From NCBI GenBank assembly GCA_028716845.1, contig JAQUPF010000001.1, forward strand, positions 216,167 through 280,166: a stretch of DNA of 64,000 bases. Reading direction: 5' to 3'. Shown piece by piece: positions 1-64,000 of the stretch. The notes beneath the pieces are model-generated. The model saw nothing but the letters and a program-made list of their open reading frames with translations. It searched no databases and was not told the origin of the DNA. Made by a program: the position numbers and the translations under genes. The stretch's first letter is position 1. Every line of letters starts with the position of its first letter. This stretch comes from a bacterium (GTDB lineage Bacteria; Auribacterota; Tritonobacteria; UBA1439).

Positions 1-1086
1 GTCGAAGAGGACGACGGCGTAGGGGGCCCCGTACCGGGCGAACCGCCTGTATTGGGCGTCGAGCTCCATGTCCGCGAACCGCCTGTTCCGCACGCCGGTG
101 AGCGCGTCGGTCACCGAGAGCCGCGCGAGCTCGCGCCGGGCCTGGACGATCTGCTGGTAGAGGATCGAGAAGAGGTAGATGCCCGTGCAGGAGAGGAAGC
201 CGATGATCGCGAGGAGGATGTCCTGCGCCCGCCGGTTGAAGCGGAGGCGGTCAAGGAGCGTCGAGGCGAGGCCCCAGGCCCGCGACTCCTCGAGCAGGTC
301 GATGTGGCGCTCGGCGCCGAAGCCGATGGCGACGGCCACGAGAATGGGCATGACGAGCGAGGCGATGAGGGCGACGGTGATCCGCTCGATCGAATCGCCG
401 GCGGCGGGGACGAGGTATTCGCGCGCCCCCTTCCACGCGGCGACCCGGCGGCCCGTCAAGCGGAGGACGGGGCCGACGATGACGATGAAGTAGAGGACGT
501 TGTTCAGGACCCACCCCTCCCAGAGGGGGAAGAACTCGCTCGCCTCGCCGCCGCCGCGGAGCGCCCAGAGGAATGCGGCCGACGAGGAGGCGGAGGCCCC
601 GAGGAGGACGCAGCCCGCGAAGACGCGCATGCTCCGGCCGTCGGAGAGGTCCGGCTCGATCCGGAAGGCCGACACGAGCGTGTGGATGACGAAGAGGCCG
701 ACGGGGTTGGCGAGCGCGAAGACGAGGGCGAGCGGGATCGACATGCCGGCGTCGTACGAGACGAGGAGGGTGCTCGCATAGGCGACCAGCACGCCCCACG
801 GGAGGCCGAGCCAGAAGGTGAGGATGCCGCTGATGATGATCGGGGGGTAGAAGGTGAAATAGATCGGCATCCCCCGCATCTCGAGGATCTTCACCGCGTC
901 GAGGCCGAGCCGCCGGGAGGCGACGCCGAGGAGGGAGGCGACGCAGACGGCGGCGAGCAGCGTCCAGCCCAGCACGCGCCGGTCGCGCGGAGGGACGCGC
1001 GGGGAGAAGAGGAGGCGGAGCGGGATGGGCCTGAGCCGGTCCGCCCAGGGCTCCTCCAAGACCGCCATCAGGTGCCGCGGCGTCAT
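1..1086 (-). CDS. Membrane-anchored diguanylate cyclase (GGDEF), C-terminus beyond window start
   Basis: Hand translation of minus strand from ATG at 1086: hydrophobic N-terminal segments, then RRELARLSVTDALTGVRNRRFADMELDAQYRRFARYGAPYAVVLFD at the window edge (typical start of a GGDEF domain). Absent from ORF track because no stop lies in the window. Confidence 0.6.
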   Translation of the reverse strand, partial: MTPRHLMAVLEEPWADRLRPIPLRLLFSPRVPPRDRRVLGWTLLAAVCVASLLGVASRRLGLDAVKILEMRGMPIYFTFYPPIIISGILTFWLGLPWGVLVAYASTLLVSYDAGMSIPLALVFALANPVGLFVIHTLVSAFRIEPDLSDGRSMRVFAGCVLLGASASSSAAFLWALRGGGEASEFFPLWEGWVLNNVLYFIVIVGPVLRLTGRRVAAWKGAREYLVPAAGDSIERITVALIASLVMPILVAVAIGFGAERHIDLLEESRAWGLASTLLDRLRFNRRAQDILLAIIGFLSCTGIYLFSILYQQIVQARRELARLSVTDALTGVRNRRFADMELDAQYRRFARYGAPYAVVLFD

Positions 1087-1223
1087 CTGCCTCTTTCCTT
1101 TGAATATAGTTTACACGATATATACCGCCGCTTCAAATCGGGCGCCCCGGAAACGGGTGAAAATCCGCAACGCGGGGCGCGCGTTAATTGTTATGATGAT
1201 TGCTCAAACATCGGGGGCCGGCG

Positions 1224-1763
1224 ATGGGGATCAACCTCGGGCGGCTCGTCCGCGGGGACAAGGCGGCGTGGGACGCGTTCGTCGAGCGCTTCTCGCCGGT
1301 CATCTACGCGGGGGTCAGCCGGACGCTCTTTGCCCGCTCCTCGCGCGCGACGGAGGAGGACGTGCGCGACCTCGCGCAGTCGGTCTTCATCCGCCTCCTG
1401 AAGGACGACTGCCGGCTGCTGCGGCGGTACGACCCGTCGAGGGCCTCGCTCGTGACGTGGCTCACCATCGTCTCGCGGAGCGCCGCCCTCGACTTCCTCC
1501 GCAGGAAGACCCTCTCCACGGTCCCGCTCGACGGCGAGGCGCTCCAGGTCAGCGACGGGAAGGCGGCCCGGCCGGTCCTCCCGCTCTCGATACCGGAGGG
1601 ACTCCTCTCGCCGCGCCAGGCCCTCGTCCTGCACCTCCTCTTCGATCGGGACATGGCGGTCGAGGAGGCCGCGGGGCTCCTGGGCGTGGAACCGCAGACC
1701 GTCCGGAGCATCAACCACAAGGCGCTCACGAAGCTCCGCGCCTTTTTCAGGGAGCCGACGTGA
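1224..1763 (+). CDS. ECF-type RNA polymerase sigma factor (sigma-70 regions 2 and 4)
   Basis: Track ORF 1200..1763; ATG at 1224 gives MGINLGRLVRGDKAAWDAFVERFSPVIYAG... with C-terminal helix-turn-helix (QTVRSINHKALTKLR); size about 180 aa. Confidence 0.8.
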   Translation: MGINLGRLVRGDKAAWDAFVERFSPVIYAGVSRTLFARSSRATEEDVRDLAQSVFIRLLKDDCRLLRRYDPSRASLVTWLTIVSRSAALDFLRRKTLSTVPLDGEALQVSDGKAARPVLPLSIPEGLLSPRQALVLHLLFDRDMAVEEAAGLLGVEPQTVRSINHKALTKLRAFFREPT

Positions 1764-1821
1764 CCGGTTTTTCCCGGGGATGCGGCGTCCCCCCGGCGCG
1801 TATAACGGAATGGAGGATCGC

Positions 1822-2328
1822 ATGATGTCGCCCGACCGTTCAGACGACAGGCGCCTGTGGGAGCGCGCCCGCGAAGCGGGTGCGCCGCCGGGAGGGTCCC
1901 CGTGCCCGGAGGCGATGGACCTCGCCGCCTGGGCGGACGGCCGGGCGGGCCGGGCGCTCGAGGAGGCCGTCGACGCCCACCTCGCCCGCTGCCCCGCCTG
2001 CCTGGAATCCCTCCGCGAGGTCCGGGCGCTCGCCCGGGAGGGCACGGCGGCGGCGCCGGCGGCGGTCAGGGCGAGGGCGAAGGCGCTCGTCCCGGAGCCG
2101 GCCGGAACCGTCTCCCCGTTCCGGATCCTGCTGGAGCGCCTCTCGGCGCGGACGGCGGCCGGGTGGGCTGCGGCGGCCGTGCTCGTCGCGACCGCCTGCG
2201 CGGCCGGGTACCGCATGGGGCAGGGTCCAGCCTCCCCGTCGCCGCCCGCCGTCTCGGCCTATTTCGCGCCGGCATTCGGCCTGAACGGCCCGGCGGCCGA
2301 CCCGCTCCTCATGGGAGGTGCGCTGTGA
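1822..2328 (+). CDS. Anti-sigma factor, zf-HC2 type with one transmembrane helix
   Basis: Track ORF 1780..2328; HLARCPACL (H-x3-C-x2-C) motif, hydrophobic segment WAAAAVLVATACAAGY; GGAGGA 5 nt upstream of ATG 1822; immediately downstream of the ECF sigma gene. Confidence 0.7.
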   Translation: MMSPDRSDDRRLWERAREAGAPPGGSPCPEAMDLAAWADGRAGRALEEAVDAHLARCPACLESLREVRALAREGTAAAPAAVRARAKALVPEPAGTVSPFRILLERLSARTAAGWAAAAVLVATACAAGYRMGQGPASPSPPAVSAYFAPAFGLNGPAADPLLMGGAL

Positions 2329-2777
2329 GCGCGCGTCTGAACAGGGTCATGGGCATCGCCCTCGCGGCGAGCGTCTGCTTCAACGCGTTCTTCGTCATCG
2401 GGTACTGGCGCGCGCGGACGACGATCGGTGAGCTCGCGACGGACGAGGGCCGCGTGCGGCTCATCGCGCGCCGGCTCGGCCTGTCGGAGGAGCAGGAGGA
2501 GCGGTTCCTCGCCCTCAGGAGGCGCTTCGAGGAGGAGCGGGCCCTGTACGACGCCGAGCACGCCGCCGAGGCCGACGCCTTCTGGGAGGAGATGAGCAGG
2601 GACGACCCCGACATGGAGCTGATCAGGGAGATGCTCGCCTACTCGGCGGAGATGCGCCGGGAACTGCGGGACCGGGGGACCGAGTACATGCGCGAGGCGT
2701 TCCACCTCCTCTCGAGGGAGCAGCGGCAGGCGCTCGCGAGGATGATCCGGGAGAGGAGTTACCTCAGGGGGCTGTGA
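2325..2777 (+). CDS. Periplasmic LTXXQ-motif (Spy/CpxP-like) stress protein
   Basis: C-terminal part of track ORF 1857..2777; GTG at 2325 overlaps the anti-sigma stop (GTGA); N-terminal hydrophobic anchor, then helical Glu/Arg-rich region with LSEEQEERFLALRRRFEEE. Confidence 0.5.
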   Translation: MSARLNRVMGIALAASVCFNAFFVIGYWRARTTIGELATDEGRVRLIARRLGLSEEQEERFLALRRRFEEERALYDAEHAAEADAFWEEMSRDDPDMELIREMLAYSAEMRRELRDRGTEYMREAFHLLSREQRQALARMIRERSYLRGL

Positions 2778-2825
2778 GCCGCGCCCGGCGGTGAAGCGCG
2801 CGGCCGGAAAGGGGGGAGGATCGGA

Positions 2826-3098
2826 ATGAGAAGGGCGATCGTGGCGGCGGGGCTGATTTCGGCGCTCGCGGCGGCGCCCGCCTTCTCATGGAGCGGGCGG
2901 GGGCACTGCCGGCCGGGGCCGCGGAGGCATTCCTACGGGCACTGGGAGCGGGGCGGGTGGCACCGCAGGCCGCGGCCGTACCGGTATGACAGGGCGTACT
3001 ACCGGTACCGGCGGCCGTATCCGGCGTACCCGGTGGTCTGGGCGCCGCGGCCGGTGTACGTCGTGCCCCAATACTACCCGCCGCCGGTCTGGTGGTAG
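2826..3098 (+). CDS. Small secreted Arg/Tyr/Pro-rich protein
   Basis: Track ORF; signal-peptide-like N-terminus (AAGLISALAAAPAFS), GGGAGGA RBS just upstream; product unknown. Confidence 0.4.
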   Translation: MRRAIVAAGLISALAAAPAFSWSGRGHCRPGPRRHSYGHWERGGWHRRPRPYRYDRAYYRYRRPYPAYPVVWAPRPVYVVPQYYPPPVWW

Positions 3099-3139
3099 AA
3101 ACGCCGGTCCCCGTTCCGTCGCGAGAGGCGCGCCTCCCC

Positions 3140-3601
3140 TCACCGCGTTCCGGCGCGCGTCCTGAAGTAGTCCGACAGGATGGCGCGGTGGTCGAAGGCG
3201 ATCTCGCTCGGCAGTTCGTCCTCGGCGAATATCCCCGCCTCCGCGGCGTCCGAGTCGGCCCGCGGCTCCCCCTCCCCCTCCGCCGTGTAGACGGCGGAGA
3301 CGGTGTGGACGCGGGGGTCGCGCGACGGGTCGGAATACACGCCGAGGAGGCCCGTGAGCGTCACCTCGATCCCCGTCTCCTCGAGGGCCTCGCGGACGGC
3401 GCAGTCCTCGGCCCGCTCGCCGTACTCGAGAAAGCCGCCGGGGATCGCCCAGCCGTGCGGCGGGTTCTTCCGCCGGACGAGGACGACCGCCTCGCGCCCC
3501 TCCTTCACCCGCCGGATGAGAATGTCCACGGTGGGGACCGGATGCTCCCGTGAGAGGAACTCCGTCCCGCACGACGGGCACCTGACGCGGCCTTTCATCA
3601 T
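3140..3601 (-). CDS. NUDIX hydrolase
   Basis: Track ORF; Nudix box GGFLEYGERAEDCAVREALEETGI; N-terminal CPSCG zinc-ribbon-like motif. Confidence 0.8.
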   Translation of the reverse strand: MMKGRVRCPSCGTEFLSREHPVPTVDILIRRVKEGREAVVLVRRKNPPHGWAIPGGFLEYGERAEDCAVREALEETGIEVTLTGLLGVYSDPSRDPRVHTVSAVYTAEGEGEPRADSDAAEAGIFAEDELPSEIAFDHRAILSDYFRTRAGTR

Positions 3602-3616
3602 CCCCTCCCGCGGCTC

Positions 3617-4945
3617 CTAGAACCGCATGATCCTCGCCCGCGGCGTCGGCGTCGGCGTCTCGGGCGTCGGCCCGGCGGGCGGCACCCCCCCCTCGTCCCC
3701 CCCGGCCGGTATCCGGGCGGCGGGGGCGGGGCCGAGGAGCCGGGACACCTCCGGCAGCGACCTTCCCTCCGGCCGGAGCGCGACGTACCGCTCGAACGCC
3801 TCGACCGCCTTCGGCCGATCCTTGAGGTAGTCGCCGTAGACGATCCCCATGTCGAGGTACGCCTCGGCGAAATCCGGCCTGATCTCGACCGCCCGCCGGT
3901 ACTCCTCGACGGCCCGCTCGTACTCGGCCCGCAGGGCGTAGATGGTGCCGAGGTTGTTGCGGAGCGCGGCGTCCTCCGGGAAGAGCGAGACCCCCCGCTC
4001 GCCCGCCGCGGCGGCGGCATCGAGCCGGCCCGAGCGCTGGAGGGCGACGGCGAGGGCGTTGAAGATGTCGGGGCCGACCGCGCCCGCCTCGGCCATCACC
4101 CCGTAGACGGCCGCGGCGGCGGCCGCGTCCCCCCGCTCCTCGTGGGCGCGGGCGAGGGCGAGTGCCGCCGCGGCGCACCGCTCCCGCGTCCCCTCGCTCC
4201 ACCCGGCCCTGATCGCGTCCGCCGCCTCCTCGAGCATGCCGCGCCCGATCCGGTACTCGGCGAGGGCGCAGTGCTCGTCGGGGGTGGCCCCGCCGGAGGC
4301 CGCGAGCGCCGCGAGCTGCCCGGCCGCCCGCTCCCCCTCCCCCGCCCGCGCGAAGAGGTCCATGGCGATCCGCCGCAGGGAGGCGTCGCCGCTCCGGGCG
4401 TCGGCGGCGCGGGCCGCGTAGGCGGCCGCCTTCGCGATGTCGCCCGCGGCGTAAAAGTGCCGCGCGAGCTCCTCCTGGAGGCCGGCGTTCTCCGGCTGGA
4501 GCGCCGCGGCCGCCTCGTATTCCCGCAGCGCCTCCCGGCCGAGGCCCATCTTCCGGTAGAGGGCGCCGAGCCGCTCGTGGAGCGCGCCGCTCGCGGGCAG
4601 GTGCGCCATCGCGTCCTGGTAGTGCGCCGCCGCCTCCTGGAGCTCCCCGCCGGAGAGGGCGACGTCGCCGAGCGAGAGGTGGGCGGAGGCCCGGTAGAGG
4701 CTCCAGTACTTCTCCCGGAGCTCCTCGTCGGGGAGGCAGTCGCCGTAGATATAGCCCAGGTTGAAGAGGGCGGTGCCGTTCATCGGGTCCAGCTCGAGGA
4801 CCTCCTTGAACAGGCGCGCCGCCTCCTCGCACCGCTGCTCCTGGAGGAGCGCCCTCCCCGCCGAGAGGCGCGCGGCGACCAACTCCTGTTCCCCGCCCTC
4901 TGCGAGAACGGCGAGGGCGACGATCAGCGCGACGGACGGCGTCAC
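3617..4945 (-). CDS. Secreted tetratricopeptide-repeat protein with Thr/Pro-rich C-terminal tail
   Basis: Track ORF; GTG start preceded by GGGGAGGAG; signal peptide, then multiple TPR-like units (AEAYLDMGIVYGD..., NNLGTIYALRAEYERAVEEYRRA...). Confidence 0.8.
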   Translation of the reverse strand: MTPSVALIVALAVLAEGGEQELVAARLSAGRALLQEQRCEEAARLFKEVLELDPMNGTALFNLGYIYGDCLPDEELREKYWSLYRASAHLSLGDVALSGGELQEAAAHYQDAMAHLPASGALHERLGALYRKMGLGREALREYEAAAALQPENAGLQEELARHFYAAGDIAKAAAYAARAADARSGDASLRRIAMDLFARAGEGERAAGQLAALAASGGATPDEHCALAEYRIGRGMLEEAADAIRAGWSEGTRERCAAAALALARAHEERGDAAAAAAVYGVMAEAGAVGPDIFNALAVALQRSGRLDAAAAAGERGVSLFPEDAALRNNLGTIYALRAEYERAVEEYRRAVEIRPDFAEAYLDMGIVYGDYLKDRPKAVEAFERYVALRPEGRSLPEVSRLLGPAPAARIPAGGDEGGVPPAGPTPETPTPTPRARIMRF

Positions 4946-5055
4946 CGTTTCTCCTCCCCTTGCCGACGCATGTTCAAGGGTACCACACGGCGGCGGCGGG
5001 TTGAAGCCGTACCGGGACGGCCCTTCCCGGACAAGGTCCCTCTCCCGCCGGCGGC

Positions 5056-5604
5056 ATGTGGCTGACGCCCGGAGGGCGAGGCGGCGATGCCTTCATCCCG
5101 AACCTCCTCTACGACACCTGGGGCTCGTGGGCGATCGGCCAGTACAACGACGCGCTCCAGAACCCCGCGAAGCTCTCCGGCTACGACCTCCTCATCACGA
5201 GCAACTGGGTCGATTTCTACGACCCGAACACGCAGCGTGCGAGGGCCGACCTGATGGCCGACGACGTCCACCCGAACGCGGACGGCTACGGCATCATGGC
5301 GGAGAACTGGTTCGAGGCGGTCTGCTCGTTCCCGTCGATGCGGGACACCGACGAGGACGGCATCTCGGACGCGGAGGAGACCGCGTGCGGCATGGACCCG
5401 GAGAGCGCCGACACGGACGGCGACGGCGTCGGGGACTACGTCGAGTACTCCTGCGCCGGGAGCGCCGCCGCGCAGGACCCGAATGCGACGCCGGCGGCGA
5501 TACGGGTGAACCTGCAGCCGCCCCTCACTGCTTCACTCTCCGGCCACGCCCCCGACCGCGGCCGCCCCTTCAACGCTCCCAAGGGCCTCGGCTGGATCGA
5601 ATAA
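5056..5604 (+). pseudogene. Probable N-terminally truncated SGNH/GDSL hydrolase remnant fused to thrombospondin-type-3-like Ca-binding repeats
   Basis: Track ORF; DDVHPNADGYGIMAENWF resembles SGNH block V (D-x-x-H), but no upstream block I (GDS) can exist because only about 110 nt separate it from the divergent TPR gene; DTDEDGISDAEE and DTDGDGVGDYVE acidic repeats. Confidence 0.4.
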
Positions 5605-5605
5605 T

Positions 5606-5622
5606 TGGGGTCGGACCACGAT
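5606..5622. repeat. 17-bp motif TGGGGTCGGACCACGAT, copy 1
   Basis: Exact match to the reverse complement of 16182..16198; lies in an AT-rich gap between convergent gene ends. Confidence 0.6.
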
Positions 5623-5741
5623 ATCTTGTTGCTTCTCAATAAATTACGCAGCTATTCAGCAGAAAAATAGGCCTTAGACGCGATTTTTCGCGCCGAAAAC
5701 CGCCCGTAAGCCCGCCTGTCGCTCGCACCGCCACGGGAAAG

Positions 5742-6683
5742 TTATAATTGTAAAGGGTTGACCCCGGGGGCCTTCCTGCTCCAGACCTCGGCGAGGACCG
5801 AGGCGGTGATCACGCACCAGGTCGCGAACAGGGCGCTCGGCAGCGCGGCTTCCGCCGAGAAGTGCTTGAGCGCGAGGACCGCCCCCAGGCCCGCGTTCTG
5901 CATCCCCACCTCCAGCGCGAGCGTGCGGCGCCGCTTCAGGTCGAAGCGGTAGAGCGCCCCCGCCGCGTAGCCGAGCAGGAGGCCGAGGGAGTTGTGGAGG
6001 ATGACCGCGGCGAAGATGAGCGCGCTCACGCGGGCGAGGTGGTCCCTGTTCAGGGCGACGACGAGGCCGCAGATGAAGGCGATGAAAAGCGCCGAGAGGG
6101 CCGGGAAGACCGCGGCGAACCCCCGTATCCGCTCGCGGAGGATCCCCTTGATCGCGAAGCCGGCGAGGAGCGGGACGATCACCATCTTGACGATGCTGAG
6201 GACCATCGGCCAAAACGGGATCTCAACGTAGGTCCGGCCGAAGACGGAGGTGCACAGCGGCGTGAGGACCGGCGCGAGGAGCGTCGAGACGCTCGTGAGG
6301 GCGATCGAGTACGCGACATCGGCCCGCGCGAGGTACGAGATCACGTTCGAGGCCATCGCGCCCGGCGCCGACCCGGTCAGGATGACGCCGAGGGCGAGGT
6401 CCGGCGGGAGGCGCAGCCCCCGCGCGACGAGGAACCCCGCCGCCGGCATGATGGCGAACTGGGCGAGCGTCCCCATGAGGACCGTGTGGGGCATCCTCGC
6501 CACGGGGGCGAAATCCGATGCGCGGAGGACCATGCCGATGCCGAGCATGGTGAGGGCGAACAGCCACTCGGTGTGGGGACGGAAGCCGGCGAGGAGGCCC
6601 GGCCGGAGGTACCCCGCGACGACCGCGAGGACCACCCAGAGGACGAGGAGCCGCGTGAACCGTCCGCACCACCTGTTGAACAT
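5742..6683 (-). CDS. Bile acid:sodium symporter (BASS) family transporter
   Basis: Track ORF, 313 aa polytopic membrane protein; EVGMQNAGLGAVLA motif typical of the BASS/ACR3-type fold. Confidence 0.7.
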   Translation of the reverse strand: MFNRWCGRFTRLLVLWVVLAVVAGYLRPGLLAGFRPHTEWLFALTMLGIGMVLRASDFAPVARMPHTVLMGTLAQFAIMPAAGFLVARGLRLPPDLALGVILTGSAPGAMASNVISYLARADVAYSIALTSVSTLLAPVLTPLCTSVFGRTYVEIPFWPMVLSIVKMVIVPLLAGFAIKGILRERIRGFAAVFPALSALFIAFICGLVVALNRDHLARVSALIFAAVILHNSLGLLLGYAAGALYRFDLKRRRTLALEVGMQNAGLGAVLALKHFSAEAALPSALFATWCVITASVLAEVWSRKAPGVNPLQL

Positions 6684-6778
6684 GGTTTCTCCCGAGGACC
6701 GCCGCCCGCGTCACGCCCCGAAACAAATGATTCCAAGGGGGTGACCGCGCGATGCGCGCCCGACCGGCGGCATGAACG

Positions 6779-8299
6779 TCATCGCAGGCGGTAGAGGGCG
6801 TACGTGTGGCGGATCTCCGGGGATTCGTACAGGGCGATGCGCTCATGCCCGGCCAGGAAATCCGAGACCACGGCGTCGTATTCCCCGCCGATATCGGTGA
6901 ACGCGACGTAGCGGAGCCCCTCCCTTTCCCTGAGCCGGCGCATCCTGTCCACGGCCGCCCTCCCCGCGGCGCCGTCTTTCCCCAGCCTCCCCTTCCACCA
7001 GCCGTAGCGGCGGGAGTAGTAGAGCACCTCCGGCCCCCAGCAGTCCGTGAAGAGCAGCTCTCCCTCGGGCACGCTCCTTCCGACCGTCCCCAGGAAATGC
7101 CACAGGTGCCAGTTCACGGGGTAGAAGCGCGCGAGCACCTCCCCGGCGGCGGCGCGGAGGGAGAGGCCGACGACGAGGGCGATCACCGCCCCCCTGCAGA
7201 GCGCGGATCCGCGGAAACGCGGGATCAGTGAGACGCAGGCGTCGAGGCCGCGGGCGAACATGAGGGCGAGCGGCGGGACGAAGGCGAGGAAGTAGTACTC
7301 GTGGAGGACGACGAAGAACGGGTACGAGTCCACCGCCGCGTAGAGAAACGCGGCGGCGAGCCACGCGAGGAACAGGCGGGCCCCCGATCCCTTTTCGCGC
7401 ATGAGGCAGGCGACGCCGGCCGCCGCGAAGAGCACGCCGAGGGGCGACAGCGAACAGCGGCCGAGGAAGACGGCGAGCGCCCCGAAGAACCGCCGGTCGA
7501 CCCACTGCACGTAATAGGCCGGCGACGACCAGTTCCTGAACGTGGCCACGCCGGGCGCGAATGTCTTCGGCAACTGGCCCGCGTTGAGCACGTGCATGTG
7601 GTAGAGGAACCATGCGGCGACCGCGACCGCCACGATGCCGCCGAGCGCCCAGAGCCGCGGCGCCAGGAACCCCCTGGGGCCCCGCCTCCCCGTAAGGTAG
7701 ACGGCCATCGGGATCACCAGGTACGCGTTCGGCGGATTGACCGCGAGGGCGAGCGCGCCGGCCGCCGCGGCCCACGCCATGCTCCGGCGGTCGCCCCTGT
7801 CGACGAACTCGGTGAACCAGTACAGCATCCCGACGGCGAGGAACATCGAGAAGCCCCCCTGCCGCATGAAGCACCGGCTGTAGAAGACGAAGAGCGGGCA
7901 GAGCGAGAAGAGGAGCGCCGAGAGGAGGCTCAGGCGGGCGGGGAAGAACTTCCTCGACAGTTGGAAAAAGAGGATGACCGCCCACAGGGCGAAGAGGATG
8001 CCCACGATCCTCCCCCATATCTCATTCACCCCCGTGAGGTGATAGAAGAGGGCGACGATGTAGGAGTAGAGGGGGAATTCCGGCAGGTTGGTCGTGCCCC
8101 CCCTCCCTGAGACGGTCTTCGGCAGGAGGAGGGAGTTCCGCTCCACGTAGTAGAGCCAGGACTGCATCGCCGTGAGGGTCTGGCGGTATGAATGGTTGTC
8201 AAGGAGCGGGGCGCGGAGGTGGTAGAGCCGTGGCAGGAGGCCGGCGACGAGGACGCCGCAGAGGAGCCACTTCTCGACCGAGCGGGGGACCGTCACCAC
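6779..8299 (-). CDS. GT-C superfamily membrane glycosyltransferase (ArnT/PMT-like), paralog 1
   Basis: Track ORF 506 aa; many TM segments, size and topology like ArnT/protein-mannosyltransferase-type enzymes; first 37 aa identical to paralog at 13107..14636. Confidence 0.7.
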   Translation of the reverse strand: MVTVPRSVEKWLLCGVLVAGLLPRLYHLRAPLLDNHSYRQTLTAMQSWLYYVERNSLLLPKTVSGRGGTTNLPEFPLYSYIVALFYHLTGVNEIWGRIVGILFALWAVILFFQLSRKFFPARLSLLSALLFSLCPLFVFYSRCFMRQGGFSMFLAVGMLYWFTEFVDRGDRRSMAWAAAAGALALAVNPPNAYLVIPMAVYLTGRRGPRGFLAPRLWALGGIVAVAVAAWFLYHMHVLNAGQLPKTFAPGVATFRNWSSPAYYVQWVDRRFFGALAVFLGRCSLSPLGVLFAAAGVACLMREKGSGARLFLAWLAAAFLYAAVDSYPFFVVLHEYYFLAFVPPLALMFARGLDACVSLIPRFRGSALCRGAVIALVVGLSLRAAAGEVLARFYPVNWHLWHFLGTVGRSVPEGELLFTDCWGPEVLYYSRRYGWWKGRLGKDGAAGRAAVDRMRRLREREGLRYVAFTDIGGEYDAVVSDFLAGHERIALYESPEIRHTYALYRLR

Positions 8300-8333
8300 G
8301 ATTCCTTCCTGCGGAGATTGTCCCGCGGGACCG

Positions 8334-9269
8334 CTATGAGAACAGGCCTATCCTCTCCTCGACGATATACGGGGGCCTGTTCTTCCCCTGGATGAACATC
8401 CGCCCGAGGTACTCGCCGATGATCCCCATGCAGAAGAGCTGGACGCCGCCGAGCAGCGTGATGAGGGCGGCGAGCGTCGCCCACCCCAGCACGGGCACCC
8501 CGCTGGTGACCTTCTGCACCATCACGACGGCGAAGTAGAGGATGCTCAGGGCCGCGACGACGAGGCCGGCGACCGAAATGAGCTTCAGGGGCTTCACGGA
8601 GAAGGAGAGGAGGGAGTCGAGGGCGAAGCCGAGCTGGCGCGCGAACGGGTATTTCGTGGTCCCGCGCCCCCTCCTGCCGGAGGCGACCGGGACCCTGGAG
8701 GTCGGGAAGTTGATGAGCCCAATGATGAACGTGATGCTGGGGTCGCGCTCGGAGAAACGGAGCAGCTCGTCGATCGTCCGCCTGCTGATGATCCTGAAGA
8801 GACTGGTCGTGAATTCGATCCTGTGGTCCGAGAGCGCGGCGATGAGCCGGACGAACGCGCGGGAGCACAGATTACGGAACCAGGTCTCGTTCTTCCGCTC
8901 CTTGACGCCGTAGACGACGTCGTACCCCTTCCGCATCTCGGCGTGGAGGGCGGCTATGTCCTCGGGGCGGTCCTGGAGGTCCCCGTCCATGATCACCGCG
9001 GCCCGGCCCGCCGCCTCCCGGAGCCCCGCCAGTATCGCGGCGTGATGCCCGAACCGGTTGGAGAGCTTGAGCGCCTTGAACCGCCGGTCCCGCGCGACGA
9101 GCTCACGGAGGCGGGGCACGGTCTCGTCGCTGTTGATGTCGGTGACGAAGATCACCTCCCATTCGCCCGCGAGACCCTCCAGGGCGCGGGTGAGCCGCGC
9201 GGAGAGCTCGGGGATGTTCTCCGCCTCGTCCCGGACCGGGATCACCACCGAGAGCTCCGCCATGGTCAT
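8334..9269 (-). CDS. Polyprenyl-phosphate sugar glycosyltransferase, GT2 family (ArnC/DPM1-like)
   Basis: C-terminal 311 aa of track ORF 8334..9860; start MTMAELSVVIPVRDEAENI; DGDLQD motif; two C-terminal TM helices; ATGA overlap with upstream acetyltransferase stop. Confidence 0.8.
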   Translation of the reverse strand: MTMAELSVVIPVRDEAENIPELSARLTRALEGLAGEWEVIFVTDINSDETVPRLRELVARDRRFKALKLSNRFGHHAAILAGLREAAGRAAVIMDGDLQDRPEDIAALHAEMRKGYDVVYGVKERKNETWFRNLCSRAFVRLIAALSDHRIEFTTSLFRIISRRTIDELLRFSERDPSITFIIGLINFPTSRVPVASGRRGRGTTKYPFARQLGFALDSLLSFSVKPLKLISVAGLVVAALSILYFAVVMVQKVTSGVPVLGWATLAALITLLGGVQLFCMGIIGEYLGRMFIQGKNRPPYIVEERIGLFS

Positions 9270-9910
9270 CGCCCCTCCCGTCCGGCCGGCGCGCCGGCGC
9301 GCATCTCGCGCGCCGGGACACCCGCCACGACGACGTTGTCGGGGACGTCGCGCGTCACGACGGCCCCCGCCCCCACCGTCGCCCCTTCCCCGACGGTCCT
9401 CCCCGGGAGGATCGTCGCGTTCGCGCCGACGTAGGCGCGGCGCCCGACCCTCGCTCCCCCGAGCAGCACGGCGCGCGGCGCGACGGTGGCGAAGTCCCCG
9501 ATCGACACGTCGTGCATCACGGTCGCGCCGACGTTGATGCGGACGAACTCCCCGATGGTGACGTTGCACGAGATGAAGGCGCCGCTCTGGAGGAGCACCC
9601 CCCTGCCGAGCGAACAGCGCGGCGAGAGCGTCGCGCCGGGCGAGACGAGCTCCGCGAACGCGAAGCCGTGCGCCTCGTAGGCGCGAGAGAGGTGCTCCCG
9701 CGCGGCGGGCGAGTCGGGGGAGATGAACACCGGGACGCCGGGGAGGCGCTCTCGGATCGCGGGGGCGTCGTCGTCGGAGCCGAGGACGGGGCAGCCGAGG
9801 TAGTCGCCCCGGAGCGCCCCGTCGATGATCCCGACCACGCGCCTGCCGCAGCGCGCGCACAGCTCGACGATCTCGTGGAACCCTCCAACAAGTATGAGGT
9901 CAGTTCCCAC
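9266..9910 (-). CDS. Hexapeptide-repeat sugar N-acetyltransferase (PglD/NeuD-like)
   Basis: Track ORF; N-terminal Rossmann-like region followed by left-handed beta-helix repeats (VGATVMHDVSIGDFATVAPRAVLLGGARVG...). Confidence 0.7.
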   Translation of the reverse strand: MGTDLILVGGFHEIVELCARCGRRVVGIIDGALRGDYLGCPVLGSDDDAPAIRERLPGVPVFISPDSPAAREHLSRAYEAHGFAFAELVSPGATLSPRCSLGRGVLLQSGAFISCNVTIGEFVRINVGATVMHDVSIGDFATVAPRAVLLGGARVGRRAYVGANATILPGRTVGEGATVGAGAVVTRDVPDNVVVAGVPAREMRAGAPAGREGR

Positions 9911-11036
9911 GGAGCGCCTCCTTGAATGATCGGATCACGTGCTCCTGCGCCTCCCCGCCGAGCCCGGCGTAGAGCGGCAGGGTGATCTCGCAGTCTGCCG
10001 CGTACTCGGTCAGGGGGAGCTCCGCGGGGAGGTGGCGGTAGATCGAGAAGCGGTGCACCGCCGGGTAGTGGACGCTCGTCGCGATCCCGCGCGCCTTGAG
10101 GGTCTCGCGCACGCGGTCGCGCCGCTCGCGCGTCGAACCATCGAGCACCACCGGGAAGATGTAGTTCGAGACGTATCCCCCGTGCTCCCGGAAGGGGATG
10201 ATGAGCCCCTCCGTGCCGCCGAGGCCGTCAAGGTAGCGGCGCCGCACCGCGGCCCGGTCCTCGATGTCCTCCCGGAGCCGCCCGAGCTGCACGAGACCCA
10301 GGGCGGCCCTGATGTCGTCGAGGCGGTAGTTGTAGCCGAGGTCGACCACGTCGTACGAGGTGCGGTGCCCCATCGCCCGCTCGTACGAGAGGCTGGTCAT
10401 CCCGTGCGATCGCAGGAGGCGCGCCCGCTCGCAATACTCCCGGTTGCCGGTGACGAGCATCCCCCCCTCCCCGGTGCTGATGTTCTTGTTGGAGAAGAAG
10501 CTGAAGCAGCCGATGTCGCCGATGGTCCCGAGCGCCCGGCCGCCGCAGTCGGAGAGGGGGGCGTGGGAGGCGTCCTCGATGACGCCGAGGCGGCGCCGCC
10601 GGGCGATCTCCATGATCCGGCCCATCGCGCAGGGGAAGCCGGCGTAGTGCATGACCACCACCGCCCTCGTCCGCTCCGTGACGAGCCGCTCGAGACGGAC
10701 GGGATCGAGCGTGAGGTCATCCGTTCCTGCGATGTCGCAGAAGACCGGGACGGCGCCCACGTACCGGATCGCGTTCACCGTGGCGACGAAGGTGAGGGAG
10801 GGGGTGATGACCTCGTCCCCCTCGCCGAGGCCGAGGAGCCGGCACGCCATGTGCAGGGCGGCCGTGCAGTTCGTCACGCCGACGGCGTGGGGCGCGCCGA
10901 CCATGGCGGCGAACCGGCGCTCCAGCTCCTCGGTGACGGGACCGGTGGAGATCCACCTCGACCGGAGGACGCGCACGACGGCCTCCTCCTCCTCCGGTCC
11001 GTAATTCAGGTCGAAGAGCGGGATCGTGTAGCCCAT
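9900..11036 (-). CDS. DegT/DnrJ/EryC1/StrS-family nucleotide-sugar aminotransferase
   Basis: Track ORF 378 aa; PLP-enzyme signature FSFFSNKNISTGEGGMLVT and overall DegT-like architecture. Confidence 0.85.
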   Translation of the reverse strand: MGYTIPLFDLNYGPEEEEAVVRVLRSRWISTGPVTEELERRFAAMVGAPHAVGVTNCTAALHMACRLLGLGEGDEVITPSLTFVATVNAIRYVGAVPVFCDIAGTDDLTLDPVRLERLVTERTRAVVVMHYAGFPCAMGRIMEIARRRRLGVIEDASHAPLSDCGGRALGTIGDIGCFSFFSNKNISTGEGGMLVTGNREYCERARLLRSHGMTSLSYERAMGHRTSYDVVDLGYNYRLDDIRAALGLVQLGRLREDIEDRAAVRRRYLDGLGGTEGLIIPFREHGGYVSNYIFPVVLDGSTRERRDRVRETLKARGIATSVHYPAVHRFSIYRHLPAELPLTEYAADCEITLPLYAGLGGEAQEHVIRSFKEALRGN

Positions 11037-11058
11037 GCCCCCCCACCGCCGCGGGAGA

Positions 11059-12042
11059 TCAAACCTCGTACCGGTCGGGACGGTACCGATGTCGGTTCTC
11101 CCTGATCCAGTCGATCGTCTCGCGGAGCCCGGCCTCGAGATCGTAGCGCGGCTCCCACCCGGTCGCCGCCTTCAGCCGGCGGTTGTCGGCCCTGAGCCGT
11201 TCCACCTCCCCCTCCTCCGGCCGCACCCGCGCCGGGGCGAGGACGATCCGCGCCTCCGCCCCCATGAGACGGGCGATCATGCGGGCGAGGTCCCCGACGG
11301 AGATCTCCTCGTCCATCCCGATGTGGACCGCCTCGCCGATAAAGCCGGGCGCGTCATGCGCCGCCAGGAAGCCGTCCACGGTGTCCCGCACGAACGTCAG
11401 GTCCCTCGTCGGCGCGAGGTTCCCCAGCCGGATCTCCCGCGCCCCCGCGAGGAGCTGGATGATGATCGAGGGGATCACGGCGCGCGCCGACTGCCGCGGC
11501 CCGTACGTGTTGAACGGCCGGACGATCTTCACCGGCAGGCCGAACGATCGGTGATAGCTCAGGGCGAGCTGGTCCGCGGCGACCTTGGTGGCGGCGTACG
11601 GCGAACGGGCGTCCGGCGGCTGCCCCTCTCCGATCGGGACCGTCCGGACGTTCCCGTACGTCTCGCTGGTCGAGGTCACGAGCACCTCCCCCGTCCCGCA
11701 CTCGAGGGCCGCCTGCAGGACGTTGTAGGTCCCCTCGACGTTCGTCCGCACGTAGGCCAGCGGCGAGACGTACGAGTACGGGATCCCGATGAGCGCGGCG
11801 AGGTGGAACACGGCGCCGCAGCCGCGCGCCGCCCGCAGCACGGCGTCGTAGTCGCGGATGTCGCCCGCGACCACCTCCAGTTCATTCCGGCAGGGGACGT
11901 CGTCGAGCCAGCCCCACGAGCCGCCGCCGACGTACCGCACGAAGGCGCGGACGCGCATCCCCATCGCCACGCACCGCTCCACGAGGTGCGAGCCGATGAA
12001 GCCCCCGGCCCCCGTGATGAGGACCATCCCGTCGGCGCTCAT
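11059..12042 (-). CDS. NAD-dependent nucleotide-sugar epimerase/dehydratase (SDR family)
   Basis: Track ORF; TGAGGFIGSHL Rossmann motif and Y-x3-K (SPYAATKVAADQL). Confidence 0.8.
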   Translation of the reverse strand: MSADGMVLITGAGGFIGSHLVERCVAMGMRVRAFVRYVGGGSWGWLDDVPCRNELEVVAGDIRDYDAVLRAARGCGAVFHLAALIGIPYSYVSPLAYVRTNVEGTYNVLQAALECGTGEVLVTSTSETYGNVRTVPIGEGQPPDARSPYAATKVAADQLALSYHRSFGLPVKIVRPFNTYGPRQSARAVIPSIIIQLLAGAREIRLGNLAPTRDLTFVRDTVDGFLAAHDAPGFIGEAVHIGMDEEISVGDLARMIARLMGAEARIVLAPARVRPEEGEVERLRADNRRLKAATGWEPRYDLEAGLRETIDWIRENRHRYRPDRYEV

Positions 12043-12737
12043 GGCTCCTCGAAGTGCGTCTTCACGATCTCGTGCGCCCTCTCGTAGTCGCTGACCCGTC
12101 CGATGTCAAGCCAGTACTCCGCGAGCTCGTACTTCATGACGGGCATCTCCCGCTCGAGCATGGTCCTGATCAGCGCGTCCATGCCGAAGTAGGTCCCGTC
12201 CGGGATGAGATCGAGTATGCCGGGCTTCATGACGTAGATGCCCGCGATGATCCAGGTGATGATCTCCGGCTTCTCCTGGATCCCCGTCACGCGGTCCCCG
12301 GAGAAGAAGATGTTGCCGAAGGCGAACGGGAGAATCTCCTTCTTGATGGCGATGGTGAGGAGCGAGTCCGCGGAGAGGCCGAACGCGTACAGCTTCCCGA
12401 AATCGGCCAGGGTGAGGATGTCGCCGTTCATCAGGATGAACGGCTCTGCGAGGCGGTCCCGGAGGAGCGAGAGAGGCCCCGCCGTCCCCAGCGGGACATC
12501 CTCCCTGCTCACGCTGAGCCTGACCCCGTACCGCGAGCCGTCCCCGAAGAACTTCTCGATGTAGTCGGACTTGTAGTTGGTGGTGAGGATGATCTCATCG
12601 AACCCGAATTTCCTGAGGCGATCGATCTGAATCTCGAGGACCGATTTCTCCCCCACCGGAAGGAGGGGCTTGGGGATGACCGAGGTGAACGGTTTGAGGC
12701 GCGTGCCGAGGCCCCCCGCGAGAATGATCGCCTTCAT
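12039..12737 (-). CDS. Sugar-phosphate nucleotidyltransferase
   Basis: C-terminal 232 aa of track ORF 12039..13049; start MKAIILAGGLGTRLKPFT (G-x-G-T-R-L motif); GGAGGGGAG RBS before ATG 12737; 4-bp overlap with epimerase start. Confidence 0.75.
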   Translation of the reverse strand: MKAIILAGGLGTRLKPFTSVIPKPLLPVGEKSVLEIQIDRLRKFGFDEIILTTNYKSDYIEKFFGDGSRYGVRLSVSREDVPLGTAGPLSLLRDRLAEPFILMNGDILTLADFGKLYAFGLSADSLLTIAIKKEILPFAFGNIFFSGDRVTGIQEKPEIITWIIAGIYVMKPGILDLIPDGTYFGMDALIRTMLEREMPVMKYELAEYWLDIGRVSDYERAHEIVKTHFEEP

Positions 12738-12750
12738 CTCCCCTCCGTGT

Positions 12751-12808
12751 CCGTGGCAGATTATATCGTGCCGGCTCCCGCGGAGGCGAGCGGAAATCCG
12801 CCCGCGGC
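12751..12808 (-). promoter_or_regulatory. Conserved promoter/operator-like element, copy 1 (imperfect palindrome + 15 nt + TATAAT)
   Basis: Blocks CCGTGGCAGATTATAT and GGAGGCGAGCGGAAATCCGCCCGCGGC shared with 14719..14776; on the coding (minus) strand a TATAAT hexamer lies about 20 nt upstream of the nucleotidyltransferase ATG. Confidence 0.35.
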
Positions 12809-12822
12809 ACGGGGCCGCCCGA

Positions 12823-13083
12823 TCACTTGAGGAGGAGGAGCCGGACATCCCTGACGCCGAGCTCGTCCCCGGAGCAGGGAAGTTTGCCGGCGAATCCCTC
12901 CGGCACCTTTCTCCTGGTGTCCCGAGTGGCGGAGATGTCCTTCTTCGGGAATGGCGAGGACTCGACCAGTTCCACGATCCCGCGTATGCCGAGACGGTTG
13001 ATGGCCGGGCTGTGGCAGATGGCGTCCACCTCCCGCCTCGCCACCTCATCCTCCGGGCCTTTGGACTTCAGCATGTCTTCCAT
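12823..13083 (-). CDS. 86-aa stand-alone paralog of the C-terminal domain of the methyltransferase at 17803..18978
   Basis: Track ORF; MEDMLKSKGPEDEV...NRLGIRGIVELVESSPFPKKDISATRDT...LLLLK aligns with the last about 86 aa of the 452-aa ORF (roughly 60% identical by eye). Confidence 0.4.
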   Translation of the reverse strand: MEDMLKSKGPEDEVARREVDAICHSPAINRLGIRGIVELVESSPFPKKDISATRDTRRKVPEGFAGKLPCSGDELGVRDVRLLLLK

Positions 13084-13106
13084 TTCCGCATCGGTGAGGA
13101 ACGGCG

Positions 13107-14636
13107 TCAGCGCTCCTTCAACCTGTACAGGGCGTAGTAGATTACGGGCTGCTCGTTCGTTTCCAGCCGGTGGAGCAGCTCGTGCGACGCGAGGTAGTCC
13201 GCTATCAGATTGTCGTAGGGGTAACCCGCGTGGGCCACCATGACGTACCCCAGCCCTTTCGCCGCGCGCAATTCCTCCATCTGCCGCACGACCTCCCCGC
13301 CCCTCGCGTCATCGAGATCGCCCCTGTACCGCCACCAGCCGTACCGGTAGGTGTAGTAGAGGGCCTCCGGCCCCGAGCAAGCCGTGTAGACGAGGGCGTC
13401 CTCGGGAATGCGATCTCTCGCTTCCATCACGAAGGCGTAGAGATTCCAATTGACGCGGTAGAAGACAGGGCGGGTGTCCCTCCAGGCGGGAAGGAAGAAC
13501 AGGCAGGAGAAGGCGCCCAGGACGGCGAGGCGAAACCACCGGACGCCCCGGAACCGCGGCGACAGCGAACAGCACCGATAGACGCCCAGGGCCGCGCAGA
13601 ACGCCAGCGGGGGGGCAAAAACAAGGTAGTAATACTCGTGGGGGCAGATGAAGAACGGATAGCTGTCCAGGACCGCGTCGATGCATGCCGCGGCGAGCCA
13701 TGCGAGGAACAGGCGCGAACCCGCGCTCCTGTCCCGCAGGAGAAACAGAAGCCCCCCGGCAGCGAAGAACACACCCCACGCCGAGAGCATGTAATCGGAG
13801 ATGTGCCGATGGAGGCTGCGGAAGAACGCCGGGTCGATCCACTGGGTGTAGTACGCGAGGGAGGACCAGTCCCGCATCTTCGAGTCCCGCATGAAAAAGG
13901 TGTGGGAGAGAACCCCGCCGCTCAGATAGTGCGCCTGGTAGCACATCCACGCCGCGCTCAGGCAGGCCACGATCGCTCCCAGCACCCAGAGTCGCCACTG
14001 CTTCAATGCGCTCCTCCCGTCCCGGCGGAACAGGTAGCATCCCATGGGGAGGAAGACATAGCCGCTGGGCGGGTGCACGGTGATGCCGAGCGTCGCGGCG
14101 GCGGCGGCCAGCAGCATGCTCTTCGTGGAACGCGTGTCCACGAACTCGACGAAGTAGTAGAGCATCGCGACCGTGAGGAAGGTCGACATCCCTCCCTGCC
14201 GGGTGAAGCTCCGGCTGTAGAAAATGAAAAGGGGGCACAGGGCGAACAGGAGGGAGGCGAAGAGGGAGAGGTCCTCGTCGAAGAACCTCCTCGTCAGACG
14301 GTAGAACCAGAACACGGCGGCAAGGGAGAAGACGATGCTGACGACCCTCCCCCAGATCTCGTCGAATCCGAAGGCCCGGTAGAGGAGGGCCACGAGGTAA
14401 CTGTAGATCGGGAACTCCGGCAGATCGGAGACGCCGCTTCTCCCGGCCATGGTCTTGGGATGGAAGAGGGACGTGCCCTCCCTATAGTAAATGGAGGACT
14501 GCATGGCGGTGAGCGTCTGCCGGAAGGAGTGGTTGTCGAGAAGCGGGGCGCGGAGGTGGTAGAGCCGTGGCAGGAGGCCGGCGACGAGGACGCCGCAGAG
14601 GAGCCACTTCTCGATCGAGCGGGGGAGCGTCACCAC
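13107..14636 (-). CDS. GT-C superfamily membrane glycosyltransferase (ArnT/PMT-like), paralog 2
   Basis: Track ORF 509 aa; same architecture as 6779..8299 with a near-identical 5' end. Confidence 0.7.
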   Translation of the reverse strand: MVTLPRSIEKWLLCGVLVAGLLPRLYHLRAPLLDNHSFRQTLTAMQSSIYYREGTSLFHPKTMAGRSGVSDLPEFPIYSYLVALLYRAFGFDEIWGRVVSIVFSLAAVFWFYRLTRRFFDEDLSLFASLLFALCPLFIFYSRSFTRQGGMSTFLTVAMLYYFVEFVDTRSTKSMLLAAAAATLGITVHPPSGYVFLPMGCYLFRRDGRSALKQWRLWVLGAIVACLSAAWMCYQAHYLSGGVLSHTFFMRDSKMRDWSSLAYYTQWIDPAFFRSLHRHISDYMLSAWGVFFAAGGLLFLLRDRSAGSRLFLAWLAAACIDAVLDSYPFFICPHEYYYLVFAPPLAFCAALGVYRCCSLSPRFRGVRWFRLAVLGAFSCLFFLPAWRDTRPVFYRVNWNLYAFVMEARDRIPEDALVYTACSGPEALYYTYRYGWWRYRGDLDDARGGEVVRQMEELRAAKGLGYVMVAHAGYPYDNLIADYLASHELLHRLETNEQPVIYYALYRLKER

Positions 14637-14703
14637 GATTCCTTCCCGCCCCGGCTTCCCCGCTGCTCGGTCATGAGAATCGGCCTCTCACCGTTGTGGG
14701 GGC

Positions 14704-16107
14704 TTAGTCCTCCCCGGCCCGTGGCAGATTATATATTGCAGGTTTCGAAGGAGGCGAGCGGAAATCCGCCCGCGGCGCCTTCCCGGGGGTTCCCGCGATC
14801 AGCATGAGGAAGCAGCACATCGGGAGCATCCAGACGACGCGCGCGCCGTATCGGTCATCCACGATGGAGAGCGAACTGCAGACGGCGTCGTTCGCCGCGA
14901 CGGCGCAGAGCGAGAAGAGAAGCAGGAAGACGAAGCGGCGGTCGCGGCGGATGCGGGGCAGCCGCATCCCCGCGCCGAGCGCCGCGAGCGAGGCGCACAG
15001 AGCCGCGGCGTGGACGGCGCCGAGGCGGCCGAGGCCGAGCGTTCCCCGCTGCTGCCTCGACCCGGCAAAGGCCTCGAAGCCGCGGGGGTATCTCCTGCGC
15101 AGCACCTTGTAGGCCCACTGGTCCGGCCGTATCGGCGACGTCGCGGCCAAGGCGTTGAACCGGCCGAACTGCCTGAAGGAATCCTTCGCGCAATCGGCCG
15201 CCCACGCGCGCGGGTAGGCCCGGATCGTCGCCCACGCCAGGCGCCTGTACTCGTCGTGGGACGCGTTCCACCCCCCGCCGAGCTGAAAGGGGCTGCGCGG
15301 GTCCCACAGGAAGTAGCCGGCGGGCCCGCGGATCTCTCCCCTTTCCCGGCATAGCTCGTACTCCTCCTCGCCGCAGTGCTCGTCGAGGAACCGCCGCAGC
15401 ATCCCCTTCTCCCAGAGGCGGGCGGTCATGAAGATATGCGAGGACCGCAGCGGTGAGAATCCCGCCCCGAGGCGCCAGTTGAGCGCGGAGAGGAAGACGC
15501 ACGAGGCGCCGACGAGGCACGCGGCGAGCGCGATGCGCCGCGCGGATGTCAGGGGGGCGACCCGCGACGCGAGACACGCGAGACACGCCGCCGCCACGAG
15601 GACCGCGCCGATGAGAAGGTGCGAGGCGTGCGCCGCCGCGGAGAAGACGAACAGCGCCGCGCATGCCGCGGTCGCCGCTCCGCGACGCCCGCCCGGCAGC
15701 AGGAGGAGGAGCAGGCAGAGCATGAAGACGGGAGTGAGCGCGTCTGCGAAGACGGTGCTCTGGACGAGTGGGGCGGTCGTCAGGAGGCCCAGGACCGCGC
15801 AGAGCGCGACCGTCATGGCGTCGTGGCGACGCGCCGTCAGCCGGCAGACGAGCGCGCGGAGCAGGCAGGCAAGGATGCACGCCTGCGCGAGCACCACGGG
15901 CCACAGCGACCGCCCGAGGCCCGCGGCCCTGATGAAGATGCTGTAGCCGATGGTGCGGTCAGGAGGAACGCGGAGCGTGAACGAGCTCTCGACGTAGGTG
16001 CCGGTGTCGGTATACACGAGAGGGTATCCGTTAAAAAATGCCGGCCACGAGAGCAGGAGCGTCCCGAGCAGCACCGAAAGAATGACCTGAACCCGGGGTC
16101 GGATCAC
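14704..16107 (-). CDS. Polytopic integral membrane protein, function unknown (possible glycosyltransferase)
   Basis: Track ORF 467 aa; GTG start preceded by AAGGAG; many hydrophobic segments; last about 25 codons are encoded by the conserved element at 14719..14776. Confidence 0.55.
   Translation of the reverse strand: MIRPRVQVILSVLLGTLLLSWPAFFNGYPLVYTDTGTYVESSFTLRVPPDRTIGYSIFIRAAGLGRSLWPVVLAQACILACLLRALVCRLTARRHDAMTVALCAVLGLLTTAPLVQSTVFADALTPVFMLCLLLLLLPGGRRGAATAACAALFVFSAAAHASHLLIGAVLVAAACLACLASRVAPLTSARRIALAACLVGASCVFLSALNWRLGAGFSPLRSSHIFMTARLWEKGMLRRFLDEHCGEEEYELCRERGEIRGPAGYFLWDPRSPFQLGGGWNASHDEYRRLAWATIRAYPRAWAADCAKDSFRQFGRFNALAATSPIRPDQWAYKVLRRRYPRGFEAFAGSRQQRGTLGLGRLGAVHAAALCASLAALGAGMRLPRIRRDRRFVFLLLFSLCAVAANDAVCSSLSIVDDRYGARVVWMLPMCCFLMLIAGTPGKAPRADFRSPPSKPAIYNLPRAGED
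14719..14776 (-). promoter_or_regulatory. Conserved promoter/operator-like element, copy 2
   Basis: Same two conserved blocks as 12751..12808 with a different 15-nt spacer; about 80 nt upstream of the PMT-like paralog 2 start, overlapping the 3' end of ORF 14704..16107. Confidence 0.35.
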
Positions 16108-16181
16108 GATATCTCCTTGCGGGACAATATATTACACCATTTCCCTTGAAGTATGCGCGTCTTATTGCGCCGTATAGAACA

Positions 16182-16198
16182 ATCGTGGTCCGACCCCA
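16182..16198. repeat. 17-bp motif TGGGGTCGGACCACGAT, copy 2 (inverted)
   Basis: Exact reverse complement of 5606..5622; lies in the AT-rich 107-nt gap upstream of ORF 14704..16107. Confidence 0.6.
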
Positions 16199-16214
16199 CC
16201 ATCCTGGTTGCACG

Positions 16215-17783
16215 CTATGGGGGGGACCCCGGACAATCACCGCGGAGTCGGAAGAGGCGGTACTCGCCGACGCGCTTCTCCCCATACCGCTCCGCGAGAT
16301 GGGCGAGCAGTTCATCGTCGGCGAGATCCCGGCCTGATGTCCCCGTCGCGTAGAGGACGATGCGCCGGCCCCCCGCTTCGGCGAGCGCACGGTCGAAATC
16401 CTCGCGCGTCCGGACGTTGCGGATCAAGTCCCGGTCGGCGTAGTACCTGAATTCCGGCCTCCCATAGAACGATATGACGGTTGTCTCGTCGGGGGCGGTC
16501 ATTGACCCGATGATCCCGCCGAGGCGGTGGCCGTCGTGGAACCGGAGCGCGGCGCGCTCCCGCTCCAGCCCGCGCAGCCCCGAGGCGCCGTGGAGGACGA
16601 GAACTGCCGCGATGAAGAGGGCGCCGAGCGGCCGTGAGAGCCGTGAGAGCGGTTCATACAGCCGCGCCGCCCCGACCGCGGCGAGCAGGGCGAATGACGG
16701 CGTCACGTTGAACAGGACGTACGTGTGGATGTAGGCGGCGTTCGTGAAGACGGCCGGGTGGAGCCAGCCGAGGACGAGGAGATTCAAGGCGACGACCCGC
16801 GCCTCCCGGCTGCCGCCCCGGCGGGCGAAGAGGACGGCGGCGCCGATCCCCGCGAGGATGATGGCCGGCCAGCCGAGGAGTGTCTCGAGGTACGACCGGA
16901 GGCGCAGGGCGTACTCCCGCATCGTGAACGCGTAGGCGGGGGGGGCGCCGATGTTCAAACGGAACAGGAGCGTCTTCATCCAGGCGCCGCCGAACACGCT
17001 CCCGGTCACGGACCTGACCGCCAGGAGAAAGAGGGCGATTCCCGCCGCCCCCGCCGCCAGGTAGTACCTGAGAACCGGGCGCTCTTTTCGATCAGGCCGT
17101 GGACGGGCGATCTCCTCCACCGCGATAAGAACGAGCGCGTAGTAGCCCGTCCATTCCGTCGCGATCGCGAGTACGAAGGCGATCACGCTCAGCGCCGGGA
17201 GGCGCCGCTGCGGCGCGGCCCGCCATGACCGGTAGGAGGCGTATGACATGAGGATGAAGAAGAGGACCATGGAGCCGAAGACCTCGACCTGGGGGCCGTA
17301 GAACAGGTCCATGGTCATGAACGCCGCGAAGCAGACGCCGAGGAGGGCGGCGCCGGGCCCGAGGACCGGCCGCAGGATGAGAAAGAGCAGCATGAGATTC
17401 CCGGCAGAAAAGAGGATGGGGATGGCCCTCGCGGCGGCCTCCGACTCCCCGAGGATTGCGAAGACGCCCGCCGTCACCACGGGGAGGAGCGGCGGATGGT
17501 GGAGGTAGAATGATCGTGGGGGGGCGTGGCCCCCGGCGTCACGAGCCATCACGAAGCGCGTCGCCCGGAAGCCGTAGCGGAGGTGGTTCCGGGCGACATG
17601 GCTGTAGACCGCGCCGTTCCAGCCGTGGTGGCCGCCCGCCCATCTGTCAGTGAGCCCCCAGCAGCGGAGGGCGATGCCCGCCGCGACGATGGCGAGGCAG
17701 AGCGCAACCGGTCCGGATACGGCCCGTTTCACGGCCTTACATCCTGCAGCGCGTGCTCCGCGCACACTGTCCCTCCCCGACAA
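16215..17783 (-). CDS. GT-C-like polytopic membrane glycosyltransferase (ArnT/PMT_2-type topology)
   Basis: Track ORF 522 aa; N-terminal multi-TM domain followed by a soluble C-terminal domain, the layout of GT-C enzymes; no close motif match verified. Confidence 0.55.
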   Translation of the reverse strand: MSGRDSVRGARAAGCKAVKRAVSGPVALCLAIVAAGIALRCWGLTDRWAGGHHGWNGAVYSHVARNHLRYGFRATRFVMARDAGGHAPPRSFYLHHPPLLPVVTAGVFAILGESEAAARAIPILFSAGNLMLLFLILRPVLGPGAALLGVCFAAFMTMDLFYGPQVEVFGSMVLFFILMSYASYRSWRAAPQRRLPALSVIAFVLAIATEWTGYYALVLIAVEEIARPRPDRKERPVLRYYLAAGAAGIALFLLAVRSVTGSVFGGAWMKTLLFRLNIGAPPAYAFTMREYALRLRSYLETLLGWPAIILAGIGAAVLFARRGGSREARVVALNLLVLGWLHPAVFTNAAYIHTYVLFNVTPSFALLAAVGAARLYEPLSRLSRPLGALFIAAVLVLHGASGLRGLERERAALRFHDGHRLGGIIGSMTAPDETTVISFYGRPEFRYYADRDLIRNVRTREDFDRALAEAGGRRIVLYATGTSGRDLADDELLAHLAERYGEKRVGEYRLFRLRGDCPGSPP

Positions 17784-17802
17784 CCCCGGCGCGTCCGGCC
17801 AA

Positions 17803-18978
17803 TCACTTCACGAGGAGCAACTCGACGTCCCTGATGCTGAGATCATCTTCCGAATAGGGGAGCTTCCCCCTGAATTCCTCCGGCACCTCTCTCTTGGTAT
17901 CGCGCGTAAAGGATATGTCCTTCCTCCTGAAGGGCGAGGCCTCGACAATCTGCACGATCTCGCGTATCCCGAGGCGGTTGATGATCGTGCTGCGGTAGAT
18001 GAATTCCACCGCCCGCCTCACCACTTCATCCTCAAGCCCCTTGGACCTCAGCAGGTTCTCCATCTCGGCCTCGGAGTAACGCAGGTGGCCGAAAGGCGGG
18101 ATGTGCGGTGTCGCGCCGTGCCGATCCGTCACGTGGTAATGGTGCCCCACGGCGCTGCTCCAGATGGGGCCGAACGAGGCGTAGAGCCGCCCGCCAGGCT
18201 TCAACACCCGGTGGATCTCGGAGAGGACCCGCCCGAGATCGAGGCAGTGCTCAAAGACGTTGAACGAATACGCCCCGTCGAAGGTATCGTCGTCGAACCC
18301 GAGCGACGAGGCGTCCATCATGACGTACGAATACCGCCGGTGCATGGAGAGGTAGCACTTCGAGAAGTAGTCAATGTCGATGCCGACGATCCTCCTCGGC
18401 CCCGCTCGCAGCAGCTGCCACGCGACGGCGCCGTTCCCGCTGCCGATCTCCAGGATCGTCCTCCCGCGAACCGTCATCCTCCCCGTCAGATCGCGGACGA
18501 ATCGCGCGTTGTACGGCTTGCCGATGAAGTCGTCGTACTCCCCGATGATGTCCGGGAACACCGGCGGGGAGAGCAATCCCCTCCCCGCGAGCCATGCCCT
18601 TGCCCTCTGGAACACACCCGGCGTGATCCGCACCCCCTTCGCGACAAGCGGCCGTGGATTCAATCTGTGCAGATCGGTCCTTCTGAACAGCGTCATTTCC
18701 ATGTCATAGACGCCGGGCGCGATCGTGAAGCTCTTGATGACCTCCACGGGCACGCCGGGCCTCCACGTGTCCGTCCGCGGCCGAATGACGAAGCCGATAT
18801 ACGCGTGCCGTTTCCCGGCAGGGCGGGCACCCGGCGGTTGACCGTTCGCGCGGACAAGCTTGATGCCGAGGGAATATTCACCATCGATCGGCCGCGACGG
18901 GAGAAATTTCAGGCGGATCAGCGCATGCCTTCCGAGGAAGGATACCCGCAGGCCGATGAGTTCGACCGGATCGCTCAT
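17803..18978 (-). CDS. Class I SAM-dependent methyltransferase with extra N- and C-terminal domains
   Basis: Track ORF 17803..19161; ATG at 18978 (MSDPVELIG); motif I LEIGSGNGAVA and LKPGGRLY; C-terminal 86 aa duplicated at 12823..13083. Confidence 0.7.
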   Translation of the reverse strand: MSDPVELIGLRVSFLGRHALIRLKFLPSRPIDGEYSLGIKLVRANGQPPGARPAGKRHAYIGFVIRPRTDTWRPGVPVEVIKSFTIAPGVYDMEMTLFRRTDLHRLNPRPLVAKGVRITPGVFQRARAWLAGRGLLSPPVFPDIIGEYDDFIGKPYNARFVRDLTGRMTVRGRTILEIGSGNGAVAWQLLRAGPRRIVGIDIDYFSKCYLSMHRRYSYVMMDASSLGFDDDTFDGAYSFNVFEHCLDLGRVLSEIHRVLKPGGRLYASFGPIWSSAVGHHYHVTDRHGATPHIPPFGHLRYSEAEMENLLRSKGLEDEVVRRAVEFIYRSTIINRLGIREIVQIVEASPFRRKDISFTRDTKREVPEEFRGKLPYSEDDLSIRDVELLLVK

Positions 18979-19180
18979 CGCCCTGTTCTTCCGCGCGGAA
19001 GTGGAAACGGTTCGATGGTTTGCATCGCTGCGATGGCAATCGCCCCTGCGACGGTGATGGACCTTTCCCCGCAGGAAGCCGGTGTATTCATGATCACGGG
19101 AGAGGCGGCGGCGGTTCCTGTTGGACAGGCGCGGGCTTGTATCTATTGAACCGCACTGCATACGCGATTCGACGCCAAAC

Positions 19181-21226
19181 TCATGGCTTCTTCTCCTGCG
19201 GGAGGAAATCGTGACGGGAGCCCAGCCGGAGGTTGACCAGTGGGTTGACCGCCTCCCAGCGGGGCCCCGGGCGGGGGCGGCGCGCGCCGCCGTAGAGGGA
19301 GGGGTGGTTGCGCTTCATGATCTCCATGAGCTCCGCGTGGCGCTCGATCGCGCGCGCGTCGCGCGTGACGCCGTGCCGGCGGTAGTGGAAGAGCGGCGCG
19401 GGGATGACCTCGCCCCTCCCCCCCGCCTCCGCGACGGAGAGCCAGAAATCCCAGTCCTCGTTGCCGCCCGCCATGTTCGGGTTGAAGCCGCCCACCCGCC
19501 GCCAGATCTCCTTCGTGAAGACCGCCGCCGTCGGGACGCAGTTCCGCCGCGTGAGCGTCCCGATCTCGAACGGCTCCGTCCCCCATTCGCGATCCTCGTC
19601 GCCGAATATCTTCACCCAGGAGTAGCTGATGTCGAGCCGCCGCGCCTCCATGGCGGCGACGCACTTCTTGAGGTAGGCCGGCATGATGCGGTCGTCGGCG
19701 TCGAGGCAGCAGATGTATTTTCCCCACGCCGCGGCGATCGCGTTGTTCCGCGCCCTGCTCACGCCCTGGTTCTCCTGCCGGCGGACCATCAGGTTCGGGA
19801 TGCCGCGGCGCTCGATCTCCGCGAGCTTCTCCACCGTGAACGGGTCGTCGGAGCCGTCGTCGACGATGATGATCTCGATGTTCCGCAGCGTCTGGCCGAG
19901 GGCGCTCTCGAGCGCCTCGTCCAGGAAACGGCCGTAGTTGTGGCAGGGGATGACGACGGTGACGAGCGGCGCCTCCCACGGCTCCAGCCGGAAGAGGCGC
20001 GGGAGGCCGGTGCCGAAGAGCCGCCGGGCCGCGTTCACAACCGGGATGGGGAGCCGCCGCTTCACACGGTCGGGGGCGAGCCGCGCCGCGAGGCGGTACG
20101 GGAACCGGTACAGACCCCGCCGCAGCAGATCCCCCTCCGGGACGAGGAGCAGCCGCCGGGCGACGCGCTTGAAGCGGCGCGGACAGAGGACGTCGATCAC
20201 GCGGAACGGGAGGAGGACGAGCCCCTTCAGCGAGTGGCGCGCGGCGCAGATTGCGCAGGCGAGCGGCCAGGGCCTCGACGACTTGATGCCGCGGAGCTCG
20301 TCCGAGGCGAGGTTGAGCCGGTGCTGCGCGTCGCCGAGCCGGCGCTCGAGCGTGGCGCGTTCCCTCTCGGCCTCCCGCGAGCGTGCCTCGAGGCCGGCGA
20401 CCCGCCGCTCGAGGTCCTCGATCCGGCGCTTCGCCGCCTCGTGGTGGCCGGTCAGCCGCCGCAGCGACTCCTCCCCCGTCTTCCAGTAGTGGCGATACCG
20501 CGCGATGAGGTCGTCCTTGGCGATGAGGACCTCCGGGAAGCGGCGCCGGTAGCTCTCGAGGTGCTTCTCGATGATCCTCCGCCGGAGCCGGCTCGACACC
20601 TCGGGCCTGTCCGCCCCGCGGACCATCGAGTCCTTCCGCACGCGGTACCGGAAGAGGAACTCCGGGATGAGGGCGACCCTGTAGCCCGCCTCGAGGACGC
20701 CGATCCAGAAGTCCCAGTCCTCGTACCCCGGCAGCGTCTCGTCGTAGCCCCCGGCCTTCTCCCACGCCTCCCGCCTGAACGGCGAGGAGCCGCACGCCCT
20801 GTTGGTGACGAGGAAGTCCGCCAGTTCCGTCCCCCGATCCCGCTCCTCCGCCTCCTTCTCGCCGAAGATCCGGTACCAGAACGTCGCCACGCCGACCTCG
20901 GGGCGGGAATCGAGGAGCGCCGCGCACCTCCCGAGGCAGTCCGGCTCGAGGATGTCGTCGGCGTCGAGGCAGCAGATGTACCCGCCGCCCGAGTTCCCGA
21001 TGCCGAGGTTCCGCGCGGCGGAGAGTCCCCGGTTGGGCGAGCGGATGACGCGCGTCTTCGGCCACGGGCAGGCCGAGAGGAGGCGCCCGGTGTCCCCGTC
21101 GGTCGAGCCGTCGTCCACGACGACGATCTCGAAGTCCCGCATCGTCTGCGCGAGGACGGAGTCCACCGCCTCGCCCAGGTACCGGCCGAGGTTGAAGCAG
21201 GGGATGATCACGCTGACTTTCGGCAT
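19181..21226 (-). CDS. Tandem two-domain GT2 glycosyltransferase with coiled-coil linker
   Basis: Track ORF 681 aa; two GT2 cores (VSVIIPCFNLGRYL...DADD and VTVVIPCHNYGRFL...DADD) separated by a Glu/Arg-rich heptad-like segment (EDLERRVAGLEARSREAERERATLERRL). Confidence 0.8.
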   Translation of the reverse strand: MPKVSVIIPCFNLGRYLGEAVDSVLAQTMRDFEIVVVDDGSTDGDTGRLLSACPWPKTRVIRSPNRGLSAARNLGIGNSGGGYICCLDADDILEPDCLGRCAALLDSRPEVGVATFWYRIFGEKEAEERDRGTELADFLVTNRACGSSPFRREAWEKAGGYDETLPGYEDWDFWIGVLEAGYRVALIPEFLFRYRVRKDSMVRGADRPEVSSRLRRRIIEKHLESYRRRFPEVLIAKDDLIARYRHYWKTGEESLRRLTGHHEAAKRRIEDLERRVAGLEARSREAERERATLERRLGDAQHRLNLASDELRGIKSSRPWPLACAICAARHSLKGLVLLPFRVIDVLCPRRFKRVARRLLLVPEGDLLRRGLYRFPYRLAARLAPDRVKRRLPIPVVNAARRLFGTGLPRLFRLEPWEAPLVTVVIPCHNYGRFLDEALESALGQTLRNIEIIIVDDGSDDPFTVEKLAEIERRGIPNLMVRRQENQGVSRARNNAIAAAWGKYICCLDADDRIMPAYLKKCVAAMEARRLDISYSWVKIFGDEDREWGTEPFEIGTLTRRNCVPTAAVFTKEIWRRVGGFNPNMAGGNEDWDFWLSVAEAGGRGEVIPAPLFHYRRHGVTRDARAIERHAELMEIMKRNHPSLYGGARRPRPGPRWEAVNPLVNLRLGSRHDFLPQEKKP

Positions 21227-21290
21227 CTCTCTTTCAGCTCGTCGTTCGTACTTCGTACATCGTACATCGCAAACAGAGGTTAATCCACAC
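21098..21290. repeat. About 190-bp duplicated segment spanning GT2 5' coding end, RBS and upstream hairpin, copy 1
   Basis: Near-identical to 22161..22353 (a few mismatches over about 190 bp, constant offset 1063). Confidence 0.7.
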
Positions 21291-21305
21291 AGTACGATGT
21301 ACGAA

Positions 21306-22289
21306 TCAGCGCCGGAACGGCAATGAAAAGACCGACTTCACCGCGCGCCACGCCCGCTGGACGGCGGAGCCGACCTTCCAGGCCTTGGAGGCGTACACCG
21401 ACCGGAGTTCGTGCTCGCGCTCATCGAGCAGGCGGCGGAGCTCGCCGGGCTCGCCCCTGTTCAGCGCGGTCTCCAGCTCCCGTATGTAGCGGTGCGCGTC
21501 GTCGTGGTGCCCCAGCAGCCAATCGAGCTCCTCCTCCCGGTGCCGCCAGTAGAGGCGGTACTCGCCGAGCAGCCGGTCCTTGCCGCGGATGACCTCGAGG
21601 GCGTGCTCCCGGAACGACGCGGCGTGCCTGGCGATGATCCGGTCCATGATCTCGCCCCGGTACTCGGGGCTGTTGCTCCGGTGGTGCTTCCCCCCCTCCC
21701 TGATCCTGTACCGGAAGAGGAACTCCTCCAGGACGTGCGCGCGGTACCCCCGCTCGAGGATGCCGATCCAGAAGTCCCAGTCCTCGTACCCCGGCAGCGT
21801 CTCGTCGTATCCCCCCACCTCCTCCCACGCCTTCCGCCTGAACAGCGAGGCGGTGCAGGCGCGGTTGTCGACGAGGAAATCGGCGAGCGTCGCGGAGTCC
21901 GGGTCGACCGTGCCGGGCTTGTCGCCGAAGAAGGTGTACCAGAACGTCACGATCCCCACGCCCGGGTCTCCGTTCATGACGGCGCCCGTCTTCTCGAGGC
22001 ACGCCGGCTCGAGGAGGTCGTCCGGGTCGAGGCAGCAGACGTACTCGCCGGAGGACAGCGAGATGCCGTGGTTCCTCGCCGCCCCCGCCCGCTTCCGCTC
22101 CGTGGCGACGACCCTCGTCTTCGGCCGCCGGTAGTCCGCGAGGAGGGCGTTGGTCTCCTCGTCGGTCGAGCCGGGATTCACGACGATGATCTCGAAGTCC
22201 CGCATCGTCTGCGCGAGGACGGAGCCCACCGCCTCGTCCAGGTACCGGCCGAGGTTGAAGCAGGGGATGATCACGCTGACTTTGGGCAT
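21306..22289 (-). CDS. GT2 family glycosyltransferase, paralog of the N-terminal domain of 19181..21226
   Basis: Track ORF 21306..22358; ATG at 22289 gives MPKVSVIIPCFNLGRYLDEAV..., nearly identical over the first about 60 aa to the downstream tandem GT2. Confidence 0.8.
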   Translation of the reverse strand: MPKVSVIIPCFNLGRYLDEAVGSVLAQTMRDFEIIVVNPGSTDEETNALLADYRRPKTRVVATERKRAGAARNHGISLSSGEYVCCLDPDDLLEPACLEKTGAVMNGDPGVGIVTFWYTFFGDKPGTVDPDSATLADFLVDNRACTASLFRRKAWEEVGGYDETLPGYEDWDFWIGILERGYRAHVLEEFLFRYRIREGGKHHRSNSPEYRGEIMDRIIARHAASFREHALEVIRGKDRLLGEYRLYWRHREEELDWLLGHHDDAHRYIRELETALNRGEPGELRRLLDEREHELRSVYASKAWKVGSAVQRAWRAVKSVFSLPFRR

Positions 22290-22353
22290 CTCTCTTTCAG
22301 CTCGTCGTTCGTACTTCGTACATCGTACATCGCAAACAGAGGTTAATCCACAC
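22161..22353. repeat. About 190-bp duplicated segment, copy 2
   Basis: See 21098..21290. Confidence 0.7.
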
Positions 22354-22403
22354 CGCACCCAGAACGAAGTACGAAGTACGATGTACGATGTACGAAGTAC
22401 GAA
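22308..22403 (-). promoter_or_regulatory. Perfect 25-bp inverted repeat (GTAC-rich) with 46-nt loop in the leader of the GT2 gene
   Basis: Arm TTCGTACTTCGTACATCGTACATCG (22308..22332) is the exact reverse complement of 22379..22403; a shorter 14-bp version precedes the next GT2 gene (about 21253..21305). Confidence 0.5.
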
Positions 22404-22409
22404 CCGTAT

Positions 22410-25091
22410 TCATCTGGATCGGGCCATCTCCATGAACCGGAAGAGCCGGAGGAGGTAGCCGGCGTCGTGGAGGAGGAGGCCCTTCTTCTCGAAGATTTCG
22501 GCGTCGTCCTCGCCGGCCCGCCTCGCCGCCCGGAAGGCCCGGAGGCTCCTTCCGAGCCGCCGCGGTCCGTGGCCGATGACGAAACCCAGGCCGAACATCT
22601 TCCGGTGCATGAGGGCGTCCGAGTACCCCCCCCAGAACGCCTTGCGCATGACGTACTTCCTGTTCAGCCGCTCCGGGTCCACGAAGTGGTAAATGACGGC
22701 GTCCGCGGTGTAGTAGATCCTGTAGCCGTTCCTCGAGAGGAAGAAGTTGAGGAGCGTCTCCTCCCCCTGGTAGAGGCGCTTCCCCGTCCGCCCCAGCCGG
22801 CCGTGGAAGCGGGCCCAGGGAAGGTTCAGGAGCTCCTTCCGGTAACAGGAATTCCCCCCGCCGAGGTAGTCGGGGTGCTGGATGCGGATGACCCGCTCCG
22901 GCCGCCCGCGCCGCTCGTAGTCGAGGCCGTAGAAGCCCCAGACGTACGGGGTGTCGAACCAGGGCGGGAGATCGAAGCCCTCGACGGGGACGGGCACCAC
23001 CTTCCCCCCGACGACGTCGGCATGGAATCGCCGGATCGTCTCGTCGAAGGCGGCGAGCCAGCGGCGGTCCGCCGCGGCGTCGTCGTCCAGGTAGGCGACG
23101 AGGTCGTACCTCGAGTGCCGGATGCCCGTGTTCCGCGCGTTCGAGAGGCCGAGGACCGGCTCGAAGCAGTACCGGAAGGGGACGGGGGACGCCTCCCGGA
23201 GGGCGGCGGCCGTCTCGCGGGTGGCGTCGGCGCTGCCGTTGTCCACGACGATGATCTCGTAGCGGTCCCGCGGGTAGTCCAGGGCGAAGAGCGACTCGAC
23301 CGCCTTCCTGAGGTAGTCCGCGCGGTTGTGCGTGCAGACGATGACGGAGAAGCCGCCCGGGCCCGTCGACGACGCCGGCATGGAGAACGGCTCCCGCAGT
23401 TCGAGCGGCCCGATCCCCACGGCGCCGTCGGACGACCCTTCGACGGCCTCCCGGCGCAGCGTGACCGGGTCCAGGAGACCCACGTGGGCGGTGTAGCTCG
23501 CGCGGGGGATGGTTTCGATGAACAGGTCGTCCCTGCAGGCGAGCCCCCGCTTCCATCGCCGGGTCCCGCCGATGGGGGCGTGGTCGAGGTTGAGGAACCC
23601 GACGGATCTCCTCTCTTCCGGCAGCGCGCCGGGATCGTCCGGGTAGAGGTGCGTGAAGACGAGGAAATTGTCGCGGGGCTTCCGGTGCGGGAGGAAGAAG
23701 AGCGTGAGGACGCGGTTCCGCTCCGTCCAGCCGAGGAGGGTGACGGGGCCGATCCGGGCGTTCACCGGGTGGGCGATTTCGGCCCACGCCTCCGCGGGCG
23801 GGAGGGCGCCCCGGCCGCGCGCCGCCTTCGCGCGCCCCTCCCTCCACTCGCGCAGGAACGCCCTCGGCCTCAGGAAGACGCCCCCCGAGCGCCGCAGGCA
23901 GCCGAGGAGCCTCGCGCCCTTGCGGGCGGCCGTGGAGAGGCCGTCCCGCGGGCGGACGAGAGCGCCGAGGAAGTCGCGCGCGAGGGCGCCGAGGTGCCGG
24001 AGCGCGGCCGGACGCCCCTCGCCATCGACCTTCGAGACCGCCTCCGCCATCCCCTCCTCGTATGAGCGCCGCAGGGAATGCCGCCTCGCCGCCCCGGGCG
24101 CCACCCCCTCCCCCGCGGCGAAGACGCGGAGGAGCCGCTCCGGGTCGGGATCCTTCATGGAAACCTGCCTGTTGAATATCAGATCGTGGAGGAACCGGTC
24201 CCGCAGATCGCGGTCGACCTCGAATCGCCGCGCCGCCGGCAGGTCGTAGTTGAATACCCCCTCCTTGCCGGAGCCGATCCCCCGCCCCAGGTAAGTGACC
24301 GGCTTGTCGAAGAGGAGGGCCTCGAGCAGGACGGTGGAGTTGATCCCCACCACGCACCCGCACCGGGCGAGGGAGTCCCTGAGGTCGCCCCCCTCCTCGA
24401 CCCGGACGCCGGGGATCTCCTCCCCGAGGCGGAGGAGGCGCTCCTTGTCGGGATCGAGCGGGTGGCACCTGCACACGATCTCCTCGCCGGGGAGGGCGGA
24501 GGCCATGTGCCGGACGAACGCCGCCATGTCCCTCCAGGGCGAGAACTGCACGATGTTCATGTCATCCGCGATCTGGAGGGGGCAGAAGACGAAGCCGTCG
24601 TCCCCGATGGCGCGCCCGCCGCGGTACCCGCTCCTGAACGCCTCGAGGGCCGGGCGGTCCAGCGGCAGACGCCGCACCTCGGCCGCGGTCATCTCCGCAA
24701 TGCTTGAATCGGCGTTGATCCCCCGCCCGTCGAAGTAGACGTGCTCCCGCTGGGGGAACCAGCCGGCCTCGGCGTAGACGACCCCGCACGCCGGGAGCTC
24801 CTCCCGGATGAACCGGAGCGGCCGCTCGTAGAGCGGATGGTGCTTGTTCCAGCAGAGGACCCTCGACGGCCGGATCCCGGCGAGGATGCGCTCGAGGGCC
24901 TCCCCGCCGAACTCCTCCTCGCCGAGCCGGCGGAAACGGTACGGGGCCAGGATCTCGAGGTCCCCCTCCGCGAACAGCCAGCAGTAGAAGCCGTGGATGC
25001 GGAAGGAACCGCCCAGGATCCGGAGACAGTTCGCCAGGAAGCGGGCGGAATGCTCCGTGCAGGTGTCGAGAACCACGAGATCCGGTTTCAT
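22410..25091 (-). CDS. Fusion protein: capsule-polysaccharide-biosynthesis-like N-terminal domain + C-terminal GT2 glycosyltransferase
   Basis: Track ORF 893 aa; N-terminal half resembles KpsC/LpsZ-type capsule synthesis proteins (FVFCPLQIADDMNIVQFSPW...GINSTVLLEALLFDKPVTYLG); C-terminal GT2 core FSVIVCTHNRADYL...DNGSAD...DDDA. Confidence 0.65.
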   Translation of the reverse strand: MKPDLVVLDTCTEHSARFLANCLRILGGSFRIHGFYCWLFAEGDLEILAPYRFRRLGEEEFGGEALERILAGIRPSRVLCWNKHHPLYERPLRFIREELPACGVVYAEAGWFPQREHVYFDGRGINADSSIAEMTAAEVRRLPLDRPALEAFRSGYRGGRAIGDDGFVFCPLQIADDMNIVQFSPWRDMAAFVRHMASALPGEEIVCRCHPLDPDKERLLRLGEEIPGVRVEEGGDLRDSLARCGCVVGINSTVLLEALLFDKPVTYLGRGIGSGKEGVFNYDLPAARRFEVDRDLRDRFLHDLIFNRQVSMKDPDPERLLRVFAAGEGVAPGAARRHSLRRSYEEGMAEAVSKVDGEGRPAALRHLGALARDFLGALVRPRDGLSTAARKGARLLGCLRRSGGVFLRPRAFLREWREGRAKAARGRGALPPAEAWAEIAHPVNARIGPVTLLGWTERNRVLTLFFLPHRKPRDNFLVFTHLYPDDPGALPEERRSVGFLNLDHAPIGGTRRWKRGLACRDDLFIETIPRASYTAHVGLLDPVTLRREAVEGSSDGAVGIGPLELREPFSMPASSTGPGGFSVIVCTHNRADYLRKAVESLFALDYPRDRYEIIVVDNGSADATRETAAALREASPVPFRYCFEPVLGLSNARNTGIRHSRYDLVAYLDDDAAADRRWLAAFDETIRRFHADVVGGKVVPVPVEGFDLPPWFDTPYVWGFYGLDYERRGRPERVIRIQHPDYLGGGNSCYRKELLNLPWARFHGRLGRTGKRLYQGEETLLNFFLSRNGYRIYYTADAVIYHFVDPERLNRKYVMRKAFWGGYSDALMHRKMFGLGFVIGHGPRRLGRSLRAFRAARRAGEDDAEIFEKKGLLLHDAGYLLRLFRFMEMARSR

Positions 25092-26299
25092 CGGCTCCGG
25101 CCCTCATCCCGCCCCCGGGGCGGGCCGTTCCAGCCCTGAGTGTACCAATTGGAGGTGGATCGATAAAGGGAGGGATGTGCGCCCCCGGCGGCCGCCCCGG
25201 CAAGCCGGCGGAGCAGGTCGTGCAACCGCTCCGCCGCCGCCTCGGGCGAAAAGCCCTCCGCCGCCTTCCGCCGGCCGTACTCGCCCATCCTCGCCCGCGC
25301 GGCGGGGTTCCGGCGCAGAAAATCGAGGCGCTCCTCCCACTCCGCGGGCGTGGCCGCGATGAATCCGTTCAGGCCGTCCTCGACATACTCGGCATACGCC
25401 GGCACGGGGCTCGCGACGACCGGCAGCCGCATGGAGTTGCAGATGACCGCCTTGTGCGGCGGCTTCGCCAGGGCGAAGGGGCAGTCCGTGAAGAGGGGGG
25501 CGATCCCCGCATGGGCGCGCGACATGAGGCCCGCGATCGAGTCCATCCCCCAGACGTGGAACTCCGCGATCTCCCCCAGGATCATCTCCGCGAGTTTCCT
25601 GTTGCTCTTCGTGCCCATGAACTCGTTCCGCCGCTCCTCCGTCGTGGCGACGAGCACCCTGACCGGGGCCCGGCGGGCGATCCTCCGTATCGCCTCCGCG
25701 CAGACGAGCAGGTAGGGCAGGTTGTCGCTGCACCCCTCCCAGACCAGCGTCATGCCCCGATCGGCGCTCTCCGCGGCGGCCGGCGGCGGATGGTACACGT
25801 CCGTGTCGATCGAATCGTGGATCACCTCCACGGGAAGCGAGGGGGCGAGGCGCGCGATCGCCTCCGCCTGCAGCCGCGAGCCCGCGACCACGTGCGGCCG
25901 GCACTGTTCGAGGAACGCGATGAGGCGGCGCCAGTGATCGGGCGGGAACGGCCGCGCGGTCCCGGTGTAGGCGGCGTAGTGGTGCGCGCGGGAGGGGGCT
26001 TCGTATCCCAGGAGGTCGGAGAACGAGAACACCAGCGCTGCCCCGTGCCTCCCGAGACGCGCGGCGTTGCGGAGCCAGAAGCCGTAGTCGCGGTCCTGCG
26101 AGAAGATGACGTCGGCCGGCGTGCCGAGCGCCTCCTCTTTCCCCGAGAAGACGCACTCGACGCCGCGCCTGCGGAGGCAGCGCGCCGGGAGGACCATCCG
26201 CCGGCGGTCCGACGGGTTCCCGAACGGGTCGTCGCTCAGGGGGACGAAGAGAACGCGCAGGGGCCGCGCCCCCCCCGCGGGGCCCGCGCGTTCCGTCAC
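25088..26299 (-). CDS. GT1/GT4-like glycosyltransferase
   Basis: Part of track ORF 25088..26923; GTG at 26299 overlaps the upstream stop (GTGA); C-terminal region resembles glycosyl transferase group 1 (PLFTDCPFALAKPPHKAVICNSMRLPVVASPVPAYAEYVEDGLNGF). Confidence 0.55.
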   Translation of the reverse strand: MTERAGPAGGARPLRVLFVPLSDDPFGNPSDRRRMVLPARCLRRRGVECVFSGKEEALGTPADVIFSQDRDYGFWLRNAARLGRHGAALVFSFSDLLGYEAPSRAHHYAAYTGTARPFPPDHWRRLIAFLEQCRPHVVAGSRLQAEAIARLAPSLPVEVIHDSIDTDVYHPPPAAAESADRGMTLVWEGCSDNLPYLLVCAEAIRRIARRAPVRVLVATTEERRNEFMGTKSNRKLAEMILGEIAEFHVWGMDSIAGLMSRAHAGIAPLFTDCPFALAKPPHKAVICNSMRLPVVASPVPAYAEYVEDGLNGFIAATPAEWEERLDFLRRNPAARARMGEYGRRKAAEGFSPEAAAERLHDLLRRLAGAAAGGAHPSLYRSTSNWYTQGWNGPPRGRDEGRSR

Positions 26300-27561
26300 C
26301 GGAGCGCCTCCGCCAGCGCCGCGTCCAGGTCGCGGTACACGGTCCCGGCCGACATCCTGCGGGCCATGAGCGCGCGCGCCCTCGCGGCGACCTCGGCCCG
26401 CAGCGCCGGCGAATCGAGGAATCGGAGCACCTCGCGCGCGAATTCTTCGTCGTCCCGCGCGACCGCGCAGTGCACGCCCGCCTCGCACTCGATCCCCTCC
26501 GCGCCGACGGGCGTCGTGACGACCGGAACGCCGTGCGCCATCGCCTCGAGCACCTTCATCTTCACCCCGCCCCCGGCGGCGACGGGCGCGATGAAGATCC
26601 TGCCGGAGGCGATGAACGCCGCTGACGACGGGACATATCCCTCGAGGCGCACGCCCGTATCCTTGAAGGCGTTCCCGATCTCGGGCGACTGCGCGACCCG
26701 GCCCGCGACGGCCACGGTGAGCGAGGGGCGCGCCGCGACCAGGCGCGGGAGTATCCGTTCCCGGAACAGGAGCAGGGCGAGGCGGTTCGCCTCGTTGTCC
26801 GCCCCCAGGAAGACGAGGTCGTGGCGCGGCTCCCCGCTCCCCGCCCGCGGGAGGGGGACCTCGACCGGCACGGCGCACAGCCGCGCCCCCGGCAGCTCCC
26901 GCCGGAGTACCGCCTCGTCCCACCGGCTGATTGCGAGCACGAGGTCGTATCGCCGCATGACCGACAGCTCGAGCGCCTTCTCCCCCGCGATATCGGACGG
27001 CGCGCCGGCCCGGAAGGGATCCAGGCGCGATTCCCGCACGTACTGGATGTCGTGCGTGTCGAGGATCATCAGGGGGCGGCGCCGGCGGCCCGGGACCCCC
27101 TCCACGCAGGGGCTCATCCAGACGTAGGAGACGAGCACAACGTCGTACGCGCGGTCACGGAGGAGCGCCCGCACGTGACGGGCGAGCGCGCTTCCGGCGT
27201 ACCGCTCCATCCGGGCGCTCACGAGGCTCGGATGCGGCTTCGGCGCGGCGGCGCCGGGCGCGTCCATCCGCCGGAAGCGGCCCCGGACGCGCTTCGCCAG
27301 GGCGCCGGCCGCCGTCCGCGCGCGCCCGAGAACGGAGGCGCCGGCCGGACCGGGGGCGGCTTCGGGGATGTGGACCGCCGAGAGGAGCCTCGCGTCCTCC
27401 CCCCAGAACCGGGCGTCGCGCGAGCCGGCCGGACAGGCGAACTCGACCTCCCAGCCGAGATCCCCGGCGAAATGCCGCAGGAGGCGGCTCGCGCGCACCT
27501 GCGCGCCGTTCGTGACCGGATGAGTCGTCGACGGGAACAGGTAGAGCAGTCTGGTAGCCAC
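26296..27561 (-). CDS. GT4 family glycosyltransferase (group 1)
   Basis: Track ORF 421 aa; C-terminal GT-B signature GGGVKMKVLEAMAHGVPVVTTPVGAEGI. Confidence 0.75.
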   Translation of the reverse strand: MATRLLYLFPSTTHPVTNGAQVRASRLLRHFAGDLGWEVEFACPAGSRDARFWGEDARLLSAVHIPEAAPGPAGASVLGRARTAAGALAKRVRGRFRRMDAPGAAAPKPHPSLVSARMERYAGSALARHVRALLRDRAYDVVLVSYVWMSPCVEGVPGRRRRPLMILDTHDIQYVRESRLDPFRAGAPSDIAGEKALELSVMRRYDLVLAISRWDEAVLRRELPGARLCAVPVEVPLPRAGSGEPRHDLVFLGADNEANRLALLLFRERILPRLVAARPSLTVAVAGRVAQSPEIGNAFKDTGVRLEGYVPSSAAFIASGRIFIAPVAAGGGVKMKVLEAMAHGVPVVTTPVGAEGIECEAGVHCAVARDDEEFAREVLRFLDSPALRAEVAARARALMARRMSAGTVYRDLDAALAEALR

Positions 27562-27850
27562 GGGGCCTCTCTCCGGCGGCGTGTCCGTGCAGGAGTGTAT
27601 TATCCATGGATCGGGCGGATCCGCACGGACTATTCCCCGCCGCCTGGAATCCGCCTTTGCCCCGCATCGTCCCGGATGCTATATTGATTGCGGGATAGGG
27701 GAACCGTGGGGCGGACCTTCACCGATTCCACTCCCGCCGCCCCCCATGCCGAGAGCCGCGGACCGCCGACCGAGATTCGCGCCGCGAGAGGACGAGGCGC
27801 CGCACGTCCCCGGGCGCGGGCAGCAATTTCTCACCCGTCGAGAGATCGCC

Positions 27851-28834
27851 ATGGACCTGAAGGGCATGCGCCGGAGGCGCGGCATCATCGCCGGCCTCGT
27901 CCTCCTCGTGTTCGCTGTGCCGGCGGTCGCGAGTCCAGAGGACGCCTCCCCCATCGTGGTGGGAGGACCGCCCACCGGGACGCCCGTCATCGAAGGGGCG
28001 CCCCCTCCCCCCGCCCCGCCCGCGACGCCGCTGCGCGTCCATTTCATCGACGTGGGACACGGCGACGCATGCCTCATCAAGTGCCCGGACGGGGAGACGA
28101 TCCTCATCGACGGCGGGGCCGGGTGGGATTTTCGGAGCTCGACGGCGGTCTCCACCGTGAACCGCTACCTGCGGGAGCGGGGGGTCGTGAGGCTCGATCT
28201 CGTGATCGCGAGCCATCCCCACGCCGACCATATCGGCGGCCTCGTCCCCGTGCTGCGGGAATTCCCCGTCTCGATGCTGCTCGAGCCGGGCATGCCGTAC
28301 CATTCCGCCACCTACCGCAGTTTCATGGATGCGATCAGGGCGAAGCCGGAGATGGAGCACCGGATCGCGCGGGCGGGCCAGCAGTACTCGTTCGGTGAAG
28401 TGGCGCTCCAGATCCTCCATCCGGGCCAGTCCCTCCACGAGAGCGCGAACGAATCCTCCATCGTGTGCAGGCTCGAGTACGGGGGGGTCAGCTTCCTCTT
28501 CACGGGAGACGCCGGCATACCCGCCGAGAAGGAGATCCTGCAGCGGCGGCGGCCGGTCAGGAGCACGGTCCTCAAGGTGGGGCACCACGGGAGCACCGGC
28601 TCGTCGGGTGCCCCCTTCCTCGGCGCGGTGTCGCCACGGATCGCCGTGATCAGCTGCGCCCCCCGCAAGACGCAGCAGGCGGAGGTCGTGCGCCGCCTCC
28701 AGGCGCGCCGCGCCTCCGTCTACAAGACCGACGAGCACGGGACGGTGATCGTCGAGACCGACGGGAGGGAACTGCGCGTCATCCTCCCGGACAGGCGGAA
28801 GGACGGCCGGCAGGCATCCCTCCCCTCCTCCTGA
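27851..28834 (+). CDS. Secreted metallo-beta-lactamase-fold protein, ComEC/Rec2 C-terminal-domain-like
   Basis: Part of track ORF 27581..28834; ATG 27851; signal/anchor segment, FIDVGHGDACLI and ASHPHADHIGGL metal-binding motifs, LKVGHHGS. Confidence 0.7.
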   Translation: MDLKGMRRRRGIIAGLVLLVFAVPAVASPEDASPIVVGGPPTGTPVIEGAPPPPAPPATPLRVHFIDVGHGDACLIKCPDGETILIDGGAGWDFRSSTAVSTVNRYLRERGVVRLDLVIASHPHADHIGGLVPVLREFPVSMLLEPGMPYHSATYRSFMDAIRAKPEMEHRIARAGQQYSFGEVALQILHPGQSLHESANESSIVCRLEYGGVSFLFTGDAGIPAEKEILQRRRPVRSTVLKVGHHGSTGSSGAPFLGAVSPRIAVISCAPRKTQQAEVVRRLQARRASVYKTDEHGTVIVETDGRELRVILPDRRKDGRQASLPSS

Positions 28835-28868
28835 TCGGCCCGGGATGGTGTATAATGCCCGTGCCGAC

Positions 28869-29939
28869 ATGAAGCCCGACCTCAAGGGGATGACGCGGGA
28901 GGAGATCGCCGACCTGCTCGTCGGGATGGGCGAGCCGTCCTACCGGGGCGGTCAGATCGCCGCCTGGCTCTACGACCGCGGGGCCGTCTCCTTCGAAGAG
29001 ATGACGAACCTCCCGCGGGGGCTCCGGGGGCGGCTCGACGGGGAGGCGCGCATCGGCAACCTGGAGCTCGCGGCGGAGGCCGCGACCGCGGCGCTCGACG
29101 CGCGGAAGTACCTGTTCCGCCTCGAGGACGGCGAGACGATCGAGACCGTGCTCCTGCGGCTCGCGACGAGCCGCACGGTCTGCCTCTCCAGCCAGGTCGG
29201 GTGCCCCGTCGGCTGCCCGTTCTGCGCCACCGGCATGATCGGCCTCCGCCGCAACCTCTCGACCGGCGAGATCGTGGACCAGTTCCTGCGGGTCCGCGCC
29301 CGCCTCGACGAGGGGGAGCAGCCCACGAACGTCGTCTTCATGGGGATGGGGGAGCCGCTCCTCAACTTCGAGAACGTGCTCAGGACCGTCCGCATCCTCA
29401 CCTCGCGCGAGGGGCCGAGCATGAGCCCGCGCCGCATCACGATCTCCACCTGCGGCATCGTTCCCGGCATCCGGCGGCTCGTGAAGGAGCGCTGCACGAC
29501 CGAGCTCGCCGTCTCGATCGCCGCGGCGGACGAGCGGAAGCGCGCCGAGCTCTTCCCGCTCGCCCGCGAGCACCCGCTGAAGAAGGTCGTCGCCGCCGCG
29601 CGCGACTACGCGCGATGGACGAGGCGGCCGGTGACCTTCGAGTACGTGCTCTTCCGCGGCATCAACGACTCGCGGAGAGACGCGGAGACGCTCGGCCGCC
29701 TCGTGGAGGGCGTCCCGTGCAAGGTCAACATCATCCGCTACAACACCGCGCGTCCGTTCCGGTTCGAGGCGAGCGGCCCCCGGCGCGAGGAGGAGTTCCG
29801 CGAGTGGATCCGGCCCCACTGCGCCGCCGTCACGCTCCGGCGGAGCAAGGGGTCGGAGATCGGGGCGGCGTGCGGCCAGCTCCGCGCGGGATACGCGGGC
29901 GCCGAACCGCCCGCGCGGGCGGAACGGGAGGGGAAATGA
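28869..29939 (+). CDS. rlmN: 23S rRNA (adenine2503-C2)-methyltransferase, radical SAM
   Basis: Track ORF 28845..29939; CPVGCPFCATG radical-SAM cluster motif and RlmN/Cfr-like overall sequence. Confidence 0.85.
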   Translation: MKPDLKGMTREEIADLLVGMGEPSYRGGQIAAWLYDRGAVSFEEMTNLPRGLRGRLDGEARIGNLELAAEAATAALDARKYLFRLEDGETIETVLLRLATSRTVCLSSQVGCPVGCPFCATGMIGLRRNLSTGEIVDQFLRVRARLDEGEQPTNVVFMGMGEPLLNFENVLRTVRILTSREGPSMSPRRITISTCGIVPGIRRLVKERCTTELAVSIAAADERKRAELFPLAREHPLKKVVAAARDYARWTRRPVTFEYVLFRGINDSRRDAETLGRLVEGVPCKVNIIRYNTARPFRFEASGPRREEEFREWIRPHCAAVTLRRSKGSEIGAACGQLRAGYAGAEPPARAEREGK

Positions 29940-30913
29940 TCTCATCGTGGGCGCACCTGGACGACGGCACGTACCTCCAGCACCCCGGGCGGGAGCGGTA
30001 CGGGGAGATCCTCGCCGGGGAGGGCAACCTCCTCTGGATCGACCTCGAGGACCCGAAACCCGACGAGATCGCCATCCTCAGGGACGAGTTCCGCTTCCAC
30101 CCGCTCCTCATCGACGACTGCATCGCCTCCCACAGCCAGCCGAAGATCGACGAGTTCGACGACTACTTCTTCCTCGTCATCCACTCCGTCTTCTTCTACG
30201 CGGAGAAGCGGATGGAGGAGGCGCTGAGCATCCGCGAGCTCGACATCTTCGTCGGCCGCAACTACGTCATCACCCACCACCAGGGGCACATCCGGAGCGT
30301 GAGCACCAACCGGAAGCGCTGCGAGCAGGGGAGCCACATCATGGGCCGGGGCGCCGACTACCTCTTCTACAACATGCTCGACGCCCTCGTGGACAACTAC
30401 TTCCCGATCCTCGACATCCTGGGGGAGCGGCTCGAGGGGATCGAGGAGGAGATCCTCAAGGAGCCGAAGCCGGACGTCCTCGCGAAGATCTTCGCCGCGA
30501 AGCGCAACCTGCTCACGATGCGGAAGATCGTCGGGCCGCAGCGGGAGATCATCGGGCGGTTCATGCGGCCGGGCTTCCCGTTCATCCGCGCCGAGATGCG
30601 GCCCTACTTCAAGGACGTCTACGACCACATCCTCCGGATCTACGACATCTCGGAGAGCTCGAGGGACCTCATCTCCGCCGACATGGAGGCCTACCTCTCC
30701 TCCATCTCCTTCAAGCTCAATGAGATCATGAAGACCCTCACCATCATCGCCACGTTCGTCATGCCGCTCACCCTCATCACGGGCTTCTACGGCATGAACG
30801 TGGAGATCCCGGAGTTCCGGTGGGGGGTCTGGGGCTACCTCACCGCCTGGGTATTCATCATCCTCTCGTCGGTGGGGATGTTCCTCTACTTCAAGCGGAA
30901 GAAGCTCATCTGA
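29936..30913 (+). CDS. corA: Magnesium/cobalt transporter CorA
   Basis: C-terminal 325 aa of track ORF 29201..30913; ATG overlaps rlmN stop (ATGA); YGMN motif and two C-terminal TM helices. Confidence 0.85.
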   Translation: MISSWAHLDDGTYLQHPGRERYGEILAGEGNLLWIDLEDPKPDEIAILRDEFRFHPLLIDDCIASHSQPKIDEFDDYFFLVIHSVFFYAEKRMEEALSIRELDIFVGRNYVITHHQGHIRSVSTNRKRCEQGSHIMGRGADYLFYNMLDALVDNYFPILDILGERLEGIEEEILKEPKPDVLAKIFAAKRNLLTMRKIVGPQREIIGRFMRPGFPFIRAEMRPYFKDVYDHILRIYDISESSRDLISADMEAYLSSISFKLNEIMKTLTIIATFVMPLTLITGFYGMNVEIPEFRWGVWGYLTAWVFIILSSVGMFLYFKRKKLI

Positions 30914-31379
30914 GGGGGGCGCCCCACGCGCGGATCGCGAGCACCCGGAAGCGCCTCGTGCCTCCCGGCGTCTCCACCGCGAACTCCTCCCCCCGCCGCT
31001 TCGTGATCATCCCCCGCGCAAGCGGGCTCAGGTGCGAGATGACGTGCCGGTCCGCGTCCGCGTCCGCCGGCCCGAGGATGACGTACTCGACCTCCTCCCC
31101 GCCGTCCAGGTCGAGGAGGCGGACGGCCGTGGCGATGGAGACGATGTCGCCGGGGACGCGGAGGTCCTCGATGAAGTGGACGCCGGCGAGCTGCTCGGAG
31201 ATCTGCGCGAGACGGGCCTGGAGGAGGTGGAGCCGGTCCCGCGCCGCCTCGTAGCCGGCGTTCTCGCGGAGGTCCCCCTGCGAGGCCGCCTCGAGCTTCT
31301 CCCTCCCGAGGCGCGGTATCTCCACCTCCTTCAGGCGCCTCGCCTCTTCGCTCAAACGCTCGTACGACGCCCTCGTCAT
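30906..31379 (-). CDS. greA: Transcription elongation factor GreA
   Basis: Track ORF 30906..31394; MTRASYERLSEE...GDLRENAGYEAAR coiled-coil N-domain. Confidence 0.8.
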   Translation of the reverse strand: MTRASYERLSEEARRLKEVEIPRLGREKLEAASQGDLRENAGYEAARDRLHLLQARLAQISEQLAGVHFIEDLRVPGDIVSIATAVRLLDLDGGEEVEYVILGPADADADRHVISHLSPLARGMITKRRGEEFAVETPGGTRRFRVLAIRAWGAPLR

Positions 31380-31489
31380 GTAGTTCGCCTGCATGGATGG
31401 ATCCTCCCGGCGCGTCTTTCCCGATTATAGCATCCGAGGGGATCGGCAGCTCGTCGTCCGCATCCCGCGGAGCCGCCGCGCACAATGCA

Positions 31490-31800
31490 CCCCGAACCGC
31501 GGATCTCCACGGATCATTGACGGATTGTCACGGATTGGATTGCAGTAGATACAGGGTTCCGGCCGCGGATTGACGCAGATACAACCGGCCACAGAGGACA
31601 CAGAGAACGCAGAGGATAGTGCCGCTTTCGGCTTTGAACGTTCAACTTTGAACTGTAGTTGTCCTCTGTGCTCTCTGTGGCTGACACATTGTTCCTTCCA
31701 CTCCACGCTCCCGCTTCCGACTCCGGACTGAAGTCGGATCCGCGATAATCCGCGTCGATCCGCGGCAAGAACATTATCCATTCGCGCTGATCTGCGCGGA
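31490..31800. repeat. Mosaic intergenic repeat element, copy a
   Basis: Contains module X (about 31563..31662, forward) and module Y (about 31496..31560, reverse) shared with other copies; lower GC than flanking genes. Confidence 0.7.
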
Positions 31801-31808
31801 AAGCAAAC

Positions 31809-31832
31809 GGGGCCTCTCTCTCGAGAGGCCCC
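31809..31832 (-). terminator. Hairpin terminator downstream of hsp20
   Basis: Perfect 10-bp stem GGGGCCTCTC / GAGAGGCCCC with 4-nt loop, followed on the minus strand by GTTTGCTTTCC. Confidence 0.55.
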
Positions 31833-31855
31833 GTGCCGGACCAGGACCGGGCGGG

Positions 31856-32308
31856 TTACTCCTTCACCTCGATCCTGATCTTCTTCTCCTTCGCCTCCTC
31901 CGCCTTCGGGAGCCGCACCTCGAGGACGCCGCCCTTGTACGAGGCCTTCACCTTGCCCTGGTCGACGGGGAAGGGGAGCTCGAGGCAGCGCTGGAACGAG
32001 CCGTAGTAGCGCTCGCAGCGGTAGAAGTCCTTCTCCTTCACCTCGGACTCCTGCTTCCTCTCCCCCCGGAGCGTGAGCGTGTTGCCCTGGATGGAGATGT
32101 CGACATCCTCCTCCTTCATCCCGGGGAGATCGGCCTTCACCACGATCGACTCCTTGTCCTCGTAGATGTCGAGGGCCGGACTCCACACGACGGCGCCCGG
32201 ATCGCCGAACAGTCGCCCGACCGAGGTGTCGAATACCCTGCTCAAGTCACCGGGGAGGTCGGCGAACGGACTCCACACATCGCGCGGTCTCCAACGTATC
32301 AGCGCCAT
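31856..32308 (-). CDS. Small heat-shock protein, Hsp20/alpha-crystallin family
   Basis: Track ORF 31856..32410; ATG 32308 with AAGGAGG RBS; alpha-crystallin domain (VKADLPGMKEEDVDISIQGNTLTLRGER...GVLEVRLPK). Confidence 0.85.
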   Translation of the reverse strand: MALIRWRPRDVWSPFADLPGDLSRVFDTSVGRLFGDPGAVVWSPALDIYEDKESIVVKADLPGMKEEDVDISIQGNTLTLRGERKQESEVKEKDFYRCERYYGSFQRCLELPFPVDQGKVKASYKGGVLEVRLPKAEEAKEKKIRIEVKE

Positions 32309-32350
32309 GATCCGCACCTCCTTTCTTCCATTTGTCCACATCATAATTAA

Positions 32351-32365
32351 GCATTTCCCGTGCCA
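32351..32365 (-). promoter_or_regulatory. Candidate sigma-54 (-24/-12) promoter for hsp20
   Basis: Minus-strand TGGCACGGGAAATGC (GG and GC separated by 10 nt, as in consensus TGGCACG-N4-TTGC); GC element about 45 nt upstream of the ATG. Confidence 0.45.
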
Positions 32366-32588
32366 GCGGGAGCGCGCGGGCGAAGGCACTCGGCGCAATC
32401 CGCAATACATTGCGGGAGAAGATAATACAAGTTAGACATCGCCATCCGGATTTCCTCACTTCTCCCCCATCCGGGCGCGTGAGCCATATTGACACGGGCC
32501 CGCATCAGACGCGCCGGGCCAGTTTGTCACGCGGGCGGCGCGGCACGGCATCCTTTCAAATGGGAGGAGATTGCGCGGCGGCGCTCCC

Positions 32589-33773
32589 ATGGGATACCAT
32601 ACCGCCATGCCCCCGAGGAATGTCACCCTCAGGCCGAAGGGCCTCCAGTGGTACATGACCGGCCACGCCTGGATCTACCGGGAGGACGTGGCGAACACGG
32701 GCGGCGCCCGCTCGGGCGACATCGTCTCCGTCTCGGACGCCCGCGGCCGCCGCCTCGGCTCGGCGTTCTACGGCGGCGCCTCGAAGATCGCCCTGCGCCT
32801 CCTGACGAGGGGCGAGGCGGTCGCGGACGACCGGCTCCTCGCGGACCGGCTCGCCGAGGCGATCGAGCGCCGGCGGCCGTCGATGGAGGAGGGCGGCGCC
32901 GCCCGGCTCGTCTACTCCGAGGGGGATTTCCTCCCGGGCCTCGTCGCGGACATCTACGACGGGTACGTCGTCCTGCAGGCGCTCATCCCCGCGGTGGACG
33001 CGCGGCTCGGCCTCTTCGCGAACGCGTGCGCCGACATCCTCCGGCCGCGCGGCATCGTCTGCAGGAACGACGCGAGCTCCCGCGCGCTGGAGGGCCTCCC
33101 GCTCGAGAAGAAGATGCTCGCGGGGGAGCAGCCGGGCCCGGTCGAGGTCGCGGAGGGCCCCGTGCGCTACCTCGCCGACCTCTGGAACGGCCACAAGACG
33201 GGGGCCTACCTCGATCAGCGCGACAACCGGCCGGCGGCGGCGCGGTACGCGCGGGGGCGCGTCCTCGACTGCTTCGCCTACCAGGGGCATTTCGCCCTCC
33301 ACTGCGCCCGGCGGGCGGAGACGGTCACGGCGGTCGAGTCGTCCGCGGAGGCGGTCGCGGTCATCGGGAGGAACTGCGCCCTCAACGAGCTCGCGAACGT
33401 GGAGGCCGTCGAGGGGAACGCCTTCGATCTCCTCCGCCGCGCGCACCGGGAGCGCCGGCGCTTCGACATGATCGTCCTCGACCCGCCGCCGCTCGCCCGG
33501 AAGCGGGCCCACGCGGCCGACGCGCTGCGCGGCTACAAGGAGATCAACCTGCGGGCGATGCACATCCTCGCCGAGGGGGGCGTCCTCGCCACCTTCTGCT
33601 GCTCGCACGGCATCCCGCGGGACCTCTTCCTGGAGGTCCTGCGCCGGGCGGCGGCGGACGCCCGCTGCGGATTCCGGGTCATGGAGGAGCTGCGGCAGGC
33701 CGCCGACCACCCGGTCCTCCTCCACGTCCCCGAGACGGCCTACCTCAAGGGCTTCGTCCTCCGGAAGACCTGA
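32589..33773 (+). CDS. Class I SAM-dependent rRNA methyltransferase, RlmI-like (PUA + MTase)
   Basis: Track ORF 32571..33773; LDCFAYQGHFALHCA and DPPPLARKRAH...EGGVLATFCCSH motifs. Confidence 0.7.
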   Translation: MGYHTAMPPRNVTLRPKGLQWYMTGHAWIYREDVANTGGARSGDIVSVSDARGRRLGSAFYGGASKIALRLLTRGEAVADDRLLADRLAEAIERRRPSMEEGGAARLVYSEGDFLPGLVADIYDGYVVLQALIPAVDARLGLFANACADILRPRGIVCRNDASSRALEGLPLEKKMLAGEQPGPVEVAEGPVRYLADLWNGHKTGAYLDQRDNRPAAARYARGRVLDCFAYQGHFALHCARRAETVTAVESSAEAVAVIGRNCALNELANVEAVEGNAFDLLRRAHRERRRFDMIVLDPPPLARKRAHAADALRGYKEINLRAMHILAEGGVLATFCCSHGIPRDLFLEVLRRAAADARCGFRVMEELRQAADHPVLLHVPETAYLKGFVLRKT

Positions 33774-33797
33774 GCGCCCCCGCCGGACCGCGCCCCC

Positions 33798-34316
33798 CTA
33801 CGGGGTGAGGAGCCGCCGGAGCTCCATCGAGAGGAAGAGGCGCGAGATCCCCCAGAAGAGGACGTACCAGGCGATGAGGAGCGGCAGGATGACCGGGTTC
33901 GAAAGGATGAGCACCGCCACGAGGATGTTGACGATGCCGAGGAACGCGAGGAAGAAGTTGCCTCCGAACACCCGGAACGAGCCGACGATCTCCCCCACGC
34001 CCGAGAGGACGAGGAAGAGGGCGACGATGAAGTAGACGAACCCGACGTTGAGGAGCCAGAGGAGGAGCGTGGCGAGGAGGCCGAGGAGGATCGAGAGAAT
34101 GCCCTGCCCGGCGCGGCCGGACCTGATGTAGTGCGCCCCCTCGCTGAACGAGTAGAAGACGATGAAGAGGGAGAGGATGAACTGGAACACCCGGAACGCG
34201 GAGGCCATCAGCAGCATCGTGCCCCCGGGATAGAACAGCATGAGGACGCCGAGGACGATGCCGAGCAGGGCGCCCGCCGTCATGGAGCCGAGCGCCGTCC
34301 TGACCGATCCGTTCAT
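33798..34316 (-). CDS. DUF308/HdeD-family small membrane protein
   Basis: Track ORF 172 aa, almost entirely hydrophobic helices with internal repeat pattern; family assignment tentative. Confidence 0.5.
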   Translation of the reverse strand: MNGSVRTALGSMTAGALLGIVLGVLMLFYPGGTMLLMASAFRVFQFILSLFIVFYSFSEGAHYIRSGRAGQGILSILLGLLATLLLWLLNVGFVYFIVALFLVLSGVGEIVGSFRVFGGNFFLAFLGIVNILVAVLILSNPVILPLLIAWYVLFWGISRLFLSMELRRLLTP

Positions 34317-34509
34317 CTCCCCTCCTTCCGCCCGTCGGGGCGTTTGGCCGGCATCCTACCATCCGCGGGGAGGCGGCGGCAAGGACGCATGAGGACGACG
34401 GGACCGGATCCCCGAACACTGGATTCGCGCGAACATTGACCGCGTGATGGTCAGGTGATAATATTTATTAAAATTTTATCCAGCGCCGCGTCTCGAAGGG
34501 AGGGGTCCC

Positions 34510-37101
34510 ATGCCGCGCCATCTTCGCTCCAGGACGCGTCTCCTTCTTTCCGCACTCGCCATCGCCTTTCTCATCCCGGCCGTCCCGCTCCGCGCCCAGC
34601 CCGCGGCGTCGGCGTGGCCGATGTTCCGCGGGAACCCCGCCCGGACGGGGCTGAGCGCCCACGAGGGGCCGAAGACGGGCAAGCGGCTCTGGCGCGTGAG
34701 CGCCGGGGACGCGATCGACACCTCCCCCGCCATCGGGACCGACGGCACGATCCACGTCGGCTCGTGGGACAGGCGCCTCTACGCCTTCCTTCCCGACCGG
34801 ACGCTCGCCTGGAGCTACGAAACCGGCGACCGGATACTCTCCTCGCCGGCGATCGACGCCGGCGACAGGGTCTATTACGGCTCCTCCGATATGCGCCTCT
34901 ACTGCCTCACGTCGGCGGGCTCGCTGGTGTGGAGCTACGAGGCGGCCGGCGACATCGTCAGCTCGCCGGCGATCGGGCCTGACTCCGAGATCTACTTCGG
35001 CTCCTGGGACAATGCCCTCTACGCCCTCGACTCGGGCGGATCCCTCGCGTGGAGCTACATGACGTCGGGGGGGATCGGCTATTCCTCTCCGGCGCTCGAC
35101 GGCGACGGCGGCGTCTACATAGGATCCTGGGACAGGATCCTGTACGCCCTCTCATCCGAAGGCGCGCTCCGGTGGAGTTACCATGCCGGGGGCTCGGGCA
35201 TCGACACCACCGCCGCCGTCGGTCCCGGGGGGAACATCTATTTCGGGAGTGTCGACACCGGCACGCTCTTCGCCGCCGATTCGACCGGCTCGTTCCTGTG
35301 GAGCTACGAGGCCGGCTGGGGGAGTATCTCCTCCCCCGCCATCGGCGCCGCCGGACGGGTCTACTTCGGCTCATCCGACCACAACGTCTACGCCCTCACG
35401 CACGACGGCGCGCTCGCCTGGAGCTACGAGCTCGCGTACGATCCGCAGTGGTCGGCGCCCGCCGTCGATGCCGAGGAGGGGATATACGCCGCCGGCGGCT
35501 GGCCGGCGAGGGTCTTCTCGTTCGACTCCGCGGGGACGTTCCTCTGGAGCTACAGCACGGGAGGCAACATCAATTCCTCCCCCGCGATCGGGGCTGACGG
35601 GACGCTCTTCATCGGCTCCGGCGACCGGCGGCTCCTCGCGCTCTACGATCCGACACCCACGCCGACGCCGACCGCCCCGACTCCCACGCCGACGGAGACG
35701 CCCACCGCCGGCCCGCCGGAGCCGGTCTTCGCCGTCGGGCGCACCTACGATCCGGCGCTCAGCGTATCCCATCCGGTCATCCTCCAGCGGCACGGCGCGC
35801 GGTGGCTGGACGTCGCCCCCGCCATGGAGGCGTCGCTCTGGCAGGTGGACGTAACCTCATGGAGCGACGCGTGGGCGGCGGGAGACGTCTGGGACCCGGT
35901 CGCCGAGGTGGCGAACATCGTCATCCTCCGGTGGGACGGATCGTCGTGGACGGACGTCTCGCCGCCGGGGATGGAGGGGTACTTCAGCGACATGCACATG
36001 CGCTCCGCCACGGAGGGGCTCGCCGTGGGGTCCTACTGGGACGAGGTCCAGGAGAAGTCCTTCGTCAAGACATGGAGCTGGGACGGGTCTTCATGGACCG
36101 ACGTCTCCCCGGTCATCGAGGGATGGCTCAACGGTGTCGGGATGGTGTCGGCCACTGAGGCGTACGCCGTCGGCAGTTGGTGGGATCCCGTGGATTCCAA
36201 ACAGTACATCAGGATACTCTCCTGGGACGGCTCCTCCTGGACCGCCATCGCCACGCCCGACGCCGAGGGGTATCTCGAGTCGCTGACCATGACCGGGCCG
36301 GGCGAGGGATACGCCGTCGGCAGCCGGTGGGATCCCGTGGCGGGGCAGTCACGCATCGTTATCTTCCGCTGCTCGGGAGGCGCATGGTCGGACGTGTCGC
36401 CCGGCGATGAAGGGTATCTGAATGACATCAGCATGTCCTCATCCGGGGAAGGGTACGCCGTCAGCAGTTTCTGGGACGATGACGAGGAGCTCTCCTACGC
36501 CCTCATCCACCGGTGGGACGGGACGGCCCTCACCGACGTGACGCCCCCGGGCATGCGGGGCTGGCTCGGCAGCGTGGACGTCAGGCCGGGCACGGGGCAT
36601 GCCGTCGGCTCGTGGTACGATCCCGAGACAGAGACGACGTGGTGCCGCATCGCCGATTTCGACGGCTCCTCGTGGACGGAGGCGTCCCCCGATTTCGCGG
36701 TCGATCTCAACGACGTCTCGATCGGGCCGCTGGGACCCTCGCCGACGCCGACGGAGACCCCGTCCCCGACGCCGACCGAGACGCCCTCGCCGACCCCGAC
36801 GCCGACGCCGGAGACGTACTGCTACGGGCCGCTCGGGATCTGCTACCTCCTCCCGCACGGGAATCCGCCGGTGCCGGAGAGCTACCCGGTGAACGACTGC
36901 GACGAGTGCGATACCTACACGCCGACGCCGACCGAGACGCCGGGGGAGACCCCCACGCCGACGCCCACGCCGACGGGCACGCCCGCGCCGGACGGCCCGT
37001 GGGTCAACTTCCAGCCCGATTCCGTCGACGTCCCCTTCGGCTACGTCCTGATGGACGAATCGGCGTACGGCGTCCGCGGCGAGCGGGGCTGGGTGTACTG
37101 A
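34510..37101 (+). CDS. Secreted multi-repeat protein: PQQ-like beta-propeller repeats, Thr/Pro linkers, second propeller-like W-D-G-S-S-W-T repeat domain, Cys-rich C-terminus
   Basis: Track ORF 863 aa; GGGAGGGG RBS; signal peptide; repeated Y-x-x-S-x-D-x-x-L-Y-A-L units; TPTPTPT linkers; at least 6 units of about 47 aa with WDGSSWTDVSP...GYAVGS. Confidence 0.75.
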   Translation: MPRHLRSRTRLLLSALAIAFLIPAVPLRAQPAASAWPMFRGNPARTGLSAHEGPKTGKRLWRVSAGDAIDTSPAIGTDGTIHVGSWDRRLYAFLPDRTLAWSYETGDRILSSPAIDAGDRVYYGSSDMRLYCLTSAGSLVWSYEAAGDIVSSPAIGPDSEIYFGSWDNALYALDSGGSLAWSYMTSGGIGYSSPALDGDGGVYIGSWDRILYALSSEGALRWSYHAGGSGIDTTAAVGPGGNIYFGSVDTGTLFAADSTGSFLWSYEAGWGSISSPAIGAAGRVYFGSSDHNVYALTHDGALAWSYELAYDPQWSAPAVDAEEGIYAAGGWPARVFSFDSAGTFLWSYSTGGNINSSPAIGADGTLFIGSGDRRLLALYDPTPTPTPTAPTPTPTETPTAGPPEPVFAVGRTYDPALSVSHPVILQRHGARWLDVAPAMEASLWQVDVTSWSDAWAAGDVWDPVAEVANIVILRWDGSSWTDVSPPGMEGYFSDMHMRSATEGLAVGSYWDEVQEKSFVKTWSWDGSSWTDVSPVIEGWLNGVGMVSATEAYAVGSWWDPVDSKQYIRILSWDGSSWTAIATPDAEGYLESLTMTGPGEGYAVGSRWDPVAGQSRIVIFRCSGGAWSDVSPGDEGYLNDISMSSSGEGYAVSSFWDDDEELSYALIHRWDGTALTDVTPPGMRGWLGSVDVRPGTGHAVGSWYDPETETTWCRIADFDGSSWTEASPDFAVDLNDVSIGPLGPSPTPTETPSPTPTETPSPTPTPTPETYCYGPLGICYLLPHGNPPVPESYPVNDCDECDTYTPTPTETPGETPTPTPTPTGTPAPDGPWVNFQPDSVDVPFGYVLMDESAYGVRGERGWVY

Positions 37102-37116
37102 GCGGGGGCCGGCCGG

Positions 37117-37572
37117 TCAGCCCCTCGCCCGCGCCGCGCGCGCCATCTCCCGCGCCGCCTCGCGCCGCCGGACGGCCTCGCGCTTGTCGTAGGCCTTCTT
37201 GCCGCGGGCGAGGGCGATCTCGACCTTCGCCACCCCCCCCTTGAAGTAGATCCGAAGGGGGACGCAGGTGAGCCCCTTCCGGGAGACCTGCCCCTCGATG
37301 TGGGCGATCTCGCGGCGGTGGAGGAGGAGCTTGCGCTTCCGGAGCGGGTCGGGGTTCGCCCGGTTGCCGAACTCGTACGGACTCACGTGGGCGTTGCAGA
37401 GGAACGCCTCGCCCCCCTCGACGACGCAGAAGGCGTCGCCGATGTTCGCCCGCCCCCGCCGGAGCGACTTCACCTCGGTCCCCGTGAGGGCGATCCCCGC
37501 CTCGAGCGTCTCGAGGAAGTGGTACTCGTGGCGGGCCTTCCGGTTGGTCGCGACGCTCCGGGGCCGTTCCAT
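37117..37572 (-). CDS. smpB: SsrA-binding protein SmpB
   Basis: Track ORF; ATNRKARHEYHFLETLEAGIALTGTEVKSLR is the canonical SmpB N-terminus. Confidence 0.85.
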   Translation of the reverse strand: MERPRSVATNRKARHEYHFLETLEAGIALTGTEVKSLRRGRANIGDAFCVVEGGEAFLCNAHVSPYEFGNRANPDPLRKRKLLLHRREIAHIEGQVSRKGLTCVPLRIYFKGGVAKVEIALARGKKAYDKREAVRRREAAREMARAARARG

Positions 37573-37587
37573 GGGGCGCGGGGGCGG

Positions 37588-38328
37588 CTAGTCGAGGCCG
37601 CCGATCGTCCCGGGGAAGGAGTCGTGCTCGATCTCGGCCTCCCGCCCCGCCGGGCTCAGCTCGATGTGCGGCTCGGGCGGGGTCAGGTCCTCGATGGGCG
37701 CGTCCTCGGGGACCGGCTCCAGGATGGCGGTGACGGTGAGGTCGTTGTCGGCGAGGACGCCGACGACCTTCGTGTACGGAGCGAAGCCGGGCTTCCGGAC
37801 CTTCAGGATGTAGTTCCCCTCGGGGAGCTTCAGGAGCGAGGTCCTGCCGTTCCCGATGAGGTTGTCGTTCAGGTAGATCTCGGCGTCGGGCTCCTCGGGG
37901 ACGGCCGCGATCAGGATGTTGCCGTGCTTCCGCTCGACGGCCCGCTCCTTCTGGTCGAGGTAGAGGGTGATCTGCCCCCGGTAGCCCTTGACCTGGTCGG
38001 TGACCCCCACCTGCTCGATGTTGAGCTTCCGGTAGCAGTTGGCGACCGTGATGACCTCGACCTCGTCGTCGTACCCCTGCTTCCGGGCCACGATCTCGGA
38101 GAGGCCCCTCGCCACGAAGTGGGCCGAGGAGTCGCCGTCGTTGACGGCGGTGAACTTGTACGGCGTCCGCCCGACGTAGTGCCCGTTGAGGAAGAGGCGC
38201 GCGCCGTGCGGCATGGAGTAGATCCTCACCTCGCAGACCGTCTTCGCCGTTCCGCCGGTGTATCTCCCCGTGCATCCCGCGACCGCGACCGCGGCCAGCA
38301 GCCCCGCCGCCCACACGTTCCGGCTCAT
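37588..38328 (-). CDS. PEGA-domain lipoprotein
   Basis: Track ORF 37588..38475; ATG 38328 with GGAGGGAAC RBS; lipobox AVAGC; LKLPEGNYILKVRKPGFAPY PEGA motif. Confidence 0.65.
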   Translation of the reverse strand: MSRNVWAAGLLAAVAVAGCTGRYTGGTAKTVCEVRIYSMPHGARLFLNGHYVGRTPYKFTAVNDGDSSAHFVARGLSEIVARKQGYDDEVEVITVANCYRKLNIEQVGVTDQVKGYRGQITLYLDQKERAVERKHGNILIAAVPEEPDAEIYLNDNLIGNGRTSLLKLPEGNYILKVRKPGFAPYTKVVGVLADNDLTVTAILEPVPEDAPIEDLTPPEPHIELSPAGREAEIEHDSFPGTIGGLD

Positions 38329-38484
38329 TCCGTTCCCTCCGCGCGACCGGGCCGACGGGGAGGATTCCCCGCCCCCGCAATATGGTACGCCCGGCGGCCG
38401 CTTTTGTTCGGTCCGGCACGGAGTGTAGCACAGGGCGGATGGCGGGGGAACCGTTTTGCCGCGACGGGGGCACAATGAACGACG

Positions 38485-38652
38485 CTACAGTTGAAAGTGG
38501 AAAGTTGAAAGTTCAAATCCGCGGCAGGAACGCCGTTTCTTCGGCTGGAGTCAAATCCGCGGCAAGAGCTCTGATACTTTCAACTTTGAACTTTTAACTT
38601 TGAACAGTTGGATCCGTGGCAATCCGTGGTGGATTCGTTCTTGATACTTACG
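38485..38652. repeat. Mosaic intergenic repeat element, copy b
   Basis: GTGGAAAGTTGAAAGTTCAAA / TTTCAACTTTGAAC internal inverted repeats and terminal CCACGGATTGCCACGGATCC module shared with other copies. Confidence 0.6.
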
Positions 38653-38665
38653 GCTGCGGTTGCGG

Positions 38666-38932
38666 TCAGTGGGCGCGGCGGCCGGGAGGCATGTACAGGT
38701 AGCAGTGCTTGTGGCGGGCGAGGATCGGCTTGAGCTGGTCGGTATCGGGCGGGCTCAGGACCGTGGCGTCGAAATTCCCCCCCACCGACGCGAAGACCAT
38801 CTCCTTGAGACGGTCGACGGCCTCCTCCGCGAACCGGCCCTTCGCCGAGAGGGAGAGCTCCGGGCAGTGCGCCTCGAAGATCCCGTCCTCCCGCTCGTCC
38901 ACCTCAACCGTCAGATGCAGCCGCCGACCCAT
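38666..38932 (-). CDS. Hypothetical small protein at the 3' end of the por operon
   Basis: Track ORF 88 aa; no strong RBS; no recognisable motif. Confidence 0.3.
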   Translation of the reverse strand: MGRRLHLTVEVDEREDGIFEAHCPELSLSAKGRFAEEAVDRLKEMVFASVGGNFDATVLSPPDTDQLKPILARHKHCYLYMPPGRRAH

Positions 38933-38965
38933 GTCGCTCGCGGGGCGCGGGCGTTCGCGACGCCC

Positions 38966-39898
38966 TCACCCGCCCTCCTCTCCGCAGAGGTGCAGGAGCT
39001 CGCTCCATCGCCGGTCCACGCCCGCCTGGATCTCCTCGACGACCTTCGCGTTCTCCGGCTTCGTCAGGTGCGCGAAGCGCTTCTGCGTCCCGAACCACTC
39101 GGTGATCGGGGCCTTCCGCTTCGGCTTGTAGTTGAGGCGCCAGGCCCCGTCCTCGACCTCGAAGAGCGGCCAGTGGCACGTCTCGACGGCCGTCTTGCAG
39201 ACGTCGAGCGAGGTGTGCATCGGGACGCGCCATCCGCGGTGGCAGGAGGAGATGACGTTGATGAACTTCGGCCCCCGGATCCGGAGCGCCTTCCGCACCT
39301 TCTCCATGAGGTCCATCCAGCGGTGCGGCGAGGCCTGGGCCGCGTAGGGGATGCCGTGGGCGACCATGATCTTCGTCAGGTCCTTCGCGTACTGCCGCTT
39401 GCCGATCGACTCCTTCCCCACGGGCGAGGTGGAGGTGGCGGCGCACATCGGCGTGGAGCCCGACCGCTGGATCCCCGTGTTCATGTACGCCTCGTTGTTG
39501 TAGCAGACGTAGAGAAAGTCGTGGCCGCGCTCCATCGCCCCGGAGAGCGCCTGGAGGCCGATGTCGTACGTGCCGCCGTCCCCGCCGAAGGCGATGAACC
39601 TGATCTCCCGGTCGATCCTCCCCTGCTTCCGGAGGGCGCGGTAGGCGGTCTCGATCCCGCTCATCGTCGCGGCGGAGTTCTCGAAGGCATTGTGCATGAA
39701 GGGGACGCGCCAGGCCGTGTACGGGTAGATGGTCGTGACGACCTCCATGCAGCCCGTGGCGCAGGTGCACACCACCGGCTCCTCGGCGGCCATCAGGACG
39801 AGCTTGATGGCGATGATGCTGCCGCAGCCGGCGCAGGCCCGGTGGCCCGGGCTCAGCGGCACCGGCTTCTTCGAGAGCTCCTTCAGATTGATCGCCAT
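38966..39898 (-). CDS. porB: Pyruvate/2-oxoacid:ferredoxin oxidoreductase, beta subunit (TPP-binding)
   Basis: Part of track ORF 38966..40051; ATG 39898 (MAINLKELSK); CAGCGS and GGDGG TPP-binding motifs. Confidence 0.85.
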   Translation of the reverse strand: MAINLKELSKKPVPLSPGHRACAGCGSIIAIKLVLMAAEEPVVCTCATGCMEVVTTIYPYTAWRVPFMHNAFENSAATMSGIETAYRALRKQGRIDREIRFIAFGGDGGTYDIGLQALSGAMERGHDFLYVCYNNEAYMNTGIQRSGSTPMCAATSTSPVGKESIGKRQYAKDLTKIMVAHGIPYAAQASPHRWMDLMEKVRKALRIRGPKFINVISSCHRGWRVPMHTSLDVCKTAVETCHWPLFEVEDGAWRLNYKPKRKAPITEWFGTQKRFAHLTKPENAKVVEEIQAGVDRRWSELLHLCGEEGG

Positions 39899-39920
39899 GT
39901 CCGTCGCCTCGTCCCGGCGG

Positions 39921-41090
39921 TCACGACCGGACGCCGAGATGGATCGCCTCCCGCGGATCCGCCCGCCCCGCCTCGAGATCGTCGAAGACCGACCGGATGA
40001 GGTCGGGCCCGAGGTCCCTCCCGCCGAGGCCGTAGACGTAATTGAAGACATCCGCGCCGCCCGCCTTGTAGAGCGCCGCCTTCACCTCGGGGCAGACCGG
40101 CCCGCCGACGCCGTTGAATCCCTCCGCGCGGTCGAGCACGGCGATCGAGCGGGCGTGGCCGATCGCCCGCGCCAGTTCCTCGGCGGGGAACGGGCGGAAC
40201 ATCCTGAGCTTGAGCACGCCGACCTTCCGGCCCCCGTCGCGGAGCTCGTCGGCGACGGCCTTCGCCGTCCCCGCCGCCGATCCCAGGCAGAGGATGATCT
40301 GTTCGGCGTCCTCGGTGCGGTAGGCGTCGAAGAAGCCGTACGCCCTGCCCGTGCGCGCCCCGTACTCCTCGCCGACCTCCCGGACGACCTCCTTCGCCCT
40401 TTTCATCGCCTCCGCCTGCTGCTTCTTGTGCTCGAAGTAGTAGTCCTGGAGGTCGAGCGGGCCGTAGGTGACGGGGCGATCGATGTCGAGGAGGGAGAAG
40501 CGGGGCTTCGGCTCCCCGACGAACGCCGACGCCTCGTCGTCGCCGATGACGTCCACGCGCTCGAGGGTGTGGCTGATGATGAAGCCGTCGTAGGTCGGCA
40601 TGACCGGGAGGAGGACGTCCGGGTGCTCGGCGATCCGGACCGCCTGGAGCATGTTGTCGTAGACCTCCTGCGGGTTCTCGCCGTAGAGCTGGATCCAGCC
40701 GCTGTCGCGGCAGCCCATGGAGTCGCTGTGGTCGCAGTGGATGTTGATCGGGCCGCTCAGGGCGCGGTTGACGACCGCCATGACGAGGGGGAGCCGGAGG
40801 GAGGCGGCGATGTAGACGATCTCCCACATGAGGGCGAGGCCGTTCGCGCTCGTGGCGGTCATGACGCGCACGCCCGCCGCGGCCGCCCCCACGCAGGCGC
40901 TCATGGCGCTGTGCTCGGACTCGACGAGGATCATCTCCGTCTTCACGGCGCCGTCGGCGACGAGCTGCGTGAAGGCGTGCATGAGCTCCGTCTGGGGCGT
41001 GATCGGGTAGGCGGCGACGACGTCGGGGTTGATCTGCCGCATCGCCTCGGCGGCCGACTCGTTCCCCGTGAGCGCGAGCGTCCGCTTCAT
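39921..41090 (-). CDS. porA: Pyruvate/2-oxoacid:ferredoxin oxidoreductase, alpha subunit
   Basis: Part of track ORF 39921..41321; ATG 41090 (MKRTLALTGNESAAEAM...); typical PorA sequence. Confidence 0.85.
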   Translation of the reverse strand: MKRTLALTGNESAAEAMRQINPDVVAAYPITPQTELMHAFTQLVADGAVKTEMILVESEHSAMSACVGAAAAGVRVMTATSANGLALMWEIVYIAASLRLPLVMAVVNRALSGPINIHCDHSDSMGCRDSGWIQLYGENPQEVYDNMLQAVRIAEHPDVLLPVMPTYDGFIISHTLERVDVIGDDEASAFVGEPKPRFSLLDIDRPVTYGPLDLQDYYFEHKKQQAEAMKRAKEVVREVGEEYGARTGRAYGFFDAYRTEDAEQIILCLGSAAGTAKAVADELRDGGRKVGVLKLRMFRPFPAEELARAIGHARSIAVLDRAEGFNGVGGPVCPEVKAALYKAGGADVFNYVYGLGGRDLGPDLIRSVFDDLEAGRADPREAIHLGVRS

Positions 41091-41461
41091 GCGGTCCGGC
41101 CTCCCCCCCCCGCGCCCTTCTTCGGGGCCCGCTTCTTCCCCGACCGCCAGCATCCGCCCTCGTCCGCCCCGCCGGGCGCCTCGCTCTCGAGGATCATCCG
41201 GATGGCGTGCACGGGGCATATCCGCTCGCAGATGCCGCACCCCTTGCAGTGCGCGTAATCGTACCCGGTCATCCTCCCGTCCTCGACGTTGATGCACATG
41301 TCCGGGCAGAGGAGCCAGCACTGGAGGCAGTCGATGCAGACGTCCTTGTCGACCTGGGGCCGGTACGTCCGCCAGCCCCCCGTGACGTACCGCTCCGCGT
41401 TCCCCGCCTCGAGGATGAGTCCCCCGATGGGGATCTCCCGCCAGCCGCGCTCTTCAGCCAT
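41087..41461 (-). CDS. porD: Pyruvate:ferredoxin oxidoreductase, delta subunit (2x[4Fe-4S] ferredoxin)
   Basis: Track ORF; two Cys clusters CIDCLQCWLLCP and CKGCGICERICP. Confidence 0.8.
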   Translation of the reverse strand: MAEERGWREIPIGGLILEAGNAERYVTGGWRTYRPQVDKDVCIDCLQCWLLCPDMCINVEDGRMTGYDYAHCKGCGICERICPVHAIRMILESEAPGGADEGGCWRSGKKRAPKKGAGGGGRTA

Positions 41462-42020
41462 CCCGCTTCACCTCGTCGTGCGCGCGCCGGAGCGCCCGGA
41501 GATTGCCGTCGAGCGTCTTCCGGCCGAACTTGGCTGCGAAGTCCCTCTCCACGTTCCTGCCGATGGTCTCGATGTCGAGGAGGCCCGTCACTCTCGCGAG
41601 GGCGCCGATCATGGGCATGTTCGGGATCGGCCGGCCGATTTCCTCGAGCGCGATCTTCGTCGCGTCCACCGTCCAGACCGCCCCCGCGCACCGCCCCGCG
41701 AACGCCGACGGCGGCCGGGCGGTGTTGATGATGGCCGTCCCGTCCCGCCCCAGGCCGTCGCAGACGTCCTCCGACACGACGAGGGACTCGTCCAGCACCA
41801 CCACGACGTCCGGATGGTGCACGCCGCAATGCTCCCTGATCGCCTCCCCGCTGATCCTCGTGAAGCCCTTCATCGGGGCCCCCGACCGCTCGGGGCCGTA
41901 CTCGGGGAAGCCCTGGCCGTATTTGCCCTCGCGGATCGCCACGGCGGCGAAGAACTCGCAGGCGGTTTTCACCCCCTGGCCGCCGCGGCCGTGCCACCGG
42001 ATCTCCGTCATATTCTTCAT
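41454..42020 (-). CDS. porG: Pyruvate:ferredoxin oxidoreductase, gamma subunit
   Basis: Track ORF 41454..42047; IRWHGRGGQGVKTA motif; gene order G-D-A-B. Confidence 0.8.
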   Translation of the reverse strand: MKNMTEIRWHGRGGQGVKTACEFFAAVAIREGKYGQGFPEYGPERSGAPMKGFTRISGEAIREHCGVHHPDVVVVLDESLVVSEDVCDGLGRDGTAIINTARPPSAFAGRCAGAVWTVDATKIALEEIGRPIPNMPMIGALARVTGLLDIETIGRNVERDFAAKFGRKTLDGNLRALRRAHDEVKRDG

Positions 42021-42099
42021 CGCCGCCCCGCCCCGGCACGCGCGCACAATGCACAGGGCCTTGCATTATACCACAGCCGCCGCGGGACCCCAAAGCCGA

Positions 42100-42490
42100 A
42101 TCATCCGAATCAGCCCGGCAACAAGAACAAATCCACCACGGATTGGCGCGGATCCAACTACAGTTCAAAGTTAAAAGTTCAAAGCCGAAAGCAGCACTAT
42201 CCTCTGCGTTCTCTGTGTCCTCTGTGGCCGGTTGTATCTGCGTTAATCGGCGGCCGGAACCCTGTATCTACTGCAATCCAATCCGTGACAATCCGTCAAT
42301 GATCCGTGGAGATCCGCGGCTCGTGGTTCATCGTTCCGCTGCGTCTCGCGCGATGGACGAAGGACGAACGACGAACTGCGTGTACAGAATCCGCGCGAAT
42401 TTGCGGCAAACAAGGTCCTCCGTGTTCTCTGTGTGCTCTGCGGCGAACCAGAACCGTGAAGATCCGCGGTTGATTGTGGCTTGATATATG
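42100..42490. repeat. Mosaic intergenic repeat element, copy c
   Basis: Module X reverse (about 42155..42250), module Y forward (about 42279..42378), terminal module ending about 15 nt from the recR stop. Confidence 0.7.
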
Positions 42491-42502
42491 CGGCGGGGGC
42501 GG

Positions 42503-43099
42503 TCAGACGGGGGTGCGGCCCTCGATCGCCCTGCTGATGGTGACCTCGTCGCTGAAGTCGAGGCTGCTCCCCATCGGGATGCCGTGGGCGATGCGTGTCG
42601 CGCGGACGGGGGTCTCTTTCAGCAGGCCGGCGAGGTAGATGGCGGTCGCCTCCCCCTCGACGTCGGAGCCGGTGGCGATGATGACCTCGGCGATGCCGCC
42701 CTTCCGCACGCGCTCGACGAGCTCCCGGACGCGGAGCGCCTCGGGACCGACGCCGTCGAGGGGGGAGAGCCGGCCCGCGAGGACATGGTAGACGCCGCGG
42801 TACGTCCCCGCCTTCTCGACCGCAACCACGTCGGCGGGGCGTTCGACGACGCAGACGAGGCGGGCGTCGCGCCGCCCGTCCGCGCAGATCGGGCACGGGT
42901 CCGTTTCCGCCAGGTTGTAGCAGACCGAGCAGTGGTGGATCGTCGTCCGGAGGTCGGCGACCGCCGCGGCGAGCGCGGCGGCGTCCGCCTCGGGCGCCTT
43001 GAGGAGGTGGAAGACGATCCGCTCGGCGCTCCGCGGTCCGATGCCGGGGAGCTTCGTGAGCTCCGCAATCAGCCGTGCGATGGGACGGGGGTAGCGCAT
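42503..43099 (-). CDS. recR: Recombination protein RecR
   Basis: Track ORF; helix-hairpin-helix N-terminus, C4 zinc finger CSVCYNLAETDPCPIC, Toprim domain. Confidence 0.9.
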   Translation of the reverse strand: MRYPRPIARLIAELTKLPGIGPRSAERIVFHLLKAPEADAAALAAAVADLRTTIHHCSVCYNLAETDPCPICADGRRDARLVCVVERPADVVAVEKAGTYRGVYHVLAGRLSPLDGVGPEALRVRELVERVRKGGIAEVIIATGSDVEGEATAIYLAGLLKETPVRATRIAHGIPMGSSLDFSDEVTISRAIEGRTPV

Positions 43100-43124
43100 G
43101 ACGCGATGACCGGCCGCGCGGCCG

Positions 43125-43430
43125 TCAGGAGGGTCCCGGGAGGCCGCCGGCGAGCGCCCGCATCTTCTCCGCCGCGAGGCGCTGCGCCTTCTCGCGGGCG
43201 TCGTTCGAGGCCTCGAGCACCATCCGCTCGATCGCGTGCGCGTCGCCGCGGGCGAGGAGCTCGGGGGCGATCGAAACGGCGGTGATCCTCATCCGGCCGT
43301 CCATGCCTATCCTGACGGCCCCGCCGCCGGCGATCCCCTCGGCGGAGATCGCCGCGAGGCCGGCGTCGATCCTCCCCATCTCCTTCCGCAGGCTGTGCGC
43401 CTGCTTGAGCATCTCGAACGGATTCCGCAC
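43125..43430 (-). CDS. ybaB: Nucleoid-associated protein YbaB/EbfC
   Basis: Track ORF 101 aa; conserved dnaX-ybaB-recR gene order. Confidence 0.85.
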   Translation of the reverse strand: MRNPFEMLKQAHSLRKEMGRIDAGLAAISAEGIAGGGAVRIGMDGRMRITAVSIAPELLARGDAHAIERMVLEASNDAREKAQRLAAEKMRALAGGLPGPS

Positions 43431-43445
43431 CTCGTTCCCTCCCCG

Positions 43446-45239
43446 CTATTTCTTCACCTCCACCACCTGCGCCTGGAACATCTCGATCGCCTCCTGGATG
43501 ACCGGGTTCCGCTTCAGCGTCTGGACCTCGCGGCGGGCGACCGGCTCGCGTGCCGCCCCCCCCGCCGGCGGCCCGGCGGCGGGCGCCTTCGCGGCGAGAT
43601 CGAACCGGACGCCGACGCCCCTGCCCGCGCACTCCGAGACGATCTTCCTGACGAGCGCCTTCCTGCGGGGCTGCTCGAGGAAGTCGCGGTGATGGATCCC
43701 CTCCGCGGGGAAGGCGATGGTGAGCGTGCCGCCCTCGAGGCCGCCGGGGACGCCCTCGATGAGGTAGGGGCGGAGGATCGGGCTCGCCGCCGAGACGCGC
43801 TCCACGATCTCCCCCCATCCCGCGCGGATCCGCCCGAGGATCTCCTCCTCCTCCTCGCGGGTCGGCGGCGGTCGGTCGTCGCCGGCCGGGTCGGCGGCGG
43901 AGAGCCGCTCCCGGGGGGCGTCCGTCGGCCGCCCGCCGCGGTGCCGCGCCTCGAGGAGATCCGCCGGCCGCTCCCCGCCCCCCCACGGTTTCCCGCGCGG
44001 CGGCTCGGCGCGTCGGCCTCCCGGCCCCCGCGGGGGCGCCGGCGGCGGCTCCTCCCCTCCCCGCGCCTCCCCCTCGCCCCCGCCGAGCCGCGCCTCGAGG
44101 GCGCGGATCTTCTCGAGGATCTCCGCCACCGAGGCGGCGTCCCGCATGGCGACGGCCTTCAGGAACGCCGTCTCGATCGCCACCCTCGGGGAGAGCGACC
44201 GCCGCATCTGCCCCTCCGCCTGCATGAGCGTCTCGATGACGGCGCGTACCTGCTCGAGCGTCAGGGCCTTCGCCGCCGCGGCGGCGTCCTCCCACGCCTG
44301 CGCGGAGACGCCGGCGCTGTTCTCCCCTTCGCCGAGGACGAGGGCGAGCATGACGGAGCGGAGGGAGCCGATCCAGTCCGAGAGGAAGAGCGAGAGATCC
44401 TTCCCCTCCCCCGCGACGGCCGCGATCGTCTCGAGCCCCTTCCGGCAGTCGCCGGCGATGAGGGCGCCGGTCATGTCCCGGAGCGCCGATTCCCGCACGA
44501 GGCCGAGCATGCTGACGACCTCCTCCTCGCCGATGTCTCCCTCGCAGAACGAGGAGAGCTGGTCGAGGATGCTCTCGGCGTCGCGCATGCTCCCCTGGGC
44601 GTACCGCGCGATGGCGTACAGGGCGTCGTCCTCGACGGCGATCTTCTCCGCCTTGGCGATCCGCCCCAGCCGCCCGACGATCTCCCGCGGCGAGATGGCG
44701 CGGAGGTCGAAGCGCTGGCAGCGGGAGAGGATCGTCGCGGGGACCCGGTGCGGCTCGGTCGTGGCGAACAGGAACTTGACGTGCGGGGGGGGCTCCTCGA
44801 GCGTCTTGAGGAGGGCGTTGAAGGCGTCCGCCGTGATCTGGTGCACCTCGTCGATGATGTACACCTTGTACCTCCCGGCGGAGGCGGCGAACTTGACGTT
44901 CTCCCTGAGCGTGCGGATCTCCTCGATGCCGCGGTTGGAGGCGCCGTCGATCTCGATCACGTCCATGCTGCCGCCGCACAGGATCCCCTCGCAGGAGGGG
45001 CAGCGGTCGCACGGCCGCGGCGAGGGGCCCTTCTCGCAGTTGAGCGCCTTGGCGAATATGCGCGCGGTGCTCGTCTTCCCGATGCCGCGGGGGCCGGTGA
45101 AGAGGTAGGCGTGGGCGACGCGCCCCCGCTCGATGGCGTTGGCGATCGTCGTGGTGACGTGCTCCTGCCCCACGACGTCGGCGAACTGCTGGGGGCGCCA
45201 TTTCCGGGCGAGAACCTGGTACTCCACGGCCTTCCTCAC
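43446..45239 (-). CDS. dnaX: DNA polymerase III subunits gamma/tau
   Basis: Part of track ORF 43446..45467; probable GTG start at 45239 (VRKAVEYQVLARKWRPQQF); Walker A GPRGIGKTSTARI; zinc module CDRCPSCEGI. Confidence 0.85.
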   Translation of the reverse strand: MRKAVEYQVLARKWRPQQFADVVGQEHVTTTIANAIERGRVAHAYLFTGPRGIGKTSTARIFAKALNCEKGPSPRPCDRCPSCEGILCGGSMDVIEIDGASNRGIEEIRTLRENVKFAASAGRYKVYIIDEVHQITADAFNALLKTLEEPPPHVKFLFATTEPHRVPATILSRCQRFDLRAISPREIVGRLGRIAKAEKIAVEDDALYAIARYAQGSMRDAESILDQLSSFCEGDIGEEEVVSMLGLVRESALRDMTGALIAGDCRKGLETIAAVAGEGKDLSLFLSDWIGSLRSVMLALVLGEGENSAGVSAQAWEDAAAAAKALTLEQVRAVIETLMQAEGQMRRSLSPRVAIETAFLKAVAMRDAASVAEILEKIRALEARLGGGEGEARGGEEPPPAPPRGPGGRRAEPPRGKPWGGGERPADLLEARHRGGRPTDAPRERLSAADPAGDDRPPPTREEEEEILGRIRAGWGEIVERVSAASPILRPYLIEGVPGGLEGGTLTIAFPAEGIHHRDFLEQPRRKALVRKIVSECAGRGVGVRFDLAAKAPAAGPPAGGAAREPVARREVQTLKRNPVIQEAIEMFQAQVVEVKK

Positions 45240-45787
45240 GGCGTTCCCGGCGACCCGCCCGACCCGGCGGCGCCGATCCTGAAACTCTCGACCGCCCGCT
45301 CGAAATCGCCCAGGTGCCGCATGAAGGACGCGGGCGTCGCGGTGTAGGTGAGCGTGTAGAAGATCCCGTCCCTGATGAACATCACCTGCCTGTTCTGCAG
45401 CTCCAGGCCCGCCTGCGCGTACCGCGCGGAGAGGCAGAAGGCCCGCGCCCCGGCGACCTCCCGCCACTCATCGGCGGTGATCCGGTAGCCCGGATAGGAA
45501 CTGCGGAACGTCTCCTGCATCTCGCGCACCGCCTCCTCCGAGAGCTCCGCCTCGCCCGGCGCCGGGACCCGCGTCACGGTGAAGTTCACGCCCTGGTCGG
45601 CGTCGCAGAAGAAGGCCGCCTCCACGGCCGGGGCGCCGGTCTCGCGGACGGTCCAGCCGTCCGGGCAGTCGAGGCGGTAGGAGCCGTCGGGTCCCGTGAA
45701 CCCGCCGCCTGCCGCCGGGACGGCCGCGGAGGAGAGGAGGCAGGCGCCGAGGGCGGCGCGGACGACTTCCCGAACGGTCATGGGCAT
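45236..45787 (-). CDS. Hypothetical exported protein
   Basis: Part of track ORF 45236..45862; ATG 45787 gives a signal peptide (MPMTVREVVRAALGACLLSSAAVPAAG). Confidence 0.5.
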   Translation of the reverse strand: MPMTVREVVRAALGACLLSSAAVPAAGGGFTGPDGSYRLDCPDGWTVRETGAPAVEAAFFCDADQGVNFTVTRVPAPGEAELSEEAVREMQETFRSSYPGYRITADEWREVAGARAFCLSARYAQAGLELQNRQVMFIRDGIFYTLTYTATPASFMRHLGDFERAVESFRIGAAGSGGSPGTP

Positions 45788-45890
45788 GGCGGCGAGGATC
45801 CCGGGGCGGGGGGGACGCCCCCGACCGCGGGTACTGTAGCACGACCCGGCGCGGGGCGGCAACGGTTTGTTCCCCCGGCGGACGATGTCC

Positions 45891-46487
45891 CTACTCGAAC
45901 ATGCCCTTGATCCGCTCCATCCTGCCGGGCGTGGGCGTGTGGGCCTCGCCGATGAACTTCGCGACGCTCTCCGCCGCCTTCTCCATGAGCGTCGCCTCGT
46001 CCCCCCTGAACATCGTCACGAGGCGCCCCCGGGCGATGGCGCGGCCGATCTCCTCGCCGGTCCCCTTGTCCCGGACGGAGACGTTCACCGAGAAGAGGGA
46101 ATCCTTGCTGATGAGCCGCTTCGCGCCCTCGACGGGCTTCTTGTAATCCGTCACCGCGCCGCCGACGAGGAGCGTCGGCTCCGCCGCCTTCCCCGCCGTC
46201 GCCGGCCCGACGCTCGGGAACAGCCCCCCCTCCCTGATCTTCGCGATGGCCATGCCCCGCAGGCCGTCCACGAGCGCCTCGGGGACGAGGCCGCCGATGC
46301 CGCTCGTGAACTGCTCGACCTCGACGCGCCGGTAGGCCTTGAGGTCGGCCGAGATCGGCCGTATGACCTCCACGTCGGTCTTCTGCCCCGTCGCCTCCTC
46401 GAGGCCCATCTTGATGGCGCTCGTGCAGGAGATCAGCGAGACGGCGAGCGCGGTCGCGCCGATTGCAAGCCGGATCCCTCTCATGCG
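45891..46487 (-). CDS. Hypothetical lipoprotein
   Basis: Part of track ORF 45891..46595; ATG 46487; lipobox LISC. Confidence 0.5.
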   Translation of the reverse strand, partial: RMRGIRLAIGATALAVSLISCTSAIKMGLEEATGQKTDVEVIRPISADLKAYRRVEVEQFTSGIGGLVPEALVDGLRGMAIAKIREGGLFPSVGPATAGKAAEPTLLVGGAVTDYKKPVEGAKRLISKDSLFSVNVSVRDKGTGEEIGRAIARGRLVTMFRGDEATLMEKAAESVAKFIGEAHTPTPGRMERIKGMFE

Positions 46488-46519
46488 GTTCCCCTCCCTT
46501 TTGTGTGACGCGGTCGGAT

Positions 46520-47017
46520 CTACCGTTCGTCGACGGTGATCCTGTCGATGAAATCGAGGCTCCCGAGCGACCGCTGGCACGCCTCCACCATCCACGGATC
46601 GTCGGTGCCGGCGAGAGACCGGAGGAGCGGTTTGATCGCGGCCGGGTCGCCGATCCTGCCGAGGGCCCGGGCGGCGCTCCGCCGCGTGCCGCCGTTCGGA
46701 TCGTTGAGCGCCCTGACGAGGGGCTCGACGGCGCGCCGGTCGCCGATCGCGCCGAGCGCCTCCGCCGCCCGCTCCCGCACGCCGCCGCTCGAATCGCCGC
46801 GGAGGGCGTCGATGAGCGGCGGGACCGCCGCCTCTCCCATGCCGCCCAGCATCTTCGCCGCGTTCTTGCGGTCGGCATCCCTGCCGGTCCTGAGGAACGA
46901 GACGAGCGAATCGAAGGTGACGGCGGCGGCCCCGTCATCCGCCGGCGACGCGACGGGCCGCGCCGCGGAGGCGGCGACGAGGATCGCCGCGAAGACCGCG
47001 CGTCTTCCGATTCCCAT
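46520..47017 (-). CDS. Secreted HEAT-repeat (PBS-lyase-like) protein
   Basis: Track ORF; signal peptide; repeated VRERAAEALGAIGDRRAVEPL / TRRSAARALGRIGDPAAIKPL units; GGAGGGAG RBS and TATAAT box just upstream. Confidence 0.6.
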   Translation of the reverse strand: MGIGRRAVFAAILVAASAARPVASPADDGAAAVTFDSLVSFLRTGRDADRKNAAKMLGGMGEAAVPPLIDALRGDSSGGVRERAAEALGAIGDRRAVEPLVRALNDPNGGTRRSAARALGRIGDPAAIKPLLRSLAGTDDPWMVEACQRSLGSLDFIDRITVDER

Positions 47018-47080
47018 GTGGATCTCCCTCCGGGAGGAATTATAGCACGCCGGCCCGCGCCCGTCACACGATGTCCCCGG

Positions 47081-47400
47081 CCCGCGACCGACCGCCCTTC
47101 CCTGAAGACACGACGCGCCAAGCCACCGCCGCCTATATCAAGCACCAATCAACCACGGATTGGCACGGATCCAAACGACAGTGGAAAGTTGAAGGCATAA
47201 CGCCGAACGTAAAGTCGTTTCCGCCGCGGATGAACGTGAACAGCAGCTCGCTCTTTTCGCCACGGAGATCACAGAGAACAACTCCAGTGCGAAGTTGAAC
47301 GTTCAAAGTCGAAAGCAGCACTATCCTCTGCGTTCTCTGTGTCCTCTGTGGCCGGTTGTATCTGCGTCAATCCGCGGCAAGGCAGTTCATTTCATCGACG
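47081..47400. repeat. Mosaic intergenic repeat element, copy d (begins with 90-bp direct repeat DR1)
   Basis: DR1 47081..47170 is about 91% identical to 47918..48007; module X reverse at about 47291..47380. Confidence 0.7.
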
Positions 47401-47487
47401 GCAATGGTGGATTGGTGCGTGTCGAGTTCGTGCTTTGTGGCGGCGGGCGGAATCGGCTATAGTGTCGTCCGGTCGGGGGAGAGCGCC

Positions 47488-47928
47488 ATGCCGGATCTCG
47501 TCACGCACCTCTGCGCCGCCCAGGTCATCCGGCGCCTCCTCCGGCTCCGCCTCTTCCCCCTCTTCGCCCTCGGCGCCGTCCTCCCGGACCTCCTCTCGCG
47601 GCCGGCGCACATCCTCTTCCCCGGCACCGCCCCGTTCGTCGTCGCGTTCCACTCGCCCGTCGTGCTCCTCCTCTGCTGCCTCCTCGCGAGCCTCCTGTTC
47701 GCGCGGCCGATACGGCGCGCCTGCCTCGGGTACCTCGCGGCCGGCTCGGCGCTCCACCTCGCCCTCGACGTCATGCAGAAGCAGATCTGCCCGGTCTACT
47801 ACTACTGGCTCTTCCCCTTCTCGCGCTGGACGTGGGACGCCGACCTGTTCTGGCCGGAGCAGGCCCTCCTCCTCCTCCCGGTCACCATCGCCGTCACCGC
47901 GCTCGTGACGGTCCTCACCCGCGACTGA
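47488..47928 (+). CDS. Inner-membrane protein, YdjM/DUF457-like putative metal-dependent hydrolase
   Basis: Part of track ORF 47356..47928; ATG 47488 with GGGGGAGAG RBS; MPDLVTHL start and four hydrophobic helices; family assignment tentative. Confidence 0.55.
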   Translation: MPDLVTHLCAAQVIRRLLRLRLFPLFALGAVLPDLLSRPAHILFPGTAPFVVAFHSPVVLLLCCLLASLLFARPIRRACLGYLAAGSALHLALDVMQKQICPVYYYWLFPFSRWTWDADLFWPEQALLLLPVTIAVTALVTVLTRD

Positions 47929-48175
47929 CCGCCCTTCCCTGAAGACGCGACGCACCAATCCACCGCCGCATATATCAAGCACCAATCGACCACGGATCGG
48001 CACGGATTACGACGGATGAGCACGGATCCATACCACAGCCGGGAGCGGCGGTGTTCTTGCCGCGGATTGACGCAGATACAACCGGCCACAGAGGACACAG
48101 AGAACGCAGAGGATAGTGCTGCTTTCGACTTTGAACGTTTAACTGTAGTTGGGATCCGTGATCATCCGCGGCGGC
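47918..48175. repeat. Mosaic intergenic repeat element, copy e (begins with DR2 overlapping the stop codon of the preceding gene)
   Basis: DR2 47918..48007; module X forward at about 48059..48150. Confidence 0.7.
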
Positions 48176-48218
48176 TTTGTCCTTCCGGGTCCGTTCCCTT
48201 CGCGCGCGGCGGGCGGGG

Positions 48219-49493
48219 CTACAGGCCGCGGAGGGACTCGCGGGCGGCGTCTATCGTCCGGTCGATGTCACGGTCGCCGTGGGCCGCCGACAGGAACCAC
48301 GCCTCGAACGGCGACGGGGGGAGGAGGACGCCCCGTTCGAGCATCCCGCGGAAGAAGCGGGCGAAGCGGCCGCGGTCCGCGGCCCGTGCCGACTCGAGGT
48401 CCGTGATCGGCCCTTCGCCGAAGAACAGGGTGAGCATCGAGCCCTCGCGCTGGACCGCGTGCGGCACGCCCGCCTCGCGGCACGCCTCCCCCAGTCCGGC
48501 GGCGAGCCGCCTCCCCTTCTCCTCGAGGACCGGGTAGAGCCGGCGCGTCGAGAGGATCGAGAGCGTCGCGATCCCCGCGGCGGTGGCGAGGGGGTTCCCG
48601 GAGAGCGTCCCCGCCTGGTAGACCGGCCCGGCGGGGGCGAGGAGGTCCATGATCTCCGCCCGGCCGCCGAAGGCGCCGAGCGGCAGGCCGCCGCCGAGGA
48701 TCTTGCCGAGGACGGTGAGGTCCGCCGCCACGCCGAACCGCTCCTGCGCGCCGCCGTAGGCGACCCTGAAACCGGTGATGACCTCGTCGAGGACGAGGAG
48801 CGCGCCGCACTCCCGCGTGCGGTCGCGCAGCGCCTCGAGGAACCCCGGCAGCGGCGGGACGACGCCCATGTTCCCCGCCACCGGCTCGACGATGACGCAG
48901 GCGATCTCGCCGCCGCGCTCGCGAAGGAGCGCCCCGGCGGCGCCGGCGTCGTTGTACGGGAGGGAGACGGTGGCGCGGGCGAAGGACGGCGGCACGCCGG
49001 CGCTCGACGGGACCGAGAAGGTCTCCGCGCCCGAGCCGGCCTCGACGAGCATCCCGTCCGCATGGCCGTGGTAGCAGCCGGAGAACTTGACGACCGTCTC
49101 CCGCCGCGTGAAGGCGCGCGCGAGGCGCACCGCCGCCATCGCCGCCTCGGTGCCGGTGCCCGTCATGCGGAGCCGCTCGACGGAGGGGAAGGCCCCCTGC
49201 ACCAGCTCGGCGAGCGCCACCTCGCCCGGCGACGGCATCCCGAACGTCGTCCCCTTCCGGAGCGCCTCCTCGACGGCCGCGAGAACGACCGGGTGGGCGT
49301 GGCCGAGGATGAGCGGGCCCCACGAGCAGACGTAATCGACGAGCTCGCGGCCGCCGGCGGTCCGGAGCCTGTCTCCCCGCGCGGATACGGCGAAGAACGG
49401 CTCGCCGCCGACGGCGCCGAAGGCGCGCACCGGCGAATTCACGCCGCCGGGGATCGCCGCGAGCGCCCGCCGCCACAGTTCACGCTCGTTCAT
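48219..49493 (-). CDS. hemL: Glutamate-1-semialdehyde 2,1-aminomutase
   Basis: Part of track ORF 48219..49703; ATG 49493 (MNERELWRRALAAIPGGVNSPVRAF); PLP-enzyme motifs of HemL. Confidence 0.85.
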   Translation of the reverse strand: MNERELWRRALAAIPGGVNSPVRAFGAVGGEPFFAVSARGDRLRTAGGRELVDYVCSWGPLILGHAHPVVLAAVEEALRKGTTFGMPSPGEVALAELVQGAFPSVERLRMTGTGTEAAMAAVRLARAFTRRETVVKFSGCYHGHADGMLVEAGSGAETFSVPSSAGVPPSFARATVSLPYNDAGAAGALLRERGGEIACVIVEPVAGNMGVVPPLPGFLEALRDRTRECGALLVLDEVITGFRVAYGGAQERFGVAADLTVLGKILGGGLPLGAFGGRAEIMDLLAPAGPVYQAGTLSGNPLATAAGIATLSILSTRRLYPVLEEKGRRLAAGLGEACREAGVPHAVQREGSMLTLFFGEGPITDLESARAADRGRFARFFRGMLERGVLLPPSPFEAWFLSAAHGDRDIDRTIDAARESLRGL

Positions 49494-49519
49494 GGGGAGG
49501 GGCCATCTTACCCCATCCG

Positions 49520-49810
49520 TCCGCGGCCACAAAGCGCAAACTCGACAACGCACACTCGACACGCACCGATCCGCCACGGACCGGCGCGGATCCAAACGAC
49601 AGCGGAAATTTGAACGCATAAAGCCGAACGTGAGGCCGTTTCCCACGTTGAACTTTTCGCTTTGAACGTTCAACTGTGGTTGGGATCCGTGACAATCCGT
49701 CAATGATCCGCGGAGATCCGCGGCTCGTGGTTCATCGTTCCGCTGCGGCTCGCGCGATGGACGAAGGACGAACGACGAACTTCGTTGACAGAATCCGTGG
49801 CAGGGAGTTC
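49520..49810. repeat. Mosaic intergenic repeat element, copy f
   Basis: Module Y forward (about 49689..49788, about 100 bp with 2 mismatches to copy c) plus AACGTTCAA-type inverted repeats. Confidence 0.7.
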
Positions 49811-49821
49811 ATTGTCATCCC

Positions 49822-51162
49822 TTGGCTGCGGCCGCGGTGGATCGGGAATATGGTACACTTTGCGCCGTGGACAAGGCGAAGGTGGCGATTCTCAGGACGT
49901 CTCCCGCGACGGTGCTCCGGGATTATCACCGGCTGATGAACCTCGCCGGCTACCGCGAGGTCCTGCCGGCGGACGCGGAGACCGCCCTCAAGGTCAACAT
50001 CTCCTGGCACTTCTTCTTCCCCGGCTCCTCCACCCCCCCCTGGCAGCTCGACGGCGTCATCCGCGCGCTGAGGCGTGACGGCTACGACCTCCGCCGCGTC
50101 CACGCCTGCCACAACCGCACCGTGGTCATCGACGCCCGCCTCGGCGAGCGGGAGAACAAGCAGCTCCCGGTGGTCGAGGCGCACGGGATCCGCAACGTTC
50201 ACCTCTACGAGGGCGCCGAGTGGGTCAACGTCCGGGAGGCGGTCGGCCCGCTCGCCGATCGGTTCCTCGCCCTGAACGGCGTCTACCCGCGGGGCTTCAT
50301 GATCCCGCGCCGATTCATCGGGGAGAACATCATCCACCTGCCCACCGTGAAGACCCACGTCTTCACGACGACCACCGGGGCGATGAAGAACGCCTTCGGC
50401 GGCCTCCTCAACGAGAAGCGGCACTGGACGCACCCGGTCATCCACGAGACGCTCGTGGACCTCCTCATGATCCAGAAGGCCATCCACCGGGGCGTCTTCG
50501 CCGTGATGGACGGCACCTTCGCCGGCGACGGCCCCGGCCCCCGCTGCATGACGCCGCACGTGAAGAACGTCATCCTCGCCTCGGCCGACCAGGTCGCCAT
50601 CGACGCCGTCGCCGCCCGCATCATGGGCTTCGACCCGCTCTCCATCCGGTACATCCGGCTCGCCCACGACCTCGGCCTCGGCTGCGGCGATCCGCGCCTG
50701 ATCGAGATCGCCGGCGACGAGGCCGCGGCGGACGAGAACTGGCGGTTCACGGGGCCGCTGGAGCGGCTGACCTTCGCCGGCAGGATGCAGCACCGGATCT
50801 ACTGGGGGGGCCTCCGGCGGCCGGTGGAGTGGACGCTCAAGACCGTCCTCGCCCCCTGGGCCTACGCCGCGAGCGTCCTCTACCACGACGCCTTCTGGTA
50901 CCCGTCACACCAGCGGATCGTCCGCGAGTCGCTCGGGAGCCCCTGGGGGCGACTCTTCAACAACTGGGAGCGGCTCGCCATCCCGCCGGACGACCTCGAT
51001 CGGCCCGGCTGGGAGGACGTCGGGGGAGCGCCGGCGGAGGTGCGGCGGCAGTCGGCGCGGCTCCTCGCGAAATCGGCGCGGATCCTCTGGACCTGCCTCC
51101 GGGAGGCGCCGGAGCTCGGCGCCCGCAGGCGGTGGCGGCGCGCGGCCGGGGGTCCCCGTTAG
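49822..51162 (+). CDS. DUF362-like uncharacterised protein
   Basis: Track ORF 446 aa (TTG at 49822; true start uncertain); family assignment from overall similarity only. Confidence 0.45.
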   Translation: MAAAAVDREYGTLCAVDKAKVAILRTSPATVLRDYHRLMNLAGYREVLPADAETALKVNISWHFFFPGSSTPPWQLDGVIRALRRDGYDLRRVHACHNRTVVIDARLGERENKQLPVVEAHGIRNVHLYEGAEWVNVREAVGPLADRFLALNGVYPRGFMIPRRFIGENIIHLPTVKTHVFTTTTGAMKNAFGGLLNEKRHWTHPVIHETLVDLLMIQKAIHRGVFAVMDGTFAGDGPGPRCMTPHVKNVILASADQVAIDAVAARIMGFDPLSIRYIRLAHDLGLGCGDPRLIEIAGDEAAADENWRFTGPLERLTFAGRMQHRIYWGGLRRPVEWTLKTVLAPWAYAASVLYHDAFWYPSHQRIVRESLGSPWGRLFNNWERLAIPPDDLDRPGWEDVGGAPAEVRRQSARLLAKSARILWTCLREAPELGARRRWRRAAGGPR

Positions 51163-52442
51163 CCGAGGGCGCGGTCGAGATCGGCGATGATGTCGTCGAT
51201 GTGCTCGATGCCGACCGAGAGCCGGACGAGCTCGGGCGTCAGGCCGCTCGCCCGCTGCTGCTCCTCGCTCAATTGCGCGTGCGACGTGCTCGCCGGGTGG
51301 AGGGCGAGGCTCTTGGCGTCGCCGACGTTGGCGAGGTGAGAGAAGAGCCGGAGGCGGTCGATGAACCGCTCGCCCCCCGCGCGACCCTCCCGCGCGCCGA
51401 AGACGACCATCCCCCCGAAGCCGTTCTTCAGGTAGCGGCGCGCCACCGGGTGGGCGGGGTCGTCCTCGAGTCCCGGGTAGCGCACCCAGGCGACCTTCGG
51501 GTGGCGGCGGAGGTGCCGGGCGACGGCCATCGCGTTGTCGCAGTGCCGCTGCATCCGGAGGGGGAGGGTCTCGATCCCCTGGAGGAAGATCCAGGCGTTG
51601 TCGGGGGAGATGCAGGCGCCCAGGTTCCGGAGCGGCACGAGCCGCATCCGCATGATGAACGCGACCGGGTTCAGGTCGCCGAGGTCGCGGGCGTAGCGGA
51701 TGCCGTGGTAGCCCGCGTCGGGCTCGTTGTAGAGTTTGAACTTCGGATCGGTCCAGTCGAAGACCCCCGCGTCCACGACGACGCCGCCGATGCCGGTGCC
51801 GTGACCCCCGAGCCACTTCGTGAGCGAGTGGCAGACGATGTCGGCGCCGTGCTCGACCGGCCGGAGGAGCCAGGGGGTCGTGAAGGTCGAGTCCACGATG
51901 AGCGGCAGGCGGTGCCGCCGCGCGATCTCCGCGACCGCATCGAGGTCGGTGACCTCGAGGACGGGGTTCCCGATCGTCTCCACGTAGAGGGCGCGGGTCC
52001 GCTCGTTGATCGCCGCCTCGAACGCCTCCGGCCGCCGCGGGTCGACGAAGGCGGCCCTGATGCCGAACTGCGGCAGGATGCAATCGAACATCGTGTAGGT
52101 GCCGCCGTAGAGGTTGTTCGCGGAGACGAACTCCTCGCCGGCGGAGCAGATGTTGATGATCGTGTTGAAGATCGCGGCCGTCCCCGAGGCGTGGGCGAGG
52201 GCCGCCTTCCCCCCCTCGAGGGCGGCGACGCGGCGCTCGAGGACGTCCTGCGTCGGGTTCATGAGCCGCGAGTAGATGTTGCCGAACTCCTTCAGGCCGA
52301 ACAGGTCGGCGGCGTGCCGGACGCTCCTGAAGACGTAGGAGCTCGTCCGGTGGACGGGCACGGCGCGCGAGAGCGTCGCCGGGTCCGGCTCCTGCCCCGC
52401 GTGGAGCGCCAGCGTCTCGAACCGGTAGGGTTTCTCGTTCAT
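51159..52442 (-). CDS. metY: O-acetylhomoserine/O-acetylserine sulfhydrylase (PLP-dependent)
   Basis: Track ORF 427 aa; typical Cys/Met-metabolism PLP-enzyme sequence with CHSLTKWLGGHG lysine region. Confidence 0.8.
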   Translation of the reverse strand: MNEKPYRFETLALHAGQEPDPATLSRAVPVHRTSSYVFRSVRHAADLFGLKEFGNIYSRLMNPTQDVLERRVAALEGGKAALAHASGTAAIFNTIINICSAGEEFVSANNLYGGTYTMFDCILPQFGIRAAFVDPRRPEAFEAAINERTRALYVETIGNPVLEVTDLDAVAEIARRHRLPLIVDSTFTTPWLLRPVEHGADIVCHSLTKWLGGHGTGIGGVVVDAGVFDWTDPKFKLYNEPDAGYHGIRYARDLGDLNPVAFIMRMRLVPLRNLGACISPDNAWIFLQGIETLPLRMQRHCDNAMAVARHLRRHPKVAWVRYPGLEDDPAHPVARRYLKNGFGGMVVFGAREGRAGGERFIDRLRLFSHLANVGDAKSLALHPASTSHAQLSEEQQRASGLTPELVRLSVGIEHIDDIIADLDRALG

Positions 52443-52446
52443 GGCG

Positions 52447-53376
52447 TCAGGCCTCTTCGAAGAGCGGCGTGCTCAGGTAGCGCTCGCCCGTGTCGCAGAT
52501 CACGGTCACGATGACCTTCCCCTCGTTCTCGGGGCGGCGGGCGACCGCCGCGGCCGCCCAGACGTTGGCGCCCGCCGATATCCCGGCGAGGATCCCCTCC
52601 TCCCGGGCGAGGCGGCGGGCGGTGCGGAAGGCGTCCTCCCGCGTGACCGTGATGACCTCGTCGATGATCTCCCGCCTGAGGATCTCCGGGACGAACCCCG
52701 CGCCGATCCCCTGGATGGCGTGGGGGCCGGGTGCCCCGCCGGAGAGGACGGGCGAGTCCGCGGGCTCGACGGCGATCACCCGGAAGCCCGGCCGGCGCTC
52801 CTTCATGACCCCGCCGACGCCGCTGATCGTCCCGCCGGTCCCCACCCCGGCCACGAGGATGTCCACCTCGCCGCCGGTGTCCCGCCAGATCTCCTCCGCG
52901 GTGGTCCGCCGGTGGACCTCGACGTTGGCGGGGTTCCGGAACTGCTGCGGCATGAACGCCCCCGGCGTCGCCGCCAGGATCTCCTCGGCGCGCGCGATGG
53001 CGCCCTTCATGCCGAGCGGGCCCGGCGTGAGGACGACCGTCGCGCCGAACGCCTCCACGAGCCGCACCCGCTCCCGGCTCATGGTCTCGGGCATGGTGAC
53101 GACGAGCCGGTAGCCGCGCGCCGCGCAGACGAAGGCGAGGGCGATGCCGGTGTTGCCGCTCGTCGGCTCGACGATCGTGCTCCCCCGCCGGATGAGGCCG
53201 CGCCGCTCGGCGTCGGCGAGCATGCTCACGCCGATCCGGTCCTTGACGCTCGAGCAGGGGTTGCAGGATTCCATCTTGGCGAGGACGGTCGCCCCCGCCC
53301 CGTCCGTGATCCCGCCGAGACGGACGAGCGGCGTGCCGCCGACCGCCTCCGTCACGTCCATCCTGATCCGCTTCAT
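52447..53376 (-). CDS. cysK: Cysteine synthase A
   Basis: Track ORF 309 aa; PLP-lysine motif [16 protein letters not shown] glycine loop. Confidence 0.85.
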
Positions 53377-53435
53377 GGCGCCTCCTCCGGATGCCGCCGC
53401 AGACGGCGTCCGTATGATACACTACCGGCTGCACG

Positions 53436-54980
53436 GTGCGGAAGATGAAACAGGCCAGGCTGCTCCTCGTCCTCCTCGCGGCGGCGCTCGTCGCGCTGTC
53501 GGGCTGCGCGACCCGCGGGCCGGCGCTCTGCGTCCTCCACACGAACGACCTCCACGGCCACATCGCCCCCGCCCGCGTCCCCGGCTGGCGGGAGCGGCGG
53601 GGCGGGGCGGCGGTCCTCGCCGGGTGCGCGCGGGAGATCCGCGCCGAGAACGAGCGCGCGGGCGTTCCGACGCTCCTCCTCGACGCGGGCGACATCTTCA
53701 TGGGGGCCCCCGAGGGGACCATGTCGCGCGGCAGGGCGGTCGTCGAGACGATGAACGCCGCGGGCTACGACGCCATGGCCGTCGGCAACCACGAGTTCGA
53801 CCACGGCGTCGGCGTCCTCGAGGATCTCGCCGCGGCGGCGGCCTTCCCGATCCTCGGCGCGAACGTCCGCGGCCCGGACGGGGGCGTCCCGCCGTTCCTC
53901 GCGCCGCACGTCGTCGTGCGCTTCGACGATATCTCCGTCGGCCTCGCCGGCGTCATCACGGCGCAGACGCCCGCCATCGTGATGCCGGGGAGGGTCGGGG
54001 CGATCGAGTTCGGGGACCCCGCGGAGGCCGCGCGGCGCGCCGTGGCCGAGCTCGAGCGGGAGGGGGTCTCGTTCATCATCCTCATCAGCCACTGCGGCGT
54101 CTCCGAGGACGTCCGGATCGCCCGGGAGGTCGACGGGATCGGCCTCATCGTCGGCGGCCACAGTCACGATCTCCTCGAGCGGCCGCTCAGGGCGGGCCGC
54201 GCGGGAACGCTCATCGTCCAGGCGGGGGATTCCGGCCGCCACCTCGGCCGGCTCGACCTCAGGATCGATCCGCGGCGCCGGCGCGCCCGCCGGCACCGGT
54301 ACGGCCTCATCCCGATCACGGAGGACCGCTGCCCGCCCGACCCGGAGGCGGCGGCGGTCGTCGAGAAGTGGCGCGCGCGCGCGCGGGAGGAGTTCGGCGA
54401 GGCGGTCGGCGTCTCGCTCGACGATTTCGAGGGCGGCGGCGAGACCGAATCGGAACTCGGCAACATGATCGCCGACGGGATGCGCGAGACCGCCCGCGCC
54501 GAGATCGCCTTCCACAACGCATACGGCATCCGGAACCCCCTCCTCGCGGGCCCCGTCACGGTCGCCGACATCTACGCCATCATGCCGTTCGACAACACGA
54601 TCCACACGATGCGGCTTCAGGGGCGGCAGGTCCGGCGGGTCCTCGAGCAGAGCCTCGGCCTCCGGGACGGCCTCCTCCAGGTCTCCGGCCTCACGGTCGT
54701 CTACGATCCGGGGGCGCCCGCCGGGGGGAGGGTGCGCTCGGCGGAGTGCGGCGGCGGGCCGCTCGACGACAACCGGCTCTACACGGTGGCGACGAACTCC
54801 TACCTCGCCGCCGGGGGGGACAACTTCACCGTCTTCGCGGAGGGGCTCGATCCCGTCGACACCGGGATCCTCGACCGGGACTCCTTCGCCGCGTACATCC
54901 GCTCCCGGTCCCCGGTCGGGCCCTCCGCCGGGGGACCGGCGCGGCTCATTCCGCGTCCGGGCCCGTCAGCCGCTCCCTGA
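53436..54980 (+). CDS. Bifunctional metallophosphatase/5'-nucleotidase (UshA-like) lipoprotein
   Basis: Track ORF; lipobox LSGC; LHTNDLHGH and GNHEFD metallophosphatase motifs. Confidence 0.8.
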   Translation: MRKMKQARLLLVLLAAALVALSGCATRGPALCVLHTNDLHGHIAPARVPGWRERRGGAAVLAGCAREIRAENERAGVPTLLLDAGDIFMGAPEGTMSRGRAVVETMNAAGYDAMAVGNHEFDHGVGVLEDLAAAAAFPILGANVRGPDGGVPPFLAPHVVVRFDDISVGLAGVITAQTPAIVMPGRVGAIEFGDPAEAARRAVAELEREGVSFIILISHCGVSEDVRIAREVDGIGLIVGGHSHDLLERPLRAGRAGTLIVQAGDSGRHLGRLDLRIDPRRRRARRHRYGLIPITEDRCPPDPEAAAVVEKWRARAREEFGEAVGVSLDDFEGGGETESELGNMIADGMRETARAEIAFHNAYGIRNPLLAGPVTVADIYAIMPFDNTIHTMRLQGRQVRRVLEQSLGLRDGLLQVSGLTVVYDPGAPAGGRVRSAECGGGPLDDNRLYTVATNSYLAAGGDNFTVFAEGLDPVDTGILDRDSFAAYIRSRSPVGPSAGGPARLIPRPGPSAAP

Positions 54981-56691
54981 ACGGCCTCCGCCGCCCGGGG
55001 GGAACAGTCCGCGTCGGCGCGGGAGGCGAGGGCTCCAGGGCCGTGGCGGGGCTTTCCGTCGGGGCCGGCTCGGGCGTCTCCGTCGGGGCCGGCTCGGGCG
55101 TCTCCGTCGGGGCGGGCGTCGGCGTTCCCGTCGGGGTCGGCGGAGGCGGCGTGCGCCGGAGCTCCGGCTCGCCGATCGCCGCCATGAGATCGGAGCCGCG
55201 GATGAAGGGCGGGAGCGGCCCCGCGTTTCCCATGGCGATGCCGAGCGTCTGTCCGGCCGCGGCGCTGCCGTGCGTCCCCTTCAGGTCGATCGCCCCCGTG
55301 AAGAACGCGCTCCCCGAACAGTAGCCGTCGAGGAGGCTCACGAAGACGTCCGGCACGTTGACGACGTGATTGTGCACCGCCTCGTGGAGCCGCCGCAGGA
55401 CGTCCGGGTAGACGTGCCCCTCCAGCGCCTCGAACCAGGAGGCGTCGTCCGCGAACCCCTCGTCGTCCATCTCCCCGCGCCCCCGCATCGCCTCGATGAT
55501 CGGACCGAGGGCGAGCGGGTCCCCCTCCTCGATGGCGCAGGCATACCGGTCCCCGCGGGCGGAGATCCTCGCACTGCCGCGGGCGCCGATGACGACCGCC
55601 TCGCCTCCCTCCTCGAAGACGGCGAAGTCCGCCCCCTCGAGCGTCGCGAGCGCCTCCGCGAGCGGCCGCCTGTTCCGCGGATCGGCGTAGAGGACGGCGG
55701 CGCCGACGAGGCCGAATCGGGGCGCGACGGCGTCCCGCCCGTCGCGGATGGAGCCGGCGAGAATGAAGCCGTGCCGCGCGAGGTGGCCGTCGAGATCGAC
55801 CAGGCGGCCGCTCGGGACGAAGTTGTTGCCGTGGTCGGAGAAGAGGCTCACACGGATGTCCCCCTCCGTCGCGTGGAGGATCTCGTTCAGCATCTCCTCG
55901 AGCCGGAGGAGCTGGCGGCGCATCCCCTCCCGCCCCTCCCGGTGGCCGATCGCGTCGGTCGAGCCGATGTAGAGGAAGATCGGCTCGTCCGCGGGCCGCT
56001 CACGGTGGAGGCGCCAGAATGTCCTCCGCGCCGCCCGGAGATCGCGGTCGGCGACCATGTACGGGGCGACGTAGATGAGGGCGCCGAAGCGGGGGTGCTG
56101 CTCGTAGTCGAAGGCCGAGTGGAAGGTCCGGTCCGTCCGGGGGTTCGGCCGCACCAGGTGGTCCCGCGCCCCGCCGGTGACCCTGTTGCGGCGCCGGTCG
56201 AAGTAGCGGTTCTCGATGCCCGGCGTCTTCGCCGTCCCGAGGATCTCGGCGAAGGCGGGGTTGGTGTCGGAGGGGAAGGTGGAGATGAGGCGCGACGGGG
56301 GGTTGAAATCCCTGAAGCGGCCCTCCCGCCAGAGCTCCTCCATGAGGGCATGCGGCACCGAGTCGACGCAGATGATGAGGTGCCGCGCGGCGGCGCGCGC
56401 CCGTTCCGCGCGGGAGATGCGCGCGTCGAAGGAGCCGTCGGAATCCCTGTCGACGTGGTAGACGTCGACGACCCCGTCGCCGTCCGTGTCCAGCTTCCGC
56501 CAGTCGGCCCTCCCGTCGCCGTTCGTGTCGTAATCCCATCCCTCGACGGCGACGCCGTGGAATCCCTCCCCCCTGAACCTCGCCGGCTGCGGGAAGACCC
56601 ACCGCGCCCCCGCGGCGGAGGGAAGCGCCGCGAGGAAGAGGAGGGCGGCGGCCGTCCGCCGCGTCCCCGTGCCGATGAAACCGCGCATCAT
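54946..56691 (-). CDS. Secreted alkaline-phosphatase-superfamily protein (phosphodiesterase/sulfatase-like) with Thr/Pro-rich C-terminal tail
   Basis: Track ORF 581 aa; signal peptide; Ca-binding-like DTNGDGRAD / DTDGDGVVD loops; SDHGNNF motif; C-terminal TPTPAPTETPEPAPTETPEPAPT. Confidence 0.5.
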   Translation of the reverse strand: MMRGFIGTGTRRTAAALLFLAALPSAAGARWVFPQPARFRGEGFHGVAVEGWDYDTNGDGRADWRKLDTDGDGVVDVYHVDRDSDGSFDARISRAERARAAARHLIICVDSVPHALMEELWREGRFRDFNPPSRLISTFPSDTNPAFAEILGTAKTPGIENRYFDRRRNRVTGGARDHLVRPNPRTDRTFHSAFDYEQHPRFGALIYVAPYMVADRDLRAARRTFWRLHRERPADEPIFLYIGSTDAIGHREGREGMRRQLLRLEEMLNEILHATEGDIRVSLFSDHGNNFVPSGRLVDLDGHLARHGFILAGSIRDGRDAVAPRFGLVGAAVLYADPRNRRPLAEALATLEGADFAVFEEGGEAVVIGARGSARISARGDRYACAIEEGDPLALGPIIEAMRGRGEMDDEGFADDASWFEALEGHVYPDVLRRLHEAVHNHVVNVPDVFVSLLDGYCSGSAFFTGAIDLKGTHGSAAAGQTLGIAMGNAGPLPPFIRGSDLMAAIGEPELRRTPPPPTPTGTPTPAPTETPEPAPTETPEPAPTESPATALEPSPPAPTRTVPPGRRRPFRERLTGPDAE

Positions 56692-56703
56692 GCCGCCTCT
56701 CCC

Positions 56704-58212
56704 CTACCGGAGCCCGAGGTCCCGCATCATCCGCGAGAGGTACGGCTGCGTGAGCGCGAGCTTCCGCGCCGCGCGCGACTGGTTCCCGCCGCACTCGCGG
56801 AGGGCCCGGGCGACGATCTCCCGCTTGAAATCCTTCACCAGCTCCCTGTACGGCTTCGTGAGCGCGATCTCCGCCGCCGGCGCGGGGGCGAGGTCGAGGA
56901 GGAGGTTGTCCCTGTCGATCGTCTCCTTCGCGCCGAGGACGATCGCCCGCTCGAGCACGTTCTCGAGCTCCCGCACGTTCCCCGGCCAGTTGTAGCCGAG
57001 GATCGCCTTCTGCGCCGCGGGGGTGAGGGCCGGCGCCGGCCGCCCCTCCTCGAGGCAGTAGCGCTCGATGAACTTGTTCGCGATGTAGAGGATGTCCTCC
57101 TCCCGCTCCCTGAGCGGCGGGATGGTCAGGGAGATGACGTTGATCCTGAAGTAGAGATCCTCCCTGAAGGCGCCGCCCGCGACCTCCTCCTTGAGGTCCC
57201 TGTTCGTCGCGGCGATGACGCGGATGTCGGCCGTGATCGTCCCCGTCCCCCCCACCCGCTCGAACTGGCGCTCCTGGAGGACGCGGAGGAACTTCGTCTG
57301 GACGTCGGGCTCCATCTCCCCGATCTCGTCGAGGAAGAGGGTGCCGCCGTCGGCGAGCTCCACTTTCCCCTCCCTCCTGCGGACCGCCCCCGTGAAGGCG
57401 CCCTTCTCGTGGCCGAACAGCTCGCTCTCGAGGAGCTGCTCGGGCAGGGCCGCGCAGTTGATCGCGACGAACGGCCGCTTGCTCCGGTCGCTCCACGTGT
57501 GGATCGACCGGGCGACGATCTCCTTCCCCGTCCCGCTCTCGCCGAGCAGGAGGACCGTGGCGTCGCTCTCCGCCGCCCGCCGCGCCATTTCGATGACCGC
57601 CTTCATCTTCGGGGAATAGCTGGTGAGGAGGCGCGGGGCGGCGTCGAGCTGCTCCCGGAGGAGCTTGTTCTCCCTCGACATCGCGTCGTAGAGGTTCGCA
57701 TTGTCGATGGCGATCGCCACCTGGTCGGCGAACGCGCGGGCGAGGTGCAGGTCGTCGTCGGTGAAACGGCCCCCCTCCGGCTTGTTGATGATGTTGAGGA
57801 CGCCGAGCACCTTCCCGCCCGAGGCGAGCGGGAGACAGAGGATCGACTCGAGCGGCGTGTCGATGATGTGGTTGTAGCGGTCCGAGTACCGCGGATCGCT
57901 CCGGACATTGTTCGAGAGGACCGGCTCACCGTGCTTCGCCACCCATCCGGCGATCCCCTCCCCGATCTTGAACTTCACCTCCCGCATCTTGTCCTTGTTC
58001 GGTCCCACCACGATGCAGGCGACGAGTTCCTTCGTCTCCGGGTGGAGGAGCATGAGGCACGAATCCTTGCAGTCCACGACCTTCGCGGCCGAGCAGACGA
58101 TCGATTCCAGCAGCTTCTCCTTGTCCCGCGTCGAGGAGACCTCCTGCGACGCCTGGAGGAGCGAGAACAACCTGCCGATGATATACTCCCTTTTCCCCGT
58201 CTCCACTGCCAT
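56704..58212 (-). CDS. Sigma-54-dependent transcriptional activator with N-terminal GAF domain (no receiver domain)
   Basis: Track ORF 502 aa; Walker [15 protein letters not shown] motif, C-terminal HTH ([20 protein letters not shown]). Confidence 0.85.
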
Positions 58213-58514
58213 GGCTGGTCTTCGCCTTTCTCCGCGTGGACGCCGTGATGTGCGTCCTTCTTTTTACCTTTCGATCCTTAAAAAGCCGTCATGTTATCCG
58301 AATGATATCCTCAAGTCAATATGCATAATAGATATAATCATGGCATCGTTCGACTATTAACAAAACATATATCTCATTGGTTATATCATATCATCACAAA
58401 GTTATAGACACATTTTCATTTAAGAGGTATACATCGCAGGAAGTTCTATCCGCACTAAGTCACAATACACACTACAAGAGGATATTATGACATTATAATG
58501 GATATATTTCATAG

Positions 58515-58529
58515 TGGCACATAATATGC
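58515..58529 (+). promoter_or_regulatory. Candidate sigma-54 (-24/-12) promoter inside the AT-rich divergent region
   Basis: TGGCACATAATATGC, same GG-N10-GC spacing as consensus; about 55 nt upstream of ATG 58584. Confidence 0.5.
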
Positions 58530-58583
58530 TTATATAAACGAACAGGCACACAAAATGTGCATGCAGAGGAAAGGAGATTGAAA

Positions 58584-58883
58584 ATGATGGCAACAAGATT
58601 CCTCAGGACACTCGCGGCCGTCGTCGCGGCCGCCGCGGTGCTGGCTTCGACGGTCGACGCCGCCGGGAAGGTGAACATCAACACCGCCTCCCGGTGGAGG
58701 CTCGAGAAGCTGCCGGGGGTCGGTCCGGACATCGCGCAGCTGATCATCGCCTACAGGAGGGATTCAGGCGGGTTCAGGAGTGTCTCCGAGCTCGGCCAGA
58801 TACCCGGCATCGGCGGAAAGAAGCTTGAGGGTCTCAAGCGCGTCGCCACCGTCGGCCGGCTCGCGGAGCGCGACCGTCTCTGA
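58584..58883 (+). CDS. ComEA-like secreted helix-hairpin-helix DNA-binding protein
   Basis: Part of track ORF 58557..58883; ATG 58584 with AGGAGA RBS; signal peptide; INTASRWRLEKLPGVGPDIAQLIIAYRRDSGGFRSVSELGQIPGIGGKKLEGL. Confidence 0.7.
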   Translation: MMATRFLRTLAAVVAAAAVLASTVDAAGKVNINTASRWRLEKLPGVGPDIAQLIIAYRRDSGGFRSVSELGQIPGIGGKKLEGLKRVATVGRLAERDRL

Positions 58884-58902
58884 CGGGCGCTGGAGCGGAA
58901 CG

Positions 58903-58936
58903 GGCGGTTCGCCGACGGCGAGCCGCCATTTTTTTT
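58903..58936 (+). terminator. Rho-independent terminator after the ComEA-like gene
   Basis: GGCGGTTCGCC-GACG-GCGAGCCGCC hairpin followed by A and eight T residues. Confidence 0.75.
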
Positions 58937-59115
58937 GCGCGGGCCGGTCCGCGAAAAGCGGCCACCTGTCCACGGCGCCGATGATGTTGCCGTCGACCTT
59001 CAGGACGGCCGGCCCCGACCGCCCTTTCGCGTTGGGCGCGTCGATGATCGGCCGCGAGGGAAAGCCGCGGCGTTCATCGGCGCCCGGCGACGTGTTTCAT
59101 GTTATATTGATTCTC

Positions 59116-62106
59116 GTGAACGTGCGCGCGTGGCATCCCAGCTTGAAGACGATCGTCGCCGCGGCCGCCTCCCTCGCCGCGCTGCAGCCCCTGCCGGGCG
59201 CCGCCGGTCCCGACGAGGGGCCGGACGCCGGTTCCGAGCTCGCGCTCCATTCCCGGGTCATCCGGCCGGGTCCGGCCGACCTCGAGGGGCTCCGCGCCGC
59301 CGCCGCGCGCGCGCACGGGAGATCGCGGATCCACGCCCTCATCCGACTCGACGGGATCCCTTCGCCGGCACGCCGGGCGGCGCTCAGCCGGGAAGGGCTC
59401 TTCCTCCTCTCCTACGTGCCCGACCGCGCCTGGCTCGCCTCGCTCCCCTCGGACGACATCGGCCGTATCGTCGCCCTGCCCGGCGTTCGATGGGCGGGGC
59501 CGCTCGATCCGGCCGACAAGATCAGCCCGATCCTCCGGCGGGGCGGGTTCGGCGGATGGGCGCACGACGGGTCGTCGGGCCGCTGCGTCGTCCTCGTCAC
59601 GCTGTTCCGGGACGTCGGCCTCGAGGAGGGGGAGGAGGCCGTCCGCTCGCTCGGGGGGAGGGTCACGGGGGAGGCGGGTCTCGTCCACACGCTCGTTGCG
59701 GAGATCCCCGTCGCGGCGGTCGAGGCCCTCGCCGCCCATGACATCGTCGAGTGGATCGAGCAGCCGCTCCCGCCGCTCGAGCCGGTCAACGCCGGGAACA
59801 GGGCGGTCGTCGGCGCGGACACGCTCCAGGCCGCGCCGTACAACCTCGCGGGGAGCGGCGTGAACGTCCTCGTCTACGACGCCGGACGGGTGTACGGCCA
59901 CAGCGACCTGGTCGCTCGGATGACGGAGGGCGACTCCTCGCCGTTCCATGAGCACGCCACGCACGTCGCCTGCACGGTCTGCGGCGACGGCACGGTGACG
60001 TTTAACAACCGCGGGATGGCGCCGGCCGCCAATCTCCTCTCGATGGGGTTCGAGTACGACGGGAGCGGCGTCTTCCTCTACACGAACCCGGGCGACATCG
60101 AGGACGATTTCACCTACGCGAAGAACGCCTGGCCCCCCTCCGCCGACCTCCTCAACGCCTCCATCGGGACGAACACGGCCTGGAACGGTTTCCCGTGCTC
60201 CTACGAGGGGAACTACGGCGTCACCGACATCCTCCTCGACTCGATCGTGCGCGGATCGCTCGGGGAGCCGTTCATCATGGCGTGGGCCGCGGGGAACGAG
60301 CGGGGAGACGGCAGGTGCGGCTCATCGTACCGCACAACCGCGCCGCCGGCGTGCGCGAAGAACCCGATCCAGTCCGGGGCGACGAACGAATCCGACGGGA
60401 TGTCCTCCTTCTCGTCATGGGGGCCGACGGACGACGGGCGGATCAAGCCGGTCGTCTGCGCGCCGGGCGTGAACGTCCTCTCGTGCAATCAATCCAACGG
60501 CTACAGGACAATGAGCGGGACATCGATGGCCTCGCCGACGACCGCCGGCGTCATCGCCCTCATGCTCGAGCAGTACCGGATCACGTACGGGACCGCCGTC
60601 GCCTTCCTCCCCTCGTCGGCGAAGGCGCTCCTCATCCACACGGCGGCGGACCTCGGCCCGGCGGGGCCCGATTTCCGCTTCGGCTACGGCCGGATCGACG
60701 CCGTGGCGGCGGCGGACCGGATCATCGCGCGCGACCTCCGCGAGGAGCCGGCCACCGTCCACGACGAGACCCGTGACTACGCGGTGACGGTCGCGCCCGG
60801 GACGCCCGAACTCAGGGCGAGCCTCGCCTGGGACGACCCGCCGGGGACGCTCATGGCGGTGCGGAAGCTCGTCAACGACCTCGACCTCGAGCTGGTTGCC
60901 CCGGGCGGCGCCGTCCACCGCCCCTGGGTCCTCGATCCCGCGAATCCGTCGGACACCGCGACGACGGGCGCGGACAATCTCAACAACCAGGAGCAGGTCG
61001 TCGTGAGCGGCCCCGCCGCCGGCGTCTGGACGGTCCGCGTCCGCGCCTCAGCCCTCCCGGAGCCGCCGCAGGCGTACTCGATCGTCTTCCCCGGGGCGGC
61101 CGACATCGCTCCCGCCGTGACGCCCGGGGCCACGCCCACGCCGACGCCGACGCCGAAGGTGTGCTACGAGGCCGTGACGAACGGCGGCTTCGAGTCGGGC
61201 TCGGATCCCTGGGTCCTGACCGGCTCGGCGGTCCGGAGCGCCCAGCAGGCGCGGTCGGGCTCGTACTCGATGCGGCTCGGGGGCCCGGGCAACGGCAGGA
61301 TGCATCTCGAGGTCGGCGTCCCGCCGTCGGCCGCAGGCGCCACGCTCTCCTACTGGGTCCGGATGCAGACGGCGGAGACCGACCCCGATCCGGACGACTT
61401 CCTGGATGTGGAGATCCACGACGGCGCCGGGAGGACGCTCACGACGCTCCAGTCGCTCTCCGACCGCGATCCGTCCTACAAGGACGCGTGGCGGCAGGAG
61501 TCGTTCACCCTCGGGTCGGACCTCGCGGGAAGAACGATCCGGCTGCATTTCCAGGCGCTGGTGAACAACACCATGGCCACCTATTTCTTCATCGATGACG
61601 TGGGCCTCGAGATCTGCGGATCCGAGCTGCCGCCGACGCCCGCGCCGACGCCGACGCCCGCGCCCAACTACATCAACCTGTCGCTCTCCCCGGTACAGCT
61701 CCGGCCGGGCGGGGCGGTGGAACTCTCCTGGCGCTGCGACTTCAGCCGCTGGGACTACGCGGGCCGGCCGGTGGACGTGTACCTCGCGGCGATCAGGGAC
61801 CCGAAGGCGGCGGGGGCCTCGTCGAGCATCGGGGACGCGCTCGCGGGCGGCGAGGTCCGGCTCTTCGAGGACGGGATGCGGACGTCGTACCGTTTCACCG
61901 GCGCGGTGCGGGCGCCGTGCTGGCGGGGCGTGGTATTCCCGCCGACACCGCTCGCGGGGACGCTCCGGTTCACGGTGCCGCCCGACCCGTCGTTCCACGG
62001 CGACTGGGTGTTCGCGACGGCGTTCTTCCTGAAGGATCCGCCGGGGCCGGTCCGCGACGACGGCCTCCCCGTGGAGAACTCCGACATCGCGACGGTCGCC
62101 CCGTAG
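59116..62106 (+). CDS. Secreted subtilisin-like serine protease (peptidase S8) with propeptide and large C-terminal extension
   Basis: Part of track ORF 58780..62106; start uncertain (candidates between 59044 and 59143); catalytic triad contexts VLVYDAG, HATHVACT, SGTSMASP; Thr/Pro linkers; C-terminal beta-rich domains. Confidence 0.8.
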   Translation: MNVRAWHPSLKTIVAAAASLAALQPLPGAAGPDEGPDAGSELALHSRVIRPGPADLEGLRAAAARAHGRSRIHALIRLDGIPSPARRAALSREGLFLLSYVPDRAWLASLPSDDIGRIVALPGVRWAGPLDPADKISPILRRGGFGGWAHDGSSGRCVVLVTLFRDVGLEEGEEAVRSLGGRVTGEAGLVHTLVAEIPVAAVEALAAHDIVEWIEQPLPPLEPVNAGNRAVVGADTLQAAPYNLAGSGVNVLVYDAGRVYGHSDLVARMTEGDSSPFHEHATHVACTVCGDGTVTFNNRGMAPAANLLSMGFEYDGSGVFLYTNPGDIEDDFTYAKNAWPPSADLLNASIGTNTAWNGFPCSYEGNYGVTDILLDSIVRGSLGEPFIMAWAAGNERGDGRCGSSYRTTAPPACAKNPIQSGATNESDGMSSFSSWGPTDDGRIKPVVCAPGVNVLSCNQSNGYRTMSGTSMASPTTAGVIALMLEQYRITYGTAVAFLPSSAKALLIHTAADLGPAGPDFRFGYGRIDAVAAADRIIARDLREEPATVHDETRDYAVTVAPGTPELRASLAWDDPPGTLMAVRKLVNDLDLELVAPGGAVHRPWVLDPANPSDTATTGADNLNNQEQVVVSGPAAGVWTVRVRASALPEPPQAYSIVFPGAADIAPAVTPGATPTPTPTPKVCYEAVTNGGFESGSDPWVLTGSAVRSAQQARSGSYSMRLGGPGNGRMHLEVGVPPSAAGATLSYWVRMQTAETDPDPDDFLDVEIHDGAGRTLTTLQSLSDRDPSYKDAWRQESFTLGSDLAGRTIRLHFQALVNNTMATYFFIDDVGLEICGSELPPTPAPTPTPAPNYINLSLSPVQLRPGGAVELSWRCDFSRWDYAGRPVDVYLAAIRDPKAAGASSSIGDALAGGEVRLFEDGMRTSYRFTGAVRAPCWRGVVFPPTPLAGTLRFTVPPDPSFHGDWVFATAFFLKDPPGPVRDDGLPVENSDIATVAP

Positions 62107-62164
62107 CCGGCCGCGTCTTCCGCGCCGTCAGCGGCGGGCCGCGTCCCGGGCGATGGCGGCGGCG

Positions 62165-62497
62165 CTACTCCTCCTCCTTGTACTCCTCCCACATCTGCTC
62201 GTAGTCGATCTCCTCGATGGCGGCCTGGCCCCTGGAGACGTCGGGGATCCTGGCCCTGAGATCGGCGATGGGCGGCTCGATCGCCTCGGAGGGGATCACC
62301 TCGAACGATTGGCCGTCGTCCGTCTTGTAGTTGATCTTCCGCTCGAGGCAGAAGTTCATGATCTTCTTCAGGACCCGCCGGTCGCACCGCTCGCGGACGA
62401 ACCGCCTCCGCTTCCGGCTCCACTTCATCTTCAGGTTCTTGAGGATCTCGTCCTTGTACCGCTCGGCGGCGTCACCCCACAGTTGAATGCTCGTCAT
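62165..62497 (-). CDS. Hypothetical small Lys/Arg/Glu-rich protein
   Basis: Part of track ORF 62165..62605; ATG 62497 (MTSIQLWGDAAERYKDEILKNLK...); no recognisable domain. Confidence 0.4.
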   Translation of the reverse strand: MTSIQLWGDAAERYKDEILKNLKMKWSRKRRRFVRERCDRRVLKKIMNFCLERKINYKTDDGQSFEVIPSEAIEPPIADLRARIPDVSRGQAAIEEIDYEQMWEEYKEEE

Positions 62498-62599
62498 GGC
62501 CGTCCTCCCGCGCGCGCCGCGCTGCTTCCGAAAGGCGCGGCACAATAGCCCAACGGCGAAAATGGTGTCAAGCGGAAAGTACGGCGCCGGCCCGGGAGG

Positions 62600-62930
62600 G
62601 AACAATAATGCACTCCACCCTGCGGATCGGCGCGGATCCCGACAACAGTTGAACGTTCAAGGCGAAACGTTCAAAGCGGGAAACGGCGGAAACCCTGTTC
62701 CTTTCGGCCGCCTTCTCATCCGCGTGGATCCGCGTGCATCCAAGGTTGAAAGTGGAAAGCAGGCAAATGCCTTGCCGCCACAGAGATCACAGAGACCACA
62801 GAGGAATCGGAGAGTCCATCTTGTTCAATCCGCGATAATCCGCGTGGATCCGCGGCGAACACCATCCTCCGTGTTCTCTGAGTGCTCTGTGGCGGACTGC
62901 AACCGTGCCGATCCGTGGTGGATTGATGCT
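62600..62930. repeat. Mosaic intergenic repeat element, copy g
   Basis: Shares ATCCGCGATAATCCGCGT-GGATCCGCGGC, AACGTTCAA and CACAGAG-type modules and the terminal CCACGGATCGGCACGG module with other copies. Confidence 0.65.
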
Positions 62931-64000
62931 CCGTTTCCGGCGGGGCGGGGACGATCTCGATCGACTCGATCCGGAGGTCGGCGGCGCCGAGGTGGAGGAC
63001 GGCCACCTCGGCCGCGCTCCTCGCGTGCAGCGCGAAGGGGAGGGTCACGGTCCCGTACCGGCCGGCCCGGAGGGGGTCGCCCGCCTCCACCTCCCCCCGG
63101 ACGACCGCCGCTCCGCCGGCGCGCACCTCGACCGCCGCGACCGCGCCGGCCGCCGCGCGGTCATACCGCATCCTGACCCGCGCCGCGTACGCGCCGCCCT
63201 CGAGCGGGTGGGGAGGCGTCGCCGCGACGGCGCCCGGCGGGTCGTCCTCGCGGCCGGCGAACCGCGCGGGCCCTCCCGTCTCGTCCGCCGGCCGCTGCGT
63301 GCCGGTCTCGAACGCGAGGAGGTGCGCGTCATACTTCCTGCGCCTCGTGAGGGCGACGCGGCAGAGGACCGCCGCGGACCCGTCCGGGAGCGGGCCTGAA
63401 CCGGCGGTGGAGAGGAGCGCCCACGGCCGCCCCCACGCCTCGAGTGCCGCACGGTCGGCATCATCCGACACGCGCGCGAAGACGAGGCGCGCCTCCTCGG
63501 GGGGCGCGAAGACCGCACGCATCCCCCCGCGCTCTATCCGGTACAGGAACGTCTCCCCGCCGGCGCGGCCCGGGTCGACGCGGAAGAGCGAGATGGCGAC
63601 CGGCGCGCCGTCGCCGCCCCGGGCGGGCACCTCGCGCGCGAGTAGAATGCCGAGGGCGTCGGCGAGCGCCGCCTCCTCCGCGGGCGGTTCGCCGCCGCGG
63701 GGAGCCAGCGCCGTCCACGCCATCGCCGCGGCGGCGACCGCGCACGCCGCGCCGAGCCGGAGCCGCCGCGCCGTCCCGCCGCCGACGAGCGACAGCCCGC
63801 CTCCGGCCAGGACCGCGGCCGCCGGGAGGGCGGGGACGAGACGGTCCGCCGACGCGACGCCGGCGAGCGGGAGGCCGGCGAGCGGGACGGCGATCCAGAG
63901 GAGGAGGGCGGGATGGGCCCTCCGCCGCGCCGCCGCGACCGCGAGGCCGGCGGCGGCCAGGATGAGCATCGGCAGCGCCGCGGCGTCCGGGCGCCACGGG
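62716..64000 (-). CDS. Membrane-anchored hypothetical protein, N-terminus beyond window end; 3' end runs into repeat copy g
   Basis: Track ORF 62716..63969 continues in frame to the window edge; hydrophobic N-terminal region; last about 70 codons are translation of the repeat element. Confidence 0.4.
   Translation of the reverse strand, partial: PWRPDAAALPMLILAAAGLAVAAARRRAHPALLLWIAVPLAGLPLAGVASADRLVPALPAAAVLAGGGLSLVGGGTARRLRLGAACAVAAAAMAWTALAPRGGEPPAEEAALADALGILLAREVPARGGDGAPVAISLFRVDPGRAGGETFLYRIERGGMRAVFAPPEEARLVFARVSDDADRAALEAWGRPWALLSTAGSGPLPDGSAAVLCRVALTRRRKYDAHLLAFETGTQRPADETGGPARFAGREDDPPGAVAATPPHPLEGGAYAARVRMRYDRAAAGAVAAVEVRAGGAAVVRGEVEAGDPLRAGRYGTVTLPFALHARSAAEVAVLHLGAADLRIESIEIVPAPPETEHQSTTDRHGCSPPQSTQRTRRMVFAADPRGLSRIEQDGLSDSSVVSVISVAARHLPAFHFQPWMHADPRG

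Follow-up and report, generated by a model that had tools for sequence, protein, structure and literature searches.

In the Arn pathway (ArnBCADTEF), which modifies lipid A with L-Ara4N, the sugar is attached by ArnT. RgtA-D attach galacturonic acid, and rgtA-E reportedly form an adjacent set of genes encoding several GT-C transferases and one ArnC-like synthase. Multiple GT-C genes occur in rgtABC(D)/rgtE as well as in aftA-embCAB. The mycobacterial arabinogalactan cluster contains glfT1/glfT2, ubiA/dprE, aftA-embC-embA-embB and Rv3781/3783. An outline of this cluster is given in PMC11127046, which also describes O-antigen loci in which cytoplasmic glycosyltransferases occur together with a terminator of the methyltransferase type and with a three-component GT-C system for side chains, the initiating enzyme WecA often being encoded elsewhere. 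In three-component systems (GtrA/GtrB/Gtr* of Shigella and Salmonella; ORF15/ORF14/ORF12 of Citrobacter youngae O1/O2, GT136) the gene for the GT-C is adjacent to that for the polyprenyl-phosphate sugar synthase (PMC11127046). The pgfS-pgfM1-pgfE-pgfM2 operon of Streptococcus mutans encodes a GtrB-like glycosyltransferase, an epimerase and two paralogous PMT_2 proteins, and proteins are only partly glycosylated once the second PMT_2 paralog is lost (PMC5856776).

An earlier note on the DNA analysed here regarded the combination of several GT-C paralogs with a methyltransferase in such a locus as undescribed. This was an overstatement, because loci with multiple GT-Cs and a GtrB-like enzyme are known (pgf; Rgt; the arabinogalactan cluster of mycobacteria; O-antigen three-component systems).

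Gene arrangement and cytoplasmic enzymes

The locus occupies positions 5742-27561 of the window, i.e. the whole 64 kb stretch of DNA that was analysed; its uncultured host is probably a PVC-affiliated diderm. GC3-based gene calling and Pfam searches gave 16 co-directional genes on the minus strand (g1 to g16), fewer than the "about 20" counted before. The four 4-bp start/stop overlaps cited in the earlier note are real (GTGA at 26296-26299; ATGA at 25088-25091, 12039-12042 and 9266-9269), a further overlap of 11 bp links g12 and g13 (9900-9910), and all functions it had named for the genes were borne out, that of the possible fourth GT-C included. The arrangement is not due to chance, because the order is kept in the related metagenome contigs L001, L030 and L035/L036. 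In L035/L036 the g10-g15 block is collinear (57-76% identity) and lies directly behind g3-like and g8-like genes. In three related contigs the start of a g8-like gene overlaps the stop of a g3-like gene by 4 bp, and g8-like genes in related contigs are always accompanied by multi-domain GT2 genes and methyltransferases. L001 and L030 possess homologs of g10/g11, a g8-like gene and a PMT_2 gene; the part of these contigs that was read contained no DegT, hexapeptide or GtrB gene.

The first gene of the block, g1 (26296-27561), encodes a GT4 (GT-B) glycosyltransferase (Pfam Glyco_trans_1_4, E 6e-20) and is joined to g2 by the GTGA overlap. g2 (25088-26299), which has a 4-bp overlap at either end, encodes another GT4 enzyme (Glyco_trans_1_4 and Glycos_transf_1, both barely over the cut-offs). 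The g3 product (22410-25091; 893 aa) combines an N-terminal Capsule_synth domain (KpsC/KpsS/WbbB-like) with a C-terminal GT2 domain (Pfam, E 4.5e-28). g4 (21306-22289; GT2, E 1e-25) shares 50% identity with the N-terminal half of g5; its start was revised to the ATG at 22289, based on a start context equal to that of g5 and on a GC3 that climbs only past 22298. g5 (19181-21226) encodes a protein of 681 aa with two GT2 domains (E 7e-66) and has homologs in L001, L030, L032 and L035 (46-59% identity). g1-g5 thus provide seven cytoplasmic glycosyltransferase domains (two GT4, the KpsC/WbbB-like domain fused to GT2, one GT2 and the double GT2). The product of g6 (17803-19161) is a SAM methyltransferase (Methyltransf_11, E 5e-19; residues 221-376) with an N-terminal part that matches no assigned domain; its true start is probably M62 (18978); GC3 is weak upstream of about 18800.

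In g3 a KpsC/WbbB-like domain is fused to a polymerising glycosyltransferase domain, and in g6 a methyltransferase is accompanied by an additional domain. Both traits are shared with the WbbB- and WbdD-type chain terminators of ABC-transporter-dependent O antigens and are typical where a terminator controls glycan synthesis in the cytoplasm. The similarity is weak, however: PF05159 reached 23.9 bits (cut-off 20), and the only match of g3 residues 1-570 among PDB sequences was the WbbB beta-Kdo transferase (5fa0, E 0.12), in an alignment spanning the HP-motif region. A coiled-coil ruler, a kinase domain and a Wzt with a carbohydrate-binding module, known from WbbB/WbdD systems, were not found.

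The g3-g4 spacer contains a minus-strand hairpin (22305-22404) with a perfect stem of 28 bp (RNA fold, -54.8 kcal/mol, z = -6.05) and no Rfam match. The g4-g5 spacer contains a shorter version (about 21244-21300), and across the 64 kb the arm motif is confined to these two spacers. Gene relics and no intact gene fill the 369-nt gap at 12738-13106. A repeat search identified two relics on the minus strand at 12751-13094: the g6 C-terminus recurs there in truncated form, and behind it come 58 nt that duplicate the 3' end of g8 and include GATATAAT. The 24-mer core of this 58-nt element occurs only twice in the window. The g6-derived ORF (12823-13083) matches g6 residues 367-452 with 65% protein and 75% DNA identity. 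L035 carries a comparable relic of 82 aa in the same position, and L001 a relic of the C-terminal domain of g7. These relics, together with the duplications, show that genes have been gained and lost in the locus.

Nucleotide-sugar cassette and GT-C proteins

g10 (12039-12737) encodes a short sugar-1-phosphate nucleotidyltransferase of 232 aa (NTP_transferase, E 4e-36). Its start was corrected from 13049 to the ATG at 12737, which is preceded by GGAGG; PDB matches begin at residue 105 of the longer ORF. g11 (11059-12042) is an SDR of the NDP-hexose 4,6-dehydratase type (best PDB match TDP-glucose 4,6-dehydratase 1r66, E 3e-43), and g12 (9900-11036) a DegT-family sugar C4 aminotransferase (E 4e-104) with ArnB (E 7e-66) and perosamine synthases (E 6e-58) as best PDB matches. 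g13 (9266-9910) is a left-handed beta-helix (hexapeptide) N-acetyltransferase closest to PerB (E 4e-34) and VioB (E 2e-28), whose substrates are 4-amino-4,6-dideoxyhexoses. The cassette product is therefore most likely an NDP-4-acetamido-4,6-dideoxyhexose and not L-Ara4N. The next gene, g14 (8334-9269), encodes a GtrB/ArnC-type polyprenyl-phosphate glycosyltransferase with full-length PDB matches to GtrB (5ekp, E 7e-58) and ArnC (E 6e-46) and two C-terminal TM helices. In NCBIfam both PgfS, the best match (207.7 bits against an equivalog cut-off of 500), and ArnC stayed under their equivalog cut-offs. We lean slightly towards the view that the sugar loaded by g14 is the product of g10-g13 and not a common UDP-sugar, against which counts the composition of L001 and L030 as far as these were read.

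The Arn-type logic proposed earlier is the best reading of 12737-6779 (cassette, polyprenyl-phosphate GT2, GT-C), but this does not extend to the Arn pathway itself. Shared features are an ArnB-type C4 aminotransferase, an ArnC-like GT2, an ArnT-like GT-C fold, N-acylation of the amino sugar ahead of lipid transfer, and overlapping genes on a single strand. The pathway was nevertheless ruled out because the locus lacks an ArnA-type decarboxylase/formyltransferase and an ArnD-type deacylase, and also because g11 is closest to dTDP-glucose 4,6-dehydratases and g13 to PerB/VioB. In other words, a hexose 4,6-dehydratase takes the place of ArnA in forming the precursor and an acetyltransferase that of the formyltransferase; ArnE/F are likewise missing, and all matches stayed below equivalog cut-offs.

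The polytopic proteins proved to be GT-Cs as the earlier note had supposed: Pfam identified PMT_2 in g7, g9 and g15, and g8 and g15 both yield GT-C folds in which the first loop past TM1 contains an invariant Asp. Paralogy, which the note had suggested for several of them, holds only for g9 and g15. g9 (13107-14636; E 1.4e-18) and g15 (6779-8299; E 1.7e-15) are 53% identical over their full length, whereas g7 (16215-17783; 38.4 bits, cut-off 26.1), with at least seven hydrophobic segments, gave no BLAST match to either, and the four GT-Cs represent three unrelated sequence families. None matched the NCBIfam ArnT model. g15 closes the conserved cassette and has an ortholog in the same position in L035 (57% identity). 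Foldseek with its AF2 model (pLDDT 79.8) matched STT3, ArnT and AglB (ArnT TM 0.61/0.58), and the invariant residue is D34. The ortholog of g9 in L037/L038 (72% identity) has another gene context, behind a TPR protein gene in what seems to be one operon. g8 (14704-16107) belongs to a large family without annotation and was assigned by fold. ArnT is the closest solved structure, by size and fold, to both g15 and g8; it tops the g8 matches, and lipid-monophosphate monosaccharides are the donors for most of the top 20, with no WaaL or SEDS structures among the best. An invariant Cys pair in the long loop of g8 fits an extracytoplasmic location.

The last gene, g16 (5742-6683), encodes an SBF/BASS-family transporter (Pfam SBF, E 1e-37). 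Although on the same strand it is probably outside the glycan system: it is missing from related loci, which have rpsB-tsf at their end instead.

Possible function of the locus

The explanation that we prefer, with about even confidence, is that the seven cytoplasmic glycosyltransferase domains and the methyltransferase build a surface glycan or glycolipid which is decorated outside the membrane by GT-Cs using lipid-phosphate sugars. Going by domain content, g1-g5 would assemble the glycan on a lipid carrier at the cytoplasmic face, where g6 would methylate it. The donor would be made from hexose-1-phosphate by g10-g13 in four steps (nucleotidylyl transfer, 4,6-dehydration, C4 transamination and N-acetylation); the families are established and the chemistry is predicted from them. 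After transfer of a sugar to polyprenyl phosphate by g14 and flipping, g15, g9, g7 and g8 may add lipid-phosphate-linked sugars at differing positions of the exported glycan on the outer face. The GT-C step would then be a post-polymerisation decoration of the kind known from three-component O-antigen systems and from cell-wall glycosylation. There may also be several acceptors, as the earlier note suggested, possibly proteins or lipids. The exporter and the transferase that initiates synthesis would be encoded outside this locus: the 64 kb contain no genes for Wzm/Wzt, KpsMT, Wzx, Wzy, a WaaL-like protein or a phosphoglycosyltransferase and none for a GtrA-, ArnE/F- or MATE-type flippase, so that export and flipping are assumed. 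Distant g8 homologs, which are solitary genes amid housekeeping genes in no glycan context, count against this explanation, as does the weak Capsule_synth/WbbB signal of g3.

As in the mycobacterial cluster, a bifunctional GT2 would polymerise in the cytoplasm before elaboration on the extracellular side by several GT-Cs, supplied with a polyprenyl-phosphate sugar by a cluster-encoded synthase. The mycobacterial donor is, however, PRPP-derived arabinofuranose, the GT-Cs belong to GT53, GT85 and other families, an ABC exporter lies within the cluster, and phylum and envelope are unrelated. Three-component systems too lie within glycan loci with nucleotide-sugar genes, cytoplasmic glycosyltransferases and a methyltransferase. 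They differ in having one GT-C where this locus has four, one of them from an unannotated family, and in using Glc, Gal or pentofuranose and not the N-acetylated 4-amino-4,6-dideoxyhexose predicted here; neither the locus nor the 64 kb contains their GtrA/MATE flippase or an ABC transporter.

It is unlikely that the locus serves protein O-glycosylation of the Pgf/PMT type, in which g15, g9 and g7 would transfer the lipid-phosphate sugar of g14 to Ser/Thr-rich regions of secreted or membrane proteins, the PMT_2 paralogs acting sequentially or on separate substrates. The PgfS match of g14, the TPR gene ahead of the g9 ortholog and a core like that of pgf (GtrB-like enzyme, nucleotide-sugar tailoring enzyme and two paralogous PMT_2 proteins in one operon; PMC5856776) speak for it, but the PgfS score is far below its cut-off. 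Moreover, the Gram-positive operon has four genes and an adjoining substrate gene, whereas this locus has 16 and no candidate substrate gene; seven cytoplasmic domains and a methyltransferase would be superfluous in a monosaccharide system, and g8-like genes are translationally coupled with a cytoplasmic glycosyltransferase gene in relatives. The same seven domains would be left unexplained if the GT-Cs placed lipid-phosphate-linked sugar on various positions of lipid A or the LPS core. We consider such an Arn- or Rgt-like modification very unlikely despite the ArnB and ArnC matches of g12 and g14, the resemblance of g15 and g8 to ArnT and the rgtA-E precedent: an ArnA-like enzyme and the ArnT model match are missing, and no cationic group is formed because no deacylase unmasks the amine.

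A further reading concerns g8, and perhaps g7, as an en-bloc transferase, ligase or polymerase that moves the polyprenyl-diphosphate-linked g1-g5 glycan to its final anchor in place of a WaaL-, Wzy- or oligosaccharyltransferase-type step. It would suit the overlap with g3-like genes in three relatives, the g8-like loci whose sequence, as far as it was read, has no GtrB-like gene, and a locus in which no other ligase or polymerase is evident; the GT-C_A structural class spans monophosphate- and diphosphate-donor enzymes (PMC10920833). The donor class is, however, not readable from fold alone, and the ArnT-like structural profile of g8, the lack of WaaL/SEDS among its best matches and the solitary distant relatives make this role improbable.

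With regard to the preferred surface-glycan explanation, the overall logic, sugars on a lipid carrier attached outside the cell membrane, is already known. Unusual are the lack of a flippase, exporter or initiating transferase in the 64 kb, the relics of gain and loss, the want of a characterised homologous locus, and the presence of four GT-Cs of three families, one from a large unannotated family. The product would vary among related strains as GT-C and methyltransferase genes are gained, lost or converted.

Gene content and flanks of the locus

The G+C content of the window is approximately 70%, so open reading frames are plentiful, and real genes were picked with a third-position G+C filter combined with a Pfam scan. 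By these means the glycosylation locus at 27561-5742 proved to be real and to have been read correctly in the earlier note, except that it comprises 16 minus-strand genes (g1 to g16) instead of about 20. At the four 4-bp overlaps cited in that note the junction reads GTGA or ATGA, and a further overlap, of 11 nt, joins g12 and g13. According to Pfam, g1 and g2 encode GT4 enzymes, g3 a protein of 893 aa with a Capsule_synth-like region and a GT2 domain, g4 a GT2 enzyme, g5 a protein with two GT2 domains and g6 a SAM methyltransferase whose N-terminal part has no assigned domain. Four genes encode membrane transferases, of which g7 (16215-17783), g9 (13107-14636) and g15 (6779-8299) all pass the gathering score of PMT_2 and g8 (14704-16107) has no Pfam match. 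A sugar cassette (12737 down to 9266) consists of a nucleotidyltransferase (g10), an SDR dehydratase (g11), a DegT aminotransferase (g12) and a hexapeptide acetyltransferase (g13). It adjoins g14 (8334-9269), a GT2 enzyme with two C-terminal transmembrane helices, and the last gene, g16, encodes an SBF transporter.

Two start codons were corrected, that of g10 to ATG 12737, which is preceded by GGAGG (the part of the open reading frame further upstream has the wrong codon-position G+C), and that of g4 to ATG 22289, which has the same context as the start of g5. The start of g6 is probably Met62. Spacers within the locus are shorter than 110 nt, with the exception of a 369-nt relic region between g9 and g10. 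The genes on either side are housekeeping or unrelated genes, namely those for a metallo-beta-lactamase-fold protein, RlmN, GreA, SmpB, PFOR, RecR and DnaX on one flank and those for a TSP3/GDSL fragment, a TPR protein, a NUDIX hydrolase and a sigma factor on the other.

A scan of 5400-17900 for promoters and terminators yielded no more than expected by chance, and Rfam gave no match anywhere in the window. At its listed start, 27581, the divergent open reading frame of the metallo-beta-lactamase-fold protein comes within 19 nt of the start of g1. Because the stretch 27562-27700 is AT-richer and looks non-coding, the true start of this gene probably lies further downstream and the stretch is likely to hold the promoter of the locus. 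The low-GC spacer before g4 harbours a hairpin (22305-22404, minus strand) with a perfect stem of 28 bp, an RNA folding energy of -54.8 kcal/mol and a z-score of -6.05, and a truncated, shorter copy is located before g5 (approximately 21244-21300). The 26-nt arm motif occurs at no other place in the 64 kb, and the hairpin is without a match in Rfam. A role in processing or stability is conceivable, as is attenuation of the duplicated GT2 genes g4 and g5.

Four GT-C transferases of three sequence families

It is unusual that four GT-C enzymes belonging to three sequence families lie within 11 kb. Also unusual are the donor sugar that is predicted, the lack of a flippase and an exporter in the 64 kb, and the very large but unannotated family of g8. 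Moreover, as far as sequence comparison can tell, the locus appears to have no characterised homolog, all NCBIfam matches being far below the equivalog cut-offs.

The protein encoded by g8 has a GT-C fold and a polytopic membrane topology. The fold-search matches of its model include STT3B, Pmt2, GPI mannosyltransferase I, GAB1/PIG-U, PglB, AftA, PimE, ALG3, AftB, AftD, ALG9, ALG6 and DPY19. GAB1/PIG-U are subunits of the GPI transamidase and are not known glycosyltransferases. A conserved acidic residue is typical of the first extracytoplasmic loop of GT-C enzymes; in g8 it is D34 of the motif YTDTGTY, invariant in 44 sequences and placed by the model in the first loop that follows TM1, with helix 2-19/21-26 before it and helix 35-44 after it. 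D122, H160, R419 and a cysteine pair in the long loop (C245/C253) are also invariant, the latter being consistent with an extracytoplasmic location of this loop. On the strength of the fold matches, D34 and the cysteine pair, g8 is the fourth GT-C enzyme that had been suspected at 14704-16107.

By sequence g8 does not belong to any existing GT-C family model in Pfam, NCBIfam or the PDB. None of the 44 family members matches a GT-C family of Pfam, none matches NCBIfam, a search of the PDB with the family profile gave nothing relevant, and hhalign aligned the g8 and g15 families with a probability of 9.6%. The family itself is large: an exhaustive profile search of clusters formed at 50% identity recovered 6,379 representatives at E <= 1e-3 and 3,292 at E <= 1e-30. 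In the public NCBI annotation g8 is a 'hypothetical protein' of 437 aa starting 30 codons downstream of the likely GTG start, whereby TM1 and the beginning (WPAFFNGYPL) of the N-terminal motif of the family are lost. A single-protein scan of GTDB genomes detected 28 distant homologs with about 30% identity, mostly in Roseomonas/Acetobacteraceae. No other gene of the locus was found within 10 kb of these homologs, which are solitary among housekeeping genes, after pgsA-moaE, so that their context provides no functional clue.

The PMT_2 proteins g9 and g15 are paralogs with 53% identity over the full length, g7 gave no BLAST hit with either of them, and sequence searches of the PDB with g7 and g9 were empty. 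A model of g15 built from eight sequences (pLDDT 79.8) matched STT3, ArnT and AglB, the best match of similar size being ArnT (TM 0.61/0.58). D34, directly after TM1, is invariant in the small g15 family. Structure prediction, proposed earlier as a check of the membrane proteins, thus returned a GT-C fold for both g15 and g8. The start of g15 is 34 nt past g14 and the pair is also kept in the related metagenome contig L035; g15 is thus a GT-C transferase encoded together with a synthase, as in three-component systems.

The first 46 residues of g9 and g15 are nearly identical, and the 5' ends of the genes including the upstream 40 nt (8043-8342 and 14380-14679) share 79% DNA identity. In view of the much lower overall identity and of separate orthologs in other contigs, this pattern suggests gene conversion of the 5' ends. 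The true ortholog of g9 (72%) is located elsewhere, in the metagenome loci L037/L038. There it is preceded by an open reading frame of 178 aa (L038 9468-10004; L037 1749-2285) with a weak CHASE2 call, whose C-terminal 43 residues are 65% identical to the C-terminus of g14 and which looks like the relic of a GtrB-like gene joined to another reading frame. TPR and GDSL/TSP3 proteins adjoin both the locus (3617-5604 of the window) and the g9 ortholog (L038 5733-9463), and in L037/L038 the TPR gene and the GT-C gene seemingly form one operon. The TPR protein may be functionally linked to the PMT_2 enzymes.

Predicted donor sugar and comparison with known systems

The solved structures most closely related to the cassette proteins are short sugar-1-phosphate nucleotidyltransferases for g10, TDP-glucose 4,6-dehydratase for g11 (E 3e-43; UDP-GlcA decarboxylases follow at about 1e-30, and the signal for GDP-mannose dehydratase among the PDB matches was not strong), ArnB (E 7e-66) and perosamine synthases (E 6e-58) for g12, and PerB (E 4e-34) and VioB (E 2e-28) for g13. 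PerB and VioB both N-acetylate 4-amino-4,6-dideoxyhexoses. Taken together, these relationships make an NDP-4-acetamido-4,6-dideoxyhexose, of which the nucleotide and the C4 configuration are not readable from sequence, the most likely product. By homology g14 is a polyprenyl-phosphate glycosyltransferase: it matches GtrB (5ekp) over residues 4-309 (E 7e-58) and ArnC (E 6e-46) end to end, its GT2 catalytic domain being followed by a C-terminal transmembrane hairpin (segments 233-251 and 266-284). Judged only by position, that is by the 4-bp overlap with g13 and the collinearity of g10-g15 in L035, it probably loads the cassette product on polyprenyl phosphate.

Pfam revealed no GtrA, ArnE/F-like or MATE flippase, either in the locus or in the rest of the 64 kb. 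Likewise, no ABC transporter of the Wzm/Wzt or KpsM/KpsT type was present in the 64-kb window of the 397-kb contig, and no initiating phosphoglycosyltransferase, Wzx, Wzy or WaaL-like protein in the 64 kb. The only other membrane protein of the locus, the SBF transporter g16, was considered as the missing flippase, but as none of the related loci has this gene, the idea was discarded. As to initiation, WecA is commonly unlinked in O-antigen systems (PMC11127046).

The logic of the locus is that of three-component periplasmic glycosylation (PMC11127046) combined with cytoplasmic polymer synthesis. Synthase and GT-C are matched by g14 and g15, whereas the dedicated flippase gene has no counterpart in the locus or the 64 kb. 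The Arn-type logic invoked earlier holds insofar as a polyprenyl-phosphate GT2 adjoins a GT-C (g14 and g15), but the locus does not encode the Arn pathway. There is no counterpart of ArnA, which combines a UDP-GlcA C4 oxidative decarboxylase with an N-formyltransferase: g11 is nearest to TDP-glucose 4,6-dehydratase and no formyltransferase domain occurs in the locus. ArnD and ArnE/F are also lacking, Pfam finding no polysaccharide-deacetylase or EamA/SMR-type genes, and g14 scores 164.9 bits with the ArnC equivalog NF007986 against a cut-off of 529. Several GT-C enzymes together with one lipid-sugar synthase are encoded by rgtA-E of Rhizobium and in the mycobacterial aftA-embCAB region. The same arrangement is found in pgfS-pgfM1-pgfE-pgfM2 (PMC5856776), so the view that the architecture of the locus had not been described was overstated. 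The classes of GT-C enzymes and their donor types have been summarised (PMC10920833).

Related loci, gene turnover and possible function

The window proteins (NCBI MDD55558xx) are singletons at 90% identity in the protein collection, and exact look-ups on contigs gave no match. DnaX is 55-60% identical to proteins of MAGs labelled Chlamydiota/Chlamydiae and about 42% identical to those of Verrucomicrobiae, Kiritimatiellia and Omnitrophota, from which the host may tentatively be placed in a PVC-affiliated uncultured lineage. Parts of the locus recur in four related metagenome contigs. L035/L036 carries, in this order, a double GT2, a Capsule_synth-GT2, a g8-like gene, an 82-aa relic of the g6 C-terminus, homologs of g10-g15 (57-76% identity) and rpsB-tsf. 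L001 and L030 possess GT4/GT2 genes, methyltransferases, a Capsule_synth-GT2, a g8-like gene and homologs of g11 and g10, with a divergent PMT_2 on the opposite strand. L032 has a double GT2, a GT2-GT4 fusion, a polytopic protein of 507 aa and a g8-like gene. As far as the relatives were read they contain two GT-C genes each, and the four in the window are the largest count seen. The 507-aa protein (L032 5950-7473) has no Pfam match and a 615-aa polytopic protein (L038 2207-4054) no Pfam hit on record; both may be further unannotated GT-C-like enzymes.

The 369-nt gap between g9 and g10 (12738-13106) is composed of relics. A truncated copy of the g6 C-terminus, an 86-aa open reading frame at 12823-13083 (65% protein and 75% DNA identity with g6), is followed by a 58-nt copy of the g8 3' end, which carries GATATAAT just upstream of g10. 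The original of this element belongs to the non-conserved tail of g8 and precedes g9, so the element may be an internal promoter put to use a second time. The 86-aa frame was also considered as a small gene, for instance for a GtrA-like flippase, and dismissed as it has no transmembrane segment and is the truncated g6 copy. Elsewhere g4 duplicates the first half of g5, L001 retains a relic of a g7-like C-terminus, and the G+C content falls to 0.64-0.66 at 12-14 kb and 16-20 kb of the window. These relics, duplications and G+C dips, together with the displaced g9 ortholog, point to a locus family that turns over its GT-C and methyltransferase genes, as is typical for surface-glycan loci.

A scan of metagenome DNA with a g11 motif, a very general pattern, matched at least 120 stretches, of which 80 loci were analysed without encountering a further syntenic locus. 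The longer ones mostly had the common g10-g11 pair and some also g12 and g13. Homologs of g7, g8, g9 and g15 were found in none of the 80, and matches to g14 were weak at best, so the combination of cassette and GT-C genes is not general. The pair of short nucleotidyltransferase and SDR is a very common environmental two-gene module (L039-L118). A second SDR often accompanies it, and in some cases DegT and hexapeptide genes do, but no GT-C related to those of the window.

What might such a locus do? We give an even chance to cytoplasmic assembly of a surface glycan that is subsequently decorated by GT-C enzymes with lipid-linked sugars. The observations behind this model are the domain content of the genes, the GT-C fold of both g8 and g15, the kinship of g14 with GtrB and ArnC, and the synteny with related contigs; because of the absences in the 64 kb, export and flipping are assumed. 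On the cytoplasmic side of the membrane the products of g1-g5, including the multi-domain cytoplasmic glycosyltransferases g3 and g5, would assemble a glycan carried by a lipid, which g6 would methylate and might thereby terminate. Chain termination by g6 or by the N-terminal region of g3 is suggested only by weak similarity, the latter region resembling the KpsC/KpsS/WbbB beta-Kdo transferases at 23.9 bits (PF05159) and E 0.12 (WbbB). Machinery encoded elsewhere would export the glycan, g14 would put a sugar, probably the cassette product, on polyprenyl phosphate, and the four GT-C enzymes would add lipid-linked sugars at different sites. Protein O-glycosylation of the Pgf type is an unlikely alternative to this surface-glycan model. 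PgfS is the best NCBIfam match of g14, but with 207.7 bits against a cut-off of 500; g9 and g15 are PMT_2 paralogs like those of the pgf operon, and no gene for a Ser/Thr-rich secreted substrate is evident inside the locus. Decoration of lipid A or core as by Arn or Rgt enzymes would also employ such a synthase, and we regard it as very improbable; the ArnT models of NCBIfam match none of g7, g8, g9 and g15.

The role of g8 can be read in other ways. In three relatives (L001, L030 and L035) the g3-like gene ends in a 4-bp overlap with the g8-like gene that comes after it. We regard it as unlikely that g8 acts on a diphosphate-linked glycan, as an en-bloc transferase, ligase or polymerase. A broader reading, itself doubtful, is that g8 founds a new, widespread GT-C family (about 6,400 clusters at 50% identity, with no sequence relative in Pfam, NCBIfam or the PDB) which in this lineage is translationally coupled to a KpsC/WbbB-like-GT2 polymerase. 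It would then perform a step undescribed for GT-C enzymes, such as handover or anchoring of a cytoplasmic glycan without the usual Wzx/Wzy/WaaL or ABC-transporter parts, while g14, g15 and g9 would use a lipid-phosphate-linked 4-acetamido-4,6-dideoxyhexose. To our knowledge this donor class has not been reported for GT-C enzymes.

Lipid-phosphate sugars and GT-C enzymes in periplasmic glycosylation are a main source of surface-glycan diversity, and enzyme families of this process are still being discovered, GT136 having been founded in 2024. The locus overturns no concept. As a compact natural case of one lipid-sugar synthase accompanied by four GT-C enzymes from three families, it lends itself to studies of acceptor specificity and of diversification by gene gain, loss and conversion. 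Its main interest lies in the g8 family and in the predicted lipid-linked 4-acetamido-4,6-dideoxyhexose: polyprenyl-P-4-acetamido-4,6-dideoxyhexose would be a new lipid-linked donor, a prediction that is testable, and the confident fold assignment of g8 could improve the annotation of thousands of genes of its family now called 'hypothetical protein'.

Follow-up and report, generated by a model that had tools for sequence, protein, structure and literature searches.

Two genes for PMT-like membrane glycosyltransferases, PMT1 and PMT2, are nearly identical at their 5' ends and clearly diverged elsewhere, which raises the question of how one 5' end came to be shared by two otherwise different genes. 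The initial annotation answered with segmental duplication followed by divergence, the 5' end being preserved by either gene conversion or strong constraint. Both genes lie in the same orientation, 6.3 kb apart, within the 64,000-nucleotide stretch of DNA analysed here (the window).

Two GT-C glycosyltransferase genes at an amino-sugar operon

PMT2 is located upstream of, and PMT1 at the end of, a gene cluster predicted from its sequence to be an operon of amino-sugar genes, an acetyltransferase, a polyprenyl-phosphate GT2 and, last, PMT1. The genes are as follows.

PMT1, 6779..8299, minus strand: 506-aa A-type glycosyltransferase (GT39/PMT_2, GT-C fold) at the end of the sugar operon
GT2, 8334..9275, minus strand: predicted polyprenyl-phosphate glycosyltransferase (PgfS/ArnC-like; Glycos_transf_2 E = 2.4e-20), its last codons being the source of the remnant upstream of PMT2
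Sugar-nucleotide genes of the operon, 9266..12737, minus strand: Pfam and NCBIfam matches, listed singly in the next four lines
NeuD/PglB/VioB-type acetyltransferase, 9266-9910, minus strand (Pfam/NCBIfam)
DegT/PseC-like (PseC/LegC-like) aminotransferase, 9900-11036, minus strand (Pfam/NCBIfam)
LegB-like 4,6-dehydratase, 11059-12042, minus strand (Pfam/NCBIfam)
NTP-transferase, 12039-12737, minus strand (Pfam/NCBIfam)
PMT2, 13107..14636, minus strand: chimeric GT39/PMT_2 gene, 509 aa; codons 1-32 PMT1-derived, codons 33-509 B-type

Both proteins score above the curated gathering cut-off of Pfam PMT_2 (PF13231; 26.1 bits), PMT1 with 58.0 bits (E = 1.7e-15) and PMT2 with 68.0 bits (E = 1.4e-18); a third GT-C paralog, PMT3, scores 38.4 bits. 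A PDB sequence search with the PMT protein gave no match, and a fold search was therefore needed. The AlphaFold model of PMT1 (pTM 0.78) has a multi-span GT-C membrane fold, as all 32 of its 32 PDB matches at E<=0.001 were GT-C enzymes, including STT3, AglB, PglB, ArnT, DPY19, ALG9/12, AftA/B, Pmt4 and EmbA-EmbB. Transmembrane helix 1 spans residues 6-29 in this model. Just past it, in the first extracytoplasmic loop, the acidic residue D34 of the motif 'LDNHS(F/Y)RQT' is invariant in 5/5 A-type and B-type sequences and may be catalytic.

The best-superposing solved structure for PMT1 is ArnT, the undecaprenyl-phosphate-L-Ara4N:lipid A transferase (5f15/5ezm; TM 0.64/0.60 for 5f15). Like ArnT, the PMT proteins belong to the PMT_2-type GT-C enzymes, are ~500-550 aa long and have an acidic residue in the first loop that does not vary; identity to ArnT is only 14%, and their neighbours encode 4,6-dehydratase, aminotransferase and acetyltransferase chemistry rather than the ArnA/ArnB/ArnD set. 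The ArnT NCBIfam models gave no match, the sole NCBIfam match being a sub-threshold one to TIGR03663. Assignment as an ArnT ortholog was rejected on the lack of an equivalog-level or PDB sequence match and on the LegB/PseC/NeuD-type context, as opposed to ArnA/ArnB/ArnC/ArnD.

The GT2 protein, encoded directly upstream of PMT1, aligns over its full length with the NCBIfam models for PgfS (2.4e-61, 207.6 bits) and ArnC (1.8e-48, 165.2 bits), both scores falling short of the equivalog cut-offs (500 and 529, respectively). In the related lineage L001 the operon has the same gene order, with 62-76% aa identity (74.5% for GT2), but holds one PMT gene and lacks the block formed by promoter-like copy, GT2 tail and PMT2. 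Periplasmic glycosylation by three components links a GT-C transferase with a flippase and a polyprenyl-phosphate GT2 of the GtrB/ArnC/PgfS type (PMC11127046); streptococcal GtrB is paired with a GT-C protein (PMC12041528), and the S. mutans Pgf operon encodes two GT-C-like proteins (PMC5856776). The window resembles these systems in that a GT2 gene directly precedes a GT-C gene beside sugar-nucleotide genes, and PMT1, PMT2 and PMT3 could share one lipid-linked donor. It differs in that no GtrA- or SMR-type flippase came up among ORFs scanned over 2886-25091.

Mosaic structure of PMT2

The 5' regions of PMT1 and PMT2 align without gaps at the constant offset of 6337 first noted for them, and the near-identical tract within them (minus strand, 102/104 positions, 98%) has these two copies.

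Putative conversion tract, donor copy, 8206..8309, minus strand: in PMT1; Shine-Dalgarno-like GGAAGGAATC, GTG start, N-terminal tail and transmembrane helix 1
Putative conversion tract, recipient copy, 14543..14646, minus strand: in PMT2; 3' breakpoint from informative sites

The two mismatches fall at positions 8278 and 8290, and the longest exact run, estimated earlier at about 70 nt, measures 73 nt (8205-8277 = 14542-14614). Over the wider span originally marked (8163-8345) identity is 85%. Outside the tract the codon alignment gives 60.7% nt and 49.8% aa identity, in agreement with the original description of the gene bodies as clearly diverged. Thus, when the genes are properly aligned, identity at the 5' end is strongly elevated relative to the gene body (102/104 vs 60.7% nt). 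The count of 37 identical N-terminal residues was too generous: 35/37 are identical (V4L, V8I), and identity is uninterrupted over residues 9-37. The tract coincides exactly with the translation start plus transmembrane helix 1.

PMT2 is a mosaic gene. Comparison with relatives shows how it is built, where its breakpoints lie, which way sequence was transferred and how old its parts are relative to one another. Only three related lineages were found, and 0/3 carry PMT1-type and PMT2-type genes together. PMT1 groups with P0003 and P0002, which occupy the corresponding place in the operons of L001 and L013, and is closer to them (57% aa) than to PMT2. With P0005, from lineage L005 in other metagenomes, the PMT2 body shares 73.7% aa (77% nt) identity, vs 49.8% aa (60.7% nt) with PMT1. 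These body identities indicate that PMT1 and PMT2 represent old separate lineages, or that one of them arrived laterally. By contrast, over its N-terminal 38 residues PMT2 shows 92% identity with PMT1 and 54% with P0005, and it is here that conservation across relatives is lowest (51-64% aa, window genes vs relatives).

Informative sites in PMT2 are PMT1-type at 39/39 positions within CDS nt 1-94, and past nt 94 they divide into 131 PMT1-type vs 363 P0005-type (n = 494). A maximum-chi-square analysis places the resulting sharp breakpoint (Fisher p = 1.6e-21) between CDS nt 94 and 99; the 5' edge lies ~10 nt upstream of the start codon. The codon-level comparison along the genes, proposed at the outset, gave a dS between PMT1 and PMT2 of 0.04 in codons 2-32 and 1.03 (saturated) elsewhere, a ~27-fold drop. 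The tract agrees with the A-type consensus at 15 sites and with the B-type at 2, while by type-informative sites the PMT1 body is A-like (233:149) and the PMT2 body B-like (306:120). PMT1 is A-type over its whole length, so the transfer was non-reciprocal, and PMT1 is the donor because the tract resembles PMT1's own orthologs.

Neither PMT1 alone nor the A/B alignment, used to search species-representative genomes, returned anything close, the only hit being a 34-residue match in a Solibacteraceae MAG. Metagenome scans with the A/B alignment and a 32-nt tract piece gave no match and no independent copy of the junction, and an exact look-up of PMT2 in the contig index returned no record.

Copied sequences upstream of PMT2

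The region preceding PMT2 contains further sequences that resemble parts of the operon.

Eroded GT2 tail and copy of the GT2-PMT1 spacer, 14647..14686, minus strand: 24/40 identical at fixed offset
14-codon upstream ORF in the PMT2 leader, 14630..14674, minus strand: predicted, read from sequence
Promoter-like element, first copy, 12751..12808, minus strand: TATAAT at 12760-12765; 23 nt upstream of the NTP-transferase start (12737)
Promoter-like element, second copy, 14719..14776, minus strand: GCGGGCGGATTTCCGCTCGCCTCC ... TATAAT at 14728-14733; ~90 nt upstream of the PMT2 start

A remnant of the GT2 3' end before PMT2 had been proposed, and it is real, in register and like the PMT1 locus, although its signal is weak. 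Positions 8310-8349 match the PMT2-upstream copy at 24/40 (background 28.6%, binomial 3.5e-5), 8334-8349 match 14671-14686 at 12/16 with the offset fixed, and past 8350 identity at that offset drops to chance (24%). The remnant core GAGAGGCCGATTCTCAT agrees with GATAGGCCTGTTCTCAT at 14/17 positions in register, and the GT2 stop is likewise in register (TGA at 14671-14673 vs TAG at 8334-8336), with 'F S stop' retained. Free local alignment taken alone was marginal, as 18/500 shuffles scored equally high. The remnant reads '..GRFS' (stop), akin to '..GLFS' (stop) of the window GT2 and unlike the GT2 tails of relatives, which read 'GGGR' (stop) in L001, 'GAFR' (stop) in L013 and 'GEFKRR..' in L005. 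As a GT2 tail also precedes the B-type gene of L005, descent from an ancestral B-type GT2 was considered; it was rejected because the remnant shares 'TTCTCAT' and a lineage-specific early stop with the window GT2 and not with L005. Since the remnant is 50-75% identical to its source vs 98% for the tract, it reflects an older exchange, separate from the tract event.

The GGAAGGAATC-GTGGTG junction is common to both PMT genes and is lineage-specific, as relatives use an ATGA overlap instead. In the PMT2 leader, the ATG of the predicted upstream ORF is made by TCATGA of the remnant, and the ORF ends in a TGA that overlaps the start of PMT2 (GTGGTGA).

The copies of the promoter-like element are identical at 50/58 positions (86%; blastn E = 4e-13), and a 24-mer from the element occurs exactly twice in the window and in 0 of 100 shuffles. 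L001 has TATGAT at the aligned position ahead of its NTP-transferase gene. A sigma-70 consensus scan found no complete promoter and no -35 box. The element is called promoter-like for its TATAAT box, for where it lies and for its presence in two copies, which suggest that it may act as a promoter.

Explanations for the shared 5' end

We consider it likely that the 5' end of PMT2 was recently overwritten by gene conversion from PMT1, after an older exchange upstream. Conversion, one of the two options offered initially, is supported by the phylogenetic incongruence and the ~27-fold drop in dS. The PMT2 body belongs to an old 'B-type' lineage of GT39/GT-C glycosyltransferases, and a recent non-reciprocal recombination would have put PMT1 sequence in place of the gene's ribosome-binding site, its start codon and codons 1-32, which encode the N-terminal tail and transmembrane helix 1. 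At its 3' end the tract meets the block coding the family-wide 'LDNHS(F/Y)RQT..AMQS' loop, probably the first stretch in which A- and B-type genes are similar enough to align a heteroduplex. Earlier, the 5' control region of PMT2 would have been rebuilt from operon sequence, its short identical core being refreshed later. Exchange thus appears to have been repeated, because an older eroded GT2-tail copy and a promoter-like copy (86%) sit upstream of PMT2. The first event may have been illegitimate (microhomology, template switching), since ~60-70% identity is inefficient for RecA-type recombination. Recombination of this kind would have placed PMT2 under operon-like transcription and translation signals, in which case both transferases may use the same lipid-linked sugar with different acceptors.

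A recent tandem or segmental duplication of GT2 tail and PMT1, after which the PMT2 body diverged fast under a constrained 5' end, would explain the colinearity of the genes at constant offset over ~1.05 kb (68.8% nt) as well as the remnant and promoter copy upstream of PMT2. However, the PMT2 body is nearer to P0005 than to PMT1 (73.7% vs 49.8% aa), PMT1 is nearer to P0003/P0002 (57%) than to PMT2, and dS is saturated in the body (1.03) yet near zero in the tract (0.04). For the gene bodies, the initial proposal of duplication and divergence thus finds no support. Its alternative of strong 5'-end constraint is refuted, as residues 1-38 are the least conserved among orthologs, which argues against family-wide constraint, and as an RNA element common to the two 5' ends was rejected: an Rfam search of 6000-20000 matched nothing besides a chance snoRNA-like hit (E = 0.44), and leader and 5' RNA folds were ordinary (z-scores +0.72, +0.30 and -0.72). 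We regard recent duplication as extremely unlikely. It is unlikely, too, that the identity arose by recombination and was then kept by selection for a requirement common to the two enzymes, be it expression level, membrane insertion, or contact with a partner or donor. The promoter-like copy (86%) is better kept than the adjacent neutral spacer (50%), and the tract is exactly translation start plus helix 1, but selection on protein cannot yield near-zero synonymous change, no RNA structure signal was found and helix 1 is free to vary among orthologs. A further reading strikes us as improbable: promoter-like element, ribosome-binding site, start and signal-anchor helix 1 would form a selected expression and insertion cassette on a laterally acquired B-type gene, kept identical by recurrent conversion and tying another transferase, whose acceptor differs, to one shared supply of lipid-linked amino sugar, while the 14-codon upstream ORF, derived from the dead GT2 stop region, would give translational coupling in place of the lost GT2.

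The contig might instead be chimeric or mis-resolved at a short repeat, the true B-type gene having its own 5' end. The data come from a single contig assembled from a metagenome, no independent copy of it turned up (P0001 and P0004 each occur on one contig), and exact repeats exceeding the assembler k-mer can be mis-joined. Yet the PMT2 copy carries variants not shared with PMT1 (8278 and 8290, on the 5' side of the exact run), as well as a diverged GT2 tail and an 86% promoter copy that belong to it alone, so a distinct sequence running from promoter through tail into a PMT 5' end must exist and continue into some PMT body. Moreover, a normal read is longer than the 73-nt run, a linear contig with two direct repeats has a single path that uses all sequence, and flanking synteny with L001 is intact. 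Judged on one assembly, misassembly is unlikely, and we give it very little weight. Equally little weight falls on a single old rearrangement with no later conversion, in which unequal crossover, or operon duplication with internal deletion, fused promoter, GT2 tail and PMT1 5' end to a B-type body. The order of promoter copy, GT2 tail, spacer and PMT 5' end is that expected of an operon deletion derivative, but the parts differ in age (spacer 50%, tail 75%, promoter 86%, tract 98%), and at spacer-like neutral divergence ~11/27 synonymous tract sites should differ, where 1 does. Later or repeated conversion is therefore still required, and such a rearrangement is best seen as the older layer of the conversion history, not its replacement.

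With gene conversion as the preferred reading, the locus is a well-resolved natural example of a cell-surface glycosylation locus rebuilt by short recombination patches, in which a diverged transferase would first have gained upstream control sequences and later the start region from the operon's own transferase. PMT1 and PMT2 should not be treated as recent duplicates, and whole-gene trees or dN/dS would mislead. The case is clean but ordinary; conversion between paralogs and glycosylation loci with several GT-C genes are both established, and no new biological question is opened. Non-allelic (ectopic) conversion between bacterial paralogs is exemplified by tufA/tufB in Salmonella, and mosaic surface-protein and penicillin-binding-protein genes are further examples. 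As in tufA/tufB-type conversion, the tract is short and non-reciprocal, its identity is far above that of the flanks, the donor is intact and the tract tree conflicts with that of the rest of the gene. Unlike classic pairs, PMT1 and PMT2 are far more diverged, at only ~60% identity outside the tract, and the PMT2 tract is confined to the 5' end, where it is accompanied by older copied gene-tail and promoter-like pieces.

Two glycosyltransferase paralogs and their gene context

PMT1 and PMT2 are two family-39 (PMT_2) GT-C glycosyltransferase paralogs that both score above the Pfam PMT_2 gathering threshold; a third paralog, PMT3, is distant. PMT1 is the final gene of a minus-strand operon.

16215-17783: PMT3, third, distant paralog
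13107-14636, minus: PMT2, 509 aa
12039-12737, minus: NTP-transferase, operon gene
11059-12042, minus: LegB-like 4,6-dehydratase, operon gene
9900-11036, minus: PseC/LegC-like aminotransferase, operon gene
9266-9910, minus: NeuD/PglB/VioB-type acetyltransferase, operon gene
8334-9275, minus: PgfS/ArnC-like GT2, operon gene directly before PMT1
6779-8299, minus: PMT1, 506 aa

The window proteins on record, MDD5555822.1 and MDD5555829.1, both come from one contig of one MAG. With five sequences as input, AlphaFold modeled PMT1 at a pTM of 0.78, and the significant PDB fold matches of this model were exclusively GT-C glycosyltransferases, the best superposition being with ArnT (TM 0.64/0.60). A sequence search of the PDB returned no match and no ArnT-equivalog match was found. 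The predicted function of the operon is modeled on three-component glycosylation systems (PMC11127046, PMC5856776, PMC12041528): its product is probably an acetamido-deoxy sugar that would be loaded on polyprenyl phosphate and transferred outside the membrane.

Close homologs are only a handful among 5.8 billion protein clusters. In other metagenomes, the related proteins P0003 (loci L001-L004) and P0002 (L013-L014) each come from a lone PMT gene that closes the same operon, with rpsB and tsf after it, while P0005 (L005-L012) has a different gene context. PMT1 is most similar to P0002 and P0003 (57%). From codon 39 on, PMT2 is 73.7% identical to P0005 in amino acids and 77.0% in nucleotides, compared to 49.8% and 60.7% to PMT1. 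These similarities therefore define two old lineages, A (PMT1, P0002 and P0003) and B (PMT2 and P0005).

The shared 5′ tract and the region upstream of PMT2

The two regions singled out in the initial annotation align without gaps at a constant offset of 6337, as described there, and each copy forms the 5′ end of a minus-strand ORF (PMT1 or PMT2). They share an uninterrupted exact match of up to 73 nt (8205-8277 = 14542-14614), and the tract at 8206-8309 and 14543-14646 is identical at 102 of 104 positions, the two exceptions being 8278 and 8290. The 37 N-terminal residues, reported as identical, are nearly so (35/37), as V4L and V8I differ. Outside the 5′ region the genes are clearly diverged, again as reported, with 60.7% nucleotide and 49.8% amino acid identity in the codon alignment. 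The 10 nt directly 5′ of the start codon are identical in both genes and include a putative Shine-Dalgarno sequence.

Beyond these 10 nt, at the same offset, 12 of 24 spacer positions and 12 of 16 positions in the last GT2 codons are identical, giving 24/40 versus a background of 28.6% (binomial 3.5e-5). Translated in the GT2 register, the remnant gives "..G R F S stop", where the GT2 itself has "..G L F S stop" (TGA versus TAG as the stop codon). The motif TTCTCAT is common to the remnant and the window GT2, and L001, L013 and L005 lack it in their GT2 tails. By free local alignment alone the remnant is marginal, as 18 of 500 shuffles score equally high; its placement, however, is exactly in register. 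Because of this register, the 24/40 matches and the TTCTCAT motif, the GT2 3′-end remnant proposed in the initial annotation is considered real; it stems from the GT2-PMT1 junction of this genome and predates the 98% tract by far.

At 14719-14776, still further from PMT2, the sequence matches 12751-12808, immediately preceding the NTP-transferase start, at 50 of 58 positions. Both segments include TATAAT (at 14728 and 12760) and a 24-mer found at these two places only; the aligned position in L001 reads TATGAT. A sigma-70 consensus scan called no full promoter, and we read 14719-14776 as a putative duplicated promoter. The pieces are unequal in age (GT2 tail and spacer 50-75%, promoter-like copy 86%, tract 98% identical), indicating either repeated exchange or an old rearrangement with later conversion of the core. 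A candidate uORF occupies 14630-14674 in the PMT2 leader.

The window GT2 stops 34 nt before PMT1 (8300-8336); in L001, L013 and L005 the upstream gene ends within an ATGA that also holds the PMT start. Since the spacer 8300-8336 still translates like the former GT2 tail, the early stop is peculiar to this lineage. In JGI contigs, a B-type PMT is preceded by a gene (L005:1749-2285, also L006:9468-10004) that fuses, in frame, a CHASE2 N-terminal fragment to the last ~55 GT2 residues. The GT2 portion of this gene, which shares 58% identity with the window GT2 tail and has a 4-nt overlap with the PMT start, is an independent GT2 remnant before a B-type gene.

Origin of the 5′ identity

Strong constraint, one of the two causes offered in the initial annotation, is not the explanation for the 5′ identity. 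Residues 1-38, which in the PMT1 model cover the N-terminal tail plus the first TM helix (6-29) and end right before the invariant "LDNHS(F/Y)RQT" loop, are the least conserved portion of the protein across relatives, and synonymous sites in the tract are identical to the same degree as non-synonymous ones. Constraint on the RNA finds no more support, as no Rfam family matched and the RNA of the leaders and 5′ ends shows no folding stability beyond that of shuffled sequences. A misassembly is improbable. There is only a single assembly, and scans for a second, independent copy returned nothing. The PMT2 copy, however, carries variants of its own 5′ of the exact run as well as a diverged tail and a promoter copy of its own, so that the sample must contain a distinct "promoter-tail-PMT 5′ end" sequence. 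Moreover, the repeat is shorter than a normal read and no path other than the linear order uses all segments.

The 5′ identity is most likely explained by a recent non-allelic gene conversion of ~104 nt from PMT1 into an anciently diverged PMT2, on top of older exchanges. The first 38 residues of PMT2 are 92% (amino acid) and 94% (nucleotide) identical to PMT1, and 54% and 60% to P0005. Informative sites were those at which PMT2 matches either PMT1 or P0005 but not both; up to CDS nt 94 all 39 of them are PMT1-type, and past it 363 of 494 are P0005-type, with the best breakpoint between nt 94 and 99 of the PMT2 CDS (Fisher p=1.6e-21). Between PMT1 and PMT2, codons 2-32 give a dS of 0.04 and the remaining codons 1.03, the latter value effectively saturated at a GC3 of ~0.9. 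PMT1 was the donor and PMT2 the recipient, since 15 sites of the tract match the A-type consensus and 2 the B-type, PMT1 is A-type over its full length, and the tract contains a lineage-specific junction, GGAAGGAATC then GTGGTG, where relatives have an ATG start overlapped by the GT2 stop. Older exchanges would already have supplied the operon-derived sequence upstream of PMT2 when the PMT1 tract was copied into the gene. Non-allelic gene conversion is an already known kind of event.

Synteny, neighboring genes and other repeats

In L001 the order is GT2s, a 441-aa membrane protein, an 82-aa ORF, the operon, PMT and rpsB. Compared to L001 the window has two extra blocks: the promoter copy, GT2 tail and PMT2, flanked by the 441-like gene (homology 16050-14803) and the small ORF, and, further upstream, a methyltransferase gene with PMT3. 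GC3 is 0.82-0.88 across 12823-19161 (methyltransferase fragment, PMT2, 441-like gene, PMT3 and methyltransferase) versus 0.92-0.96 in flanking genes, and this stretch may be of more recent or lateral origin. The organism encoding P0005 likewise has lower GC, which together is compatible with, and no proof of, lateral arrival of the B-type gene.

The 441-like ORF (14704-16107, minus; no Pfam family) loses homology at ~14803, marking the left junction of the inserted block; from there the frame stays open for another 32 codons, across the promoter-like copy, and stops at 14704. Thirteen nt past the PMT2 stop, 12823-13092 (minus) duplicates, in frame, the 3′-terminal 89 codons of the methyltransferase gene 17803-19161, with 76% nucleotide identity to 17803-18072 (minus), a dN/dS of 0.32 and the stop codon kept; the 82-aa ORF of L001 (5241-5489), in the same place, is partially similar. 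The accession gap from MDD5555822 to 829 indicates that NCBI called one CDS at this copy, which may be a live small gene rather than a dead fragment.

Tandem GT2 paralogs with 1063-nt spacing occupy 19181-22375 (minus), where 20645-21305 and 21708-22375 are 79% identical over 677 nt and ORF 19181-21226 has two GT2 domains. A 26-nt perfect inverted repeat (22307-22332/22379-22404) has a further copy at 21244-21269. Candidate classes for a family of 90-180-nt repeats, which occur in both orientations, are up to 95-99% identical and have motifs including CCACGGATTGGCGCGGATCC and CTCTGTGTCCTCTGTGGC, are MITE-like or regulatory; copies lie at 31482-31661, 42155-42334, 47259-47378, 48053-48144, 49685-49797 and 62623-62930. 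The large ORF 34510-37101 (plus) contains five ~120-nt repeats at 34721-35429 and Thr/Pro-rich, 12-nt periodic repeats at 36716-37004.

Follow-up and report, generated by a model that had tools for sequence, protein, structure and literature searches.

Why does a tightly packed, minus-strand glycan gene cluster hold a 58-base module twice, in two of its larger gaps and each time ahead of a different gene group? The cluster belongs to an uncultured bacterium of the PVC superphylum, a lineage with neither cultured members nor promoter data, and was examined within a window of 64,000 nt, the whole stretch of DNA that was analyzed. On balance, reading from sequence, we lean toward an internal promoter of the sigma-70 type that was duplicated within the glycan cluster and probably depends on a factor, the two modules being most likely paired regulated promoters that stand before two gene groups.

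Two Copies of a 58-nt Module

On the minus (coding) strand the module reads GCCGCGGGCGGATTTCCGCTCGCCTCC-N15-ATATAATCTGCCACGG, and its two copies run from 12808 to 12751 and from 14776 to 14719. Its 58 non-coding bases comprise a 20-base palindrome (in block A), a 15-base spacer, and a perfect TATAAT (in block B). In plus-strand form, block B is CCGTGGCAGATTATAT at 12751–12766 and 14719–14734, and block A is GGAGGCGAGCGGAAATCCGCCCGCGGC at 12782–12808 and 14750–14776. The copies and the genes around them are as follows.

6779–8299, PMT_2 gene PMT506, nucleotide-sugar block downstream of copy 1
8334–9860, GT2, same block
9900–11036, DegT aminotransferase, same block
11059–12042, dehydratase/epimerase, same block
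12039–12737, minus strand, nucleotidyltransferase (NTP_transferase; Pfam, GC3 frame), first gene of the nucleotide-sugar block, 3′ of copy 1
12751–12808, minus strand, module copy 1 (58 nt), within the 86 nt that separate the methyltransferase relic stop (12823) from the nucleotidyltransferase ATG (12737)
12782–12808, minus strand, block A of copy 1, GCCGCGGGCGGATTTCCGCTCGCCTCC, with a 20-bp imperfect dyad at 12786–12805
12767–12781, minus strand, spacer of copy 1, GCGGGAGCCGGCACG, variable, 15 nt
12751–12766, minus strand, block B of copy 1, ATATAATCTGCCACGG, with TATAAT at 12760–12765 and a putative start A at 12754
12823–13083, minus strand, 86-aa ORF, methyltransferase relic, a copy of the C-terminal ~86 residues of the methyltransferase gene at 17803–19161
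13107–14636, minus strand, PMT_2 glycosyltransferase PMT509, downstream of copy 2, paralog of PMT506
14719–14776, minus strand, module copy 2 (58 nt), 82 nt 5′ of the PMT509 GTG, overlapping the 3′ tail of the 467-aa ORF
14750–14776, minus strand, block A of copy 2, dyad at 14754–14773
14735–14749, minus strand, spacer of copy 2, TTCGAAACCTGCAAT, variable, 15 nt
14719–14734, minus strand, block B of copy 2, with TATAAT at 14728–14733 and a putative start A at 14722
14704–16107, minus strand, 467-aa multi-pass membrane protein with no Pfam family (NCBI PHN82_01135), upstream of copy 2

The duplicated module had been described in an earlier note on this DNA, and its coordinates and both sequence blocks proved exact, with TATAAT perfect in both copies. 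Blocks A and B are identical between the copies at 43/43 positions, and all eight of the differences over 58 nt fall inside the 15-nt spacer. The spacers had been called unrelated; they do hold all the variation, but they are equal in length (15 nt) and still identical at 7/15 positions. In dinucleotide shuffles of the window, 0.00 and 0.07 chance matches to the two blocks were expected at ≤3 mismatches, and zero shuffles reached two block matches. Copy 1, placed about 20 nt upstream of the nucleotidyltransferase start, ends 13 nt before the ATG at 12737, with its TATAAT ending 22 nt before that codon. Copy 2, placed about 80 nt upstream of a PMT-like gene, lies 82 nt before the GTG at 14636 (PMT_2), with its TATAAT 91 nt from that PMT509 codon.

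Copy 2 does not lie wholly between genes. The frame of the 467-aa gene, which GC3 identifies as the true one, crosses the module to a TAA at 14704, so that its last 24 codons (stop excluded) traverse the module; the protein tail over copy 2 is not kept in homologs. This position within the 3′ end of an annotated CDS is a point against the promoter model. A coding reading of the module itself, in frame with the upstream ORFs (PRADFRSPP...YNLPR), was rejected: copy 1 lies after a stop codon, and the tails of homologs lack the peptide.

Conservation Relative to Neighboring Duplicates

Duplicates form a mosaic at this locus, among them PMT509/PMT506, the methyltransferase relic/MT452, and GT2 repeats. 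PMT509 and PMT506, whose similarity takes in 53 nt 5′ of the start codon, share 67% nucleotide identity, with a third-position identity of 0.50 vs. 0.41 by chance; the relic and MT452 share 75%, with a third-position identity of 0.67–0.70. Silent sites of these old segmental duplicates are 50–70% identical, and adjacent paralogous DNA is 50–79% identical, as against 100% in the module blocks. At the rates of the neighboring paralogs, the probability of 43/43 identity is 3e-8 to 4e-5. Because all 43 positions were kept while silent sites of the duplicates diverged to this extent, the comparison argues for constraint on both blocks. The confinement of eight differences to some 15-nt stretch of 58 nt has a probability of ~1.5e-4 by our own count (~2e-5 as computed with nine differences assumed). 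Paralogous copies within one genome can in this way reveal selection on cis-regulatory blocks when related genomes are lacking.

The mosaic also invites a neutral explanation, in which the 58 nt were copied in a segmental duplication or by later local copying, the blocks were never under selection, and one mutational event (a small template switch or an indel repair, for example) swapped the spacer. The end of the relic/methyltransferase homology at block A (1–2 nt short of it, in copy 1) fits this account, as do the lack of the module in relatives and public scans and a partial complementarity between the copy 1 spacer and the flank upstream of it, of the kind a template switch would leave. 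However, it requires a recent copy followed by a precise 15-for-15 nt replacement that left seven matches; it makes a coincidence of the 22-nt distance from the TATAAT to an ATG that has a Shine-Dalgarno sequence; and 43/43 identity is very improbable for a copy as old as the neighboring paralogs. We regard it as rather unlikely. The earlier note had allowed that the element might simply be part of a longer duplicated coding segment: the locus is indeed a patchwork of duplicates and the module was seen nowhere else, but the module does not reduce to one such segment, for the two copies show no homology between their flanks and the blocks are far better conserved than the duplicates next to them.

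Promoter-Like Features

TATAAT is enriched about ten-fold in the window (10 observed vs. 0.87 expected) in a genome of 65–70% GC, and 6/10 copies are sense-oriented and precede a start codon by 12–91 nt. A Shine-Dalgarno sequence, GGAGGGGAG, lies between the copy 1 TATAAT and the nucleotidyltransferase ATG, and this layout of −10, Shine-Dalgarno, and ATG matches those of the greA (31424), rlmN (28851), HEAT-repeat (47039), and POR (42065) promoters. Enrichment, start-codon placement, and shared layout give good though indirect support to the −10 element claimed earlier, with the hexamer in sense orientation at leader distance; against a complete sigma-70 promoter stands the lack of both a −35 and a TGn. 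The −35 candidates TCGCCT, CGCCTC, and GCCTCC match TTGACA at ≤2/6 positions, the bases 5′ of the hexamer are CGA and ATA, i.e., not a TGn extended −10, and a two-hexamer scan found no promoter between 8000 and 22000. Other promoters in this genome have TGn and/or a TTGAC-like −35. A plain promoter model also gives no account of the nine nucleotides kept after the −10 (CTGCCACGG). An ECF-type promoter was rejected on both strands from a reading of the sequence, which has no conserved second element.

The dyad reads GCGGGCGGA-TT-TCCGCTCGC on the minus strand, with eight Watson-Crick pairs and one G-T, in agreement with the 9-bp imperfect inverted repeat described before. If transcription starts at the A at 12754/14722, as assumed from the usual distance of 6–7 nt after the −10, the dyad center is 41.5 nt away from it. 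The proposal of a protein-binding site is plausible given a dyad where a class II activator would be expected to bind, the lack of the −35 and TGn found in other promoters of the genome, and blocks that are 100% identical, but the binding factor itself was not found: the ORFs scanned included no transcription-factor gene in or next to the cluster, and no CRP/FNR-type gene among those of the window.

Class II sigma-70 promoters (CRP/FNR-type, −41.5) resemble the module in their good −10, the lack of a usable −35, a site formed by a ~20-bp dyad, and a fixed distance from site to −10. The geometry would agree as well: a start at the A six nucleotides past the hexamer would put the dyad center at −41.5, and a start one base later would put it at −42.5. 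In contrast to those promoters, the module dyad fits neither TGTGA-N6-TCACA nor TTGAT-N4-ATCAA, its half-sites adjoin a 2-nt center, no cognate regulator gene was found, and the start is a predicted one.

Conserved non-coding elements are known to precede polysaccharide operons, as JUMPStart/ops with RfaH and the invertible capsule promoters of Bacteroides illustrate. The module shares with these the reuse of a short non-coding element at more than one surface-glycan transcription unit. Unlike JUMPStart/ops, it lacks the ops motif GGCGGTAG, and no NusG paralog was seen in the window; unlike the invertible promoters, its copies are direct, they flank genes and not a promoter, and no invertase was seen in the window.

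A Predicted RNA Hairpin in Block A

As sense-strand RNA, block A would fold into a hairpin of −15.5 kcal/mol (z = −2.97), in which all pairs are Watson-Crick but one, a G-U that can form on this strand only. Flank and spacer bases that differ between the copies lengthen the predicted stem in both. The folding z-score is −2.65 for the 93-nt copy 1 region, whereas the 141-nt copy 2 region has no folding excess (z = +0.54). That such a stable hairpin could form in a polycistronic message is a point against the promoter model.

Intercistronic hairpins and RNase E processing modules stabilize transcripts such as those of the papBA and puf operons. An element of this type would have the block A hairpin shield the 3′ end of the upstream mRNA while the A/U-rich AUAUAAUCU of block B is cut by an RNase E/Y-type endonuclease, splitting the glycan transcript into segments of differing stability. 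Like these and REP-type hairpins, the module combines a GC-rich hairpin that lacks a T tract with an A/U-rich stretch 3′ of it, among co-directional genes. Because all cluster genes are co-directional with short gaps between them, read-through transcription is likely, and a block as A/U-rich as this one is rare in so GC-rich a genome. We nevertheless consider RNA processing unlikely. It needs A/U-richness only, yet the A/U stretch is in both copies an exact TATAAT at promoter distance, a hexamer that this genome uses upstream of start codons; the copy 2 region folds no better than expected; there are two copies only, and no match to Rfam. Two identical copies permit neither covariation analysis nor motif statistics.

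A role as an intrinsic terminator is also unlikely, because the hairpin has no T tract while the genome uses canonical terminators elsewhere (31834–31807). The tails 3′ of the hairpin are CTCCGCGG and CTCCTTCG, and a terminator scan was empty at both copies. No Rfam family matched in or near the module, and none reached gathering score across the window; a search for tRNA genes returned none.

Further Copies and Related Sites

The search for further copies that had been proposed yielded none in the window, genome, or metagenome scans. The window contains no third copy at ≤8/27 mismatches for block A, ≤4/16 for block B, and ≤5 for the dyad; the looser pattern GCGGA-N2-TCCGC added one site, at 49710, in an unrelated dispersed repeat. 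The full module was absent from 185,579 species genomes, a collection outside which the source species apparently falls. The 20-mer dyad had nine single matches there, in unrelated phyla, none with block B and several in an apparently coding context (A-G-G-F-P-L). Metagenome scans gave 0 matches to the strict module pattern and >120 to the loose pattern GCGGATTTCCGC-N20-28-TATAAT, whose extended similarity was no better than chance; the best of these is a promoter-like region in an organism of 75% GC, before an unrelated gene. The exact nucleotidyltransferase protein was found only on one 3-kb Logan contig, where the module is identical, and the NCBI protein gave no match when looked up by exact product.

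This distribution bears on a recombination or mobile site, which we hold to be very doubtful. The dyad with its 2-nt center would be a serine-type recombinase crossover site, or the module a miniature element whose terminal inverted repeats, CCGCGGGCGGATT ... AATCTGCCACGG, are imperfect, and the direct copies would permit excision or loss of a 1,968-bp PMT509 cassette and hence glycan variation. The direct repeats do enclose exactly one glycosyltransferase gene plus the relic; block A has 9-bp arms about a 2-nt core; on reading the sequences, the two ends of the module are ~11/13 complementary; and the genome has abundant mosaic repeats dispersed between genes, with units (CRCGGAT and CCGCGGA-GA-TCCGCGG) that resemble parts of both blocks. 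Against this, the scanned ORFs of the 64-kb window hold no recombinase or transposase gene or domain, the flanks show no target-site duplication, and the copies number only two: they lie 2 kb from each other, and the remaining 62 kb has none. Miniature mobile elements do not typically vary in their interior, and the Logan contig, which comes from the source sample, has an unrearranged junction. The copies are direct, where a phase-variable promoter would have inverted repeats about its switch. Compared with a dispersed repeat of the REP or miniature mobile type, the module has an imperfect terminal repeat.

A literature search with the dyad core returned mostly primers; its only relevant match was the DctD site of Rhizobium meliloti (TGTGCGgaaatCCGCACA), with which the module shares an identical central 12 nt, GCGGAAATCCGC (PMC11077940). 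The dyad could on this basis be an upstream activator sequence for an enhancer-binding protein acting with sigma-54, and DctD activates and controls exopolysaccharide clusters in Vibrio vulnificus (PMC11077940). The organism has sigma-54 machinery, since the window encodes a GAF-sigma54-HTH_8 activator (56704–58212) and a good −24/−12 promoter (58515). Unlike NtrC/DctD sites, however, the module lacks the outer TGT/ACA bases and a downstream −24/−12 promoter, no TGGCAC-N5-TTGC-like site (≤2 mismatches) occurring between 12000 and 15000. Its dyad lies ~20 nt from TATAAT, vs. 80–150 nt from a sigma-54 promoter, and copy 1 is merely 13 nt from the ATG. We find a sigma-54 role highly improbable. 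The plus-strand TGGCAG-ATTAT-AT was rejected as a sigma-54 promoter; it lacks the essential −12 GC and is antisense to the genes.

A Model for Two Regulated Promoters

The promoter model builds on what was read directly, namely the module sequence, its non-randomness and placement, the genome's usage of TATAAT, and conservation relative to neighboring paralogs; from these we infer promoter activity, start sites, factor binding, and duplication history. Block B would supply the −10 hexamer and the start-site region, with transcription starting ~6–7 nt further on, from the A at 12754 or 14722. The copy 1 transcript would have a 17-nt leader with its Shine-Dalgarno sequence and serve the nucleotidyltransferase and nucleotide-sugar genes, and the copy 2 transcript an 86-nt leader for the PMT_2 glycosyltransferase. 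The block A dyad may stand in for the absent −35 and extended −10; its predicted center, at about −41.5 to −42.5, fits a dimeric class II activator or a repressor that blocks the −35 region, and from this position we suggest that a single putative DNA-binding protein co-regulates both transcription units. The spacer would set distance only, its sequence free to drift. The arrangement may have arisen by one tandem duplication of the methyltransferase-to-PMT506 block, followed by three deletions. A more elaborate version, in which the dyad is the operator of a lineage-specific putative regulator coupling nucleotide-sugar synthesis to the PMT_2 glycosyltransferase while the identical 27-nt direct repeats allow reversible loss of the PMT509 cassette, which would make the module a handle for recombination and glycan variation as well as a regulated promoter, strikes us as a long shot.

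Paired regulated promoters are a fairly ordinary kind of feature and open no new class of mechanism. If the model is true, it would describe a likely regulated architecture, a −10 alone with a dyad near −41.5, in a lineage for which promoter data are lacking, and would provide a defined 20-bp bait for the regulator of a surface-glycan locus.

Two orthologous loci at ~50% protein identity lack the module and differ in gene order, with PMT_2 inverted. As a further indirect argument for the promoter reading, the PMT_2 gene of these relatives is divergent from the epimerase/NTP genes and, because the two are transcribed divergently, PMT_2 and the nucleotide-sugar genes must have separate promoters there.

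Sequence of the Duplicated Module

Two copies of the 58-nt module, each made up of a 27-nt block A, a 15-nt spacer and a 16-nt block B, lie on the minus strand:

12808→12751, minus, module copy 1: GCCGCGGGCGGATTTCCGCTCGCCTCC-GCGGGAGCCGGCACG-ATATAATCTGCCACGG
14776→14719, minus, module copy 2: GCCGCGGGCGGATTTCCGCTCGCCTCC-TTCGAAACCTGCAAT-ATATAATCTGCCACGG

The module is real and non-random. In the 64-kb window both blocks occurred as exactly two perfect copies with no others at ≤3 mismatches, where dinucleotide shuffles gave expectations at 3 mismatches of 0.00 (block A) and 0.07 (block B), and a search for a third module copy found none in the window at 8/27 (block A) or 4/16 (block B) mismatches. 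The two shared blocks described in the earlier note were borne out, with identities of 27/27 and 16/16, and all eight differences between the copies fell within the spacer, which is variable as claimed but not “unrelated,” since 7/15 positions match. By our own count, the chance of eight differences falling within some 15-nt stretch of 58 nt is ∼1.5e-4 (an alternative computed figure of ∼2e-5 assumed nine differences, not eight).

The reported 9-bp imperfect inverted repeat around TT was also recovered in block A, as a dyad (GCGGGCGGA-TT-TCCGCTCGC) with eight Watson-Crick pairs and one G-T. Predicted folding energies were −15.5 kcal/mol (z = −2.97) for the sense-strand RNA and −12.1 kcal/mol for the opposite strand. 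A terminator is unlikely: no T tract follows the hairpin, and a terminator scan was silent at both copies. Canonical terminators are in use elsewhere in the genome (e.g., at 31834-31807, where a 12-bp stem is followed by TTGCTTTCC). The dyad could alternatively act in mRNA, as a hairpin next to an A/U-rich processing site, given that the G-U pair works on the sense strand only and that flank-spacer pairing lengthens the stem in both copies. We regard this as unlikely, however, because it leaves an exact TATAAT at promoter distance unexplained and there was no excess folding at copy 2.

Gene Context

GC3 frame analysis and Pfam searches delineated a glycan cluster whose co-directional genes occupy ∼21 kb of the minus strand, listed here in cluster order:

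GT1 gene and several GT2 genes (GC3 frame, Pfam), minus, first in the cluster
17803-19161, minus, methyltransferase MT452, after the GT genes
16215-17783, minus, PMT_2 gene of 522 aa, after MT452
14704-16107, minus, X467, a 467-aa membrane protein with no Pfam family, preceding module copy 2
13107-14636, minus, PMT509, a PMT_2 gene of 509 aa, downstream of copy 2
12823-13083, minus, 86-aa ORF, between PMT509 and module copy 1
12039-12737, minus, nucleotidyltransferase, downstream of copy 1
Dehydratase/epimerase, DegT aminotransferase and GT2 gene, minus, in that order after the nucleotidyltransferase
6779-8299, minus, PMT506, the third PMT_2 gene, last in the order listed

Copy 1 lies upstream of the nucleotidyltransferase, as had been proposed, in a true 86-nt gap, but ends 13 nt from the ATG (with GGAGGGGAG between) rather than ∼20 nt. 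For copy 2, the proposed distance of about 80 nt to a PMT-like paralogue held, with 82 nt separating its end from the PMT509 GTG.

The X467 reading frame, also in the NCBI annotation (PHN82_01135), crosses copy 2 and ends in a TAA at 14704. X467 homologues stop soon after the final conserved helix, their tails being unrelated, and GC3 collapses from ∼14790, so that the overlap looks like read-through of non-coding DNA; peptide coding by the module was rejected. X467 itself is multi-pass, and at E up to 1e-5 it has 86 homologues. In the two loci of relatives examined (L011 10001-11341; L012 5449-6810) its homologues sit in similar glycan clusters by GT2/Capsule_synth and PMT_2 genes, making it a candidate uncharacterized glycan-assembly component. 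The 108-nt gap upstream of X467 (16108-16214, minus) contains a 35-nt imperfect inverted repeat (16095-16129/16163-16197) and, 20 nt before the X467 GTG start, a −10-like gtgTAATAT element that is likely another internal cluster promoter.

Proposed Promoter Architecture

The window contains 10 TATAAT hexamers where 0.87 would be expected, and no shuffle reached 10. Six of the 10 are sense-oriented and 12–91 nt upstream of a start codon, namely those at rlmN (28851), greA (31424), POR (42065), a HEAT-repeat gene (47039) and both modules; of the remaining four, three fall in a divergent, AT-rich intergenic island and the last at a gene end. The layout at copy 1 (−10, ∼15 nt, Shine-Dalgarno, ATG) agrees with that of the other start-proximal hexamers. 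Other promoters here bear TGn and/or a TTGAC-like −35, e.g., GTGACG-17-tgcTATAAT (47067) and TTGACC-17-TAATAT (34436), whereas a promoter scan found neither in the module, where the dyad is present instead.

Transcription would begin at the A six nt after TATAAT (12754 and 14722), which places the dyad center at −41.5, or at the next base, which places it at −42.5. Class II activator-dependent geometry is established for CRP and FNR, and given these predicted starts the module dyad would take a like position. Among relatives sharing ∼50% protein identity, the PMT_2 gene is flipped so that it diverges from the epimerase/NTP genes. Each unit must own a promoter there, and for each of the two to have its own here is therefore unsurprising.

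We judge the chances to be somewhat better than even that the module is a duplicated sigma-70-type internal promoter in which a conserved dyad, as a candidate operator, replaces the −35 function. Such a mechanism is conventional.

Proposed Duplication History and Constraint

The surroundings of the modules are a patchwork of duplicates. PMT509 and PMT506 share 67% nucleotide and 54% amino-acid identity, and their likeness extends over the 53 nt that precede the start codon, corresponding to the end of the GT2 gene. The 86-aa ORF is a free-standing copy of the MT452 C-terminus, spanning its last 86 residues (identities of 75% in nucleotides and 65% in amino acids), with homology running ∼13 nt beyond the stop codon and stopping 1–2 nt from block A. 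Its frame is still open, with GC3 of 0.85 and codon positions 1 and 2 better conserved than 3, which would fit either a recent relic or a small protein that is functional. The present gene order would follow exactly from a single tandem duplication running from the methyltransferase to PMT506, with three subsequent deletions. More than one event is possible, since silent-site identity differs between the pairs (∼0.50 for PMT509/PMT506 vs. 0.67–0.70 for relic/MT452; 0.41 by chance).

The module might then be a non-functional leftover of duplication, which we consider quite improbable. Neighboring paralogous DNA is 50–79% identical and the spacer 47%, while both blocks are 100% identical; at 67–79% per-site identity, the probability of 43/43 identity is 3e-8 to 4e-5. 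A single gene-conversion tract would have homogenized the spacer too. Most simply, both blocks and the length of the spacer, though not its sequence, would be under purifying selection, the pattern expected where a factor site is paired with a −10 element. A recombination or mobile site, or a miniature mobile element, would suit the direct orientation of the copies, which enclose a single cassette, and the imperfect complementarity between the ends of the module. To this we give little credence, given that no recombinase gene and no further copies were found in the window, and target duplication is absent.

The PMT509 leader keeps the last 18 nt of a lost GT2 gene and the paralogue's intergenic Shine-Dalgarno (14637-14689 vs. 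8300-8352). An ATG arisen in this leader opens a 14-codon upstream ORF (14630-14674) whose TGA overlaps the PMT509 GTG GTG start. Elsewhere in the cluster, GT2 domains are tandemly duplicated at 1,063-nt spacing (75–89% identity; 19181-22358), and a short repeat, TCGTACTTCGTACATCGTACATCG, lies direct and inverted between GT2 genes or at their starts (21239-21269, 22302-22332, 22372-22402).

Searches Beyond the Window and Dispersed Repeats

Nothing was found beyond the single locus. Across 185,579 species genomes the 20-mer dyad gave only nine single hits in unrelated phyla, all without block B beside them and several in apparently coding context, where they would read A-G-G-F-P-L. A strict module pattern had no match in metagenomes, a loose one had >120 matches (chance level), and the module was not found in the relatives' loci. 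The only other sequence of the source species, a 3-kb Logan contig, is identical.

A dispersed intergenic mosaic repeat family occupies 31482-31681, 38490-38650, 42122-42499, 47081-47381, 47918-48168, 49560-49797 and 62605-62930, with 90–180-nt stretches 92–99% identical between sites in both orientations and no match to an Rfam family or tRNA gene. Its sub-motifs include arrays of a CRCGGAT unit with ∼10-nt period (e.g., CCACGGATTGGCACGGATCC), TTCAAAGTT/AACTTTGAAC, CACAGAGAACGCAGAGGA and ATACAACCGGCCACAG (four exact copies). The CRCGGAT unit is faintly echoed in parts of blocks A and B, perhaps by coincidence.

Organism and Regulatory Genes

The DnaX of this metagenome-assembled bacterium was closest to Chlamydiota-labelled proteins (55–56% identity), followed by Verrucomicrobia, Kiritimatiellia and Omnitrophota (40–43%), placing the organism in the PVC superphylum.

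A GAF/sigma-54-activator/HTH_8 gene (56704-58212, minus) is divergent from a 55% GC island (58212-58585) with three TATAAT and a near-consensus sigma-54 promoter (TGGCAC-N5-ATGC; TGGCACataatATGC at 58515). The presence of this activator, and a module core, GCGGAAATCCGC, equal to the center of the Rhizobium DctD site TGTGCGgaaatCCGCACA (PMC11077940), would suit a sigma-54 enhancer site. We consider that very improbable, as the outer contact bases differ from those of the DctD site and no −24/−12 element was found near either module. The island lies upstream of a secreted protein (58585-62106, plus) with a subtilase (Peptidase_S8) domain, whose N-terminus, in our own reading, looks like a ComEA-type helix-hairpin-helix.

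Upstream of the epimerase, the two related loci conserve GGCAACTTTG...GTAGTACCCTGTTCGCATG (L011 13340-13386; L012 8655-8706); in L011 this region includes GGCGGTAG, known from enterobacteria as the 8-nt ops/JUMPStart core, though perhaps only by chance. An ECF-type sigma factor with regions 2 and 4 only (1200-1763, plus) is followed by a protein (1857-2777, plus) with a weak Metal_resist-type match under Pfam's own cut-off, a possible sigma/anti-sigma pair.
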